Source: Octopus vulgaris (Eukaryota). From it: 64,000 bases of DNA. Positions 1-64,000 of the stretch are shown piece by piece. Both the position numbers and the translations under genes were made by a program. The stretch spans positions 8,308,001-8,372,000 of the forward strand of contig OX597815.1 of NCBI GenBank assembly GCA_951406725.2, written 5' to 3'. Below the pieces are notes generated by a model. That model saw nothing but the letters and a program-made list of their open reading frames with translations. It was not told where the DNA came from and searched no databases. Position 1 is the first letter of the stretch; the number at the start of each line of letters is the position of its first letter.

Positions 1-564
1 CCACCACTACTACGACCACCACAACACTACCATCACGAGTAGCCCGGCCATCCCCTTCACTGCAAAACCTATCACCAGAATTTCAACAACCAACACCAGT
101 AACACCACACCGTCACCTTCGTCCACTCCTACACCCCCAACAGTCAACCTACAAGTTAGTCAACAAACACAACCACTTCACCGTTATGCGACATTGTAAA
201 AAATCTCATTAGTTGCGGCCGTTTTCAACTAGTGAGAGAACGGCATGGATAAATAAGGCAATCAGATTTGGGACAAGTTTAAATATAACACTTATTTTTA
301 ATTAGTCCTTTAAACCGAATCTCTTTTAACTATTGTTATTTTTAAGGTAACCTCCTGCATCACACGTGCAGTTGAAGAAATTTTTACAGTTTTGTTCGTT
401 AATTATTCTTAAATATTCGCCCCCTTTTCTTCTTGCTTCAGTGTATCTCCTTATCTAAATATGGTGACAGCTTGTATTGAGTCGTGTTACCCCACCTCCT
501 ATCTCCACATAACGAGTAGCAGTCTTGTAGTTTCTTCGCCACGCTGGATGGAAAGTAATATTAT

Positions 565-601
<37 letters not shown>

Positions 602-808
602 ACACACACACAATAATGGTGTGGATTATCGTTGTTGATATGTTTTTGTATGTAATCAAGTACTCCATAAATCTCATTTAACCTGGTTTCATGATGGGGT
701 TTCGGTTGATATTTGCGATCTTCAGAATATCCATGAGCTTCTGAAGATTTTTCTGAAACACTAATACACATTCATTGAATTCGTTACCACCTTTCCACAA
801 ATACATGT

Positions 809-855
<47 letters not shown>

Positions 856-1794
856 TCTCTCTCTTTCACCTGCACATATACAAACAATGACACCCATACA
901 CATGTATGTATACTTGGAAGTGGATGCCTGGCGTTCAATCAAATAATAATATAATAATATATATATACATCACATGCATATATGGGTATAGGACGTCACC
1001 AACAGTAAACAACATGAAATACGAAAACAAATGAGTTCAATACGCAAACACTGGGAGAAACAAATGGATACCTCGAACATGAAGGCACTCTCTTTTGTGA
1101 CACACATTTCCATACCTTTTTTTTCTTGCCTAGAGTTGACCTATATCTAGTACCTCTTTTTGGCTCGCAATTCTAGCAAAAGATGCAGTGTCATTGGCGA
1201 CGTTGGTGATGTTATTGTTATTTAAAATTTGTGTTTCAGCTACTTCTTTCTTTCCTACTTCTGAAATAGTAATTCTTCCTGCTTAGAAGTGTCTGTTTGT
1301 TTAATAATTTTAATGTTCCCATGTCTACAATTCTTTTTAGGGAGAGAGAAAGAAGGAGAGAGAGAGAGAAGTGTATTCACCACTTCCATCACAGTGGCAA
1401 ACACTTTCTACTGCAACTATAGCTGTGGTCATATTGAACATCTAATAAAACTAAGCAAAATTAGTGCATAAGAAAAGATCAATTTGGACAACTAAACAGA
1501 TTGAACTATTCTATAGACTCATATGAATTAACTACTCTTTAGTTCTATTATTAACTACTATTTTGTCCATTGATTCACCATATTGCTGGTCAGTGGATTA
1601 CGAACTGTCAACATTTCTCTCCATCTCGGCGACCTGAGTCCTATATCGAGTGATTACGTTGTCTTGGTAATGGAAGCGACCAAACCTATACATTCATTAT
1701 AGATTGGAAACACCTGTTGAGCATTACTCTACCTGCACGCATACAGTCACACACACGCGCAGATCAAGTGAACACACACGATTTATATAGACAC

Positions 1795-1795
<1 letters not shown>

Positions 1796-1888
<93 letters not shown>

Positions 1889-1973
1889 ATATATATGTAT
1901 GTATATATATATGTATATATATATATATGTGTGTATATATATATGTATATATATATATATGTGTGTGTGTGTG

Positions 1974-2030
<57 letters not shown>
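1796..2030. repeat. Compound (TG)n/(TA)n microsatellite
   Basis: direct inspection. Confidence 0.95.
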
Positions 2031-2035
<5 letters not shown>

Positions 2036-2715
2036 TAAATAAAACATATATATATATATATATACATATATGTACGTACCTACCTCTACATGTATATATA
2101 CACGCATATATGAGTACAGGACACCAAAAAAACGTCGAACACAATGAGAAACGAAAACATAGACACAAACCCAAGGAACTGGACATTTTTTTTCAACAAA
2201 AAAAAAATAGAGTACAGGACAACTAACACAAAGAAAAAACCCCTTCTTCAGTCGCCATGGTTTCATCTACTCTACGTTTCGAAACGATATATAAGCATGT
2301 CAAGTTTTCGATATAAATCAGTATCAAATGCTACATTACTTATAGTAACAATTTTTCACTCGCACACACAGACACAGACACACGCACACACGAACTCGAG
2401 ATATCTGTAAGACTTATGTGCATATTTATGCGTGTGCGTATAACTAACTAATAATGTAAACCGTTTGATTGGAGCAGGAAATATACATATAGTCATACAC
2501 GCATACATACACTCATAAATATATTCTTTTTGTATAAATTCAAGTAGGTTTACAATCTTGAGAAATTAGGCTTCTCAAAACCACAAAGGAGAAAGCTAAT
2601 TCCAAGACTACAGATCTAGTCTATCACTGGAACTGTAAAAATCTGTAAAACTTTTCAGAAGTTTATCATTTAAGTATATATGAGCATGTCTACATGTGTA
2701 ACTATATGCATGAGA

Positions 2716-2764
2716 ATACATACATACATACATGCATCCATGCATACATACATACATACACACA

Positions 2765-2797
<33 letters not shown>

Positions 2798-2815
2798 CAT
2801 ACATACATACATACA

Positions 2816-2849
<34 letters not shown>

Positions 2850-3340
2850 CATACATACATACATACATACATACATACATACATACATACATACATACAT
2901 ACATACATACATACATACATACATACATACATACACACATACAAAAATACCCTGTTGTTGATGTTGAATTTCCAATGAAGGAGCCTTGGATCTAGGTTAG
3001 AAACCAGTTCTTTCCCTATTGGCAAGAAATCTTGAAATAAACTGAATAATGACATACATACATACATACATACATACATACATACATACATACATACATA
3101 CATACATACATACATACATACATACATACATACATACATACATACATACATACATGCATACATACATCATACATACATACATACATACATACATGCATGC
3201 ATGCATGCATGCATGCATGCATACATACATACATACATACATACATACATACATACATACATCATACATACATACATACATACATACATACATCATGCAT
3301 GCATGCATGCATACATACATACATAGATACATACATACAT
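2716..3340. repeat. Two (CATA)n/(CATG)n arrays
   Basis: 2716-2940 and 3053-3340. Confidence 0.95.
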
Positions 3341-3419
3341 ATTCAAAATGTGACCGCGTGTGTATCGTTGGCGATTTTTTCCCTCCGTCTTCCCTTCTTT
3401 GGATCTTTCCTTTTCCTTT

Positions 3420-3454
3420 GTTTCTGACGAAGAGCTCCGCTCGAAACGTTAAAT
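3420..3454 (+). ncRNA. Minimal type I hammerhead ribozyme motif (Penelope-like element type)
   Basis: gttt-CTGACGA-a-gagc-tcc-gctc-GAAA-cg-TT-aaat; palindromic stem III (AACGTT). Confidence 0.6.
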
Positions 3455-3957
3455 CTTCCTTTTTTCTTTCCTTTCCTGAACGTCCAATAACACTATACTT
3501 GTTCCACGTCCTCGCGTTGTTGTGTTTTCTCTTTGTGTTTTCATGTTTGGATTAACTTTACACACACACACACAGTTAGAAAGATGTGATATGAGAGAGC
3601 TTTAGTTGCTATTTTTAGCCACGCCTAGAGACCTCTTCATTGATCCATAGTAACAGTGATAGCAGTGTGATTGTGAAAGTGTCACGTTGAAGCCCGGTAT
3701 CTCGTCATGCTTGTGTCACTCGTATCATACCTGATAAGATTCAAGTTAAGACATCTAAACTACGCAGTGATCAATGGTGCGTGGAAGACAGCTGCCATAC
3801 AGTGTATGAAATAGATGTCACGTGTACACGCGCGCGCCCACGCTCACACACACATACACATACCACACACACACACCATATCTATATGTATATCTATCTG
3901 TCTGTCTGTCTGCCTGCCTGCCTGCCTATCTGTCTGTCTGTCCGTCCGTCCATCCAT

Positions 3958-4005
<48 letters not shown>

Positions 4006-4739
4006 AGGCGCGTGGCTTAGCGGTTAGGGTGTCAGCATCACGATCGTAAGATTGTGGTTTCGATTCCTGCACGTTGCTCCAGTCCACTCAGCTGGCAAAA
4101 ATGAGTAACGCTGCGATGGACCGGCGTCCCGTCCTGCTGGGGAACACATACGCCATTGAAACCGGGCCCATGAGCCTGGATAGGCTTTAAAAAGGGCGCA
4201 TTTATATATATATATATAAGTTGTTATAATGACGTGAAGCCAAACTGATATTTTGAAATCATTTAGTACGTACATTTCAGGTTTACGTAATATTTGACTA
4301 GAATGGAAAATTCTAGTACCGTACTCCACTACTTAGCGTAACACGAAATAATGTATGTATGTGTGTGAGCGAGCGTGCGTGCATATAGAGGAAATTGAAA
4401 ATTCATACTTTGCTATTCCCTGTTTTATGGTTCCGATCTTCAAGCGGCTATGAAAAACGGAACATAATAATAATAATATATACTAGATATAAAGTGAAGC
4501 TGTTTGAGTACCGTAAAAAGCAACAAGTACTGATTTGATAAAATAGAGCAAAAGGACACACACACACACGTACACATCCATCCATCCATACGTACATTCA
4601 CATACACGTACACAAACACGCGCGCGCAAACAGTATCTTCTATCATTTTCTCATTAATTATGATGCAATGGCGGCCTGAACAATCCGGAACAGAATAAGA
4701 GGACGGAAATTACCAACAGACAAAGTTCATTATATTGAG

Positions 4740-5115
4740 ACTCCAAAGAATATTTAGTGGCACTGAAAAATTAAAACAACATCCAAGTTAAAACACAACT
4801 GGCCTGATATTGACCACAAGAAAAGATATGCTTTGTTGAGAAAATTAGCTCCTGGACACCAGTGTGGTTAGAAAAGTAGAAGAGAAAGAAACGTCTGTGG
4901 ACCATTAATACAGAGTTTGCAAATCTAGTATCTTGGAGACAGTTTTGTATCTGTTATTATTGCAGCAACGGGGTACGTACCAACTCGCTTGGTGCAACGT
5001 ATGGCTGAACTTCGGCTTCAGGGGTGAATAGTACAACTCTTTAATTCATGTGCAACAAATAATCACGATATCTGGGGCAATAAGAATTTGCAAGAACATT
5101 TGGAGATTTAAAGGG
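4740..5115 (+). mobile_element. Decayed restriction-like-endonuclease (R4/Dong-type) LINE C-terminus
   Basis: frameshifted peptides KIKTTSKLKHNWPDI ... KVEEKE ... VIIAATGYVP ... ISGAIRICKNIWRF. Confidence 0.55.
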
Positions 5116-5219
5116 TGATTTACAAAACAGAAGGCTTTCCTTCCCGACATTGCTATCAAGCAAGCAGCCGGTCAAAATTAACTCTAAATTATAGTGAATA
5201 AAAGTATGCATGCATGCAT

Positions 5220-5880
5220 GATGGCTGCCCCTTCGTTATCGAGTATGGCCATTGCACGAAGCTTAACTGTTACTGGTGCTGTGATCGAATGTGACTTTTT
5301 AGCCCAGCTAAAGATCTACAATGTCTTGTACAAAGTTGGCAGCTAAAACCTTTCCTGGCAATAGCCGGCTGTAGTTGTAACTGGGCTTCATGTACCTTTG
5401 CATGTGGTTTAAGTCCTCCTGCCGAATTACACTCTCTTCCACATGCTCGACAGATTTGATTAGTATGGTGTGTTACACCACCACCAGTGGCCAGGTTGTC
5501 ACTCATCTGTCTCGCTTTAGGACTACGAAGATGACTCTTGAGTCCAGCTTTACTGAAGCAGGGTCTTGCACAGACACTGCATGTCAGCATCATAGGAAGA
5601 CCCTTCCTATTTGGAAGTGTAACAGTGATGCCCTTCCTGACATCCCTCCTTACTTTCTCATGTGCAACTCGTGATTTCTCAAAAGTAGCTGTCCCCTCGT
5701 GCACAATACTTCTCTACCCGCTACGATCAATAGCCATGCCCTCCCATGTGTCAGGAGAGATGCAAGCATCTCTTAAGGAAGCCTCTCTTAAGGAAGCCTC
5801 TCTTAAGGAAGCCTCTCTTAAGGAAGCCTCTCTTAAGGAAGCCTCTCTTAAGGAAGCCTTCAGCAAGTCCTTATACCTCT
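5220..5880 (-). mobile_element. 5'-truncated RTE-clade LINE with C-terminal C2H2-like fingers
   Basis: KRYKDLLKASLR...WEGMAIDRSG*RSIVHEGTATFE followed by three CxxC..GL.(S/P)H motifs; 35-bp flanking direct repeat at 5185-5219 and 5881-5915. Confidence 0.8.
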
Positions 5881-6869
5881 TAAATTATAGTGAATAAAAG
5901 TATGCATGCATGCATACATACATACATACATACATAAATTATATAACTGAGTAAATAGAAAACGGCCTTTCTTGCGGCCTTGTAATTAACAGCCTTGTAA
6001 TTAACGCACGATACTGTTCTAGTTTGATCATTTTTATTAAGGATTTTTCATATTTCCTTATTAACACTTTATGTGTAGTTTGAAATAATAGTGTTCCTGA
6101 ATCCATTAGCACATTAACATTCACATCATCAGAATAAAGAGGGGGTTATAATGACACGTTCGTGCGCTTTGCAGTGGGACACAAATGATCATAGGAATAC
6201 TATTGTAATTGATACTAAAATTATCAACGCCCGATACTAAAGATTATACAACGGTGAATTCTGGTAGATGTCATTATTCATTTGACACGCAATATATCTT
6301 TGTGTTAGCTTTTAGTTTGAATTTTGCGTTTTGTAAAGATGCCATAGTTATTCTCATTTTTTTGGTTATATTTTGTGGATTTTTATATAAAATTTCAGTT
6401 CTAGTATTTCTATGCAATTTTATTTCATGTCCTGTATGATAATGAGGTTGTAATGGCTCCTTGCTGTAAAATGCATAGTCAACCAACGAATGTCCGATAT
6501 AACAGATTGAGTCGTAAATTTTACAATTTACATGTTTAGACTGAAATCTGTATAATACACTGTGAGAAAATACATTTTGTTGTCTCCTACATAGTAGTTT
6601 CGTGTTGACGAGGAGATTTTTTCCCTTCTCGTGTTACTATAATATATTCTAATTATGAACTTGTGATAATATGTGATACATGTATTCTGTTTTATGAGTT
6701 TTTTTAAATGACAGTGTCGTCCATTTTATAACCTGAGTGAGTCCGTCTCTTGTGATATACAATATCTGTGGTTTTTTTGTATTTTTAGTGAATACAGTAT
6801 ATGTTGTGCCAACGTGGTTGAATTTGTCTTTCTGTTGTTTTATAGCCAAGTGTACTAATCTATTAAGGT

Positions 6870-7259
6870 GGGTGGAGCGCAATGGCCCAGTGGTTAGGGC
6901 AGCGGACTCGCGGTCATAGGATCGCGGTTTCGATTCCCAGACCGGGCGTTGTGAGTGTTTATTGAGCGAAAACACTTAAAAGCTCCACGAGGCTCCGGCA
7001 GGGGATGGTGGTGATCCCTGCTGTACTCTTTCACCACAACTTTCCCTCACTCTTACTTCCTGTTTCTGTTGTACCTGTATTTCAAAGGGCCGGCCTTGTC
7101 ACTCTCTGTGTCACGCTGAATATCCCCGAGAACTACGTTAAGGGTGCATGTGTCTGTGGAGTGCTCAGCCACTTACACGTTAATTTCACGAGCAGGCTGT
7201 TCCGTTGATTCGGATCAACCGGAAACCTCGTCGTCGTAACCGACGGAGTGCTTCTCTCT
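6870..7259 (+). mobile_element. tRNA-derived SINE (family D)
   Basis: A box tggcccagtgg, B box ggtttcgattccc; 14-bp TSD taatctattaaggt at 6856-6869 and 7260-7273; related heads at ~4003, 18294, 23503, 29518(-), 30440. Confidence 0.8.
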
Positions 7260-7531
7260 TAATCTATTAAGGTACTCGTTATTAATGATTGTCTGTCGCG
7301 TAGGATTTCCTTGTTTAAAGTTTTTTCAGTGAATGAAAATTCGAATGCTCGTCTATTAACGTATTTTCATTACAGATATTTGGATTTATGAGAACATTCA
7401 CTATCACCGTGCAATTTATAAGCTTTTTGTGTGTGTTCTTTGTATGAGCTAAAGTGCTATATGTATATTATTTCAACATTTATGGTGGTAGTGTTGACTA
7501 AATGTATACTAGAGCTAAATTGAATCATAAA

Positions 7532-7928
7532 TCTCTATGATATAAAGCTGAAGTTGTCTGTGTATGGCAGGTTTGGTAGCCTTCAACTAACACTATCTCC
7601 TCCAAGACCCTGCGGTTCAAGTTGACCAAAATTGAGAGTATGATAGAAGAAGGCTTGCTCTTCCTTCCGTAGAAGAAAAAATTCAAATCGGACCATGTTA
7701 ACACCAAAAATTATTTACATCAAAAAGGTGCTTTTTTCCCTATGAAAATCTCTATTTTTAACGATTTTTTGACTGCTGTGTCGCCATTTTTCGGTGTATT
7801 TCAACCAGAAAACGTTCACTTGAAGAGAATAACAAGCTACATAATGCAAAATTTTTACTTTTCAAAAATTCCAATTCTAAAAGGTCGAAAAGAAAACAAG
7901 TCTGAGCAACGCTGGGCGATACTGCTAG
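7532..7928 (+). mobile_element. Non-autonomous Helitron
   Basis: A|TC...CTAG|T termini, no TSD, subterminal gcaacgctgggcg; second copy at 12909-13274. Confidence 0.7.
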
Positions 7929-9027
7929 TGTAAAGATAGCGTTATTTTCAAGATCTTGAATTTTATCAGATTGTTTGTCGTCATCTGTCACATTGAATAC
8001 GCCAAATGCCATAACGGTTGAAAACGCAGTTATGCCTGGAAGTGACATATTTTTCACGTTAGCCATGTGGAATGCCGCGAATGTGGGCTCGAGCAGTGGG
8101 TCCCATGAATCACTAATGTATATATTATCTCATGGACAGGAAAATCAGTTGTACAAGACAAATGATTGCGTATGGTTTTCGGCCGATTGTGTGTGTGTGC
8201 AGGCACAATTCTTCCCAATTATGAGGTGCTTCTGCGTATAAATTTAGTCAAGTGTCTTCTTCTAAAGCTTCGGGTGACTCAAAGTTAGAAATTTTTTTCT
8301 TTTTATGTGAAAGTGGAAACTGACTGGAAGCCCGTCAATGGATTCTGCTTCCAATTTAAAGGTTCGCTGATTCTAACTCAGGATTATACATTAACAGTAC
8401 GTGTATCGATGGAATACTCAACTAAAATCAGTCCCAATACTTATGCCGAACCATTAAATTATGGAGACGTAAACAAACCAACACTGGTTGTCAAGCGGTG
8501 GCGGGGGGGGCGGGGCGGGCGGGGCGGAGCACAAACACAAATACATATATTCGTACAATCACACACATATATATGTGTGTGTGTGCGTGCGTGCGTGCGT
8601 GTGTGTACAATGTGCTTGCACACACTTTTCACCTACCAAACTTACTATCTCTTTATTGCCCACAAGGGGCTAAACATAGAGGGGACAAACAAGGACAGAC
8701 AGCCGGATTAAATCGATTACATTGACCCCAGTGCGTAACTGGTACTTAATTTATCGACCCCGAAAGGATGAAAGGCAAAGTCGACCTCGGCGGAATTTGA
8801 ACTCAGAATGTAACGGCAGACGAAATACCGCTTAGCATTTCGCCCGGATTGCTAACGTTTCTGCCAGCTCACCGCCTATACCAAACTTACTTACAAGGCA
8901 TTGGTCGGCTCAGGGCTGTAGTATAAGACGCTTGTCGAAGGTGCTGCCCCGTGGGACAGGACCCGAAATCACGTGATTGCAAAACGAACTTCTTAACCAC
9001 ATTGCTATGCCTGCCTCCTCTCTCTCC

Positions 9028-9072
<45 letters not shown>

Positions 9073-9254
9073 GAAGGATTGAATATGCGACTGGCATATT
9101 TCACACCTTTCCTGAGAAGAGTCCTTACTGGAAAGAGGCCAAAACAACCCCTGTATACATTGCCCAACTACCCGATCAGATGAAAATATACGTCTGCGGC
9201 CCTATGTGGCGTATAAAATCGCATGTAGCAAATGTAATGAATTCTGCCATTTAT

Positions 9255-9662
9255 GGCAGACACCCATAAAATTATTAACCATCTTACAAACAATCACTCT
9301 GAGCACCTTTTTAAACTCCGCCTGTCTAACACCCGTGGACATGTTTACAAAGTCAGAAAACAGCACAGCTCCTTCCATGACTTTCGGAAACATTTTTTCA
9401 CGCTGAGAGTTGCTGAAGCATGGAACAAACTGCCGGCATCAGTTGTTAGTTGTCGGAGCACTGCATCCTTCAAACCTTCCATGCTTCCTGAGATTCACCA
9501 ACACTACACCTGATCTTTCTCCCCTCCTTACACACACAGGCATGTATCTGACTCATACACTGTTCACTTTCCAGACATTTGTACATTTCTGTATATACTT
9601 TATATGCACTTTTGACAAGTTGTGGTGCACCTGAGCACTGTATACAATGATTTCATTATTAT
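9255..9662 (+). mobile_element. CR1-clade LINE 3' fragment
   Basis: ADTHKIINHL...TRGHVYKV...RKHFFTLRVAEAWNKLP, 3' UTR and (TTA)n tail. Confidence 0.85.
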
Positions 9663-10331
9663 TTTTACACCAGAAGACTCATCAGACAAGTTTACATAGG
9701 AATGAAGGAACAACCTCTATGCTAATGTTTCTTCTGTCCAAAAACACCTACAGAAAATTTCTACAATCAAAACACCCAAGTTTCCATTGATGTTACTGCA
9801 AGAAACATTAGGAACTTTAGAATTAAAACGGTTACTTTTAATTAGCAATTACATCCCGCGACTTAATAATAGAATCTGAACTGAACGAAGCCTATTTGGA
9901 TAGTATGGCAACGCAGAACAATCCTTCACACACGCACACGCACTCACGCGTGTGTGTATAATCTCTTCTGAAGCAAAACATTTGTGGCTGTCCCTCTTAT
10001 CAATACTTTAGCTTCTCAATACCTGGCATAAAGCCATCTTCACCCCCCTCTACTACAACCCCACTTGAGAGGGCGCCTTCTTTATCTGTGTCTTGTTAGT
10101 TACTTGGCAACCTTACTAGTGCCAATGTCAAGGAAAGTGGCAATCAATACAACTCTGTAACGTGGTTGGCATTAGGAAAGGTATCCAACCCCTAGAAACC
10201 ATGTTAAAACGGGCATTGCAACAGCTCGACGTAATAATCCGCTTCATTGAACCCCACAAAGCGGTCCGAGTCATTGTAGCATGGAAGACGGGCGTTAAAT
10301 GAAAATATAGTCTCGTTTAAGAGACGTATAA

Positions 10332-10363
<32 letters not shown>

Positions 10364-12405
10364 CTATAGGCTTGACTGTGTGGTAAAATGTTTGCTTCCC
10401 AACCACCGTTTGACAACCGGTACGGGTGTGTTTATGTCCCTGTTAATTAGCACTTTGGCAAAAGACTAAAAATTCTTGAAGGTGGTGCTCCAGCATGGCC
10501 GCAGTCTGATGACCGAAACGAGTAAATGATAATGTATATATATATACTCTTTACTCTTTTACTTGTTCCAGTCATTTGACTGCGGCCATGCTGTAGCACC
10601 GCCTTTTAGTCGAGTAAATCGACCTCAGGGCTTATTCTTTGGAAGCCTAGTACTTATTCTATCGGTCTCTTTTGCCGAACCGCTAAGTTACGGGGACATA
10701 AACACACCACCATCGGTTGTCAAGCGATGTTGGAGACGGACACACACACACACACACACACACGACAGGCTTCTTTAAGTTTCCGTCTACCAAATCCACT
10801 CACAAGGCATTGGTCAGCCTGAGGCTATAGTAGAAGACACTTGCTCAAAGTGCCACTCGGTGGGAATGAACCCGGAACCATGTGGCTGTGTGGTAAAGGA
10901 GCTCTGTTTGCGACTACGCGGTTTCGGGTTCAGTGTCAATGCGCAACACATATGGTAAATATCTTCTACCTTAGCCCCAAGCCGATTGATTCCTTGTGAG
11001 TGAATTTGGGTGACGGAAACTCCGTGGAAGCCCGTAGTATGTGTATTCGTCTCCCTTGACCACCAGTGCTGGTTTGTTTATGTCTCCGTAACCTAGCAAT
11101 TCGTCAAAAGATACCAATAAAAATAAGTACTAGACTTAGTAAAATAAGTAGTGGAGGGGTGGGGCGATTTGTTCTACTAAAAACCTTCAGTGCAGTGCCC
11201 CAGCATGGCTGCAGTCCAATGACTGCAAGAAGAGAATGTATATATATATATATTTCTTTACTATCCACAAGGGGCTAAACACAGAGGGGAAAAACAAGGA
11301 CAGACAGAGGGATTAAGTCGATTACATCGATCTCAGTGCGAAACTGGTACTTATTTAATCGACCCCGAAAGGATGAAAGGCAAAGTCGACCTCGGCGGAA
11401 TTTGAACTCAGAACGTAACGACAGACGAAGAAGGTGTATATATATGCTGTGTACTCGCGCACGCGTCTGCTTAATTTCCCCTTTCAAATTACTCAGAAGA
11501 CACCACACACAGAAATTAAAAGAAAGAGTGAAAGAAAATAACTTCAATTCAATGTTATATATATATATAATATAAGATGGCGATAATTTTCGTTGATACA
11601 AGTTTTATATATAATTCCAGCAGCAAGCCAATTTGTTTCGTCTATTTATTTCAAAACTGTTCATTTTCAACTGTGTCTCTCGTTCTTTTAAACCTCTCCT
11701 TTTCTCTATATATAAATCTCTCTCTATTTGTAGGATACGTTGATGATTACACTTCGATAATGACAAACTATTTAACTTGCACCATTCTACTATATATACT
11801 GTCCAATCTCCTACTTAATTCACATGTATCCAGCAACGACTGTCTCTTTAACCGCAATCATTATATTAAATTACTTTACATTTCAAATGTTTTTCTATTA
11901 GCGAAGCTTTATCGTTCCATCAAAATCAACTTCAATCCAACTTTAATCGCCATTTAACTAAATGTTTCTAGTCAATTCTCGAACTTTCTTTTATCTTTTA
12001 GTCCTTTGATGTTTCAAATTTGAATTTCAAACGAACATAAATAGCAGCCATTTTGCCTTCTTCCCTTCTGTCTTATTTTTCTTTTTGTCTTGCTTTCATT
12101 CTTACGTATTCTCTCTTTAAAACGCTTTCTCTTCTTCATTTCTCTTCTCTTTCCTCCTCTCTTGCACTCTTTCCAATATGATGTTTGCTTTTATGCCGTT
12201 TCTCTTAGCGTTTCTTTCTTTTTCTTCTCCATTTTTTTTCTTTTTTTCTTTTCATGTCATTTCTTCTTTCTGAAAACTATTTGTCTTTGATGTGGTTTTG
12301 GCAATGTTGCAAAGTTATTAGAGAAGGTGTGTCCTTAAAGTGGAAAATTAATTGGGCGGTTCTCCCTCCCTCCTTCTCTCTCTCTCTTTCTCAAAACGCA
12401 CACGT

Positions 12406-12454
<49 letters not shown>

Positions 12455-12908
12455 CACGCACACACACACACCTCCTCTTCGACATGTAAAAATGCAATGG
12501 TATGTTGCATATTGAAAGTTGTCAATCATTTTTTTCTTTCTTTACATAAATTATTGAGGATGAAGAAAGGGGCAACACTTGAGGGCCTTTTCCATCTTCT
12601 CCGACACTAATCATATTGATTGCGGCTGATACACAAAGCCTAAAATATCTCGGGTCTGAAAAACAAAATGTAGGTGGAACACTTTGTAAAACAAAGGGAC
12701 AGATTGTCTGGGCAGAAATGTCTGCAACAGATAGGGCCGGATGTCTGGGCAGAATACTTCTAACAAACTAGAGTAGGATACTGGAGTAGACGAAGTCAGC
12801 GTTGATTGAACTGAATAACTGTTTGATCAGCCGCTATCGAGACCACCCTGTCTTGTTTCATACATACATCAAGAACGACATTATATCTAAAAGTGAATTT
12901 TTCAAAGA

Positions 12909-13274
12909 CTAGCAGTATCGCCCGGCGTTTTGGAATTTTTGAAAAGTAAAAATTCTGCATTATGTAGCTTGTTATTCTCTTTAAGTGAACATTTTCCTGG
13001 TTGAAATACACCGAAAAATGGCGACACAGCAGTCAAAACATCGTAAAAAATAGGGATTTTCATAGAAAAAAAACACCTTTTTGATGTAAATAATTTTTGG
13101 TGTTAACATGGTCCGATTTGGATTTTATCTTCTACGGAAGGAAGAGCAAGCCTTCTTCTATCATACTAACAATTTTGGTCAACTTGCGCTTCAGGGTCTC
13201 GGAGGAAGATAGTGTTGGTTGAAGGCTACCAAACCTGCTATACACAGACAACTTCAGCTTTATATATAGAGAGA
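12909..13274 (-). mobile_element. Non-autonomous Helitron, same family as 7532-7928
   Basis: reverse-complement homologue of 7532-7928 with TC and CTAG termini. Confidence 0.7.
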
Positions 13275-13407
13275 TTAATAGTAAGGTGGAATATGAGGAA
13301 GATTTGGCATTTGTTTTTAGTGGTTCGACGAGCAGGTGTTAAACTGTATGTGTTTGAAACAATGGACAGAAGTTAAAGTGACGGTGTGTAAACGAAATGC
13401 TGGTGGA

Positions 13408-13447
<40 letters not shown>

Positions 13448-13460
13448 GGGGGAGGGGTAT

Positions 13461-13691
13461 GCGGTGAGCTGGCAGAAACGTTAGCACGCCGGGCGAAATG
13501 GTTCGCGGTATTTCGTCTGCCGTTACGTTCCGAGTTCAAATTCCGCCGAGGTCGACTTTGCCTTTCATCCTTTCGGGGTCGATAAATAAAGTACCAGTTA
13601 CGCACTGGGATCGATATAATCGACTTAATCCGTTTGTCTGTCCTTGTTCGTCCCCTCTGTGTTTGGCCCCTTATGAGTTGTAAAGAAATAG

Positions 13692-13694
<3 letters not shown>
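13461..13694 (+). mobile_element. tRNA-derived SINE family A (representative copy)
   Basis: gagctggcagaa...gagttcaaattcc head plus cctttcatcctttcggggtcgataaa core; other copies at ~8646, 11251, 14929, 18858, 20610, 24791, 28447, 33299, 36085, 39432, 41135, 50838, 56072. Confidence 0.85.
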
Positions 13695-13738
<44 letters not shown>

Positions 13739-13799
13739 GTTCACCCACCACCAACTGGTAAGTGCTGCTGACCAAATTACTTTGACCTCTTTATTACAG

Positions 13800-13936
13800 A
13801 ACCCCCTACAGAAGCGAGTTACAGCAATCTACCCACGGTATCATTAGCTGATAAACTGAGATTGGCTGCAAGTAAGGGTCAACTAGATACAGTTGAAGAG
13901 TTGCTTCGAGCAGGGGCCAGTTTTGAAACTGACAAA
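13800..13936 (+). CDS. ANKRD6: ANKRD6/Diversin/Diego-like, first located coding exon (ankyrin repeat 1; start codon upstream, not found)
   Basis: ttacag|...|gtgag; translates PPTEASYSNLPTVSLADKLRLAASKGQLDTVEELLRAGASFETDK, resembling the ANKRD6 N-terminus (LSERLLVAAYKGQ...); ends in phase 0. Confidence 0.8.
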
Positions 13937-14639
13937 GTGAGTATCTACTTTAGATTTGTTTTCCTTCCATTCACTGTTTTTTTTTATCATTTCCAAGGTC
14001 CCTATTATTTATTATAGGATTTTTTTTTGTTTTAAACCCTAGCTATCAGTCCTATCAAGTTAGCAAATTTTAGGTAATTTTAGCTAATCGAAAGTCACAG
14101 ACATATTGGTGTCTGTTTCCATAGTAACAAACCAAGGTATCGTCTGCTTGAGTCACAGAACAGCTTTTGATTACAACAGCTATGTTGGTGAAATATGTGA
14201 GGAGTACCTGTTCTCCAACCCTTCTAGAATTTTTATGGAACAAATGAATAACAAAATCAGATTCAGCATGAAAAATTACATAAATACACCAAATTTGAAA
14301 ATTTTCACTTAATTTTAAAATTTCGAAAACTGTGAGTGAAACAGAAAAGATCCCAACATTCCCCTGAACAGGGCGCCAGTCCATTGCAGGGGCCAAAACC
14401 AGCAATTTTAAGGAAAGGGTACAAAAGTCAATTATATTGACCCAGTACTTGACTGGTACTCTATTTTATCAATCCCTGAAGGGATGAAGAGCAAAGTGGA
14501 ACCTGTAAAGAGCTAGGAGAAATGATGCTAAGCATTGTGTCCAACATGCTTAGCTAAGCATTGTGTCCAACATCCTTCCAGCTTGCTTCTTTGCTATTTT
14601 GATGAGGAGGCATTTATTTTCTGAGGGTCAATTAAATTT

Positions 14640-14850
14640 GAATCAATTTCTTGTCTATGTGTATTGGCTTACCCCAGAGTATGGCTGCTTTGTCCATTCT
14701 TTGAGGCCTTTTCTCATGTTTGTTTATTCCACCTATTTTCTCTTGGCATTTCGCAAACCTTGCATAACTTCCAGAGTATGCAAGTCACAACTCTATCATG
14801 CCTGTATTATTTTCCCGTTTTGGGATGTTGGAAACAATATGACTAATCAT
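14640..14850 (-). mobile_element. Decayed R4/Dong-type LINE fragment
   Basis: SHIVS...YRHDRVVTCILWKLC...ILWGKPIHIDK, the RHD motif region of RLE-type LINEs. Confidence 0.6.
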
Positions 14851-15543
14851 TTGTATTCTCGATCATTATATATTTTGGATGCCTTCTGATGGGCAGGCTT
14901 TGATCCTGTCCTGAAATCAAGATTCCTTATACCTATTTCTTTATTACCCACAAGGAGCTAAACACAGATCGGACAAACAAGGACAGACATAGGTATTAAG
15001 TTGATTACATCGACCCCAGTGCGTAACTGGTACTTAATTTATCGACCCCGAAAGGATGAAAGGCAAAGTTGACCTCGGCGGAATTTGAACTCAGAACATA
15101 ACGCAGACGAAATACCTATTTCTTTAATACCCACTGGGGGCTAAACACAGAGCGGACAAACAAGGACAGACATAGGTATTAAGTGGATTACATCAACCCC
15201 CAGTGCGTAACTGGTACTTAATTTATCGACCCCGAAAGGATGAAAGGCAAAGTTGACCTCGGCGGAATTTGAACTCACAACGTAACGCAGACGAAATACC
15301 GCTTAGCATTTCGCCCGGCGTGCTAACCTTTCTGCCAGCTCGCCGCCTAAGATTCCTTATACCACCATTCCTCCATCTGTCTCTTCCTCTCCTCTCCTGC
15401 CTTCTCATTTCCTTACTGTATCAGTATGTATGTTTAACTGTCTATCCATTCCATTTCTCTATCTCTCTCTCTTCTCTCTCTCTCCCTCCCGCCCTCTTCC
15501 TTTCTCTCCCTCTCCATCACCATGTGTTCCATGATATTTACAG

Positions 15544-15642
15544 GACAGAAGGACAGCCCTCCACTATGCTGCTCTCAATGGTTACCCAGATGTTTGTCGG
15601 TGCCTCATTTCCCATGGAAGTGATATCGACAAACAAGATGCT
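15544..15642 (+). CDS. ANKRD6: ANKRD6-like exon, ankyrin repeat
   Basis: 99 nt, phase 0-0, cag|...|gtaag; DRRTALHYAALNGYPDVCRCLISHGSDIDKQDA. Confidence 0.9.
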
Positions 15643-15904
15643 GTAAGTTGTTTTTTTTTAGTTTACCTGTCTTTGATTACTTCTACTATTTTCCACTCAG
15701 GTGTTTCACTAACTTGACTAATGGCCTGTCAGATGTGTCAGTTTGCTTTCTCGATGAACCTGAAATGTCAACGAGATGAGAGAAATATCAGAAGTAGGGG
15801 CCGACAGCTGATATACGTGGGAGAAATCAATGGTGTTCTTGTTTAGTCTTTGGTCGGCTTTCATCCTACTGACCTACTATCAAAAATGTTTATCATCATC
15901 ATCA

Positions 15905-15948
<44 letters not shown>

Positions 15949-16327
15949 GTCATCGTCGTCATCATCATCATCATTTAATGCCCGTTGTCCATGCTAGCAT
16001 GGGTTGAGCATTTTGGCCAAAGCTGGGGAGCTGCACTAGACTCCAGTCTGTTGTGACATGGTTTCTACAGCTGGATGCCCTTCCCGATGCCAACCACTTC
16101 ACAGAGTGTGTTGGGTGCTTTTACGTGGCACTGCACAGGTGCTTTTACATGGAGCCACATGGACACTTCTGTGTGGCACCACATGGGAGCTTGTACATGG
16201 CACTGCACAGGTGCTTTTACATGGCACTGCATAAGTGCTTTACACCACCAGAAAGGCTGGTCTTAATACTTCTGCTGCAGAGTACTGGTCTCCTTGAGTA
16301 AGAATAATTATTTGCACCCACTGATAC

Positions 16328-16497
16328 AGGCGCAGGAGTGGCTGTGTGGTAAGTAGCTTGCTAACCAACCACATGGTTCCGGGTTCAGTCCCACTGCGTG
16401 GCATCTTGGGCAAGTGTCTTCTGCTATAGCCCCGGGCCGACCAATGCCTTGTGAGTGGATTTGGTAGACGGAAACTGAAAGAAGCCTGTCGTATATA

Positions 16498-16551
<54 letters not shown>

Positions 16552-16760
16552 TCCCCCTAGCATTGCTTGACAACCAATGCTGGTATGCTTACGTCCCCGT
16601 CACTTAGCGGTTCGGCAAAAGAGACCGATAGAATAAGTATTGGGCTTACAAAGAATAAGTCCCATGGTCGAATTTGCTCGACTAAAAGGCAGTGCCCCAG
16701 CATGGCCGCAGTCAAATGACTGAAACAAGTAAAAGAGTAAAAGAGTAAAAAGAGAGAGAG
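16328..16760 (+). mobile_element. tRNA-derived SINE family B with central microsatellite (representative copy)
   Basis: tggctgtgtgg A box, gggttcagtccc B box, (gtaaaaga)n tail; other copies at ~10546(-), 19645(-), 25242(+), 32185(+), 50118(-), 52802(-), 58365(-). Confidence 0.85.
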
Positions 16761-17038
16761 TAAACCATTTTTGGCTTGGTTTCTATGACTGGATACTACT
16801 AACACCAACCACTTTACAGTATATACTGCGTGCATTTTATCATGGAACCAGCATTAGCGGGGTTGTCATGTGCTCAATAAATGTAAAGGGTCCTCTTGAC
16901 TTAACACCTCCAATCATTCTCCAGCCACTGTATGTATGTTGTGTCCTGGGTGGATTATATAGTGGTACCAATGCTAAGGGACTGCTTTGTACCCTGTAAA
17001 GTTATTGGAGTGAGAAGGTTGTAGAGTGGTGAGAGGCT

Positions 17039-17041
17039 AAT

Positions 17042-17082
<41 letters not shown>

Positions 17083-17084
17083 TG

Positions 17085-17155
<71 letters not shown>

Positions 17156-17250
17156 TAATAATTAATAATAATAATAATAAATAATAATAATAATAATAAT
17201 AATAATTAATAACAATAACAACATAACAATAACAATAACAATAACAATAG
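17039..17250. repeat. (AAT)n/(AAC)n microsatellite
   Basis: direct inspection; similar arrays at 59308-59385 and 60713-60970. Confidence 0.95.
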
Positions 17251-17253
17251 ATA

Positions 17254-17637
17254 CTTACTTACTTGTACTTGTGGTGACATTCACCCTGGGTGGGTTGAGT
17301 CGGCTTCTTCTACTCATGGAAGAAGTTTCATGGGAATATGTGGATTTCACAAGCGGTCCCCAACAATCCCGCATGTGGAGACATCCTGTTTGCCGCAGAT
17401 TGTTCGCAAACGCAGGGACAGAACGACCGAGGAGCCGCCAGTTGCCGAAGCAGACACTCCGAGGATTTTCACCAGAGCCCCGTCTGCCGGGTTGTGGCCC
17501 TAATACCACTTGGTGTCAGACCAATCCACCTTGGGTGGCCCTACCAGGAACCGAAGTTCCCAACAGCATAGTTCTGACACTACTTGTTGCCAGCGTCCCC
17601 ATCATGGTGAGGAAGGGATGGACTTCGGGGACGCAAT
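17254..17637 (-). mobile_element. Bipartite non-autonomous RTE-derived retroelement
   Basis: 5' part contains tagggccacccaagg (RTE/BovB-type 5' UTR motif); 3' end matches the tail of the RTE fragment at 54973-55240. Confidence 0.55.
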
Positions 17638-18151
17638 AATAATAATAGATATAGAGTGATGGTCAAAGTGAATGATGGATTTCAATGACAAGTGGCTTGC
17701 AGGGTTGGGGAGAAGGACGTGTCGAAGGAGTAATGTTAAAATGTATTGGGTGCATGCAGATCTGATGTGATTGCTTATACGTATGCCATATGATTGGCAA
17801 GGAAGGTAAGGTGATAAGGATATGAGAGGAGGATGTGTTGTTAAGTGCTGGAGAGAGGGAAAAGTCAGATAGGTCTAGTGACATCCCTGGTTACATCCCT
17901 AGTTACAGTGGAAGCATGGTATGAGAGAGATCTATTGCCGTCCTTAATCATATTGACACCATTGAACAATGAGAGTGATAGAGAGATGAGTGATAAAGAG
18001 ATGAGTAATAGAGAGATGAATGATAGAGGGATGAGTGACAAGTGTTGCAGAGATGAGTGATAGAGGGATGAGTAACAAGCATGTTAAATGGAAGGGAATT
18101 AAAGAGCAGAAGATTTAGATTTGGCAGTGTTTGTGCATGGGTGAAAGAAGG

Positions 18152-18210
<59 letters not shown>

Positions 18211-18227
18211 TCTTCACACACACATAC

Positions 18228-18294
<67 letters not shown>

Positions 18295-18586
18295 GAGGTG
18301 CAATGGCCCAGCGGTTAGAGCAGCGGACTCGCGGTTGTAGGATCACAGTTTCAATTCCCAGACCGGGCGTTGTGAGTGTTTATTGAGCGAAAACACCTAA
18401 AGCCCCACGAGGCTCCAGCAGGGGGTGGTGGCGATCCCTGCTGTACTCTTTCGTCCCAACTTTCTCTCACTCATCTGTTGGCCTGCTCGCTTAGCCAGTG
18501 GGGTGGCGTTATTTGAAGGCTAAAACAATGCAAAGTGCATTGTGACCAGCGATGTGTAGCACCATCTGATAGCCTGGTCGGTCACG

Positions 18587-18655
<69 letters not shown>

Positions 18656-18702
18656 CTAATGATTCCTCATCAGTTTTTTCTATTTCATCTTATTTTCTTC
18701 AG

Positions 18703-18801
18703 ATTGGTTTCACAGCTCTTCATCGAGCCTGCTCCCAGGGCCACACTGCAGTATGTAAAGTATTACTGGAGGAAGGATGCGCAAAGGACCTGCAAGATGA
18801 G
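18703..18801 (+). CDS. ANKRD6: ANKRD6-like exon, ankyrin repeat
   Basis: 99 nt, ttcag|...|gtaag; IGFTALHRACSQGHTAVCKVLLEEGCAKDLQDE. Confidence 0.92.
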
Positions 18802-21435
18802 GTAAGCACATCTTACTACTTATAATTGTTGTGGTTTAAGCCTGTTCAGCCCTAATCTATTTCTTTATTGTCCACAAGGGGCTAAACACAGAGGGGACAA
18901 ACAAGGACAGAGAAACGGATTAAGTCGATTACATCGACCCCAGTGCATAACTGGTATTTAATTTATCTACCCCAAAAGGATGAAAGGCAAAGTCGACCTC
19001 GGCGGAATTTGAACTCAGAACGTAATGGCAAACGAAATACGGCTACGCATTTCGCCTGGCGCGCTAACGTTTCTGCCAGCTCGCCCTAATCAAGCAAACT
19101 TGGGGTTAGATGCGTTTCAGTCGTGACCATCATATCTTTTATTTCAGATATTATTTATCTTGAACTAAATTTTCCAATGTGACCTTTACTTTTCTAAGTT
19201 GGAAGGATGTATGTTGAGGAAGATTTGGCTGGTATTTCCTGGAGGGTGAGCAACCACAGAGAATGTTCTTCATTGGCTTGAGTTCTGTTGTGTACTCTGG
19301 CGAGTCTACAAATCTTCATCTGAATTGATAAAATGGGTACCAGTAATATATGAGGGTCAATCGAATGAGGATTACTTGCCCAATAAATAAATCTATGTCG
19401 TCGAGTAAATGGTGATAGATTGAGACAGTTCATATAAGACCTTTTCTATTAAAGTAATTCTGAAGTCTTATAGTTAAAGTAAGGTCCTGGATTGGGAATG
19501 TGGCACAGCTAATTACAAAGACTCAGTCTTCAGCAACATACCAAAGCTAACATTCAGTACTGAGTATTGAGTAGTGAGAACAGAGACAAACTCCTCAGCA
19601 TGCTGAGTCTATAAGTCAGCGTGTTTTACTGCTGTAGGCAGTTCCTTTTTACTCTTTTTTACTCTTTTACTTGTTTCAGTCATTTGACTGTGGCCATGCT
19701 GGAGCACCACCTTTAGTCGAGCAAATCGACCCTGGGACTTATTCCTTTTTTGTAAGCCCAGTACTTATTCTATCGGTCTCTTTTGCAGAACCGCTAAGTG
19801 ACAGGGACGTAAACACACCAGCATTAGTTGTCAAGCAATGCTAGGGGGACAAACACAGACACACAAGCACACACACACACACACACACACTTATATATAT
19901 ATATATACATATATGCGACAGGCTTCTTTCAGTTTCCGTCTACCAAATCCACTCACAAGGCATTGGTCGGCCTGGGGCTATAGCAGAAGACACTTGCCCA
20001 AGATGCCACGCAGTGGGACTGAACCCGGAACCATGTGGTTGGTTAGCAAGCTACTTACCACACAGCCACTCCTTTACATTTTTAATACCATTGAATAAAG
20101 AATGAACATTTCACAATTTCCATTTTAGATTTAGTGTTGTCTTTACTGTCTGCTATACAATGCCTATGTGTAGACTGAGCTTGTGAATCTGAAGAAAGCC
20201 ATCAATGAATATCACATTTTTCTTTCTTTGTAAAATCTCTTCTAAAAGTTTGAGTCATTGTGAGTGAGAAAAAAGTGTAGAATACTGGACGAAATGTCAT
20301 TTATCATCTGTCATCGTTTATACTCCGCTTTCCATGTTTAGCATGGGTTCAGACTGAGGTCTGGCAAACCAGATGGCTGCAAGACTCCAATCTGATCTTT
20401 CATTCTCCTATTCAACTGTACTCTGTAACCTAACGTGTGTTTCATAGAGAGATAACCTGGTGGTGTCCCTCAATGCCAAGTGTGGCTGGCCTTTGACTTC
20501 TCTGTGAGAAAACTCTTCTGACTCTTGACAGGTTTTATGTGTAATTCTCACTAAGAAAAGTAAGTGGAGGTACCATCTTAGTCATTGACCACCTGGAAGC
20601 AATAGAATAATACCTATTTCTTTACTGCCCACAGGAGGCTACACACAGAGGGGACAAACAAGGACAGACAAACGGATTAAGTTGATTATATCGACCCCAG
20701 TGCGTAACTGGTACTTATTTAATCGAAAGGATGAAAGGCAAAGTTGACCTCGGCGAAATTTGAACTCAGAACCTAACGGCAGACAAAATACTGCTAAGCA
20801 TTTTGCCCAGCGTGCTAACGATTCTGCCAGCTCGCTGCCTTCGCAATGGAATAATACCAGTGGCACACTGGCTACCAAATCTATTCTCTAGACTCCCTCA
20901 TCCTGGCAACATTTGAAATTATGTTTAACCAATTTTATCCACTTATACAACAGTCAATGTTTAGTCAAACAAAGTGAATATTGTTCTGCTATTAAGCTGA
21001 CCCTTTCAGAAGCTCTCAGTCATGACAAAACATGTTTAAAAGAAGAAAGAAAATTTAATCAAATAAATGCATCATCATCATCATCATCGTTTAACGTCCG
21101 CTTTCTATGCTAGCATGGGTTGGACAATTTGACTGAGGGATGGCGAACCAGATGTCTGCACCAGGCTCCAATCTTGATCTGGCAGAGTTTCTACAGCTGG
21201 ATGCCCTTCCTAACGCCAACCACTCCAAGAGTGCAGTGGGTGCTTTTACGTGCCATCGGCACGAGGGCCAGTTTGGTGGTACTGGCAACAAAAATAACAT
21301 TTTTATATTAATAACTTCAATAATAGAAAAAACAAAACAAAACAAAGAAAGTCATTTCTATCAAGAAGATTGTCTTCCTTCCTCTGAAAATGAAATGAAC
21401 AACCATCTGTTATTACGTTTCTGTTTATTTTGCAG

Positions 21436-21534
21436 CATGGTAACACGGCACTGCATGAAGCTTCCTGGAATGGCTATAGTAAAACTTTAGACATTTTAGT
21501 GAAGAACAACTGTAAGGTTTCGCTTCAGAATAAG
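21436..21534 (+). CDS. ANKRD6: ANKRD6-like exon, ankyrin repeat
   Basis: 99 nt, tgcag|...|gtcag; HGNTALHEASWNGYSKTLDILVKNNCKVSLQNK (ANKRD6 has GNTALHEASWHG). Confidence 0.92.
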
Positions 21535-21967
21535 GTCAGTTAAAAGTCATTTCTTACGGTGATTACAATTCAGTCAAATATCTGACTATTTTGGTAGATG
21601 TTAAAGTAGTGCATGGTAGAAATGGTAGAAATGGTAGAATGCTGGACTAAATATGATACAGTAACTAGTTACATGATTCTATGTTCTCAGTTGAAATTTC
21701 AAATCAGTTGTATTGCCCTAAGCTTATATTTGAAACCAACATTTTGATATATGTTAAAGAATCTGTACACCCTCGTTTACCACCTGATATGTATGCCTGG
21801 AGCCATACTCAGGTGAGTTTTAGTCTGTGTGTTAATGGACAGATGTTGAAATTTGTCAAGTCTGGTGACATGCGGAAAAGGGATGCAAGCTCGGCTGAAA
21901 ATATCAAATCAACAATAAGTAATAACACAAGTCAGATTACAAACAATTTCAAAGAGTGCATATAACT

Positions 21968-22430
21968 CGAACGCCTTACTTCCCTGGGCCTGGACACATT
22001 GAAACTCCGACGTCTGGCAGCTGACTTGGCAGACACCCATAAAATTATTAACCATCTTACAAACAATAACTCTGAGGACCTTTTCAAACTCCACCTGTCT
22101 AACACCTGTGGACATGTTTACAAAGTCAGAAAACAGCACAGCTCCCATGGCTTTCGGAAACATTTTTTCATGCTAAGAGTTGCGGAAGCATGGAACAAAC
22201 TGCCGGCATCAGTTGTTAGTTGTCGGATCACTGCATCCTTCAAAACTTCCATGCTTCCTGAGATTCGCCAACACTACACCTGATCTTCTCCCCTCCATAC
22301 ACACGCAAGCATGTATCTGACTCATACACTGTTCACTTCCCAGACATTTGTACATTACTGCATATGTTTTATACGCACTTTTGACAAGTTGTGGTGCACC
22401 TGAGCACTGTATGCAATAATTTCATTATTA
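21968..22430 (+). mobile_element. CR1-clade LINE 3' fragment
   Basis: LKLRRLAADL...TCGH...RVAEAWNKLP. Confidence 0.85.
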
Positions 22431-22599
22431 ATAAAGTTTTGGGATTCACTTGCCCTCCAAGACTGGTGAAACTGATGTAGATGAGTTTTTTTTTTTCCCT
22501 CAATCAGTTCTAAATTATGCTGTTAGGTGACTGGCATGCCAAAGAATAGACCCAACATTTCCTCTGCATATCATAAAAGGTGACTAGAAGAGGTTGAAG

Positions 22600-23150
22600 T
22601 AATAATAATGAAATTATTGTATATGGTGCTCAGGTGCACCACAACTTGTCAAAAGTGCATATAAAGCATATGCAGTAATGTACAAATGTCTGGGAAGTGA
22701 ACAGTGTATGAGTCAGATACATGCTTGCATGTGTATGGAGGGGAGAAAATCAGGTGTAGTGTTGGCGACTCTCAGGAAGCATGGAAGTTTTGAAGGATGC
22801 AGTGCTCCGACAACTAACAACTGATGCCGGCAGTTTGTTCCATGCTTCAGCAACTCTTAGCATGAAAAAATGTTTCCGAAAGTCATGGAAGGAGCTGTGC
22901 TGTTTTCTGACTTCGTAAACATGTCCACGGGTGTTGTTAGACAGGTGGAGTTTGAAAAGGTGCTCAGAGTTATTGTTTGCAAGATGGTTAATAATTTTAT
23001 GGGTGTCTGCCAAATCAGCTGCCAGACGTCAGAGTTTCAATGTGTCCATGCCCAGGGAAGTACGGCATTCAGAATATGGCAAATACCTGATGGAGGGTAT
23101 TCTCTTGGTTGCACATCGCTGAACGGCTTCCAGACGATTAATATCCTGGG
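22600..23150 (-). mobile_element. CR1-clade LINE 3' fragment, inverted relative to 21968-22430
   Basis: same ORF2 C-terminus and 3' UTR on the minus strand. Confidence 0.85.
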
Positions 23151-23990
23151 TTTGCACTCTGACCCAAAACCCTCACCAGCAACTGCTACCCAAAACAGAA
23201 CGAGGGTTGTCATCTGAGTGGTGCAAAGGTGCCATCTGCTCTGAGTAGGGAATCCCCAACAAAGTGTAAATGCAGCGACATGCTGTTATAGTGCATGGCC
23301 CTGTACTTCTCCTCCTCTTTTTACTACTGTTGCTACTGCTACTACTAAGAAGTTGAAAAGCACAAGTGCAAGGAAGGAATCCTTGAGAGATGATATTCTG
23401 TGGGAGGAAGGATTGTACATATTAATTAGTGCAGTGCCTTGGGAGTGGTAAATACAGTGTAAGTGATGAGGAAAGAGACAAGAGATGAGTGAGGGTGGTC
23501 TGTAGAGGCACATGGCCTAGTGGTTAGAGCAGCTGACTCGCGATCGAGGGATTGCGGGTTCAGATCTCAAACCGGGTGATGTGTGTGTTTATGAGTGAAA
23601 CACCTAAGCTCCACGCGGCTCCGGCAGAAGGTAATGGCGAACTTCTGCTGACTCTTTCGCCACAAATTTCTCTCACTCTTTCCTCCTGCATCTTGCAGCT
23701 CACCTGCGACGGACCGGCGTCCCGTCCAGGTGGGGAACCTATATGGCAAGGAAACCGGGAAACTGGCCCTTATGAGCCAGGCATGGCTCGAGAAAGAACA
23801 AAGAAAAAAGAGGGTAGTCTGAAGAGCAGAGGCCACTGAAGCAATGATTTAATATCTGTCTGGTTTGGGAATGAATAATGGAATAGTTAACAACTTATAT
23901 TCTTTTCAGTTATTGTACTGTGGCCATACTGGGGCACTACCTTATTACTTATAATATCTGAAGTTTGGATGATATATATTTTTTTTCCAG

Positions 23991-24089
23991 AGTGGTTTTA
24001 CTCCATTGCACCTTGCTGCACAAAATGGTCATAATGAAAGTTCTAGAATTTTGATCTACTCTGGCTGTAGTACAGATATAAAGAACAAT
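23991..24089 (+). CDS. ANKRD6: ANKRD6-like exon, ankyrin repeat
   Basis: 99 nt, tccag|...|gtaag; SGFTPLHLAAQNGHNESSRILIYSGCSTDIKNN. Confidence 0.92.
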
Positions 24090-24129
24090 GTAAGTATTAT
24101 TGTTGTATACCTGTATAGATTTCTTATAT

Positions 24130-24530
24130 TCGCCCCGTGCTAGTAGGGTGCCAAGAGCACCATCCGAGCGTGATCGTTGCCAGAGCGGCTAACTGGCTTA
24201 CATGCCGTGGCACGTAAAAGGGCACCATTCGAGCATGATCATTACCAATGTCGCCTTACTGGCACCTGTGCCGTTGGCATGTGTAAAAAGATTCGAGCGA
24301 GGTCGTTGCCAGTACTGCCTGACTGGCCCCATGCTGGTGGCACGTAAAAGTACCCACTACACTCTCAGAGTGGCTGGTGTTAGGAAGGGCATCAAGCTGT
24401 AGAAACTCTGCCAGATCAAGACTGGAGCTTGGTGCAGCCATCTGGTTTGCCTGCCCTCAGTCAAAATCGTCCAACCCATGCTAGCATGGAAAGCGGATGT
24501 TAAACGATGATGATGATGATGATGATGATG
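24130..24530 (+). mobile_element. SINE-like family C with (GAT)n tail (representative copy)
   Basis: ttaggaagggcatc core and gttaaacgatgatg tail; other copies at ~15960, 21071, 27978, 33845, 42028, 44840, 45728, 48630, 49209, 53815, 55770, 57455. Confidence 0.8.
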
Positions 24531-25725
24531 ATTCCAAGAAATCAACTCCTGCTTATTTAAAGATGAATTGGAGAGAAGAAGTATATCTGAGGAATGTCCT
24601 TTCACTCATTTGTTTAATTAAACCTAATTATAATCAGTTACTGACACTACCACAAGGTTCATAACTCCAATGTTTCCGCAAGATTGCAGTACTTCTTTCC
24701 TTACGCTTCATTATTGTTACCTCCTCATTCTATCCATTTTTCATCTTTGCTGTGATACTTGCTGTCTCAATATTTAGGACTTGCAGCAGAGAGCTGGCAG
24801 ACACGTTAGCATGCTGGGCGAAATGCTTTGCGGTATTTTGTCCGCTGCTGCATTCTGAGGTTGAATTCCACCGAGGTCAACTTTGCCTTTCATCCTTTCG
24901 GGGTCGATTAGATAAGTACCAGTTACGCACTGGTGTCGATATAATTGACTTAACCCATTTGTCTGCCCTTGTTTGTCCTCTCTGTGTTTAACCCCTTGTG
25001 GGTAGTAAAGAAATAAGTATTTCGACTGCCGCTACGTTCTGAGTTCAAATTCTGCCGAGGTCAACTTTGCCTTTCATCCTTTCGGGGTCGATAAATCAAG
25101 TGCCAGTTGCATACTGGGTACAATCTAATCGACTGGTCCCCTCTCCAAAAATTTTGGGCCTTGTGCCTAAAGCAGAAAAGAATATTTAGGACCTAAAATA
25201 TCTGTTTTATAAATAAGCACAAATTATATGTAATATATGTAAGTGTCTTCTGCTATAGCCCCGGGCCGACCAATGCCTTGTGAGTGGATTTGGTAGACGG
25301 AAACTGAAAGAAGCCTGTCGTATATATGTATATATATATATGTATGTGTGTATATATGTTTGTGTGTCTGTATTTGTCCCATCCAACATCGCTTGACAAC
25401 CGATGCTGGTGTGTTTACGTCCCCGTCACTTAGCGGTTCGGCAAAAGAGACCAATAGAATAAGTACTGGGCTTACAAAGAATAAGTCCCGGGGTCGATTT
25501 GCTCGATTAAAGGCAGTGCTCCAGCATGGTCGCAGTCAAATGACTGAAACAAGTAAAAGAGTAAAAGAGTATTACAGAAATGTATTGTGTATGTGTGTGT
25601 GTGTGTGTCTGTGTGTGTGTGTGTGTGAGTGAGTGAGTATGTGCGTGTGCGTACATGTGTGTGTTCATGCATGCGTGAGGGTATTCTTACTTTAAATCCT
25701 TTAAATTCTCCACATATTTTTCCAG

Positions 25726-25824
25726 TATGGTGACACATCCTTGCATACAGCAGCTCGTTATGGCCATGCAGGTGTTGCACGTATCTTAATTAGTGCCAGG
25801 TGTTCACTGAATGAAGAGAACAAG
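25726..25824 (+). CDS. ANKRD6: ANKRD6-like exon, ankyrin repeat
   Basis: 99 nt, tccag|...|gtaag; YGDTSLHTAARYGHAGVARILISARCSLNEENK. Confidence 0.92.
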
Positions 25825-26187
25825 GTAAGAAATTTCATTTATATGTGTGGTGTATTGTTGCTGGCGTCATTTAATCCTGTCGTCCTTTAATCCAGCAAAC
25901 CCTATGACCAACCCCACAAACCCTTATTAACTATCACCCTGAGGTTCTCACATCCAACGTCTTCAAAGTAGACAGTCATAACAACAACCTTAAATCTTTC
26001 TAATTCTTTAACAACTCTCAGCAGATGTGGGTTGACAGATTCTGGAATTCTACATCTACTGCAGACCTACTTCCCTCTGTTTGTCACCAGTACCCATTCA
26101 CTCTTGAGAAATTACTGCATGTGCTTTATACGCACTTTCTGACAAGTTGCGGTGCACCTGAGCACTGTATACAATAATTTCATTATT

Positions 26188-26759
26188 GAGGCCGAGGGTG
26201 TCTTGGCATCACTCAGCAAGACTTTTGTTAGCCGCTCTCCAGCCATCTATTTAAAACTGTATACAGCTATGGTACGACCACACTTGGAATTCGCATCATC
26301 AGTTTGGAACCCCTATCTTGCTCAGAACATTGACCTCCTGGAATCTGTCCAGAGACGTGCAACCAAACGCATACCCTCCATCAGACACCTACCATATTCT
26401 GAGCGCCTTGTTTCCCTGGGCATGGATTCACTGAAGCTCCGGCGTCTGGCGACGGACTTGGTAAACACCCACAAAGTTGTCAACCACCTCACCAACAACA
26501 ACACTGAACACCTTTTTGATCTCTAACACACGTGGACATGCCTACAAAGTCAGAAAACAGCACAGCTCCCATGACTTTCGGAAACATTTCGTCACACTCA
26601 GAGTTGCTGAAGCATGGAATAAACTGCCTGCATCAGTTGTTGACTGCCATGACATTGCATCCTTTAAGGCCCTCATGCTTTCCGAAATCCGTCGAAACTA
26701 CACCTGATTATATATGCACTTTAGATGAGTTGTAGTGCACCTGAGCACTGTACACAATG

Positions 26760-26765
<6 letters not shown>
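26188..26765 (+). mobile_element. CR1-clade LINE 3' fragment, second subfamily
   Basis: LYTAMVRPHLEFASSVWNPY...ESVQRRATKRIP...YSERL; further CR1 pieces at 31398-31775(+) and 35666-35858(-). Confidence 0.85.
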
Positions 26766-26818
<53 letters not shown>

Positions 26819-26868
26819 AATTAAATTACAATTAGTTTACAACTCGATTTTTGTAGGTAAAGTGATAG

Positions 26869-26914
26869 CTATGGACACGTTTTGGTCTTATTAAATCTCA
26901 TCAGCATGGCATAG
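26869..26914 (-). ncRNA. Decayed hammerhead ribozyme motif
   Basis: minus strand: ctatgccatg-CTGATGA-gatt-taataa-gacc-AAAA-cgtg-TC-catag (G12>A, stem II mutated). Confidence 0.45.
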
Positions 26915-27752
26915 TCTATTCGAGCTGGTTTTGATCAATTTAGTTTTTACACTTTAGTTTTTGAAAGAGACTTTAAAAGATTTTGTGTTAAAAATGATTT
27001 CCGTTATTGAAAAATAAAATGAGCGAAGGGAAATAACTTAAGTGGGCTAATGGTATTAATCTAGAAAATAAAGCGGATGATGTATTGAAGGATCAATGTA
27101 GAAATTCTCACAAGCCTCAGGTCAGCTGAAATTTTGTGAGTAAAATTTAACTGACAGAAACTAGAAACTGCTTTTTGGGTGGCAGACTTAGTCAAACTCT
27201 TGGTTTCCCCACCTGGCTTTTGGTTTTCGGTTTCAAAGAACAGGGGAGATAATTCCATGAAACTAGTTCGTTAAAGTTAATTTACATGCCTACTCATTGA
27301 TTCATTTGAATTATTTCTCTTGGTTCATTTACTAATTATACTGTCCATAACTTTTCCATATGTAAGAATCTTTGTCAAACTAATCGAACAAGCTTATGCT
27401 TATAGTTTTCCCTTGCCTTGTAAACAATGACAGAACTTTTGATCTCCCAAACGTAAATTTTACTTTTGAGAAATTAGTTCTAAATTTCTTGAAGTTACCT
27501 CCCCTCTTCTTAGTTGCTCTGAATAGACTTTTGTTTTCTTTTAATTCAACGAATATTTTTACATACAGAATTGACTACATGTGGCTTTGTTATTGACTCA
27601 TAGTACTTATGCTATGAAGCTGAACTGTGTACTTTAATAAGAAGGTGGGTGCTTAGCGAGCTGTATTAAATTATGTATTAACAAAAAGTGTGTAAAATCT
27701 AACACGTTCCGAATAATTATAATTGAACAGAGACTGTTCTTTTACTCCTCAG

Positions 27753-27851
27753 AATGGTGACACACCGTTACACATCGCTGCAGCATTGAAACGAAGGAAA
27801 ATAGCTAAATTGCTTGTGGAAGCAGGTGTTGATTGCTCATTACGAAACAAG
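27753..27851 (+). CDS. ANKRD6: ANKRD6-like exon, ankyrin repeat
   Basis: 99 nt, ctcag|...|gtatg; NGDTPLHIAAALKRRKIAKLLVEAGVDCSLRNK. Confidence 0.92.
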
Positions 27852-29848
27852 GTATGTTTTCATTTATCATTTGGTTCTGTGAATGAGCTCAAAAACTGAT
27901 GAGGTCGACTTTGCCCTTTATCCATTCAGGGGTCAATAAAATAAGTACCAGTTAAGCAGTGGGGTCAATGTAATTAACACCATTCGGGCGTGATCGTTAC
28001 CAGCATCACCTTACTGGCACCTGTGCCGGTAGCATGTGTAAAGGAGTTGAGCGAGGTCATTGCTAGTACCGCTTGACTGGCCCCGTGCCGGTGGCACGTA
28101 AAAAGCACCCACTACACTCTCGGAGTGGTTGGCGTTAGGAAGGGCATCCAGCTGTAGAAACTCTGCCAGATCAAGATTGGAGCCTGCTGCAGCCCCTGGC
28201 TTCCCAGACCCCGGTCGAACCGTCCAACCCATGCTAGCATGGAAAACGGACGTTAAACGATGATGATGATGATGATGATTTCTCTCAAAATTGTTGGCTT
28301 CCTGCGAAAATTTGAAACAATTATTAGAGGGTCTGGGCCACTAACGGCAAATTCTTGTCATTGTTGGCAGCTCACCTTGCCAAAGTGTCAGGTGATGCCC
28401 ATGAGGGTACTTGGCTTTTCTAATGCCATAGCCTCACCCGTAATAATACCTATTTCTTTACTACCCACAAGGGGCTAAACACAGAGGGGACAAACAAGGA
28501 CAGACAAAGGTATTAAATCGATTACATCGACCCCAGTGCATAGCTGGTACTTAATTTATCGACCCCGAAAGGATGAAAGGCAAAGTGGACCTCGGCGGAA
28601 TTTGAACTCAGAACGTAACGACAGACGAAATACAGCTACGCATTTTGCCCGGCATGCTAACGTTTCTGCCAGCTCGCAGCCTTAATAATACCGTGAGCAT
28701 GCTGGCTTGCTTCAGTAAATTCTGTTGAACCTTGTGGTGTGTGACCAATTGAATCCCTTGGTGCTGCATTGTTGTTTTTTTTTTCTTATTTTTCTCTTGT
28801 AAAATATATTCCTGTTCATATTTTGAATAAAAGACTTCTCTATAATATCTGGTACCCGCTTCGGTCACGACACAGACCATGGGATTGCACCTACAAAGTT
28901 ACCCTCCCAGGCACAAGTCCGGGCAAGGTTTATGGAAGACCAGCAGTCGCCCATGCATACCAGCCTCCCCTCTCCACGCCACCAGTGTTATCCAAGGGAA
29001 AGGCAAGGACCGATACAGCTTGGCACCTGTGACGTCGCATGGCTCAGTGGTTAGAGAGTTGAGCTTACGATCGTGAGGTTGTTAGCTCGAATCCCGGACC
29101 GGCTGCATGTTATGTTCTTGAGCAAAACACTTTACTTTATGTTGCTCCAGTTCACTCAGCTGTAGAAATGAGTTGCGACATCTCTATAATATATATATAT
29201 ATATATATATATCACCACCATGACTGACCAGGCTATCAGATGTTGCTACACATCGCTGGTCACAATGCGCTTCACACTGTTTTAGCCTTCAAATGACGCC
29301 ACCCCGCTGGCTAAGCGAGCAGGCCAACAGAAGAAAGAGTGAGAGAAAGTTGTGGTGAAAGAGTACTGCAGGGATTGCCACCACCCTCTGCTGGAGTCTC
29401 GTGGAGCTTTTAGGTGTTTTCGCTCAATAAACACTCACAACGCCTGGTCTGGGAATCGAAACCGTGATCCTACAACTGCGAGTCCGCTGCTCTAACCACT
29501 GGGCCATTGCACCTCCATATATATATATATTTTTTTGTTTTGCGTCAAAAGGGCAGGAGGAATACTCCTTCATCTGTTAACAATTGCCTTGGTTTGTTTC
29601 TCTTTGTTTTCTCTCAAAGATACTTCAGCAGGTTTAGAGGGGGTCCCACATCTGGAAAAAAAAAAATCTCTCTAGTGATAACATTAAAATAACAATATCT
29701 CTTCTGTTTTTTTTCTTTGCTTGTTGAAATAAGTACCAGTTGAGTACTGGGGTTGATGCAGTCAGTTTACCCCCTCCCCGAAATTGCTGGACTTGTTCCA
29801 AAATTTGAAATCATTATTTAACAAATGATACTATTTGTGTTTCTCCAG

Positions 29849-29926
29849 CAAAATGAAACAGCTGCTGAAGTGGCACGGAGGAAAGAATATCCAGAGATTA
29901 TATTAATTATTTCAGCAAATCCTAAG
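29849..29926 (+). CDS. ANKRD6: ANKRD6-like exon, last ankyrin repeat
   Basis: 78 nt, tccag|...|gtaat; QNETAAEVARRKEYPEIILIISANPK. Confidence 0.88.
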
Positions 29927-32625
29927 GTAATTAGACTTGACTTCTTAATTCTGTTTTTCATTTAATATTCTTTTATAATCACTACATGAACTTCATCACT
30001 TACTGGGTTCTGTTCTCAGTTTGGGCTAAGCTTTGGCCCATGGGAACTTCTGAGGAATTCCAACCGTGTTTCATGGTTTGCTACCTCAACAGCTCCTTTA
30101 TAGGATCCAGTGGATAAAGACATCATCAAGAGGATCCACGTCCGGTTTCGGCCACTATTCTGCTGCCATTTACGATGCTCCCCCACCCACCTTTTGAAGG
30201 TGTCTTCCGCTCTGGTGTTGAATGCATTTCTTTTTTCTTTGTCCTTTTGTTCTTTGGTTTCTTCGATGCAGCGTCAACAAATGACCATCCTGCCGAATTT
30301 CCCTCTAAATACTCGCTGGTAGGCTCCAGCAGCCAGCACCATGTGATACTATCTAAGCTTCAACTGACCAATGGAGGGGAAGGATGTGTAGTTTTGGCCT
30401 GTGTCCTCTCTAAACCTGCCTTCCAACAGCATTGTGTTGTGGAGGTGCAATGGCCTAATGGTTAGGGCAGTAGACTCGCGGTCGGAGGATCGTGGTTTCG
30501 ATTCCCAGACCGGGCGTTGTGTGTGTTTATTGAGTGAAAACACCGAAAGCTCCACGAGGCTCCAGCAGGGGGTGGTGGCGACCCCTGTTGTAGTCTTTTG
30601 CTCCAACTTTCTCTCACTGTTTCTTCCTGTTTCTTGTCCCCGACTTCCTACGCAACCACTGAGCCTGGATGCGCATTCATCCATCCGTCGATGCTCTCGG
30701 TGTCGGGGGTTGACCTGCTTTCTCTTCTGCGGGTCTTACGAATAGCAAAGGACCACGTTTCGGACTTCTCCTATCTTGCGAGCTCTGGGACGAAGACCGT
30801 TCGCTCAACAGCAACAGCATCGTGTTAGTTTCAGTTCCAGCATCCAGAGGCAACCAGCTGTCTGGTGGTACAAGCCTTCTAATTATCGGGGAGGAGGGCA
30901 CGCAATGAACAAGATTGCATCCTTGGCTTCTGGTTTCTCAAGACAGACTCTGTTAAAGAATTACCTTTTAACAGTTACTTGATGAAGTCCTTGGAGTCTG
31001 GCCATGCTGGAGCACCACTTTGAAGGGTTTTGGCTGAACAAACCAGTACTTGTAATTTTGTTTTTAACTGGTATTTATCAGTTCTTTTGCTGAACCACTA
31101 AGTTATGGGGACATAAATGAACCAACAGTGTTTGTTAAGCGTTGGGGAGGATTGATAAACACAGATACAAAGATTCACACACATGTAGATACATATTGGT
31201 TGAAAAACAGCTGCCTGAGATATGGACAACAACAGATTAAAACCCATGCACATTCTCACTTAATTACAATGTGTTTCATACAATTTTGTTCAACTAAACT
31301 TTTCGAGGCAGTGCCCCAGCTAGGCCATAGTCTAATGACTGAAACAAGTAAAAGATAAAAGGTAACAGAAAGATGTAAGTTAAAAGATAATATATATCTT
31401 ACTAACAATAACTCTGAGCACCTTTTCAAACTCCACCTGTCTAACACCCGTGGACATGTTTACAAAGTCAGAAAACAGCACAGCTCCCATGACTTTCGGA
31501 AACATTGTTTCACGCTAAGAGTTGCTGAAGTATGGAACAAACTGCCGGCATCAGTTGTTAGTTGTCGGAGCACTGCATCCTTCAAAACTTCCATGTTTCC
31601 TGAGATTCGCCAACACTACACCTGATTTTCTCCCCTCCATACACATGCAAGCCTGTATCTGACTCATACATTGTTCACTTCCCCAGACATTTGTACGTTA
31701 CTGCATATGCTTTATATGCACTTTTGACATGTTGTGGTGCACCTGAGCACTGTATGCAATAATTTCATTATTGCTATTATTATTATATTATGTTTTATAT
31801 ATATCGTTTTGTCCTCTCAAGTGCCAGTGCCACTTAAAAAGCACCTGTGTCATTGCTGCATTTATGCACCTATGCTGGTGCTGCACTAATGCAGTTGTGC
31901 CAGTGCTGCGTTAATGCACCCATGCTGGTAGCACATAAAAAAGCATCCGGCACACTGTTAGATGGTTGGCATTAGGAAGGGCATCCAGCCGTAGAACCCA
32001 TGCCACGACAGATAGTTGGAGTCAGCTCCATGTCAAACTGTCCAATCCATGCCAGCATGGAAAGCAGACATTAAACGATGATGATGATGATGATGATGTT
32101 TCCATTCTCTGCCTTGAAGACTCTCAAGTAATTAGGAGGAATTGTCTCTCTTCTTGAGACAAATGAAATTAAATAAACATACTGCAGGAGTGGCTGTGTG
32201 GTAAGTAGCTTGCTAACCAACCACATGGTTCAGTCCCACTGCGTGGCACCTTGTGCAAGTGTCTTCTACTATAGCCTTGGGCCGACCAAAGCCTTGTGAG
32301 TGGATTTGGTAGACGGAAACTGAAAGAAGCCTGTTGTATATATGTATATATATATATGTATGTGTGTATATGTTTGTGTGTCTGTGTTTGTCCCCCTAGC
32401 ATTGCTTGACAACCGATGCTGGTGTGTTTACATCCCTGTCACTTAGCGGTTCGGCAAAAGAGACCGATAGAATAAGTACTGGGCTTACAAAAGAATAAGT
32501 CCCGGAGTCGAGTTTCTCGATTAAAGGCGGTGCTCCAGCATGGCCGCAGTCAAATGACTGAAACAAGTAAAAGAGTAAAAGAGTATAAATGTCTTTTCCT
32601 AGACTTTTGTATTTATTTTATGCAG

Positions 32626-32793
32626 GGCAAAGCTCGACCTCACCAGATTGTTCCAGAAGATAAGCAAGCTGTCCACATTGCTGTCGATGGACCGAACATG
32701 GTGTTCAGAGGCAATGCTCCCACTGCTGCCAATAAAGAAACAGCAAAACCAGAAAAGGAGAGGAGATTCTTCTTCTTCAAAAGGAAGAAAAAA
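32626..32793 (+). CDS. ANKRD6: ANKRD6-like exon, linker with basic stretch
   Basis: 168 nt, phase 0-0, tgcag|...|gtaag; GKARPHQIVPEDK...EKERRFFFFKRKKK. Confidence 0.75.
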
Positions 32794-32860
32794 GTAAGGA
32801 GTTATGTTTTGTTTGTTTTTTTTTTTGCTTTTTATCTTTCTCCTTCATCAGTTCTACTAT

Positions 32861-32894
<34 letters not shown>

Positions 32895-32912
32895 GCGCTG
32901 CTGCTGCTGCTG

Positions 32913-32958
<46 letters not shown>

Positions 32959-34641
32959 AAATAACATAACCAACAATACTACTACCAACACTATAACCAG
33001 TGTCATTATCCAATTCACTGATACTACCATGACCATCACTGCAGCTTCTCTGCCTCCCCTACCACCCAGTATCCTGCCATACAGCATCTCTCTTGTCACT
33101 CCCCCCTCGGCCTTCACTGCCATACATCATCCATACATCATCACACTATTGACTCATACATGATCGTCTCCCCTGTCACAACAGATCCCGCCCCCCACTT
33201 TCACCACCTCATGTTTTGCTACCTGACAACACCATGGAGTGGACTCATCCATGTTACTGTTGCGCCAGTTACTCTTGCAATATTTCTACTCACACAAAGG
33301 CGCAAGCTGGCAGAAACGTTAGCACGCCAGGCGAAATACGTAGCCGTATTTCGTCTGCCGTTACGTTCTGGGTTCAAATTCAGCCGAGGTCGACTTTGGC
33401 TTTCATCCTTGCGGGGTTGATTAAATAAGCACCAGTTATGCACTGGGGTCGATGTAATCGACTTAATCCGTTTGTCTGTCCTTCTTTGTCCCCTCTGTGT
33501 TTAGTCCCTTGTGGGTAGTAAAGAAATAGGTATTTCGTCCGTCTTCATGTTCTGAGTTCAAATTCCATCGAGGTCGACTTTGGGGCCGATAAATTAATTA
33601 CCAGTTGTGTACTGGAGTATTCTAATTGACTGACCTCCTTCCCCAAAAATTTCAGGCCTTGTGCCTAGAGTAGAAAAGAATATTTCTGCTAACACAAAGG
33701 CTGCGAGCTGGCAGAATTGTTAGCATGCCGGGTGAAATGCTTTGTGGCATTTCCTCTGTCTTTACGTTCTGAGTTCAAATTCCACCAAGGCTAGCATTAC
33801 ATTTTATCCTTTTGTGGCTTATAAAATGCCACCTGACATGTCAATGCCATCTGACTGGCCCCAGTGCCAGTGGCATGTAAAAAGCACCATTCGAGTGTGG
33901 TCGATGCCAGTGTCGCCTGACTGGCTCCCCTGCCGGTTGCACATAAAAAGCACCCACTACATTCTCAGAGTGGTGGGCATTAGGAAGGGAATTCAGATGT
34001 AGAAACCTTGCCAGATCAGATTGGAGACTGGTGCAGCCTCCTGGCTTGCCAGTCTTCAGTCAAACCGTCCAACCCATGCCAGCATGGAAAACGGACGTTA
34101 AACAATGATGATGATGAAAATAAGTACCAGTGGTGCACTAGGGTCAATGTAATCGACTTACCCCTCCCTTGAAATTACTGGCATTGTGCCAAAATTTGAA
34201 ACTATTATTTCTAGTAATACTAAATTATGAATTGGAACACTTGTTAAAGCGGCAGACAAATACCTTGTTGTATTTAGCTGTGTCCCTTTATGTTCTGTTT
34301 TCAAATCCCTCTCTTGTCAACTTTACCTTTCATCCTTCTGAGGGTTTGATTGGTGCCGGCACGGCTGTGTGGTTAGGAAGCTTGCTTTTCGACCACATGG
34401 TTTCAGGTTCAGTCCCACTGCATGGCACCTTGGCCAAGTGTCTTCTGGTATAACCTCGGACCGACTGAAGCCTTGTGAGTGGATTTCATAGGCAGAAGAT
34501 CCCATCATGTTTGTTCGTGTGTGTGTAACTGAGAGGAGAGAAAGTACGAGTCAAATACTGTGATTGATATAACCAACTATTTCCCTCTTGCAACTCTGAG
34601 TTTCTTGTACCTATATCAGATACCAATTTGTTTTTTTTTAG

Positions 34642-34836
34642 CCGGACAAAGATAGAGCATCAGGGCCAGAGCACCCACAGCCAACCACAAGCAGACAACA
34701 GCAACAACAACAACCACAAAAATTACATACACCACACCAAGCAAACAAAAGCAATCCAGTTCAAGGATTCTTCAACAAATATGTCCCTAAAGAAGGGTTT
34801 CAGTACTACAGGGACCTGGCTGGAAATATCAAAGAG
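34642..34836 (+). CDS. ANKRD6: ANKRD6-like exon
   Basis: 195 nt, ttttag|...|gtgag; PDKDRASG...QQQQQQ...GFQYYRDLAGNIKE, the start of the conserved Diego/ANKRD6 central motif. Confidence 0.85.
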
Positions 34837-34957
34837 GTGAGAAACTGTACTCTGTTCATAGTAAAGGGCTTAAAGCTGTACTCTATAGGTATTATTTTGT
34901 TATTGCTTCTGTTCTTGTTACTATTGCTATTGTTACAGGTATTTCATTGTTTAATAT

Positions 34958-34990
<33 letters not shown>

Positions 34991-34992
<2 letters not shown>

Positions 34993-35418
34993 CATTATTA
35001 AATCTCAGAACGAGATGTAAACAGTAATTGCTCGACAATGTAAAGTATAATAGCCATCTCAATATGGCTAACCACAAAAGGGGGTGTTACTGTAGCTTTT
35101 TAGCCCCAGGAGATCATCGTCTCCAGCTGGCTGTAGGCACACTATCTGTGCCCTTATGGTATTTGCAAAGGGAGGCCATCCCTTTCTCGTAAGCCTAAGT
35201 GATACGCACCGGACCGCAGTTTCGAGGTTATTGCCTCTTATCAACGGGCGGTAATCACCGGATCACGATGAAAGAAAAAGCCTGTTTGCAAATATATAAG
35301 AGTTTTTTGTAGTGACTCCTGCCACTGATTTCGCAAAACTGATTTCGATGATCTCCTGGGGCTAAAAAGCTACAGTAACATCCCACTTTGTGGTTAGCCA
35401 TATTGAGATGGCTATTAT

Positions 35419-35424
<6 letters not shown>
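34991..35424. mobile_element. Penelope-like inverted-repeat insertion in (TA)n
   Basis: 79-bp inverted arms at 35041-35119 and 35346-35424 (3 mismatches) enclosing a hammerhead motif. Confidence 0.6.
35205..35250 (-). ncRNA. Hammerhead ribozyme motif, U3-A8 core variant
   Basis: minus strand: cgcccg-TTGATAA-gagg-caataa-cctc-GAAA-ctgcgg-TC-cggtgcg. Confidence 0.6.
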
Positions 35425-35482
<58 letters not shown>

Positions 35483-35540
35483 AAAGGTTCATTCCGATTC
35501 GTCGTTTCGTTCCACCTCTTGGTTCCTGTTATTTTTATAT

Positions 35541-35586
<46 letters not shown>

Positions 35587-36627
35587 GAGTGTATTTTTCC
35601 CTTGTATTTTTCTATATACCAGTGTAAAATCATTACTTATAATAAAGTACGATATTACATTCTGAAAGCCATGGAAGGAGATGTGCTGTTTTCTGACTTC
35701 GTAAACATGTCCACGGGTTTTAGACAGGTGGGGTTTGAAAAGGTGCTCAGAGTTATTGTTTGTAAGATGGTTAATAATTTTATGCGTGTCTGCCAAGTCA
35801 GCTGCCAGACGTCGGAGTTTCAATGTATCCATGCCCAGGGAAGTAAGGCGTTCAGAATATCTAAAGCTCTGTTGAGCCCCTAGTGTAAAACTGCTTGGTA
35901 AGATTGGCTGTAATGGATATATAATACTGCACAATTTGATTAACACACACACACATGCGTAATAGAGTGATCACTACAGATGAGCTTTTATTCCAAGTGG
36001 AATTAGCTTGCTAGTATGGTGACCTTGCTCGCTGTGGGACAGTTATCTCCCCTGTCAGTGCATAGACAATGTGCTTTTTGTGGCTAAGCACGCCGAGCGA
36101 AATGCTTAGTGGTATTTCATCTGTCGTTACGTTCTGAGTTCAAATTCCACCGAGGTTGACTTTACCTTTCATCCTTTCGGGGTCGATAAATAAAGTACCA
36201 GTTACACACTGGGGTCGATGCAATCGACTTAATACTTATGTCTGTCCTTGTTTGTCCCCTCTATGTTTAGCCCCTTGTGGGTAGTAAAGAAATAGGTATT
36301 TCGTTTGTCGTTACCTTCTGAGTTCATACTTTTAGGGTCGATAAATAAAGTACCAGTTTCGCACTGGAGTCGATGTAATTGACTTAATCCCTTTGTCTGT
36401 CCTTGTTTGTCCCCTCTGTGTTTAGCCCCTTGTGGGCAATAAAGAAATATATAATGGTCTTTGACTCTTGTTTCTAGCAATGTAGGTGCTATCCTACACC
36501 CTCAGTCACTATTAGTGACAATTGTATTTTTCATTTTTAGTTTTACACTGTGTCTATTCACCTTTGATATTTTAAGTATATATATATATCTAATATAAAA
36601 CTTTTCTCCTCCTTTACTCCATTACAG

Positions 36628-39189
36628 GGTCCTATTGGTTATACACCAATATGTCAGTGTATGCCAATCGTGAAGAGAATCGAAAAGAACATGGATGAGA
36701 CGAGGGAGAACCTTTACGAGCACATTGATGCCTCACACCAGATATTACAGAACCGCATCAACCAGCTGGACAAACGGACATCACAGCAGGTTTTCTCTAT
36801 TGATCGTCTTAACAAGGAGAGGTTGAATGCTTCTCATAACCATTGTAAGCAACATATCGACTCTCAGTTCAACCAGCAACGTAAAGATGCTGAGCGTTTA
36901 TATACAAAATACAATGAGAACGTAAAATCTGAACTTCAAGCCTGGCTTGAGACGAGGTTAACTGATGAGGAAAGTTGCCACCCTCATCACCATGACGACT
37001 CGGGATTTTACCATCGAAGCGTTTTCTTTGATGTTGTTGAGAATGAAAACGGTCGGTTGTTTCGGTCGCGTTCCGACGAAACTTTGTCGCAGTCGGACTA
37101 CAGTGTAAGACATCGGAAAAAAGACTTTTATGAAAATCGTCAAGCTGCAATGCAGCAGATCCGTGCTTGGCAAACACCTGACAGGTACAGACGCCGTGAT
37201 AATTATCCTATGAGAGACAACTCTTTGAGACAGTTACCAACTGTATCAGTTAGAAATACAGTAACTGTTCCAGCTGGTCCCAGTATTACTCGTCCCCGCA
37301 CTATGATAGAATGTACATCCCCAAATCAGACATCTTCCTTTAACCCCTCTGCACCTGCAATGGCTCAGCTCTCTTTAGAACCATCACCAAATTCTAAAGC
37401 ATTTGAAAATAGGGCAGTGAAACCATTTACTCCTTCAAAATTAAGGCACTCCATACTTCCCTCTAAAACAAATAGTCCCAATTTACCATCGACTTCCTCT
37501 CAAGGCCTTGCCCCAGGACATTCTTTAAAACACCAAAGCCAGGTAATGCCTCACTTAAGCCATAGTAGTCAGGGCCAAAAGGATGAAAGGCAAAATTTAG
37601 TGGAAAGGGGCCCACCAGAAGTAAGCAAAATGATAGGACCTGAGATGGGCCCCAATAATGTATTTACTTCGAATCAGCCGACACGGAGACAATTTAATGA
37701 AAACCCTTTGGAAAAAGATTCCAAGGAAACAGTTCGGAACCAGAGACAGTTTTTAACCGTTTCTAGTTACTCTGTGACAAAAACTTCTGAAACTCAGTTG
37801 TTACAGACAAAACAGTTTCTCCCCAAATCACCTGCTGCCAAAACCAGCAATGAAGATTCCAATGGAATGAGGCCCCGTAGTCATAGCCAAGACATGCTTG
37901 CTGATTCATCGTCCCGTGACGTAATTCGCGAAAAAAAATGTATAGGTTATTACCATTCTGAACGAACGATGCCATTAGACCGGAGTAAGTCTTACGGTAA
38001 CCTCAAGGAAGAACTATCAGGAACACAGTCTAATAGTGTCACGTTACAGTCAAATACGGCAATGATGTCACAGTACAGTCATCATCAGTCGTATACAGTG
38101 CCAACAGCTTTCAAAACTGCTCCTCCACCAAACTCTGCTTATTCTAACAGCGTCAACCCCACAAAATACACAAGACCTTCCATGGCAGATTCTGCTGCAA
38201 AATCATATGGAAGTGAAGCAAAGCAGTCTCTGCAGAAAGATATGGTATTTTCCAATTCTAGTCAGTCTGTCTGCAAAGAACAGTATCAAAAACAAATGCA
38301 GAAAGTTTTGTCACAGACAGCACTAGACTACACATCCCCTTACAAGAATCCCACACTAGACTACTCTTCTCCTTACAAGAACCCTGCACTAAATCACACA
38401 TCTCCTTACAAGAATACGGCACTAAGCTATCACAGCAATGGTAAGAACATGCTAGGGAACCAACAGATGGGTAATCCTAATGTCAATGACACTGTCAACC
38501 CTCTTAGTAGATCAGAGCCACAACTGATGAAAGCAGACAGTTCAGATGGCCACCATTACAGAAACAGTCCAACAGCTGTGTCATCAAAAATAGTTTGTAC
38601 ACCAACGAATAACAGTAGTGCAGCAGCTGGTGTCCAAAATAACAGCCACCAAAACCATTGGTCTTCGTCTCCACTGCAGAAATCCAACCCCAAACTCCCG
38701 TCTCCGATGTTAGACTGGTGTCATAAAGAGGACTCCAGCAGCAACCCCGATTCGGGCTATAGCTGTCGTATCTATGGCAACGGAAACAACAGAAGCAGCA
38801 CGTTACTGAATACATCGCACAGCAACACGACAACCCCGACATCTTCGTTTAGTGGAACTGATCAGAGTCCGAGTACAGCGTCCGCCTCTTTACAGCTGTC
38901 ACCTTACAGGGGACAGCTGCAGAACCAAGTGGCCAGGGACGGCTATGATGACCGACAGCCAACTAACAAACAGTATTTCGAGTCAGTCTCAGCTCATCTT
39001 CAGAATTGGTACAGTAAGAAAAAACTAGAGACTTCTCAAAAGGAAGCACCAAAGACTCTTTCACCAACATTATTACAACAACAACACCAGCAACAAATAG
39101 CACCGTCTTTTGGTACAAACAGTCCATATATGGCAACAAATTACCCCCCTACACCAGTGAAAGGCTACATCAGAGGAAGTGATGTGTAG
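36628..39189 (+). CDS. ANKRD6: ANKRD6-like terminal coding exon (853 aa + stop)
   Basis: ttacag|GGT CCT ATT... in frame with the 842-aa ORF; GPIGYTPICQCMPIVKRIEKNMDETRE...QLDKRTSQQVFSIDRLNKERL resembles the ANKRD6 CxC plus coiled-coil region; long S/T/P/Q/N-rich tail; TAG at 39187-39189. Confidence 0.92.
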   Translation, partial: GPIGYTPICQCMPIVKRIEKNMDETRENLYEHIDASHQILQNRINQLDKRTSQQVFSIDRLNKERLNASHNHCKQHIDSQFNQQRKDAERLYTKYNENVKSELQAWLETRLTDEESCHPHHHDDSGFYHRSVFFDVVENENGRLFRSRSDETLSQSDYSVRHRKKDFYENRQAAMQQIRAWQTPDRYRRRDNYPMRDNSLRQLPTVSVRNTVTVPAGPSITRPRTMIECTSPNQTSSFNPSAPAMAQLSLEPSPNSKAFENRAVKPFTPSKLRHSILPSKTNSPNLPSTSSQGLAPGHSLKHQSQVMPHLSHSSQGQKDERQNLVERGPPEVSKMIGPEMGPNNVFTSNQPTRRQFNENPLEKDSKETVRNQRQFLTVSSYSVTKTSETQLLQTKQFLPKSPAAKTSNEDSNGMRPRSHSQDMLADSSSRDVIREKKCIGYYHSERTMPLDRSKSYGNLKEELSGTQSNSVTLQSNTAMMSQYSHHQSYTVPTAFKTAPPPNSAYSNSVNPTKYTRPSMADSAAKSYGSEAKQSLQKDMVFSNSSQSVCKEQYQKQMQKVLSQTALDYTSPYKNPTLDYSSPYKNPALNHTSPYKNTALSYHSNGKNMLGNQQMGNPNVNDTVNPLSRSEPQLMKADSSDGHHYRNSPTAVSSKIVCTPTNNSSAAAGVQNNSHQNHWSSSPLQKSNPKLPSPMLDWCHKEDSSSNPDSGYSCRIYGNGNNRSSTLLNTSHSNTTTPTSSFSGTDQSPSTASASLQLSPYRGQLQNQVARDGYDDRQPTNKQYFESVSAHLQNWYSKKKLETSQKEAPKTLSPTLLQQQHQQQIAPSFGTNSPYMATNYPPTPVKGYIRGSDV

Positions 39190-40299
39190 TAACATTAACA
39201 TCATACATATACATTCCATAATACCTTCACATTCCATCATACATACACACTTTCTCTCTTGCACATGCATACACTCCATAATACACTATATTATTAAAGA
39301 TCTATGTACACATAGATACCTGTATATATGTATATACTCACATTCCAATTTATTAGTGTTATAAATGATGAGAAAATGTTTGAACTTGTTTACATGTGCA
39401 TATATATTCATATATATATATATTCATATAAGGCGGTGAGCTGGCAGAAACGTTAGCATGCCGTTACGTTCTGAGTTCAAATTCTGCCGAGGTCGACTTT
39501 GCCTTTCATCCTATCGGGGTCGATAAATTAAAGTACCAGTCACGAACTGGGGTCGATGTGATCGACTTAATCCCTTTGTCTGTCCTTGTTTGTCCCCTCT
39601 GTGTTTAGCCCCTTGTGGGTAGTAAAGAAATTTATATTCATGTAAATATGTGTATATGTATATATGAAGATACATTATTAGACTTGAACGTTATCCTGTT
39701 ATCATCCAAACATCTTCAAAATAAATTAAAGTCAAGGTACCAAGACAAAAATATACCTTACATACTAACACACCATTAGTTACCAATTCACCATTTAGTC
39801 ATCATCTGTCTCAACAACTCCAAAGTTCAAATTTACAAGATACTAATTTAACAATTCCATGTTTCAGATAATCCCTCCTTCTATAACGAATCAAATAAAA
39901 TCTGGGAGCAATCTGGATTAACTGTGGGTCAGTTGGTACAGTAATTAATATCCTGATAAGACGTGATCAAAAACACCAAACACACTACACAATCAAGTGT
40001 ATTTAATTAATAAATTACAAAGTCGATATATTTAATGAGTAAATTGCAAAGCCAATGTGTTTCATGCTGTGATGGAAAGGAAGAATTGTAAGTCAGCATT
40101 AGAGATGGTCCTTCCTCAAGAGAGAAAGGAAAAGAAAATAGAAAACATTAGCATACAGCGGTGGTGCCCCAGCATGGCCGCGGCTTTCGGGCTAATACAT
40201 TTTTAAGGATTTTAAGGATACAGAATGTTTGTTCAGAAGAGTCTTTAAATCCTGTAATCATTTGTATTAGAGTTGTAAATGATGCTATGGTCTATTAAG

Positions 40300-40730
40300 A
40301 TGTAGTTCCTTGTGAGAGGGATACTAGGGTTTAGGGTTTATTCTGGTGCAGTCCACATTGTGAAAGGGGTGTTAGGGTCTATTTATGGTGAAATTGATTG
40401 TGAGAAGAGTGCAAGCATCTATGGTGCGGTTCATTGCATGAGGGGTACTAGGGTCTATTCACAGTGCAACACATTGTGTGAGGAGTGCTAGGGTTTAATT
40501 ATGGTGGAGTTCATTGTGAAAGGGGTGCTAAAGTCCATTTACAGTGCAGTTCATTGTGAAAGGGGTGCTAAAGTCCATTTATTGTGCAGTTCATTGTGAA
40601 AGGGGTGCTAAAGTCCATTTACGGTGCAGTTCATTGTTAAAGGGGTGCTAAAGTCCATTTATGGTGGAGTTCATTGTGCAAGGGATGCTAGAATCTATTT
40701 GTAGCTCAGTTCATTGTGAGAAGCGGTTAT
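40300..40730. repeat. ~40-bp minisatellite
   Basis: unit gtgcagttcattgtgaaaggggtgctaaagtccatttaca, homogeneous centre with degenerate edges. Confidence 0.85.
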
Positions 40731-42027
40731 GGTGTATGTAGTCCTGTATATTGTGTGGAGAGTGCTGTGATCCAGTCCACTGGATGGTTAGTGCTATGGT
40801 GCATGTATGGTCTGGTCCATTATATGAAGGGTAATTTCCTGTGCATGTGGTCCAGTCTATTGTGCGTTGGATGTGGGGATGTATTTACATTTCTAAATCC
40901 TTTGGTTTATCCATTATTTGACTCCTTCCAGTCTCTTTCCTGCCTGGAAAGAGATAAAATATTGGAGGTTAATATGAAACCAGTTAGTTTTAGAGGAGGA
41001 GCAGAGGCCATTATAGCACTGTAAAGAAAAAGAGGGGACAGCAACGTAGCATGTTCTTAGGTGGATGGGTTTTTCTGGGATGTGTGCTTTGATGTATGTA
41101 TGTGTGTATATATAGGTGTGTGTGTAGGAATGTAATATTGGTTTCAAATTTAGCACAAGGCCAGCAATTTCGGGAGAGAGGATAAGTTGATTACATCAAC
41201 CCCAGTGTTCAACTGGTACTTATTTTATCGACCCCCAAAGGGATGAAAGGCAAAGTCAAACTCAGCGAAATTTAAACTTAGACCCTAGCGGAATTTGAAC
41301 TTAAAATGTAAATACAGACATGTTTCTAAGCATTTTTGCCGAACATGCTAATGATTGTGCCAGCTCACGGCCTAAAGCACTGGATATAGAATATGTTGGG
41401 AATTTGTGACAGGGCTGTCTTCTGATCTTTTATAAAATCAAAGTTTCATTATTGTCAATACTGTTGTTGCCACGACCGACGTCACTGTCAGCATCATCAT
41501 CATCATCATCAGCTTCACCACCACAATTACCACCACCACCACCACCACCACCACCACCACCACCACCATCACTGCTTTCATCATTCATTATTAATAACGA
41601 ATCAATCATTCCATTAGGCATGTGTTATAGCTGTGCCCCTAAAAATCTTGTGCGTCTCTCAACAATGGCAACCCCTTGCCCAAACCACATACTCTGATTC
41701 ATGGCATTTTTGGAAGTCTGAAATTTATTTAACCCATGTTCCAAGACTAGTGTTGTAAATTTGACAATCTTGTGGTGGCCTCCTCTATGAATTGCTTCAT
41801 CCCTAATTGAAAAGTACAGGGTTACTCAGATCTGTCTATGTCTCTGCTCTCTCTTCAAGTACCGACAATTTATGATTGGTTAATAGTATAAGTACTGTGG
41901 AAGGCATATGACCCAGTGGTTAGGGTGTTGCATTTATGCTTGCAAAGTTGTAGTTTCAATTCCTGGACAAGGCAGTGTGTTTGTTTCATTCTGTTTCAGT
42001 TCACTCAGCTGTAAATGAGTTAACCCT

Positions 42028-42350
42028 GTGGCACGTAAAAAGCACCAACCGATCGTGGCCGCTGCCAGCCTCCCCTGACACCTGTGCTGGTGGCACGTAA
42101 AAAGCACCAACCGATCGTGGCCGCTGCCAGCCTCCCCTGACACCTGTGCTGGTGGCACGTAAAAAGCACCAACCGATCGTGGCCGCTGCCAGCCTTCCCT
42201 GACACCTGTGCCGGTGGCACGTAAAAAGCACCAACCAATCATGGCCGATGCCAGCCTCCCCTGACACCTGTGCCGGTGGCACGTAAAAAGCACCAACCGA
42301 TTGTGGCCGTTGCCAGCCTCCCCTGACACCTGTGCTGGTGGCACATAAAA
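42028..42350. repeat. 62-bp tandem repeat x5 at the 5' side of a family C SINE
   Basis: units start at 42028, 42090, 42152, 42214, 42276. Confidence 0.9.
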
Positions 42351-43151
42351 AGCACCCACTACACTCATGGAGTGTTTGGCGTTAGGAAGGGCATCCAGCT
42401 GTAGAAACATTGCCAGATCAGACTGGAGCCTGGTGCAACCTCCTGGCTTCCCAGACCCCGGTCGAACCGTCCAACCTGTGCTAGCACGGAAAACAAGATG
42501 TTAAATGATGATGATGATGATGATGGACTGGTGTCCTGTTCAGTGGAGAGTAATTGTCAATTATACACCATGGAAATTAGATTAGACTCTCACTTCAGGA
42601 GTTGTAGGGATCATGACAGACTTAGGTCTATGTATGCTAACATGGACTTAGACTATTACATCCAAGTAAATATCAATATTGATAATTAATGTGCTGTATG
42701 GAAATAAGAGAATTGGGAATTCAACACCATTCCATGTAGACTTGGACTTGTGTTGAATTCTTAATTCTCTTACTTCTGTGTGATACATTAATTGTCAATA
42801 TTAAGATTTGTACCTGGTCGGTGAGCTTGGGGAATCATTTGCATGCCAGGTAAAATAAATTATTGATTAAGAAATTTTTAGACTATTAAAAACTATTTCC
42901 TTGTCTACAAGGGTAAAAGCATGTGGCCTAGTGATTAAGATACTGCGATTGTAAGATTGTGGTTTCACTTCTGGGATCAGGCAGTACATTGTGTTCTTGA
43001 GCAAAACACTTCATTTCATTTTACTCCAGTCCACTCCACTGTAAATGGGTTCCAGCAATATCTGGGAATTTAACCCTGAGATGGACAGGCATCCCAATTG
43101 ATTCATCCGGTTCACTTGCTTCCCACCTCAAACCACCATCTTTACATAGAC

Positions 43152-43559
43152 TGTTCACATCTGTTAATCCACCATGTTCATGTGGATAGTCCACATCACA
43201 ATCCACCCTGTTCACATCTGTTAATCCACCATGTTCATGAGGATAGTCCACATCACAATCCACCCTGTTCACATCTGTTAATCCACCATGTTCATGTGGA
43301 TAGTCCACATCACAATCCACCCTGTTCACATCTGTTAATCCACCATGTTCATGTGGATAGTCCACATCACAATCCACCCTGTTCACATCTGTTAATCCAC
43401 CATGTTCATGTGGATAGTCCACATTACAATCCACCCTGTTCACATCTGTTAATCCACCATGTTCATGTGGATAGTCCACATTACAATCCACCCTGTTCAC
43501 ATCTGTTAATCCACCATGTTCATGTGGATAGTCCACATCACAATCCACCCTGTTCACAT
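43152..43559. repeat. 57-bp minisatellite x7
   Basis: unit tgttcacatctgttaatccaccatgttcatgtggatagtccacatcacaatccaccc, near-identical copies. Confidence 0.95.
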
Positions 43560-43948
43560 TTCAGTTCATCCATCCTGTTCATTTAGTTAATTAAATTCAC
43601 CCTTGTCACTTTGTTCACATTTCAATTAACCTTGTTCACTTCAACCGTTCACATTTCAATGAACCCACCCTGTGAACCAAGACAAATCCCAAATCACATT
43701 CCAATCCATCTCGTTCACTTTATTCGCCATCTAACTCCACCTTCGTCACTTAGGCTGGAGGCCATAATTAATTCATCCTGTTCACCTGGACAGGTAGTTC
43801 TAGTTTTGTCTTGTTTTTAACAAAATGTTTGTAAATATTTGTTTGGTTTATCCATTGTTTATTTCTAATTGTTTTTTAAAAATGTATTCATATATGTCTA
43901 TATATATATATATAATGTACTTATATATATATGTTTATATAATGTGTG

Positions 43949-43984
<36 letters not shown>

Positions 43985-44503
43985 CAACTAATAAGGGTGA
44001 GAAAATTGGATACTAATTTAATAGTACATCCATTTAACACCAAGTGGCTTAGTGCATAAAAACCAGGAATACAATAAATTTTATACATAAATATAAATAT
44101 AAGAGAGTAACCACTATGTGGTCGACTCTAGCACTAAAAATAGATCCGCTAGGTTTCAGCCACAAAGAATTGTTTCCGATGAAAGTTAGCACGACTACTA
44201 GCGCAAACCTAGCAGATCTATTTTTAGTGCTAAAGTCGACCACATCGTGGTTACTCTCTTATATTTATGTATATATATATGTATATATATAATCAAAATA
44301 AGCAACAAGGATATCTAAGGTAGTGTGGTACAATCGTTTCATGCTACTTCATTTTATTAAATTGTACTACACTACCTTTGGATATCCTTGTTGCTTATTT
44401 TGATTATAATCACCCCATTTGATTTATATGGATAATACCATACCAAATTCTGGTGCCTTTAACTTAAGTACCATATTCATCTGAATCTAAATTTTGCTGA
44501 ACT

Positions 44504-44537
<34 letters not shown>

Positions 44538-46624
44538 TAATATATTCATGCACACACACACATATATATATAGTACATACATATTAAAAAGAATGTTTTC
44601 ATATTTTCTACAATTATTATTTTTAAATAAAAAAAAATTGAGAAATTGTTATACCTTGTTCATGTTATTTCTTTGAATGACTGAAATGCCTGCGTAACCC
44701 TTTGATCTCTCTGACCAGATATGCAAACATGTAATGTTCCAAACCATGATGGTAATTACAAGAACACAGTAAACCATTAGCTACAAGAAGACACCATTAC
44801 CACCTGATTAACTTCACTAGTGTGACACCACTGGCCATGTATGGCACGTAAAAAGCACCATCCGACCGTGGTTGTTTGTCAGCCCTGTCTGGCAGCTGTG
44901 CCGGTGGCATGTAAAAAACACCCATTACACTCACGGAGTGGTTGGCGTTAGGAAGGGCATCCAGCTGTAGAAACATTGCCAGATCAGACTGGAGCCTGGT
45001 GCAGCCCCTGGCTTCCCAGACCCCAGTTGAACCGTCCAACCCATGCTAGCATGGAAAGCAAATAGACTAGAAACTAAATAGTGGACATCAGCTCTCTCTC
45101 TCCTATTGGTGCTTAACTATACTGAGATAATGTCTCCCAAGCTGAACACTAGTAGTGTAATTATAAAATATATACCTATGTCTAAATAGCAAGGTGCTTG
45201 CGGTAGTAAGGAATGATGTTGATAATAATCCTATGGGATTGTTGCGGGTGGGGTAGGAAGACATTGCTAGTTGGAGAAATGGCACCCTTAGTGGTTGTAA
45301 TGAAAGAGAAAGAGAGATTTATCTGTCATCATCATCATCATCATCATTATTTAATGCCCATTTTCCTTGCTGGCATGGGTTGGATGGTTTGATCAGAGTT
45401 GGTAAGCTGGAGAGCCACACCAGGTTCCAGTCTGATTTTGGCTTGGTTTGTATGGTTGGATGCCCTTCCTAACGCCAACCTCTTTACAGAATGTGCTGGG
45501 TGCTTTTAACGTGGATTAGCAACAGTTGGGTTAAGAAATATCAAGCAATCTACTGAAGAAGACAGGAAGATATGGTGAAGGCTGAACCTCATGAAAGAGA
45601 TGATAAAGAGCGGCAATAAGCGGCAAAATATAGAGCATAGAAACTTTGCAAAGTGGGCATATGATGATAATGGTGTTAATAATTTTGTATTTAAGCATTC
45701 TGTTGTGTGAACCCAAGGATCATTTATAATCATCATCATCATCGTTTAACGTCCATTTTCCATGCTAGCATGGGTTGGACGGTTTGACGAGGGTCTGGGA
45801 AGCCAGGAGGCTGCACCAGGCTCCAGTCTGATCTGGCAGTGTTTCTACAGCTGGATGCCCTTCCTAACGCCAACCACTCTGTGAGTGTAGTGGGTGCTTT
45901 TTACGTACCACCTGCACAGGTGCCATGCGAGGCTGGCAACGGCCACGATCAGTTGGTGCTTTTTATGTGCCACCGGCACGGAAGCCAGTCAAGGCGGCGC
46001 TGGCATCGGCCACGTTCGGATGGTGTTTTTTACATGCCACCGGCACAGGGATCACAACTACAATTTCCATTGATTTTTGATGTTGATGTACTTGACTCAA
46101 TAGGTCACCTCAAGCACAGGGTCAAAACGGTGTTTCTTTACTTGCCACCTGCACAGGAGTCAGTCCAGCGGCACAGGCAACGACCGGGTTCCAGTCATAG
46201 GATTTGGTTCAATTTCGATTTCACTTGCCCCAACAGGTCTTTGCAAGCAGAGTTTAGTGTCCAATGAAGGGAGGTTGGCATGGGTGCCAGTCGTCAGATG
46301 TGGTTCAATTTCGATTTCACTTTCCTCAACAAGTCTTCACAAGTTCAACAGGTTTTCACAAGCTCAACAGGTCTTCTCATACCAAAACCACAATTAGATA
46401 TTTACTCATCCTTTCAGAAGCACCAATAATTCACAGATCCATGCAGCTAAATCAGACACTATAAAACAAATATGTTATTTTTAAAATGATTTTATTCAAA
46501 AAAAGTTTGAAGTGTACAAGAATTTTTTTTCTTTTAACATATCAAAATTTCATAAATATTTTACAGGGATCACAGATTTCATAAATTCAGAACTAACTTG
46601 ATTGTAGGTGTATATATATATACA

Positions 46625-46854
46625 CACACGGTGCGGCAGAAGTAATGCTTTTTTTTTTTTGCATTTAATAACTTTTATAGCATATAGAAGTTTATTAAGT
46701 AATTTTTTATTGAACACAAATTTATTGCATTAATTAAAGAAATGAATAATAAACGAATGATAAAAATCGCAGAAGTTTTAGGAAATAAAAAAGAAACTCG
46801 ATTAGAAACTGGAAAATCAAATACAAAAGGGTCTTACTTCTGCCGCACCCTCTG
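46625..46854. mobile_element. Tc1/mariner-type MITE
   Basis: perfect 16-bp inverted repeat ggtgcggcagaagtaa at 46630-46645 and 46834-46849. Confidence 0.6.
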
Positions 46855-47785
46855 TGTGTGTGTATATATATAATGAGACTGGATATATATTTATTCACAA
46901 ATATGTTATCAGATAAAGAGTGCATGGGAAAAGACATTGGACAAACATGTAGCTCGATGGAAAGCAAAACAGTCGTTTCATTAACATTCCAGTGTTTGCC
47001 TGATAATGCTTCTTCATACTTCATGCAATTTATAGAGATAGACATGTGTTATATATATATGTATATATATATACAAACACATATATACATGTATTTCCAT
47101 TTTGTATTTGGTTTGCAAGATTCATGTGAATTCTTGTGTTGAAGCATATTTTATTGTGTCTAGGGAGAGAATGACTCTCCCCAGACAAAATTTTATATAT
47201 ATATATATAATTCACATACACATGTGTATGTATAATGATCTGTATTATGTGTAGAAAATAATAAAATATATACACATTCATGTGTATGTGTGTCTGTGTC
47301 CCACAACCCGAAGTAGAGTTCAAAACAAATAGACTAGTAACTAAATAGTGGACATCAGCTCTCTCTCTCTCCTACTAATGCTTAACTATACTGAGATAAT
47401 GTCTCCCAAACTGAACACTAGTAGTGTAATTATAAAATATATACCTGTGTCTAAATAGCATGGTGCTAGCGGTAGTAAGGAATGATGTTGATAATAATAA
47501 TACTATGGGACTGTTGGGGGGTGGGGCAGGAAGACATTGCTTGTTGGAGAAATGGCACCCTTAGTGGTTGTAATGAGACAGAAAGAGCTGGGTAGTCAGT
47601 CTGAAGAGAAGGCTTTGTGAGTCATCTAGTGAGTCCCCTTTGTGAGTCATCTGGTGAGTCACCTTTGCGAGTCATCTGGTGACACAACAAAGGGTGATAT
47701 GTAAAAAAATATATATAACAGCAGCACCAAGTTGTCAACGTTCTGCTCCTACAACTAAGCACAATCCTAAGTGCTAAGGTTCAGT

Positions 47786-47906
47786 CTAAAGACCTTCAAT
47801 CATTATGGCCGAAGCACCACCACCACCGTTACAGATTCCAGCAACTCCAAGTTCTCCAGGTTTCAGGTTCAATGCCATCCTCCCGGTGATTCGGGTTCCA
47901 GACATT
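47786..47906 (-). CDS. ACAT1: ACAT1-like last coding exon with the second catalytic Cys
   Basis: 121 nt; [39 protein letters not shown]-stop. Confidence 0.94.
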
Positions 47907-48354
47907 CTGCAAAGACAAAAATTTTGAGGGGTGAAGTTTAATTAATTACATTGATCTTGGAAAAATACTGCGAGACATTTTTATTTGGCAATCTAACAAT
48001 TCTGTCAATCTAGGACCCTAATAATAATAATGATGATGATAGTTTCAAGTTTTGCTGCAAGGCAGCCATTTTGGGGGAGGGGATGAGTTGATTACATCAA
48101 CCGCAGTGTATCACTGGTACTTAATTTATCGACCCTGAAAGGACGAAAGGCAAAGTCAACCTTTGATTCTTAGATGAACTAATAAAATAAAAGACTGAAA
48201 TGAAACTATGTCAAACAAAGTTGACATATCAAGGAGAACGTACATCAACAAGAACTTACACTCTTAAGAGTATCTCTAAAGGCAACCTATGAGGGTCAGT
48301 TTGTGTGGTAAATAAATTGTGAGGGTGAAAAAGAAAGAAAAGTGTGTTTCTTAC

Positions 48355-48512
48355 CCGATTGGGTGGCCCAAACTAACGGCACCACCATGAATGTTCACTT
48401 TGGCCGGATCAAGACCCATCAATTTGTTGCAGGCCAATACAACCACACTGAATGCTTCGTTTATTTCCCACATTGATATGTCAGATACATTCTTACCAAA
48501 CTGGGCCAAAAG
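48355..48512 (-). CDS. ACAT1: ACAT1-like exon with NEAF and GHPIG (catalytic His) motifs
   Basis: 158 nt; [53 protein letters not shown]. Confidence 0.94.
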
Positions 48513-49679
48513 CTGAAAAACAAAACAATAAATTTGTAAAATTAAGCTTACTGGCCTATTGACCACAGGATCATAAGTTCAAATCTTACTATTGTCTTAA
48601 TATCAAAATGTCTGAGATAATTTGCCATTTCATCATCATTATCGTTTAACATCCGTTTTTCCATGCTAGCACCGGTTGGACAGTTTGACCGGGGTCTGGG
48701 AAGCCAGGCGGCTGTACCAGGCTCCAGTCTGATCTGGCAGTGTTTCTACAGCTGGATGCCCTTCCTAACGCCAACCACTCTGCGAGTGTAGTGGGTGCTT
48801 TTTACGTGCCGCCAGCACAGGTGCCAGGGGAGGCTGGCAATGGCCACGATCGGTTGGTGCTTTTTACATTCCACCGGCACAGAAGCCAGTCAAGGTGGCA
48901 CTGGCATCGGCCACATACAGATGGTGCTTTTTATGTGCCACTGGCACAGGTGTTAGATTATAATTCCCAGGGTCTGGGAAGCCATATTTTACATATTTGG
49001 AAGCTGCTGAACTAGTGACCACATAATGATCAGTTCAAAATATAAAAGTTCAACCATTGTATTGTGTAATGAGGCAAAACACCATTCGAGCGTGATTGTT
49101 ACCAGCATTGCCTTACTGTGCCGGTGGCATGTGTAAAAGATTCGAGCGAGGTCATTGCCAGTACCACTTGACTGGCCCCGTACTTGAGAAGCAAACTTCT
49201 TAACCACACATCATCATCGTTTAACGTCTGCTTTCCATGCTTGCATGGGTTGGATGATTTTGACTGAGGGCTGGCAAACCAGATGGCTGCACCAGGCTCC
49301 AATCTTGATCTGGCAGAGTTTCTACAGCTGGATGCCCTTCCTAATGCCAACCACTCCGAGAGTGTAGTGGGTGCTTTTACATGCCACCAGCACAGGGGCC
49401 AGTCAGGCGGTACTGGCAACGACCTCGCTCGAATCTTTTTACACATGCCAATGGCACAGGTGCCCTTTTATGTGCCATCTCGTAACTAAGATTTCAATAA
49501 TATGATTGCTTATTTTTTTAGAATGACATTGTAGGTTAGGTGTGAAAGGTCAGATCTGGCCAGTTTGAACATAAACCATGTGAAATATCTAGGTCTTTCA
49601 TGGGCAAGTTTATAAACTAAAGGGTTAATCTGAAGACAAAACCTCAATTATGATGAAGTGAATGAGTCAAAAATGTTAC

Positions 49680-49744
49680 CTTCTCCATGGCCACAGCTGG
49701 GGCTGTTGGGAAATCAATTGGGTTCTTGGCAGCATCAGCAAAAC
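49680..49744 (-). CDS. ACAT1: ACAT1-like exon
   Basis: 65 nt; FADAAKNPIDFPTAPAVAMEK. Confidence 0.92.
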
Positions 49745-51396
49745 CTGAAAGTATAGGGATAATTTGAGCCAATGAGACATTCTGTGTTGATATCAATACA
49801 CATCAGTCATACACAGTAACAACAACAACAACAACAACAAAACAACAACCTTAGGAACATGGCTGCAGGCATGGCCGAGACATTTGCTTTATAGTCATGT
49901 TGCCAAAGTTCAATACTACTCTGCAAGGGACTTCTGCCATAGCCAGCTCCAAGCTGACCAATGCCTTGTGAATGGTATTTGATAGATAGGTGCTTTGCAG
50001 AAGTCTACTGTGCGTGTGTAGATAAGGGGTGAGCATAACCAAGTCTTGTGCATGATTTTTCTGCATTCCTTTGTCGTCTTTCTGTTGATGTTTTACTCTT
50101 TTATATATTACTCCATTGCTCTTTCACTTGTTTCAGTCATTTGACTGTGGCCATGCTGGAGCACCGTCTTTAGTCGAGAAAATCGACCTCCAGGACTTAT
50201 TCTTTGTAAGCCTAGTACTTATTCTATCCGTCTCTTTTGCCAAACTTCTAAGTTACAGGAATGTAAACACACCAGCATCAGTTGTTAAGCGATGTTGGGG
50301 GGACAAACACAGACACACAAACATATACACACACATACATATACATATATATACATATATACGACGGGCTTCTTTCAGTTTTCATCTACCAAATCCACTC
50401 ACAAGGCTTTGGTCGGCCCGAGGCTATAGTAGAAGACACTTGCCCAAGGTGCTATGCAGTGGGACTGAACCCGGAGCCATGTGGTTGGTAAGCAAGTTAC
50501 TTACCACACAGCCACTCCTACGCCTATTATATAGATATATGTTACATTATCATCACTTTTTCTTTTATTACCTTCTTGGTATGTTTTCCCTGAAGGAACA
50601 GAGGCAAGAGAATAGCAGGGACCCTTTCCTCTTATAGGGTACAAAGCTATTTCCTTAGTGCCAATAGCACAAGGGAATGCGTACACTACCATTGTAAAGT
50701 GAAAGGTGTGTTACATGCAAAGTGTTCCACAAGATCTTCAGATAAATTGTACTGTTTATGACACTCTTGATTTGATGTATAGGACCAACCTCTTTTCCAC
50801 AAATGCAACCTAAAACCCTAACATTACGAGCATCACACCTATTTGTTTACTACCCACAAGGGGCTAAACACAGAGGGGACAAACAAGGACAGACAAATGG
50901 ATTAAGTCGATTACATCGACCCCAGTGCGTAACTGGTACTTAATTTATCGACCCTGAAAGGACGAAAGGCAAAGTGGACCTTGCCGGAATTTGAACTCAG
51001 AACGTAGCGACGGACGAAATACCCATTTCTTTACTACCCACAAGGGGCTAAACACAGAGAGGACAAACAAGGACAGACAAACGGATTAAGTCGATTACAT
51101 CGATCCCAGTGCGTAACTGGTACTTAATTTATCGACCACAAAAGGATGAAAGGCATAGTCGACCTCAGCGGAATTTGAACTCAGAACGTAACGGCAGACG
51201 AAATACAGCTACGCATTTCGCCAGGTGTGCTAACGACTCTGCCAGCTCAGCGCCTTTCATTCATTCTATACAAAAATGTGGAATGGTCATGATCAGAATA
51301 AATTTGGTGATGAGTTTGTTGGATCTGGGTTGACTTGGGCCTAAACAATAACCACAACAACAATAACGAGATGTTAGGAAAAGAAGAAAGTCTTAC

Positions 51397-51510
51397 CAAC
51401 AATTCGAGCCAGTGGCTTCACCTTTAACCTGTCGGCTGCCTGTGCTGTCATGAGAACCATAGCAGCAGCACCATCATCTAATTTGCTGGAGTTAGCTACA
51501 GTCACGGTAC
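51397..51510 (-). CDS. ACAT1: ACAT1-like exon
   Basis: 114 nt; [37 protein letters not shown](G). Confidence 0.92.
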
Positions 51511-52067
51511 CTGAGGAGAAAAACAATGTTATAGAGAGTACCAATATGGCAGTGTTGAAGAGTAGCAGTACAGTGTTAGATGCAGTAGAACTAATATCAC
51601 TAGAAGAATCAGTTTAATATCCACAATACTAATTTAAGGTAAAAAAACGGTACTAACATATTGCTATCTGCACTACTAACACTCTATCATCTGCAGTGCT
51701 AATACAGTGGCTCCCAGCAACTGTACCAATACAGTGTTTACCGGGAGTATTAATACAGTCTTCTGTACTTTTAATACAATAGTTATTTGCATTATAAACA
51801 CAGTATCATATGCAGTGTTAATACAGTGGCATTTACAGTGCTTACACACTGAGGTCAGTGTCTTCAACAATGTTAACATATTGTCAACTGCAGTGCTAAT
51901 ACAATAGGCATTTGCATTGCTTATACAGTGTTATTTACCATGTTATCTACAGCAGTGCTTCTCAAACTATCTGATGTGGTGTACTGGTAGTTTTTTTTTT
52001 GCAATGTACCAAGGACCGGTAATATCTCTTAGTAATACTAATTTATACAGGAAACAATATAAATAAT

Positions 52068-52393
52068 TACGGAGATGTACTTGCATAGCAAGTGACCTGA
52101 TCTGAGATCGTGTGCTGGAACGAAAGCAATTGCAGCGTGGAAGGTGTTTATAAGCCATTTAAGAAACACACAAAAACCGTTAGATTCACTTCAACATTTA
52201 AATTTAATTTGTCAAAATATTTTTGCCGCTTTGAGACTGCGACCTGTTCATTGACAAAATTCCGTGCTGCAAAATTCAGTGAACAGGTCGTGGTCTCAAA
52301 GCGACGAAAATATTTTGACAAATTAAACTTAAATGTTGAAGTGAATCTAATGGATTTTGTGTGTTTCTTAAATGGCTTACAAACACCTTCCGC
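52068..52393. mobile_element. Penelope-like inverted-repeat insertion nested in the hAT MITE
   Basis: 14-bp TSD acaatataaataat; ~116-bp inverted arms at 52139-52254 and 52276-52391; hammerhead-like motif. Confidence 0.6.
52276..52318 (+). ncRNA. Hammerhead-like motif, G3-C8 core variant
   Basis: tca-GTGAACA-g-gtcgt-ggtctcaaa-gcgac-GAAA-atat-TT-tga; palindromic stem III AATATT. Confidence 0.45.
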
Positions 52394-53231
52394 ACAATAT
52401 AAATAATGAATATAATAGTTGACAATTTTTTTTGTCTTATATTTATTTTGTAAACAAATAATACAATATTACATAAGCATTTTATAATGTTTCTTTCTTT
52501 TCTGGAAACTCACCTTGTACTGCCAGCTGATGGCTCGCAGACTGGTGCCAGTCCATGGACCACCACTGTGAGTAACTCTGATCTACAGTGCTATTCCACT
52601 GGGCAACCTTGTCACTTGTATAATGCCATCTGCAATGCTAATACAGTGTCATGTGCAGTGTTAATATAGTTGACATCTGCAGTATTAGTACAGAGCCATC
52701 GGTATTGTTAATACACTAGTCATGTACAGTGTTAGTAGTGCTGCTGATGTTGTTAAAATAGCATCATCAGTATTCTTGATAAACGGTCATGTACATTGTA
52801 TACTCTTTTTACTCTTTTACTTGGTTTCAGTCATTTGACTGTGGCCATGCTGGAGCACCACCTTTTAGTCGAACAAATCGACCCCAGGACTTATTCTTTG
52901 TAAGCCTAGTACTTATTCTATCGGTTGCTTTTGCCGAACCGCCAAGTGATGGGGACGTATACACACCAGCATCGGTTGTCAAGCGATGTTGGTGGGACAA
53001 ACACAGACACACAAACATACATACACATATATACATATATACGATGGGCTTCTTTCAGTTTCCGTCTACCAAATCCACTCACAAGGCTTTGGTCGGCCCG
53101 AGGCTATAGTAGAAGACACTTGCCCAAGGTGCCACGCAGTGGGACTGAACCCGGCACCATGTGGTTGGTAAGCAAGCTACTCACCACGCAGCCACTCCTG
53201 CACCTATATATATGGTGTAAGTAAAGTTTAC

Positions 53232-53324
53232 CTTCTGCCTTTTGGAACACTGGTCTGAGACTGGGGACTTTGTCTAGTTTCATTTTATGCAACTCTTCAT
53301 CTTCAGATATGGTAACTGCTTCTC
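53232..53324 (-). CDS. ACAT1: ACAT1-like exon
   Basis: 93 nt, phase 1-1; EAVTISEDEELHKMKLDKVPSLRPVFQKAE(G). Confidence 0.9.
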
Positions 53325-54390
53325 CTGGTAAATGAAGGAAATTTATTTATCAATGGTGAAATAACAGATTTGGAAGCAAAAGTTTGGTGTTCCTAGAGGT
53401 GGTATAAATTGTGTGGTGGTGGTGGTGGTGTAGCACTGAATTTGGAAGAGGTGGAGGTTAAGAATAAGTCAATAATATTGAATGTATTCCTGGAAATAAA
53501 AATACTGTTCAAGGCCTTGGAGTGTTCTTGGCTTTGAGTTTTACTGGATAATTCCATGTCCCTTGGAGGTAGGATGTACAAGAGTATTTTGTAGTGTAAG
53601 GTTGGTGTTGAGCAGAAATCTTGGAAGAGGACCTAGTTAGTGTTTCTGGAGGCAGGGAAGAAGTGTGAATCAAGCCAGAAGGCAGCAAACCACATCTTTC
53701 TACATGACTGAGGCAACTCCAGATATCATGAGCATTATCCATCCTTTGGCTAAATTATGAAACAAATATACTTCACGATATATATATATATAGAAATAGA
53801 TAGATAGATAGATATATACCTGTGCTGGTGGCATGTAAAAAGCATCATCTGAACGTAGCCGATGCCAGTGCCACCTTGACTGGCTTCCGTGCTAGTGGCA
53901 CATAAAAAGCGTCAACTGATTGTGGCCGTTGCCAGCCACCCCTGGCACCTGTGCCGGTGGCATGTAAAAAGCACCCACTACACTCACAGAGTGGTTGGTG
54001 TTAGGAAAGGCATCCAGCTGTAGAAACTCTGCCAGATCAGACTGGAGCTTGGTGTGGCCTCTTGGCTTCGAACCGTCCAACCCATGGTAGCATGGAAAAT
54101 GGATGTTAAACGATTGTACTAAGGATATGTGAGGATATGTTGTGCAGGATGCAATGTGGTAATCGTGGTATCTTGTGTTGTGCTGTTGTGTCATAGTACA
54201 CGTGTGGTAGTGTAATGTGGTAGGTAGGACGTGTTGTGTAGTTAGTGTGGTAGTGAGGATATATGTAGTGCGATAGACAGGACATGTTGTGATGGGTGTA
54301 GTATGATAATCTCATTGGGCAATGATGTAATCAATTAATCTGATGGGTGTGAAGGGTGAAGTAGCGTAACAGAGAATAACTATGTCATAC

Positions 54391-54544
54391 CTTTTTTCTT
54401 TGGTATCTGAACAGGTGTAATTTCGGCTGCTAAGACACCCTCGTGAAAAGCCTTCTGACTACGTTTGTAACTCATGACAGCATGTTCATCTTGCTCTGTA
54501 CGTGAGATGTCATATTTTTTAGCAGTGTCTTCAGCACAGTTTCC
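54391..54544 (-). CDS. ACAT1: ACAT1-like exon
   Basis: 154 nt; GNCAEDTAKKYDISRTEQDEHAVMSYKRSQKAFHEGVLAAEITPVQIPKKK(G). Confidence 0.92.
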
Positions 54545-54972
54545 CTACAAAGGAAGCCAACCATTGAAAAATAACAACTGACACAGACATAAGTAATGCC
54601 TCTCTTATTCAACTGCTAAGCTTAAGACTGAGCTCATACAACACATACAACCATGCAGACACCCAAATACACACACACACACACACACACACACATTTAC
54701 ATACAGGCATAAAGCCACTCTCACATATACACACACAATCACAGATATTACATACCCGGACATGCACCAATGCACAACCACAGACAAAGTCACACACTGC
54801 TGCTGTTTAAATGGGAGAACGACTACTGATTGCATTCGCAGCTTCTGTTGCCAGTCCATGTTGGTATCGATATCCTTCCCACCCCAACTTGGTGATCCCC
54901 GGGAAACAAGTTCTGAATAACTCTTCTTGAATCTGGCAGTAGTCCTTTCTGTGATGTCTTCTTTCTTGGGAG

Positions 54973-55240
54973 TACTTACTTGTGACGGCGTTCACCCAGG
55001 GCGGGTTGAGCCGGCTTTTTCTCTGGTCCTAACGGCATTACGAACCATGGCACCCCACGCTCGATGGTCCCGTGCAAGGTTACTGGAGATAGCGAACCAT
55101 TCATGGTTAAATCTGCACAGACCGACCACCTGTGGACCTGAGAGTTTGGTGAGGTCCTCCTTTATCGTCGTTGCCCAGGTCTTCAGCTGCCCGCCCGTGC
55201 GTTTGCGCCCCTGGGAAGTTGAGGTGGGACTTGGAAGTGG
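54973..55240 (-). mobile_element. RTE-clade LINE 3' fragment
   Basis: RKRTGGQLKTWATTIKEDL...LARDHRAWGAMVR...AGSTRPG-stop and caagtaagta tail. Confidence 0.75.
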
Positions 55241-56308
55241 GACTTTTCTTGCAGGAGCTAAAAGCTTACCTACACACACAGATTGAAAACGCACAAAAGT
55301 ATACATAAAAATAATACATAAACATACACTACATACATACACATACACAGAGTGATCCAAATCTGTTGGTAAATGTGAAGCTTGTATGAATGGCAACTTT
55401 ATCTAATAATCCTATCTACTATGGGCACCAAGGCCTGAAATTAATGAAAAATGTCACCCAAAAGAATCCCCCAGCATTTTGGGTACAATTTCAGCTGCAT
55501 GAAGGCAGTGTGGTCATAATGAAAATTTCAGCTGTGTAAGGAGAAGGAATATAGAATAGTAATAAGTTTAGACTCTGGTCATCCTCTCCCTGCAAACTTA
55601 TAATTAAAGGCGTTTCGTCTGTAGCCATACCATATTATCTAATATGTTTCTCCCTTTTGTTTCTATGTTTCTGTTGCAATACCCTGCTTTTATTTCAAAT
55701 AATTTTGAAAATAAAGAATTTTGTAAATTGCCTTGTCATTATTAAGTTTGTGTTTGGAACATAAATTAGTGGCCGATGCCAGCGCCGCCTTGACTGGCTT
55801 CCATGCCAGTAGCATGTAAAAAGCACCAACTGATCGTGGTCATTGCCAGCCTCCCCTGGCACCTGCGCCAGTGGCATGTAAAAAGCACCCACTACACTCT
55901 CAGAGTGGCTGGCGTTAGGAAGGGCATCCAGCTGTAGAAACTCTGCCAGATCAAGACTGGAGCCTGGTGCAGCCATCTGGTTCACCAGCTCTCAGTCAAA
56001 ATCATCCAACCCATGCTAGCATGGAAAGAAAAACAAAGATAGAGACAGGGCTTAATGTTAACCTATGCTTTAAGGCAGTGAATTGACAGAAAATGTCAGC
56101 ATGGAAGGTAACATGCTTAGCAGCATTTTGTCTGACTTCACATTCTGAATTCAAATTCTGTCATGGTCAACTTTGATTTCATCCTTTCAGGGTTGATAAA
56201 AAAGAGTCCCAGTTGAGCACTGGGACCAATGTAATCAACTTAAACCCTTCCTCTGAACTTGCTGGTCTTGTACTGAAATTTGAAATCAATATTTAAACTG
56301 TGACTTAC

Positions 56309-56359
56309 CATATGGATGTGGTCATAGGCATCAGTTAATCCATCAAAAACAATTCCGTC
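56309..56359 (-). CDS. ACAT1: ACAT1-like exon
   Basis: 51 nt, phase 0-0; DGIVFDGLTDAYDHIHM. Confidence 0.9.
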
Positions 56360-56414
56360 CTAGAAAATATAAAATAGAAAAGTTAAAGTGAAACAGAAAT
56401 TGCATGAATAACAT

Positions 56415-56738
56415 AAACTAAGAGAAGGATCAAATTGGACAAGGGATCAAACTGAAAGAGAGATCAAACTAAGAGAAGGATCAAATTGAACAACGGATCA
56501 AACTGAAAGAGAAATCAAACTAAGTGAAGGATCAAATTGAACAACGGATCAAACTGAAAGGGAGATCAAACTAAGAGAAGGATCAAATTGAACAACGGAT
56601 CAAACTGAAAGAGAGATCAAACTAAGAGAAGGATCAAATTGAACAACGGATCAAACTGAAAGAGAGATCAAACTAAGAGAAGGATCAAATTGAACAACGG
56701 ATCAAACTGAAAGAGAGATCAAACTAAGTGAAGGATCA
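56415..56738. repeat. 51-bp higher-order repeat (3 x 17 bp), ~6.3 copies
   Basis: gatcaaactaagagaag / gatcaaattgaacaacg / gatcaaactgaaagaga. Confidence 0.92.
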
Positions 56739-57664
56739 TGCTGAATAATGCATCAAACCTGATTAAAGTTGAATGATTGAAACAATTCAAATCTACAGAC
56801 CCCATCAGGAGCTTAATCGTGAGATTTTGACTTTAGAGATGTAGTTATGTTGAAAAGAAATTAGGACTTATAATACATATGTGGTGTGTAGTGATAGATG
56901 TAATATCTATTTGATAAAAGCTCTCGAGTAGACTATATTTTGCTGATGAGGTCCAGTAATATTGAAATATGTCTTAATTTCTTGAAATTACCTCCCCTTT
57001 TTCTTTTGAGAGCCTCTAACAATAAACCAGTCATTATTTTCTATCCCCAACTAAAAGGGCAATTTCAGCAAATTGAGAATCTTTTGCATTCACCATTCAG
57101 TACATTTGCTCTTAACTTATTTATCAATACTTATCTTGTCTTCTATCAACTTGGTTAGATCTCAAGGCATAGTTACTTTAAAAGCATATGACTTCATCTG
57201 CTCTTCTAATGATTGAGGCAGTGGAGCAATAAACCATGGTGAATTGTGCACTGATTGGATCCCAACCAAACTGATCTTGTTATTCAGGGGGCTGCTGACG
57301 TTTAGCCCCAGTCCTTCCCTGACCTGTAGACCTATGATCAAAGATATGGCAAGGTGTGACCATACAGATGATTGAGAGAAATTCAGCTGTGTGGAACTTC
57401 CATCATTAATCAGAGGTACCTTCCATTGTATGTTAGAGAGAGAGTACTTAACCTATCATCATCATCTTCAACGTTTAACGCCCGTTTTCTGTGCTAGCAT
57501 GGGTTGGACGGTTCGACCAGAGTCTGGGAAGCCAGGAGGCTGCATCAGGCTCCAGTCTGATTTGGCAGTGTTTCTACAGCTGGATGCCCTTCCTAACACC
57601 AACCACTCTAAAAGTGTAGTGGGTGCTTTTTACGTGTCACCGGCACAGAAGCCAGTCAAGGCGA

Positions 57665-58081
57665 GGATCTTTTCGGTTTGACCGGTAGTTTTTAAAAATA
57701 ATGTCCATGTAACTAAACACTTTTAAACTTCGTATACTGGTAGAATGTGTTTATAAAACATCTTTTTCTCTTGGCTTTATTGAGAAAATTCTATAGTTTG
57801 TAAAATATTTGTTGTTTTTTTTCTTCAATTTCTGCAATTTCAACCAATCAATGACGTCTATTGAGGTGAAAACATTCTGTGCCGTATGAATATGTCCCTC
57901 GTTTAAGAAACAGATTGGGTCTATTTACATTTCTGAAGAAAAAAAGATACCCTTCCCCCCACCCCTAACCCTAACCCTAAAACAGATTGAAAAGCAATAG
58001 ATCGATACTAGGGTCATAATTATGGGTGACAATTTCATATGACACCGCTAGAAAAAACTGCCGTTCAAACTGAAAAGATCC
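57665..58081. mobile_element. Non-autonomous DNA transposon (GG termini, Merlin-like) inserted in a family C SINE
   Basis: 29-bp TIRs ggatcttttc(g/a)gtttga..; TSD caaggcga/caaggcgg; internal (CCCTAA)3. Confidence 0.7.
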
Positions 58082-59098
58082 CAAGGCGGCGCTGGCATTG
58101 GTCACGTTCGGATGGTGCTTTTTACGTGCCACCGGCACAGGTATGACTAGTCAGTGATTATTTTACTAGTACTTAGTTTATTGGGCAAAATCCTCCGAAA
58201 TATGAGTTTTACTTCAAATGAAGAAAATAGCTACAGTAAAGATAGACGATGGTGATGAGGACAAGAGATGGCAGTGGATGGTAGCTAAGTAAAAGTAAGT
58301 CATTATACTATGGACGAGTGATGGTAACAGAGGGTGACTACAGAGTGGTATACACTTTTTTTTTTTACATGTTTCAGTCATTTGACTGCGGCCATGCTGG
58401 AGCACCGCCTTTAGTCGAGCAAATCGACTCCAGGGCTTATTCTTTGTAAGCCCAGTACTTATTCTATCGGTTTCTTTTGACGAACCGCTAAGTGACGGGG
58501 ACGTAAACACACCAGCATCGGTTGTCAAGCAATGCTAGGGGGACAAACACAAACACACATATATATATACACATATATACGACAGGCTTCTTTCAGTTTC
58601 CGTCTACCAAATCCACTCACAAGGCATTGGTCGGCCCGGGGCTATAGCAGAAGACACTTGCCCAAGTGTCTTGCATGATGGTGACACTCATTTACAACTA
58701 TCATGCAATGTCAAGGCCGGGGGGGGGGGGGGCACAGTCACTCTCTCTCACACACACAAAAATGGGCCCAGGTTTCTTTCCATGTACCAAATCCACTCAC
58801 AAGGTTTTGGTTGGCCTGGGGCTACAGTAGAAGACACTTGTCCAATGTGACGTGCAATGGGACTGAACCTGAAACCATTTGGTCAATGGGACTGAACCCG
58901 GAACCATGTGGCTGGTTAGCAAGCTACTTACCACACAGCCACTCCTGCGCCTATGGTCAAGTTAGAATAACAGATGGTAGCTAGTCTAGAGGTAAGTGAA
59001 AGTGGTACGAACAAAGCCTTATTAGGAATGTAATGGTAATATAGTCACGTAAAGGTAAATGATACTGGGAAAAGACAAAGAAATATTTGGTGACTTAC

Positions 59099-59191
59099 TA
59101 TGAGCTTAACCCCTCCGTAAGGAGTGCCAGATCGTAGCATATAAAGTGGCACATTCGACATACTTTCCATTCCACCAGCAACCATGACGTC
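59099..59191 (-). CDS. ACAT1: ACAT1-like exon
   Basis: 93 nt, phase 0-0; [31 protein letters not shown]. Confidence 0.93.
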
Positions 59192-59323
59192 CTGAGGAAA
59201 ATGAAAACAATTTTTCTTTATAAAAATCATGATTTCTTAAACTGAAACAAGACTTCAAATACTAAGAAAAGGTGTTGCCACTAAGATAATCTCCAGAACT
59301 TGACTAAAATAATAATAATAATG

Positions 59324-59385
<62 letters not shown>

Positions 59386-59386
<1 letters not shown>

Positions 59387-60243
59387 GCCCTGATGCAGTA
59401 CCAGGCAGTGGCTCTCATGGCTTCTGATCTTAACTGATTGGAAGTGTTATCATGTACATTGTTTTGTGTTGGTATAAAAGATGGGCTACAGCAAATATTC
59501 TGCTCAATACCACGGATCTGCTTGTCAGTTGTTTGACCGTAACCAGTTGAGCATGTCCCTTAGTGGCTGACGATATGTGCATCTCTGATCACGAGCAGAA
59601 GTAGTGGGGGAGCATCATAGCCATGTGTTGAGAGGGATTCTTTGGGGTTTGAATAATTCACCTCTGGAAACATGGGTGTTTTGTTCAACATCCTTAAACA
59701 ACCCTTACTCAGGGACCTTTGAGCAGGATGAGTTACTCGACCAGAAGAAAATTCTAACTGGGCCCCACCTGTAAGGTCATGTGCTGTTTATCTTGATATG
59801 AGATCACCATTTCGCGCACATATGGTTCTGATGCATGTGCCTGGTGTACCCTTATCAGACGGATAGTCATGATGGGTATATTGGGCTTCGTATATTTTAC
59901 CCCAGTGTCACTTTGATGGCATGAACTGCTCTCTCACTCAATAATAATAGTAATAATAATAATAATAAAAATAATAATAGTAATAATAATAATAATAATA
60001 CAACCCTTATTCAGGGACCTTTTGAGCAGGATGGGTTACTCGACCAGAAGAAAATTCTAACTGGGCCCCACCTGTAAGGTCATGTGCTGTTTATCTTGAT
60101 ATGAGATCACCATGTCGTGCACATATGGTTCTGATGCATGTGCCTGGTGTACCCTTATCAGACAGGTAGTCATGATGGGTATACTGGGCTTCGTATATTT
60201 GTACCCCAGTGTCACTTTGATGGGATGAACTGCTCTCTCACTC

Positions 60244-60244
<1 letters not shown>
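59386..60244 (+). mobile_element. Two tandem copies of a (TAA)n-embedded retroelement end (Dong-like)
   Basis: 59386-59940 and the shorter 60001-60244 share the end ...ctgctctctcactc, each flanked by (TAA)n. Confidence 0.55.
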
Positions 60245-60280
<36 letters not shown>

Positions 60281-60711
60281 TTCTAAAAGGATTGGCATAG
60301 CTCTTCACAAAGGTAAACAGACAAGATGAAGAGCACGATGTGATTGCAATAGATATGTTATTGGTTGAACGATATTTCGACAGCAATGAAAAGTGATAAA
60401 AATTCAAAATTATAGAAATTCCAATATGAATCAGAAAATGAGAAATCAACATTTCTATCAGTTAAAAAAACTTGTTTTTGTGCTAAAAAACAAAAGCCAT
60501 TGATCATTTCTGGAAACATGCAAACGTGGAAAAGTTATAGCTGACAGTCTTACAACATCAAATATCAATATGTAGATGCTGATTGCTCTTGTTTGTAATT
60601 TAGATTTGAATTTCTATAATTTTGAAAATTTTATCACTTTTCGTTTTTAATGCGACAAAGACAGGCTTGCTGTTGAAATATCATTCAACCAATAAAATAT
60701 CTATTGCAATC

Positions 60712-60768
<57 letters not shown>

Positions 60769-60803
60769 TAATAATAATAATAAAAATAAAAATAATAATA
60801 GTA

Positions 60804-60845
<42 letters not shown>

Positions 60846-60854
60846 GTAGTAGTA

Positions 60855-60893
<39 letters not shown>

Positions 60894-60928
60894 TAATAAT
60901 AGTAATAGTAATAATAATAATTATAGTA

Positions 60929-60971
<43 letters not shown>

Positions 60972-62490
60972 GAGAACTATTACTACCCATGTATTTTAAC
61001 TTAACTTTAAAAAAAAGTTTAGTTTAATGGCCTACCAATGTATACTATGAGTTTCTTTGCCCTAGGAGTCGGGAAGACACTCGGCAAGAAAAGGAAGCAA
61101 ATTTGAAAGAAGAAAAAAAGATAACAATAATAATAATAATAATAACAACTGATTTAGGTACAGGGTAAGCAAATTGGGGGATAGGGGCTAGTTAATATCA
61201 TAGACCAAAGTACTTGTATTTTCTTTTATTGACTCAAGAAGGTAAAAGATAAAAGAGATTTGAACTCTGAATGTAAAGAGTCAAAAGAAATATTGTGTTT
61301 TTTTCCAATGCCCTAATAATTCTACCAAACAAACCACTTGATGTGGTGGTGGTGGTGCCTTGTCAGCTCACACATGGGCAGCAAATGTTCAAGAGATGCA
61401 ATGAGGGCACCAAATGTTTAGAGATGTGAGTTCTTTTAGAAATATGATATCTAAACCAGGCACAATATTTTGGTTTTTGAACACACTAAGAAAACAACCA
61501 GATCTTTGTTGGCATTACAATGGAAATAGGGCACAGTGTGTTATCAGTGAGTGGAAACGTGACTGATAATGTGTCAAGGCCTAATATAATTCTGTTATAT
61601 AAGTCATTACTTTCTTTAATAATTTTCCTAACAATTTAATATACGAAGCTAATCCTACCATGATTTGAACATAGAATCTAAGTTGACAACCAAAGAAAAT
61701 GCATTACGGGCTTTAGTTAATCCCACAATACATTTTGTTTGGCTCTCAACTGATTCTGACATCAAATACCTTAAGATATCATCATCACCACTGTTTATAA
61801 TGTCCATTTTCCCTGCTTGCATAGGGCAGATTTTCTATGACCAAGTTCTCTTCCTGTCACCAATCCTCACCTATTGCCAAGTAAGGTGATATTTCTCAAT
61901 GACCAGACATCATCATCATCATCATTTAACGCCCACTTTCCATGCTAGCATGGGTTGGATGATTTGACTGAGGTCTGGTGAACCAGACTCCAAATGAAGG
62001 ACACTGCTTGTATGGTGGTGACACTCATTTACAACTATCATACAATGTCAAGGCGGGGGGGGGGGGCAGTCACTCTCTCTCTCTCACACACACACACACA
62101 AATGGGCCTAGGTTTCTTTCCATGTACCAAATCCACTCACAAGGTTTTGGTTGGCCTGGGGCTACAGTAGAAGACACTTGTCCAAGGTGACATGCAATGG
62201 GACTGAACCTGAAACCATTTGGTCGGGAAGCAATCTCCTGACCACACAGCCACACCTGCACCTATAATAAAAACATCTAGCAGCAGCAGTGGTTGTAGTA
62301 GTAGTAGTAGCAGTAATCCTCACCATTTGTAATCAATACAATGATTACGGTAGCATTAAGGTGGTTAGACAAGTTCTTCAACTCCCTTAGGTCTATCATC
62401 TTAGAGAAATCTACTTTTGTAGATACATAACACATCATTACTACAATAGTAACATCATCCAACGTATAACTTACAAACTCCGAACCTTAC

Positions 62491-62591
62491 CTGGTGTCCA
62501 CACATTAAACTCTGGGCAGCCAACATAACAGACTTCATACCAGAAGCACAGACTTTGTTCACGGTTGTGGCCGGAGTTGAGATGGGCAAAC
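62491..62591 (-). CDS. ACAT1: Mitochondrial acetyl-CoA acetyltransferase (thiolase T2) exon with nucleophilic Cys
   Basis: 101 nt, AG/GT; (G)[33 protein letters not shown]. Confidence 0.93.
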
Positions 62592-62808
62592 CTGGAAGAA
62601 AAGAAAATGATGGAGTTAAAGAGAAGCACTGATGAAATCTTGGTTTAAATGAACAATGTGTTGTTGATGCTGTCATTGTTGTAACTGTGTTGCAACTGTA
62701 CAGGTGCTTTGCTGGCATTATTGCTTCTATCGCTGCAAACATTATATCACAAACCTCATGGAAAATATCAACTTGATAGATAGTTTATATACATGCATTA
62801 TATAAGTA

Positions 62809-63521
62809 CTAGCACTATGACCCAGCGTTGTCGGGTCTAGTGCTAGTCAACCATATTTGGTCTTTCATGAAAATCCCTATCTCTTGTCATTCATTGGGTC
62901 TAATTCCCTGCATTTCTCAAATCAAAAAAGCGTGCACGTTTGAAAGCCAAAACACATAATAATGCGTCTTCACAAAACACAAAAATGTGCAGAGTCATAC
63001 AGACTGTCTGCAAATACGCACATGCATCCAACTGTCAGGTGCAAAATTATCTCCGTCCAATCAAAAAACAGACATTTTGCCATTTATAGATATAGAGATT
63101 TTAAGCAAACGTTTAGAAATTCTCTGGGAAACTGTAAAATCCAGAAATCCGGGACAGTTCTGGTCCTAAATTGGATAAATTGGTCTGGTACAGTATTGAG
63201 GTGTGATACATAACAAAGGGAGGGAAATGCAGAGTTTTAAAGAGTTATTTCCCTAGTTATGGTTTAATATCTTTAGATTAAACTGCTGGAGTTACGTCCC
63301 TTGTATTAAAGACTTTTGTTACCTAAAACATAAGGGGTTGGTTTATCGATTTTTTTAAATGGCTTTCAGTGGTAACTGGGGAAATGAAATGATCTTCACA
63401 ACCACCCTTGGACAGTTTTGAATAACCATAGAAAGTGTGAGCCCTCTCACTGAAAAATTGTGGATTTGTATAAAGGATACACACACACACAGACATTTTG
63501 CCATTTATATATATAGAGAGA
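62809..63521 (-). mobile_element. Non-autonomous Helitron-like element with two 5' termini
   Basis: CTAG end with hairpin ctagcacta-tgaccc...gggtc-tagtgctag; TCTCTATA..AAATGGCAAAATGTCTG 5' motif at ~63098 and 63521. Confidence 0.6.
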
Positions 63522-63572
63522 TATAAGGACTAAATATAGATATTATACATGAATTACATCAGTGTGTGTGTT

Positions 63573-63790
63573 TATGAAGAGGTACTGGAAAGTTCCTAGC
63601 TTTAAGACTATTGTGAAAGGCCTGGTTGGAGATTCAAGCTTCTGAGTTTTACAGGGCTTAGAAAAAACTGAAAGACCACTGCAATTTGTGTGTGAATCTG
63701 TGAGGGGAACATGTTGAATAAAATCATAATTAACTGATCCTCCTGTATTTTCTCATACCCAAAGCCAGGACCTTTCAGCAACCCCTCGTA
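63573..63790. mobile_element. mariner-type MITE
   Basis: TA-flanked imperfect ~30-bp TIRs (tatgaagaggtactggaaagttcctagcttt / aaagccaggacctttcagcaacccctcgta). Confidence 0.55.
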
Positions 63791-64000
63791 CATATCATTA
63801 TCATTTACTGGCCACTTTTTCATGGTTCAGAGGGGGTTTACCGAGACAGATTTTCTGTGGTTGCATACTCTCTTGGACATGCTGCCTTGTGAATATATTC
63901 TGGCCCCTCATCATCAACTTATCTTTCCTTCACACCATTCTGTCCACCTGGCTTCCATGCCAGTGGCACTTAAAAGGCACCATTTGAGCATGATCGTTAC

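Follow-up and report, generated by a model that had tools for sequence, protein, structure and literature searches.

A putative natural G3-C8 hammerhead of a young Penelope-like family, one of three hammerhead motifs in a segment of the Octopus vulgaris genome

The pair formed by core positions 3 and 8 is a feature of the active hammerhead conformation. Surveys for hammerheads mostly require C at position 3 and G at position 8, so that whole families escape them. Natural U3-A8 was reported in general (Perreault et al. 2011, PMC3088659) and as U3-A8 covariation, with about 1,300 hits, in the Cercyon elements of Schistosoma, in a work that also describes poor cleavage of metazoan Penelope hammerheads even as dimers (Cervera & De la Pena 2014, PMC4209133). 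The G3-C8 pair was found in the literature searched, as far as its accessible text extends, as an engineered swap only and not in nature. The C3G/G8C swap partly restores the anole Penelope hammerhead, which needs the protein of the element (PMC11167929), and a G3-C8 variant is mentioned in PMC3884650. A natural G3-C8 core in a young ORF-bearing element would be nature's version of the swap that proves the 3-8 pair. The G3-C8 family described below is the new part of this work, U3-A8 being already published.

The window, i.e. the whole stretch of 64,000 nucleotides analysed, was scanned with a type I hammerhead descriptor leaving positions 3 and 8 unconstrained. Exactly three matches with a Watson-Crick 3-8 pair and none with another combination were identified, for a shuffled expectation of 0.06 ± 0.24 matches (0 of 100 local dinucleotide shuffles reach three). 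Their cores lie at the places and on the strands given in the preliminary description: CUGACGA at 3424 (+), UUGAUAA at 35244 (−) and GUGAACA at 52279 (+). Rfam finds none of them, the 109 matches that it gives in the window at E ≤ 10 including no hammerhead, and no Penelope ORF was found among the window ORFs. The motifs and their host elements are the following.

3341..3558, + strand: family 1 non-coding repeat of ~215 bp in (TA)n/(CATA)n, putatively Penelope pLTR-like
3420..3454, + strand: motif 1, minimal type I hammerhead with canonical C3-G8 (descriptor match)
34990..35341, − strand: family 2 monomer, a ~355-bp unit with a ~300-bp body and a ~50-nt tail (34990-35039)
35199..35258, − strand: motif 2, type I hammerhead with U3-A8 (descriptor match)
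35346..35422, + strand: family 2 3' end in a tailless inverted copy, truncated at the 5' side (82-nt arms, 95% complementary)
51953..52580, no strand assigned: miniature DNA transposon of hAT-like type, target duplication of 8 bp (ATCTACAG), with the family 3 insert inside
52066..52270, − strand: family 3 left arm, 3' end of a Penelope-like element with a ~57-nt tail
52276..52393, + strand: family 3 right arm, a tailless inverted copy truncated at the 5' side (116-nt arms, 92% complementary)
52276..52318, + strand: motif 3, minimal type I hammerhead with G3-C8 (52279/52284; descriptor match)

The dissimilar contexts first ascribed to the three motifs are real, each motif residing in a separate high-copy family with no sequence similarity between the three host elements. 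All three were called minimal, which holds for motifs 1 and 3 but not for motif 2, whose stem I is extended and whose host is a ~355-bp head-to-tail monomer. Positions 3 and 8 were also said to change together: the three pairs are all Watson-Crick, but because the elements share no similarity the window itself does not display strict covariation, which was shown on homologues outside it (see below). Each family keeps its own pair, C-G in 30/31 copies of family 1, U-A in 31/32 copies of family 2 and G-C in 47/56 arms of family 3. The U3-A8 and G3-C8 cores could alternatively be copy-specific decay of CUGANGA, and single copies do decay (9/56 family 3 arms and 1/32 family 2 copies depart from the majority); we give this reading practically no credence in view of the majorities themselves, the lack of C-G copies (0/56 family 3 arms) and the G-C pair found in 19/19 of the youngest ORF-linked family 3 copies. 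In 800 kb of unbiased genome sequence the descriptor yields 22 Watson-Crick against 4 other matches (15 against 4 when counted as independent elements), shuffles giving 1.6 matches in all, and 8 of the 22 carry a non-canonical pair. A CUGANGA-based search would indeed miss the U3-A8 and G3-C8 families. The proposal that this genome hosts several lineages with a non-canonical pair is upheld at the level of family majorities, with the reservation that U3-A8 in Penelope hammerheads was known.

Motif 1, a minimal hammerhead of the ordinary Penelope type, fits the published minimal consensus. It has an additional A ahead of stem II and an ACGU stem III palindrome, and is predicted to be cut after U3450. 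A first look at family 1 returned 2318 candidates, the 40 scored ranging from 93 to 100%; copies have common ends and microsatellite flanks, and six matches occur in 80 unbiased 10-kb tiles. A single one of the 52 matches examined (L073) lies behind an ORF, and it was rejected as an ORF link, being a separate insertion.

Motif 2 combines a bulged stem I of ~11 bp, a 4-bp stem II closed by a CAAUAA loop, which we take to resemble canonical type I loops, and a palindromic stem III. Its lowest-energy fold contains stems I and II, and its predicted cut site follows C35212. In other loci (L013, L005/L026) the ~355-bp unit is repeated head-to-tail, with a period of 354-355 in L005/L013, each monomer carrying one type I hammerhead and no ORF. 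Kin arrays are L151 (359 bp) and L261 (362 bp); the former has C3-G8 and is 64% identical to family 2 over 359 nt. Family 2 thus reads as a tandem retrozyme-like element whose homologues have C3-G8. The 354-362-bp monomers with one type I hammerhead each are similar to non-LTR retrozymes, which measure 350-390 bp in mussels (PMC7229834; bioRxiv 10.64898/2026.07.22.740005). They differ from the retrozymes depicted in the available portions of those sources in that subfamilies alternate between C3-G8 and U3-A8 and many copies are monomers with inverted ends. An association of family 2 with a GIY-YIG family (L268, L275, L338) was rejected, these being separate insertions into common microsatellites. 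No linked ORF was found for families 1 and 2 among the loci examined, so that the assignment to Penelope-like elements (PLEs) made initially for all three motifs does not extend to these two by ORF linkage. U3-A8 and G3-C8 hammerheads are each linked with a Penelope-like ORF that has GIY-YIG.

Motif 3 has an extra G, a 5-bp stem II and an AAUAUU stem III palindrome, with a predicted cut site after U52315. Intact copies have a stem I of 7 bp; here the inversion junction has taken away part of the stem and left 3 bp. In the left arm the ribozyme is disrupted by changes of G3 and of G12, both to A. The copy in the window is probably dead. The host element, which we take to be hAT-like from its end motif and duplication length, carries the same insert in L031-L034. 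As motif 3 sits within a 116-nt inverted repeat inside this element, it might be a chance fold of a palindromic miniature DNA transposon. That explanation is very improbable and was rejected: the junction varies from copy to copy and the tail is confined to one arm, hAT flanks are absent from 26/30 loci, an element encoding reverse transcriptase (RT) and GIY-YIG has the unit as its 3' end, and ordinary hammerheads occupy the equivalent place behind related ORFs.

The ORF partner of family 3 was located by walking upstream; it was not revealed by fifty GIY-YIG loci from a Pfam search (30 + 20), and upstream extensions of old copies contained no ORF. The G3-C8 unit is found ~1 kb downstream of the ORF, in sense, in 19 of 20 loci picked by the ORF. 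The core is GUGAACA in all 19 units, a literal CUGANGA not being present, and the full descriptor with 7-bp stem I, 5-bp stem II and AAUAUU palindrome is matched in 18/20 loci. The family has a Watson-Crick 3-8 pair, U4, G5, A6, A9, G12, A13, A14, A15.1-U16.1 and H17. At locus L396 the frame is open over 1025 aa, an inverted copy lies upstream, and only one of the arms bears a tail. The frame ends with a Pfam GIY-YIG domain (E 1.8e-5); its RT motifs were read by eye, Pfam RVT_1 giving no match. Among the 120 listed of 198 ORF relatives, two bear the name reverse transcriptase domain protein in their source. Copies are 5'-truncated and inverted, with a one-end tail and microsatellite targets, and G3 is changed to A in 7/56 arms. 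Four contig runs display no alternative letter at a level of at least 5% at positions 3 and 8, contigs being mute on cleavage and expression. By its sequence, family 3 is a young Penelope-like family carrying G3-C8 in thousands of copies.

The single ORF with RT, short Cys linker and C-terminal GIY-YIG, the inverted 5'-truncated copies, the one-end tail and the (TA)n targets liken family 3 to EN+ PLEs of the Nematis type as presented in the accessible part of PMC8557442, where the reduced Cys linker before the endonuclease matches by eye the Nematis rows (Fig S2). It differs by ~70 extra aa between RT motifs A and B', spaced by 129 aa as compared to 60 in a Neptune-type ORF of the same genome. 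In the same part of that source, an insert of such kind is ascribed only to Naiad/Chlamys and telomerase (Craig et al. 2021).

Conservation of the pair was followed in 21 metagenome loci behind related ORFs, using a pattern unconstrained at positions 3 and 8. Eight match, four with C-G, three with U-A, one with A-U and none with a non-Watson-Crick combination, for 0 matches in antisense and 0.11 Watson-Crick plus 0.34 other in shuffles; 11 loci show no motif, some of them because the contig stops short. The A3-U8 case (L429), with a stem I of only 1 bp, is tentative. The 3-8 pair is Watson-Crick in 12/12 aligned rows, which include two variants chosen by eye and two G-C rows, two of the twelve belonging to the same family, and 0/500 shuffles equal this when relatedness is ignored. 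A matched natural series lies behind homologous proteins (C-G, U-A, G-C and perhaps A-U). Searches with core-fixing patterns set the core by construction and were therefore left out of the evidence for G3-C8 conservation. Old family 3 relatives, found by downstream sequence alone, have G-C in 9/14 and C-G in 0/14. Their core differs from that of young copies only at the free position 7, compared to 5/8 positions in loop II and 54/168 columns downstream. Stem III and the 3' side of stem I were excluded from this automatic count because indels shifted the alignment; read separately, stem III is palindromic in both (AAUU in old and AAUAUU in young copies).

Compared to the minimal hammerheads of PLEs (PMC4209133), the octopus motifs share the type I topology, the extra nucleotide between 9 and 10.1, the G10.1-C11.1 pair, the palindromic stem III, the place in a terminal repeat and the prevalence of solo truncated copies and opposite-strand pairs. 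The 6-nt palindrome and 7-bp stem I of motif 3 set it apart, as does G3-C8, unreported in the available text of that work. The 3-8 covariation is shared with the natural core variants of PMC3088659, as is, by eye, a U15.1-A16.1 variant (L416), while G3-C8 is not named in the portion of that source at hand. Motif 3 has the same pair as the engineered C3G/G8C hammerheads (PMC11167929, PMC3884650); those are laboratory constructs of partial activity, whereas here the pair occurs naturally, fixed in old and young subfamilies alike.

We consider it likely that motif 3 is the G3-C8 hammerhead of a young Penelope-like family, slowly self-cleaving as a dimer and probably helped by the element's protein, and that two other families, non-coding and likely Penelope-mobilised, carry motif 1 as a C3-G8 and motif 2 as a U3-A8 hammerhead. 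Stem III would arise when two same-sense copies pair by their AAUAUU palindromes, and G12 together with the 2'-OH of residue 8 (here C) would cut after U17. The predicted slow RNA cutting would trim multimeric or read-through transcripts. Genomic copies continue past the cut site, which suggests that insertion uses uncut RNA. Short head-to-head copies, that of the window included, are likely inactive 5'-truncated inverted by-products. Alternatively, the motif may descend from a hammerhead whose fold survives in the element's RNA as a signal for folding or protein binding, without useful cutting. This is unlikely, yet carries some weight: the continuation of genomic copies past the cut site fits it too, the anole element inserts in vitro independently of cleavage (PMC11167929), Naiad elements spread without canonical hammerheads (PMC8557442, as far as available), and close relatives have further core departures by eye (U15.1-A16.1 in L416, A9C in L417). 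It sits poorly with the 12/12 rows in which the 3-8 pair, a trait of the active conformation, is kept through double changes and in which U4, G5, A6, G10.1 and the GAA run are all present. The natural series allows a direct test of the role of Penelope hammerheads, selection for cutting or for shape only. More tentatively, with somewhat less than an even chance, the ORFs may belong to a widespread, possibly unnamed PLE clade with C-terminal GIY-YIG and a long RT-fingers insert, whose core drifted to all four Watson-Crick 3-8 pairs and other changes because the element's protein supports the ribozyme; the family with G3-C8 would then be the first natural functional G3-C8 hammerhead, in thousands of copies.

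The lowest-energy fold of an intact family 3 copy consists of stem I and stem II, in favour of the main reading. Against it speak RNAcofold, which does not form the palindromic stem III duplex for the intact copy, the only partial activity of the engineered G3-C8 swap (PMC11167929) and the poor cleavage of metazoan Penelope hammerheads even as dimers (PMC4209133). Family 3 copies are seen most often head-to-head, an order that would give a fold-back rather than a dimer; same-strand tandems were seen in L391 only, 2.6-2.7 kb apart.

The three hammerhead cores named in the preliminary description, CUGACGA (3424, +), UUGAUAA (35244, -) and GUGAACA (52279, +), were confirmed at their positions and the observation is real. 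They are the only window matches to a descriptor that places NUGANNA and at most one additional base between stems I and II (≥3 bp each), followed by GAAA, a palindromic stem III and UH. None has a non-Watson-Crick pair between core positions 3 and 8, and 100 local dinucleotide shuffles give 0.06 matches per window. Hammerheads are absent from the 109 Rfam matches in the window. An unbiased sample of the 2.8 Gb assembly (80 evenly spaced 10-kb tiles) yielded 26 matches (14 C-G, 6 U-A, 2 G-C, 0 A-U, 4 others) versus 1.6 in shuffled tiles, of which 0.25 were Watson-Crick. Seven C-G matches belong to a single array and both G-C matches to a single element, so that independent elements number 15 with a Watson-Crick pair versus 4 others. 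The window features are:

3341-3558: family 1, ~215-bp repeat in microsatellites with a minimal hammerhead (core on +)
34990-35422: family 2, ~355-bp unit found both head-to-tail and with its 3' end inverted (core on -)
52066-52393: family 3, insert within a hAT-like element flanked by an 8-bp target duplication; left arm (-) with tail, right arm (+) without
51953-52580: that element, a miniature transposon presumed hAT-like from its end motif and duplication length, copied with its Penelope insert as a composite at ≥4 loci (L031-L034 are other copies)
14929-15300, 50837-51206: a 184-bp repeat, dimeric at both sites, from a short and very common element
36568-39189 (+): open frame of 873 aa with no relation to the hammerheads, which probably represents a large exon of the host

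The three families have no mutual sequence resemblance. A first look gave 2318, 3867 and 5500 candidates for families 1, 2 and 3, respectively; 40 per family were scored and 30 retrieved, three duplicate loci being removed before cores were counted. The core is C3-G8 in 30/31 retrieved copies of family 1, U3-A8 in 31/32 of family 2 and G3-C8 in 47/56 arms of family 3 (7 A-C, 1 G-A, 1 G-G, no C-G). These majorities exclude copy-specific decay as the source of the non-canonical cores among the retrieved copies.

The family 1 hammerhead is ordinary. It fits the consensus published for Penelope hammerheads (PMC4209133), down to the additional base that precedes stem II, and no ORF was found attached to the repeat. 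Another C3-G8 minimal family is present at four loci (L170, L217, L222, L073), in the last as a remnant downstream of a broken Poseidon-like RT/GIY-YIG frame.

The extended stem I of motif 2 is present in its lowest-energy fold and family 2 is therefore retrozyme-like, not minimal; its unit size was compared with those of retrozymes (PMC7229834). A 359-bp C3-G8 array (L151) is 64% identical to family 2 across the whole monomer (E 5e-28). The clan that they form has 38 U-A, 11 C-G and 1 U-C among 50 cores at the loci examined, the C-G rows falling in two well-supported groups whose mutual relation is left open. Switching between C3-G8 and U3-A8 within this clan is true covariation, as had been proposed for the 3-8 pair, but U3-A8 was already published for Schistosoma Penelope elements (PMC4209133) and other natural hammerheads (PMC3088659). 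L151 (2100-4770) and L261 (362 bp, U3-A8) are near-perfect tandem retrozyme arrays, each with an inverted block. Three retrozyme kin (L015, L397, L404) have C at core position 4 (CCGA); this core is common to two copies of one subfamily and may represent natural U4C variation. Another U3-A8 hammerhead is found in sense orientation downstream of 12/30 GIY-YIG loci (L121-L150), in an RT + GIY-YIG element with a 781-aa frame and a Neptune-type Cys linker (clade assigned by linker only). In these and in L339 and L340 the element is young, with intact frames, the hammerhead ~880 nt past the stop and a second frame of 250-333 aa upstream.

Family 3 first gave the impression of a palindromic DNA transposon. 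This was rejected: the hAT-like flanks are common to only 4/30 loci, the inversion junction varies between copies and a ~57-nt tail is missing from one arm. The variable junction and one-sided tail match what PMC8557442 describes for Penelope-like elements. An upstream walk from the 5' marker of the unit (531 exact matches) crossed a ~1-kb microsatellite-rich tract and reached an ORF. Its intact version (L396; G000:C25:44299901-44306400, -) encodes 1025 aa with a C-terminal GIY-YIG, and RT motifs A to B' span 129 aa versus 60 aa in the Neptune-type ORF of this genome (~70 extra residues). In the account of PMC8557442 an insert of that kind is ascribed only to Naiad/Chlamys and telomerase. The ORF, for which 198 relatives were found, possibly belongs to an unnamed clade. 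A protein search with the ORF gave 150 scored matches of 8326 candidates, from which 20 were chosen blind to the ribozyme (one by its long frame, 19 from the upper list, earlier-retrieved loci excluded). The family 3 unit is found in sense ~1.0-1.2 kb downstream of the ORF in 19/20 loci, all 19 units carry the GUGAACA core, and 18/20 loci have a 7-bp stem I and match the descriptor in full. A loose G3-C8 pattern has 5275 forward-strand matches versus 1494 for a control pattern, nearly all of the first 100 listed being family 3. This excess, and the presence of family 3 in 6/80 tiles, indicates thousands of copies or more. At one locus (L391), three G3-C8 hammerheads lie on the same strand at intervals of 2.6-2.7 kb and share an unusual loop, with no long ORF between them.

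Older family 3 relatives (65-68% identity) were found again by downstream sequence alone, the ribozyme being omitted from the query. Eight young copies and seven loci lacking a recognisable ribozyme region were set aside from 30; 14 of the remaining 15 were readable (9 G-C, 5 decayed, no C-G). Between old and young copies the core changes only at free position 7, while loop II differs at 5/8 columns and the downstream part at 54/168. As read from the alignment, old copies have AAUU as their stem III palindrome where young ones have AAUAUU, and a G-C pair of stem I is replaced by U-A. ORF relatives were also retrieved from metagenome contigs (78 loci), 21 distinct loci extending to the ORF end (29-46% identity). 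A pattern free at positions 3 and 8 matches behind eight of the 21, always with a Watson-Crick pair (4 C-G, 3 U-A, 1 A-U whose stem I is weak); no match was obtained in antisense, and shuffles gave 0.11 Watson-Crick and 0.34 other matches. The A-U match, at L429:2798-2850, is a tentative A3-U8 case. Two more hammerheads with another core change were recognised by eye, U15.1-A16.1 with C3-G8 (L416:4967-5030) and A9C with U3-A8 (L417:2484-2545). No hammerhead was seen behind 11/21 ORFs. When ten metagenome rows are aligned with two G3-C8 rows the 3-8 pair is Watson-Crick in 12/12, a result matched by 0/500 shuffles in a test that ignores relatedness. The RT tree places the G3-C8 element in a polytomy with a C3-G8 metagenome locus (L418). 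Two of the three window cores, C3-G8 and U3-A8, were already known. The G3-C8 core is well supported by these comparisons as a new natural variant and predicted ribozyme; full-text searches of the accessible literature returned G3-C8 only as an engineered swap.

In hammerhead catalysis the base is G12 and the acid is the 2'-OH group of residue 8 (PMC6155905). Cleavage by metazoan Penelope hammerheads is weak and occurs in dimers (PMC4209133). In an anole Penelope element cutting requires the element's protein and is recovered in part with the C3G/G8C swap, and insertion does not depend on cutting (PMC11167929). For the G3-C8 ribozyme we consider the following probable: two copies would dimerise via the AAUAUU palindrome and, assisted by the ORF protein, cut slowly after U17; cutting would trim multimeric or read-through RNA and uncut RNA would serve as insertion template. 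In the lowest-energy fold of an intact copy stems I and II form and the core stays open, and the stem III duplex did not form in its computed dimer. A role of the motif by its shape alone is a less likely alternative to such slow cutting. The window copy itself is likely dead, because both G3 and G12 are substituted in its left arm, its right arm, with a 3-bp stem I, misfolds in the computed fold, and the arms would pair together.
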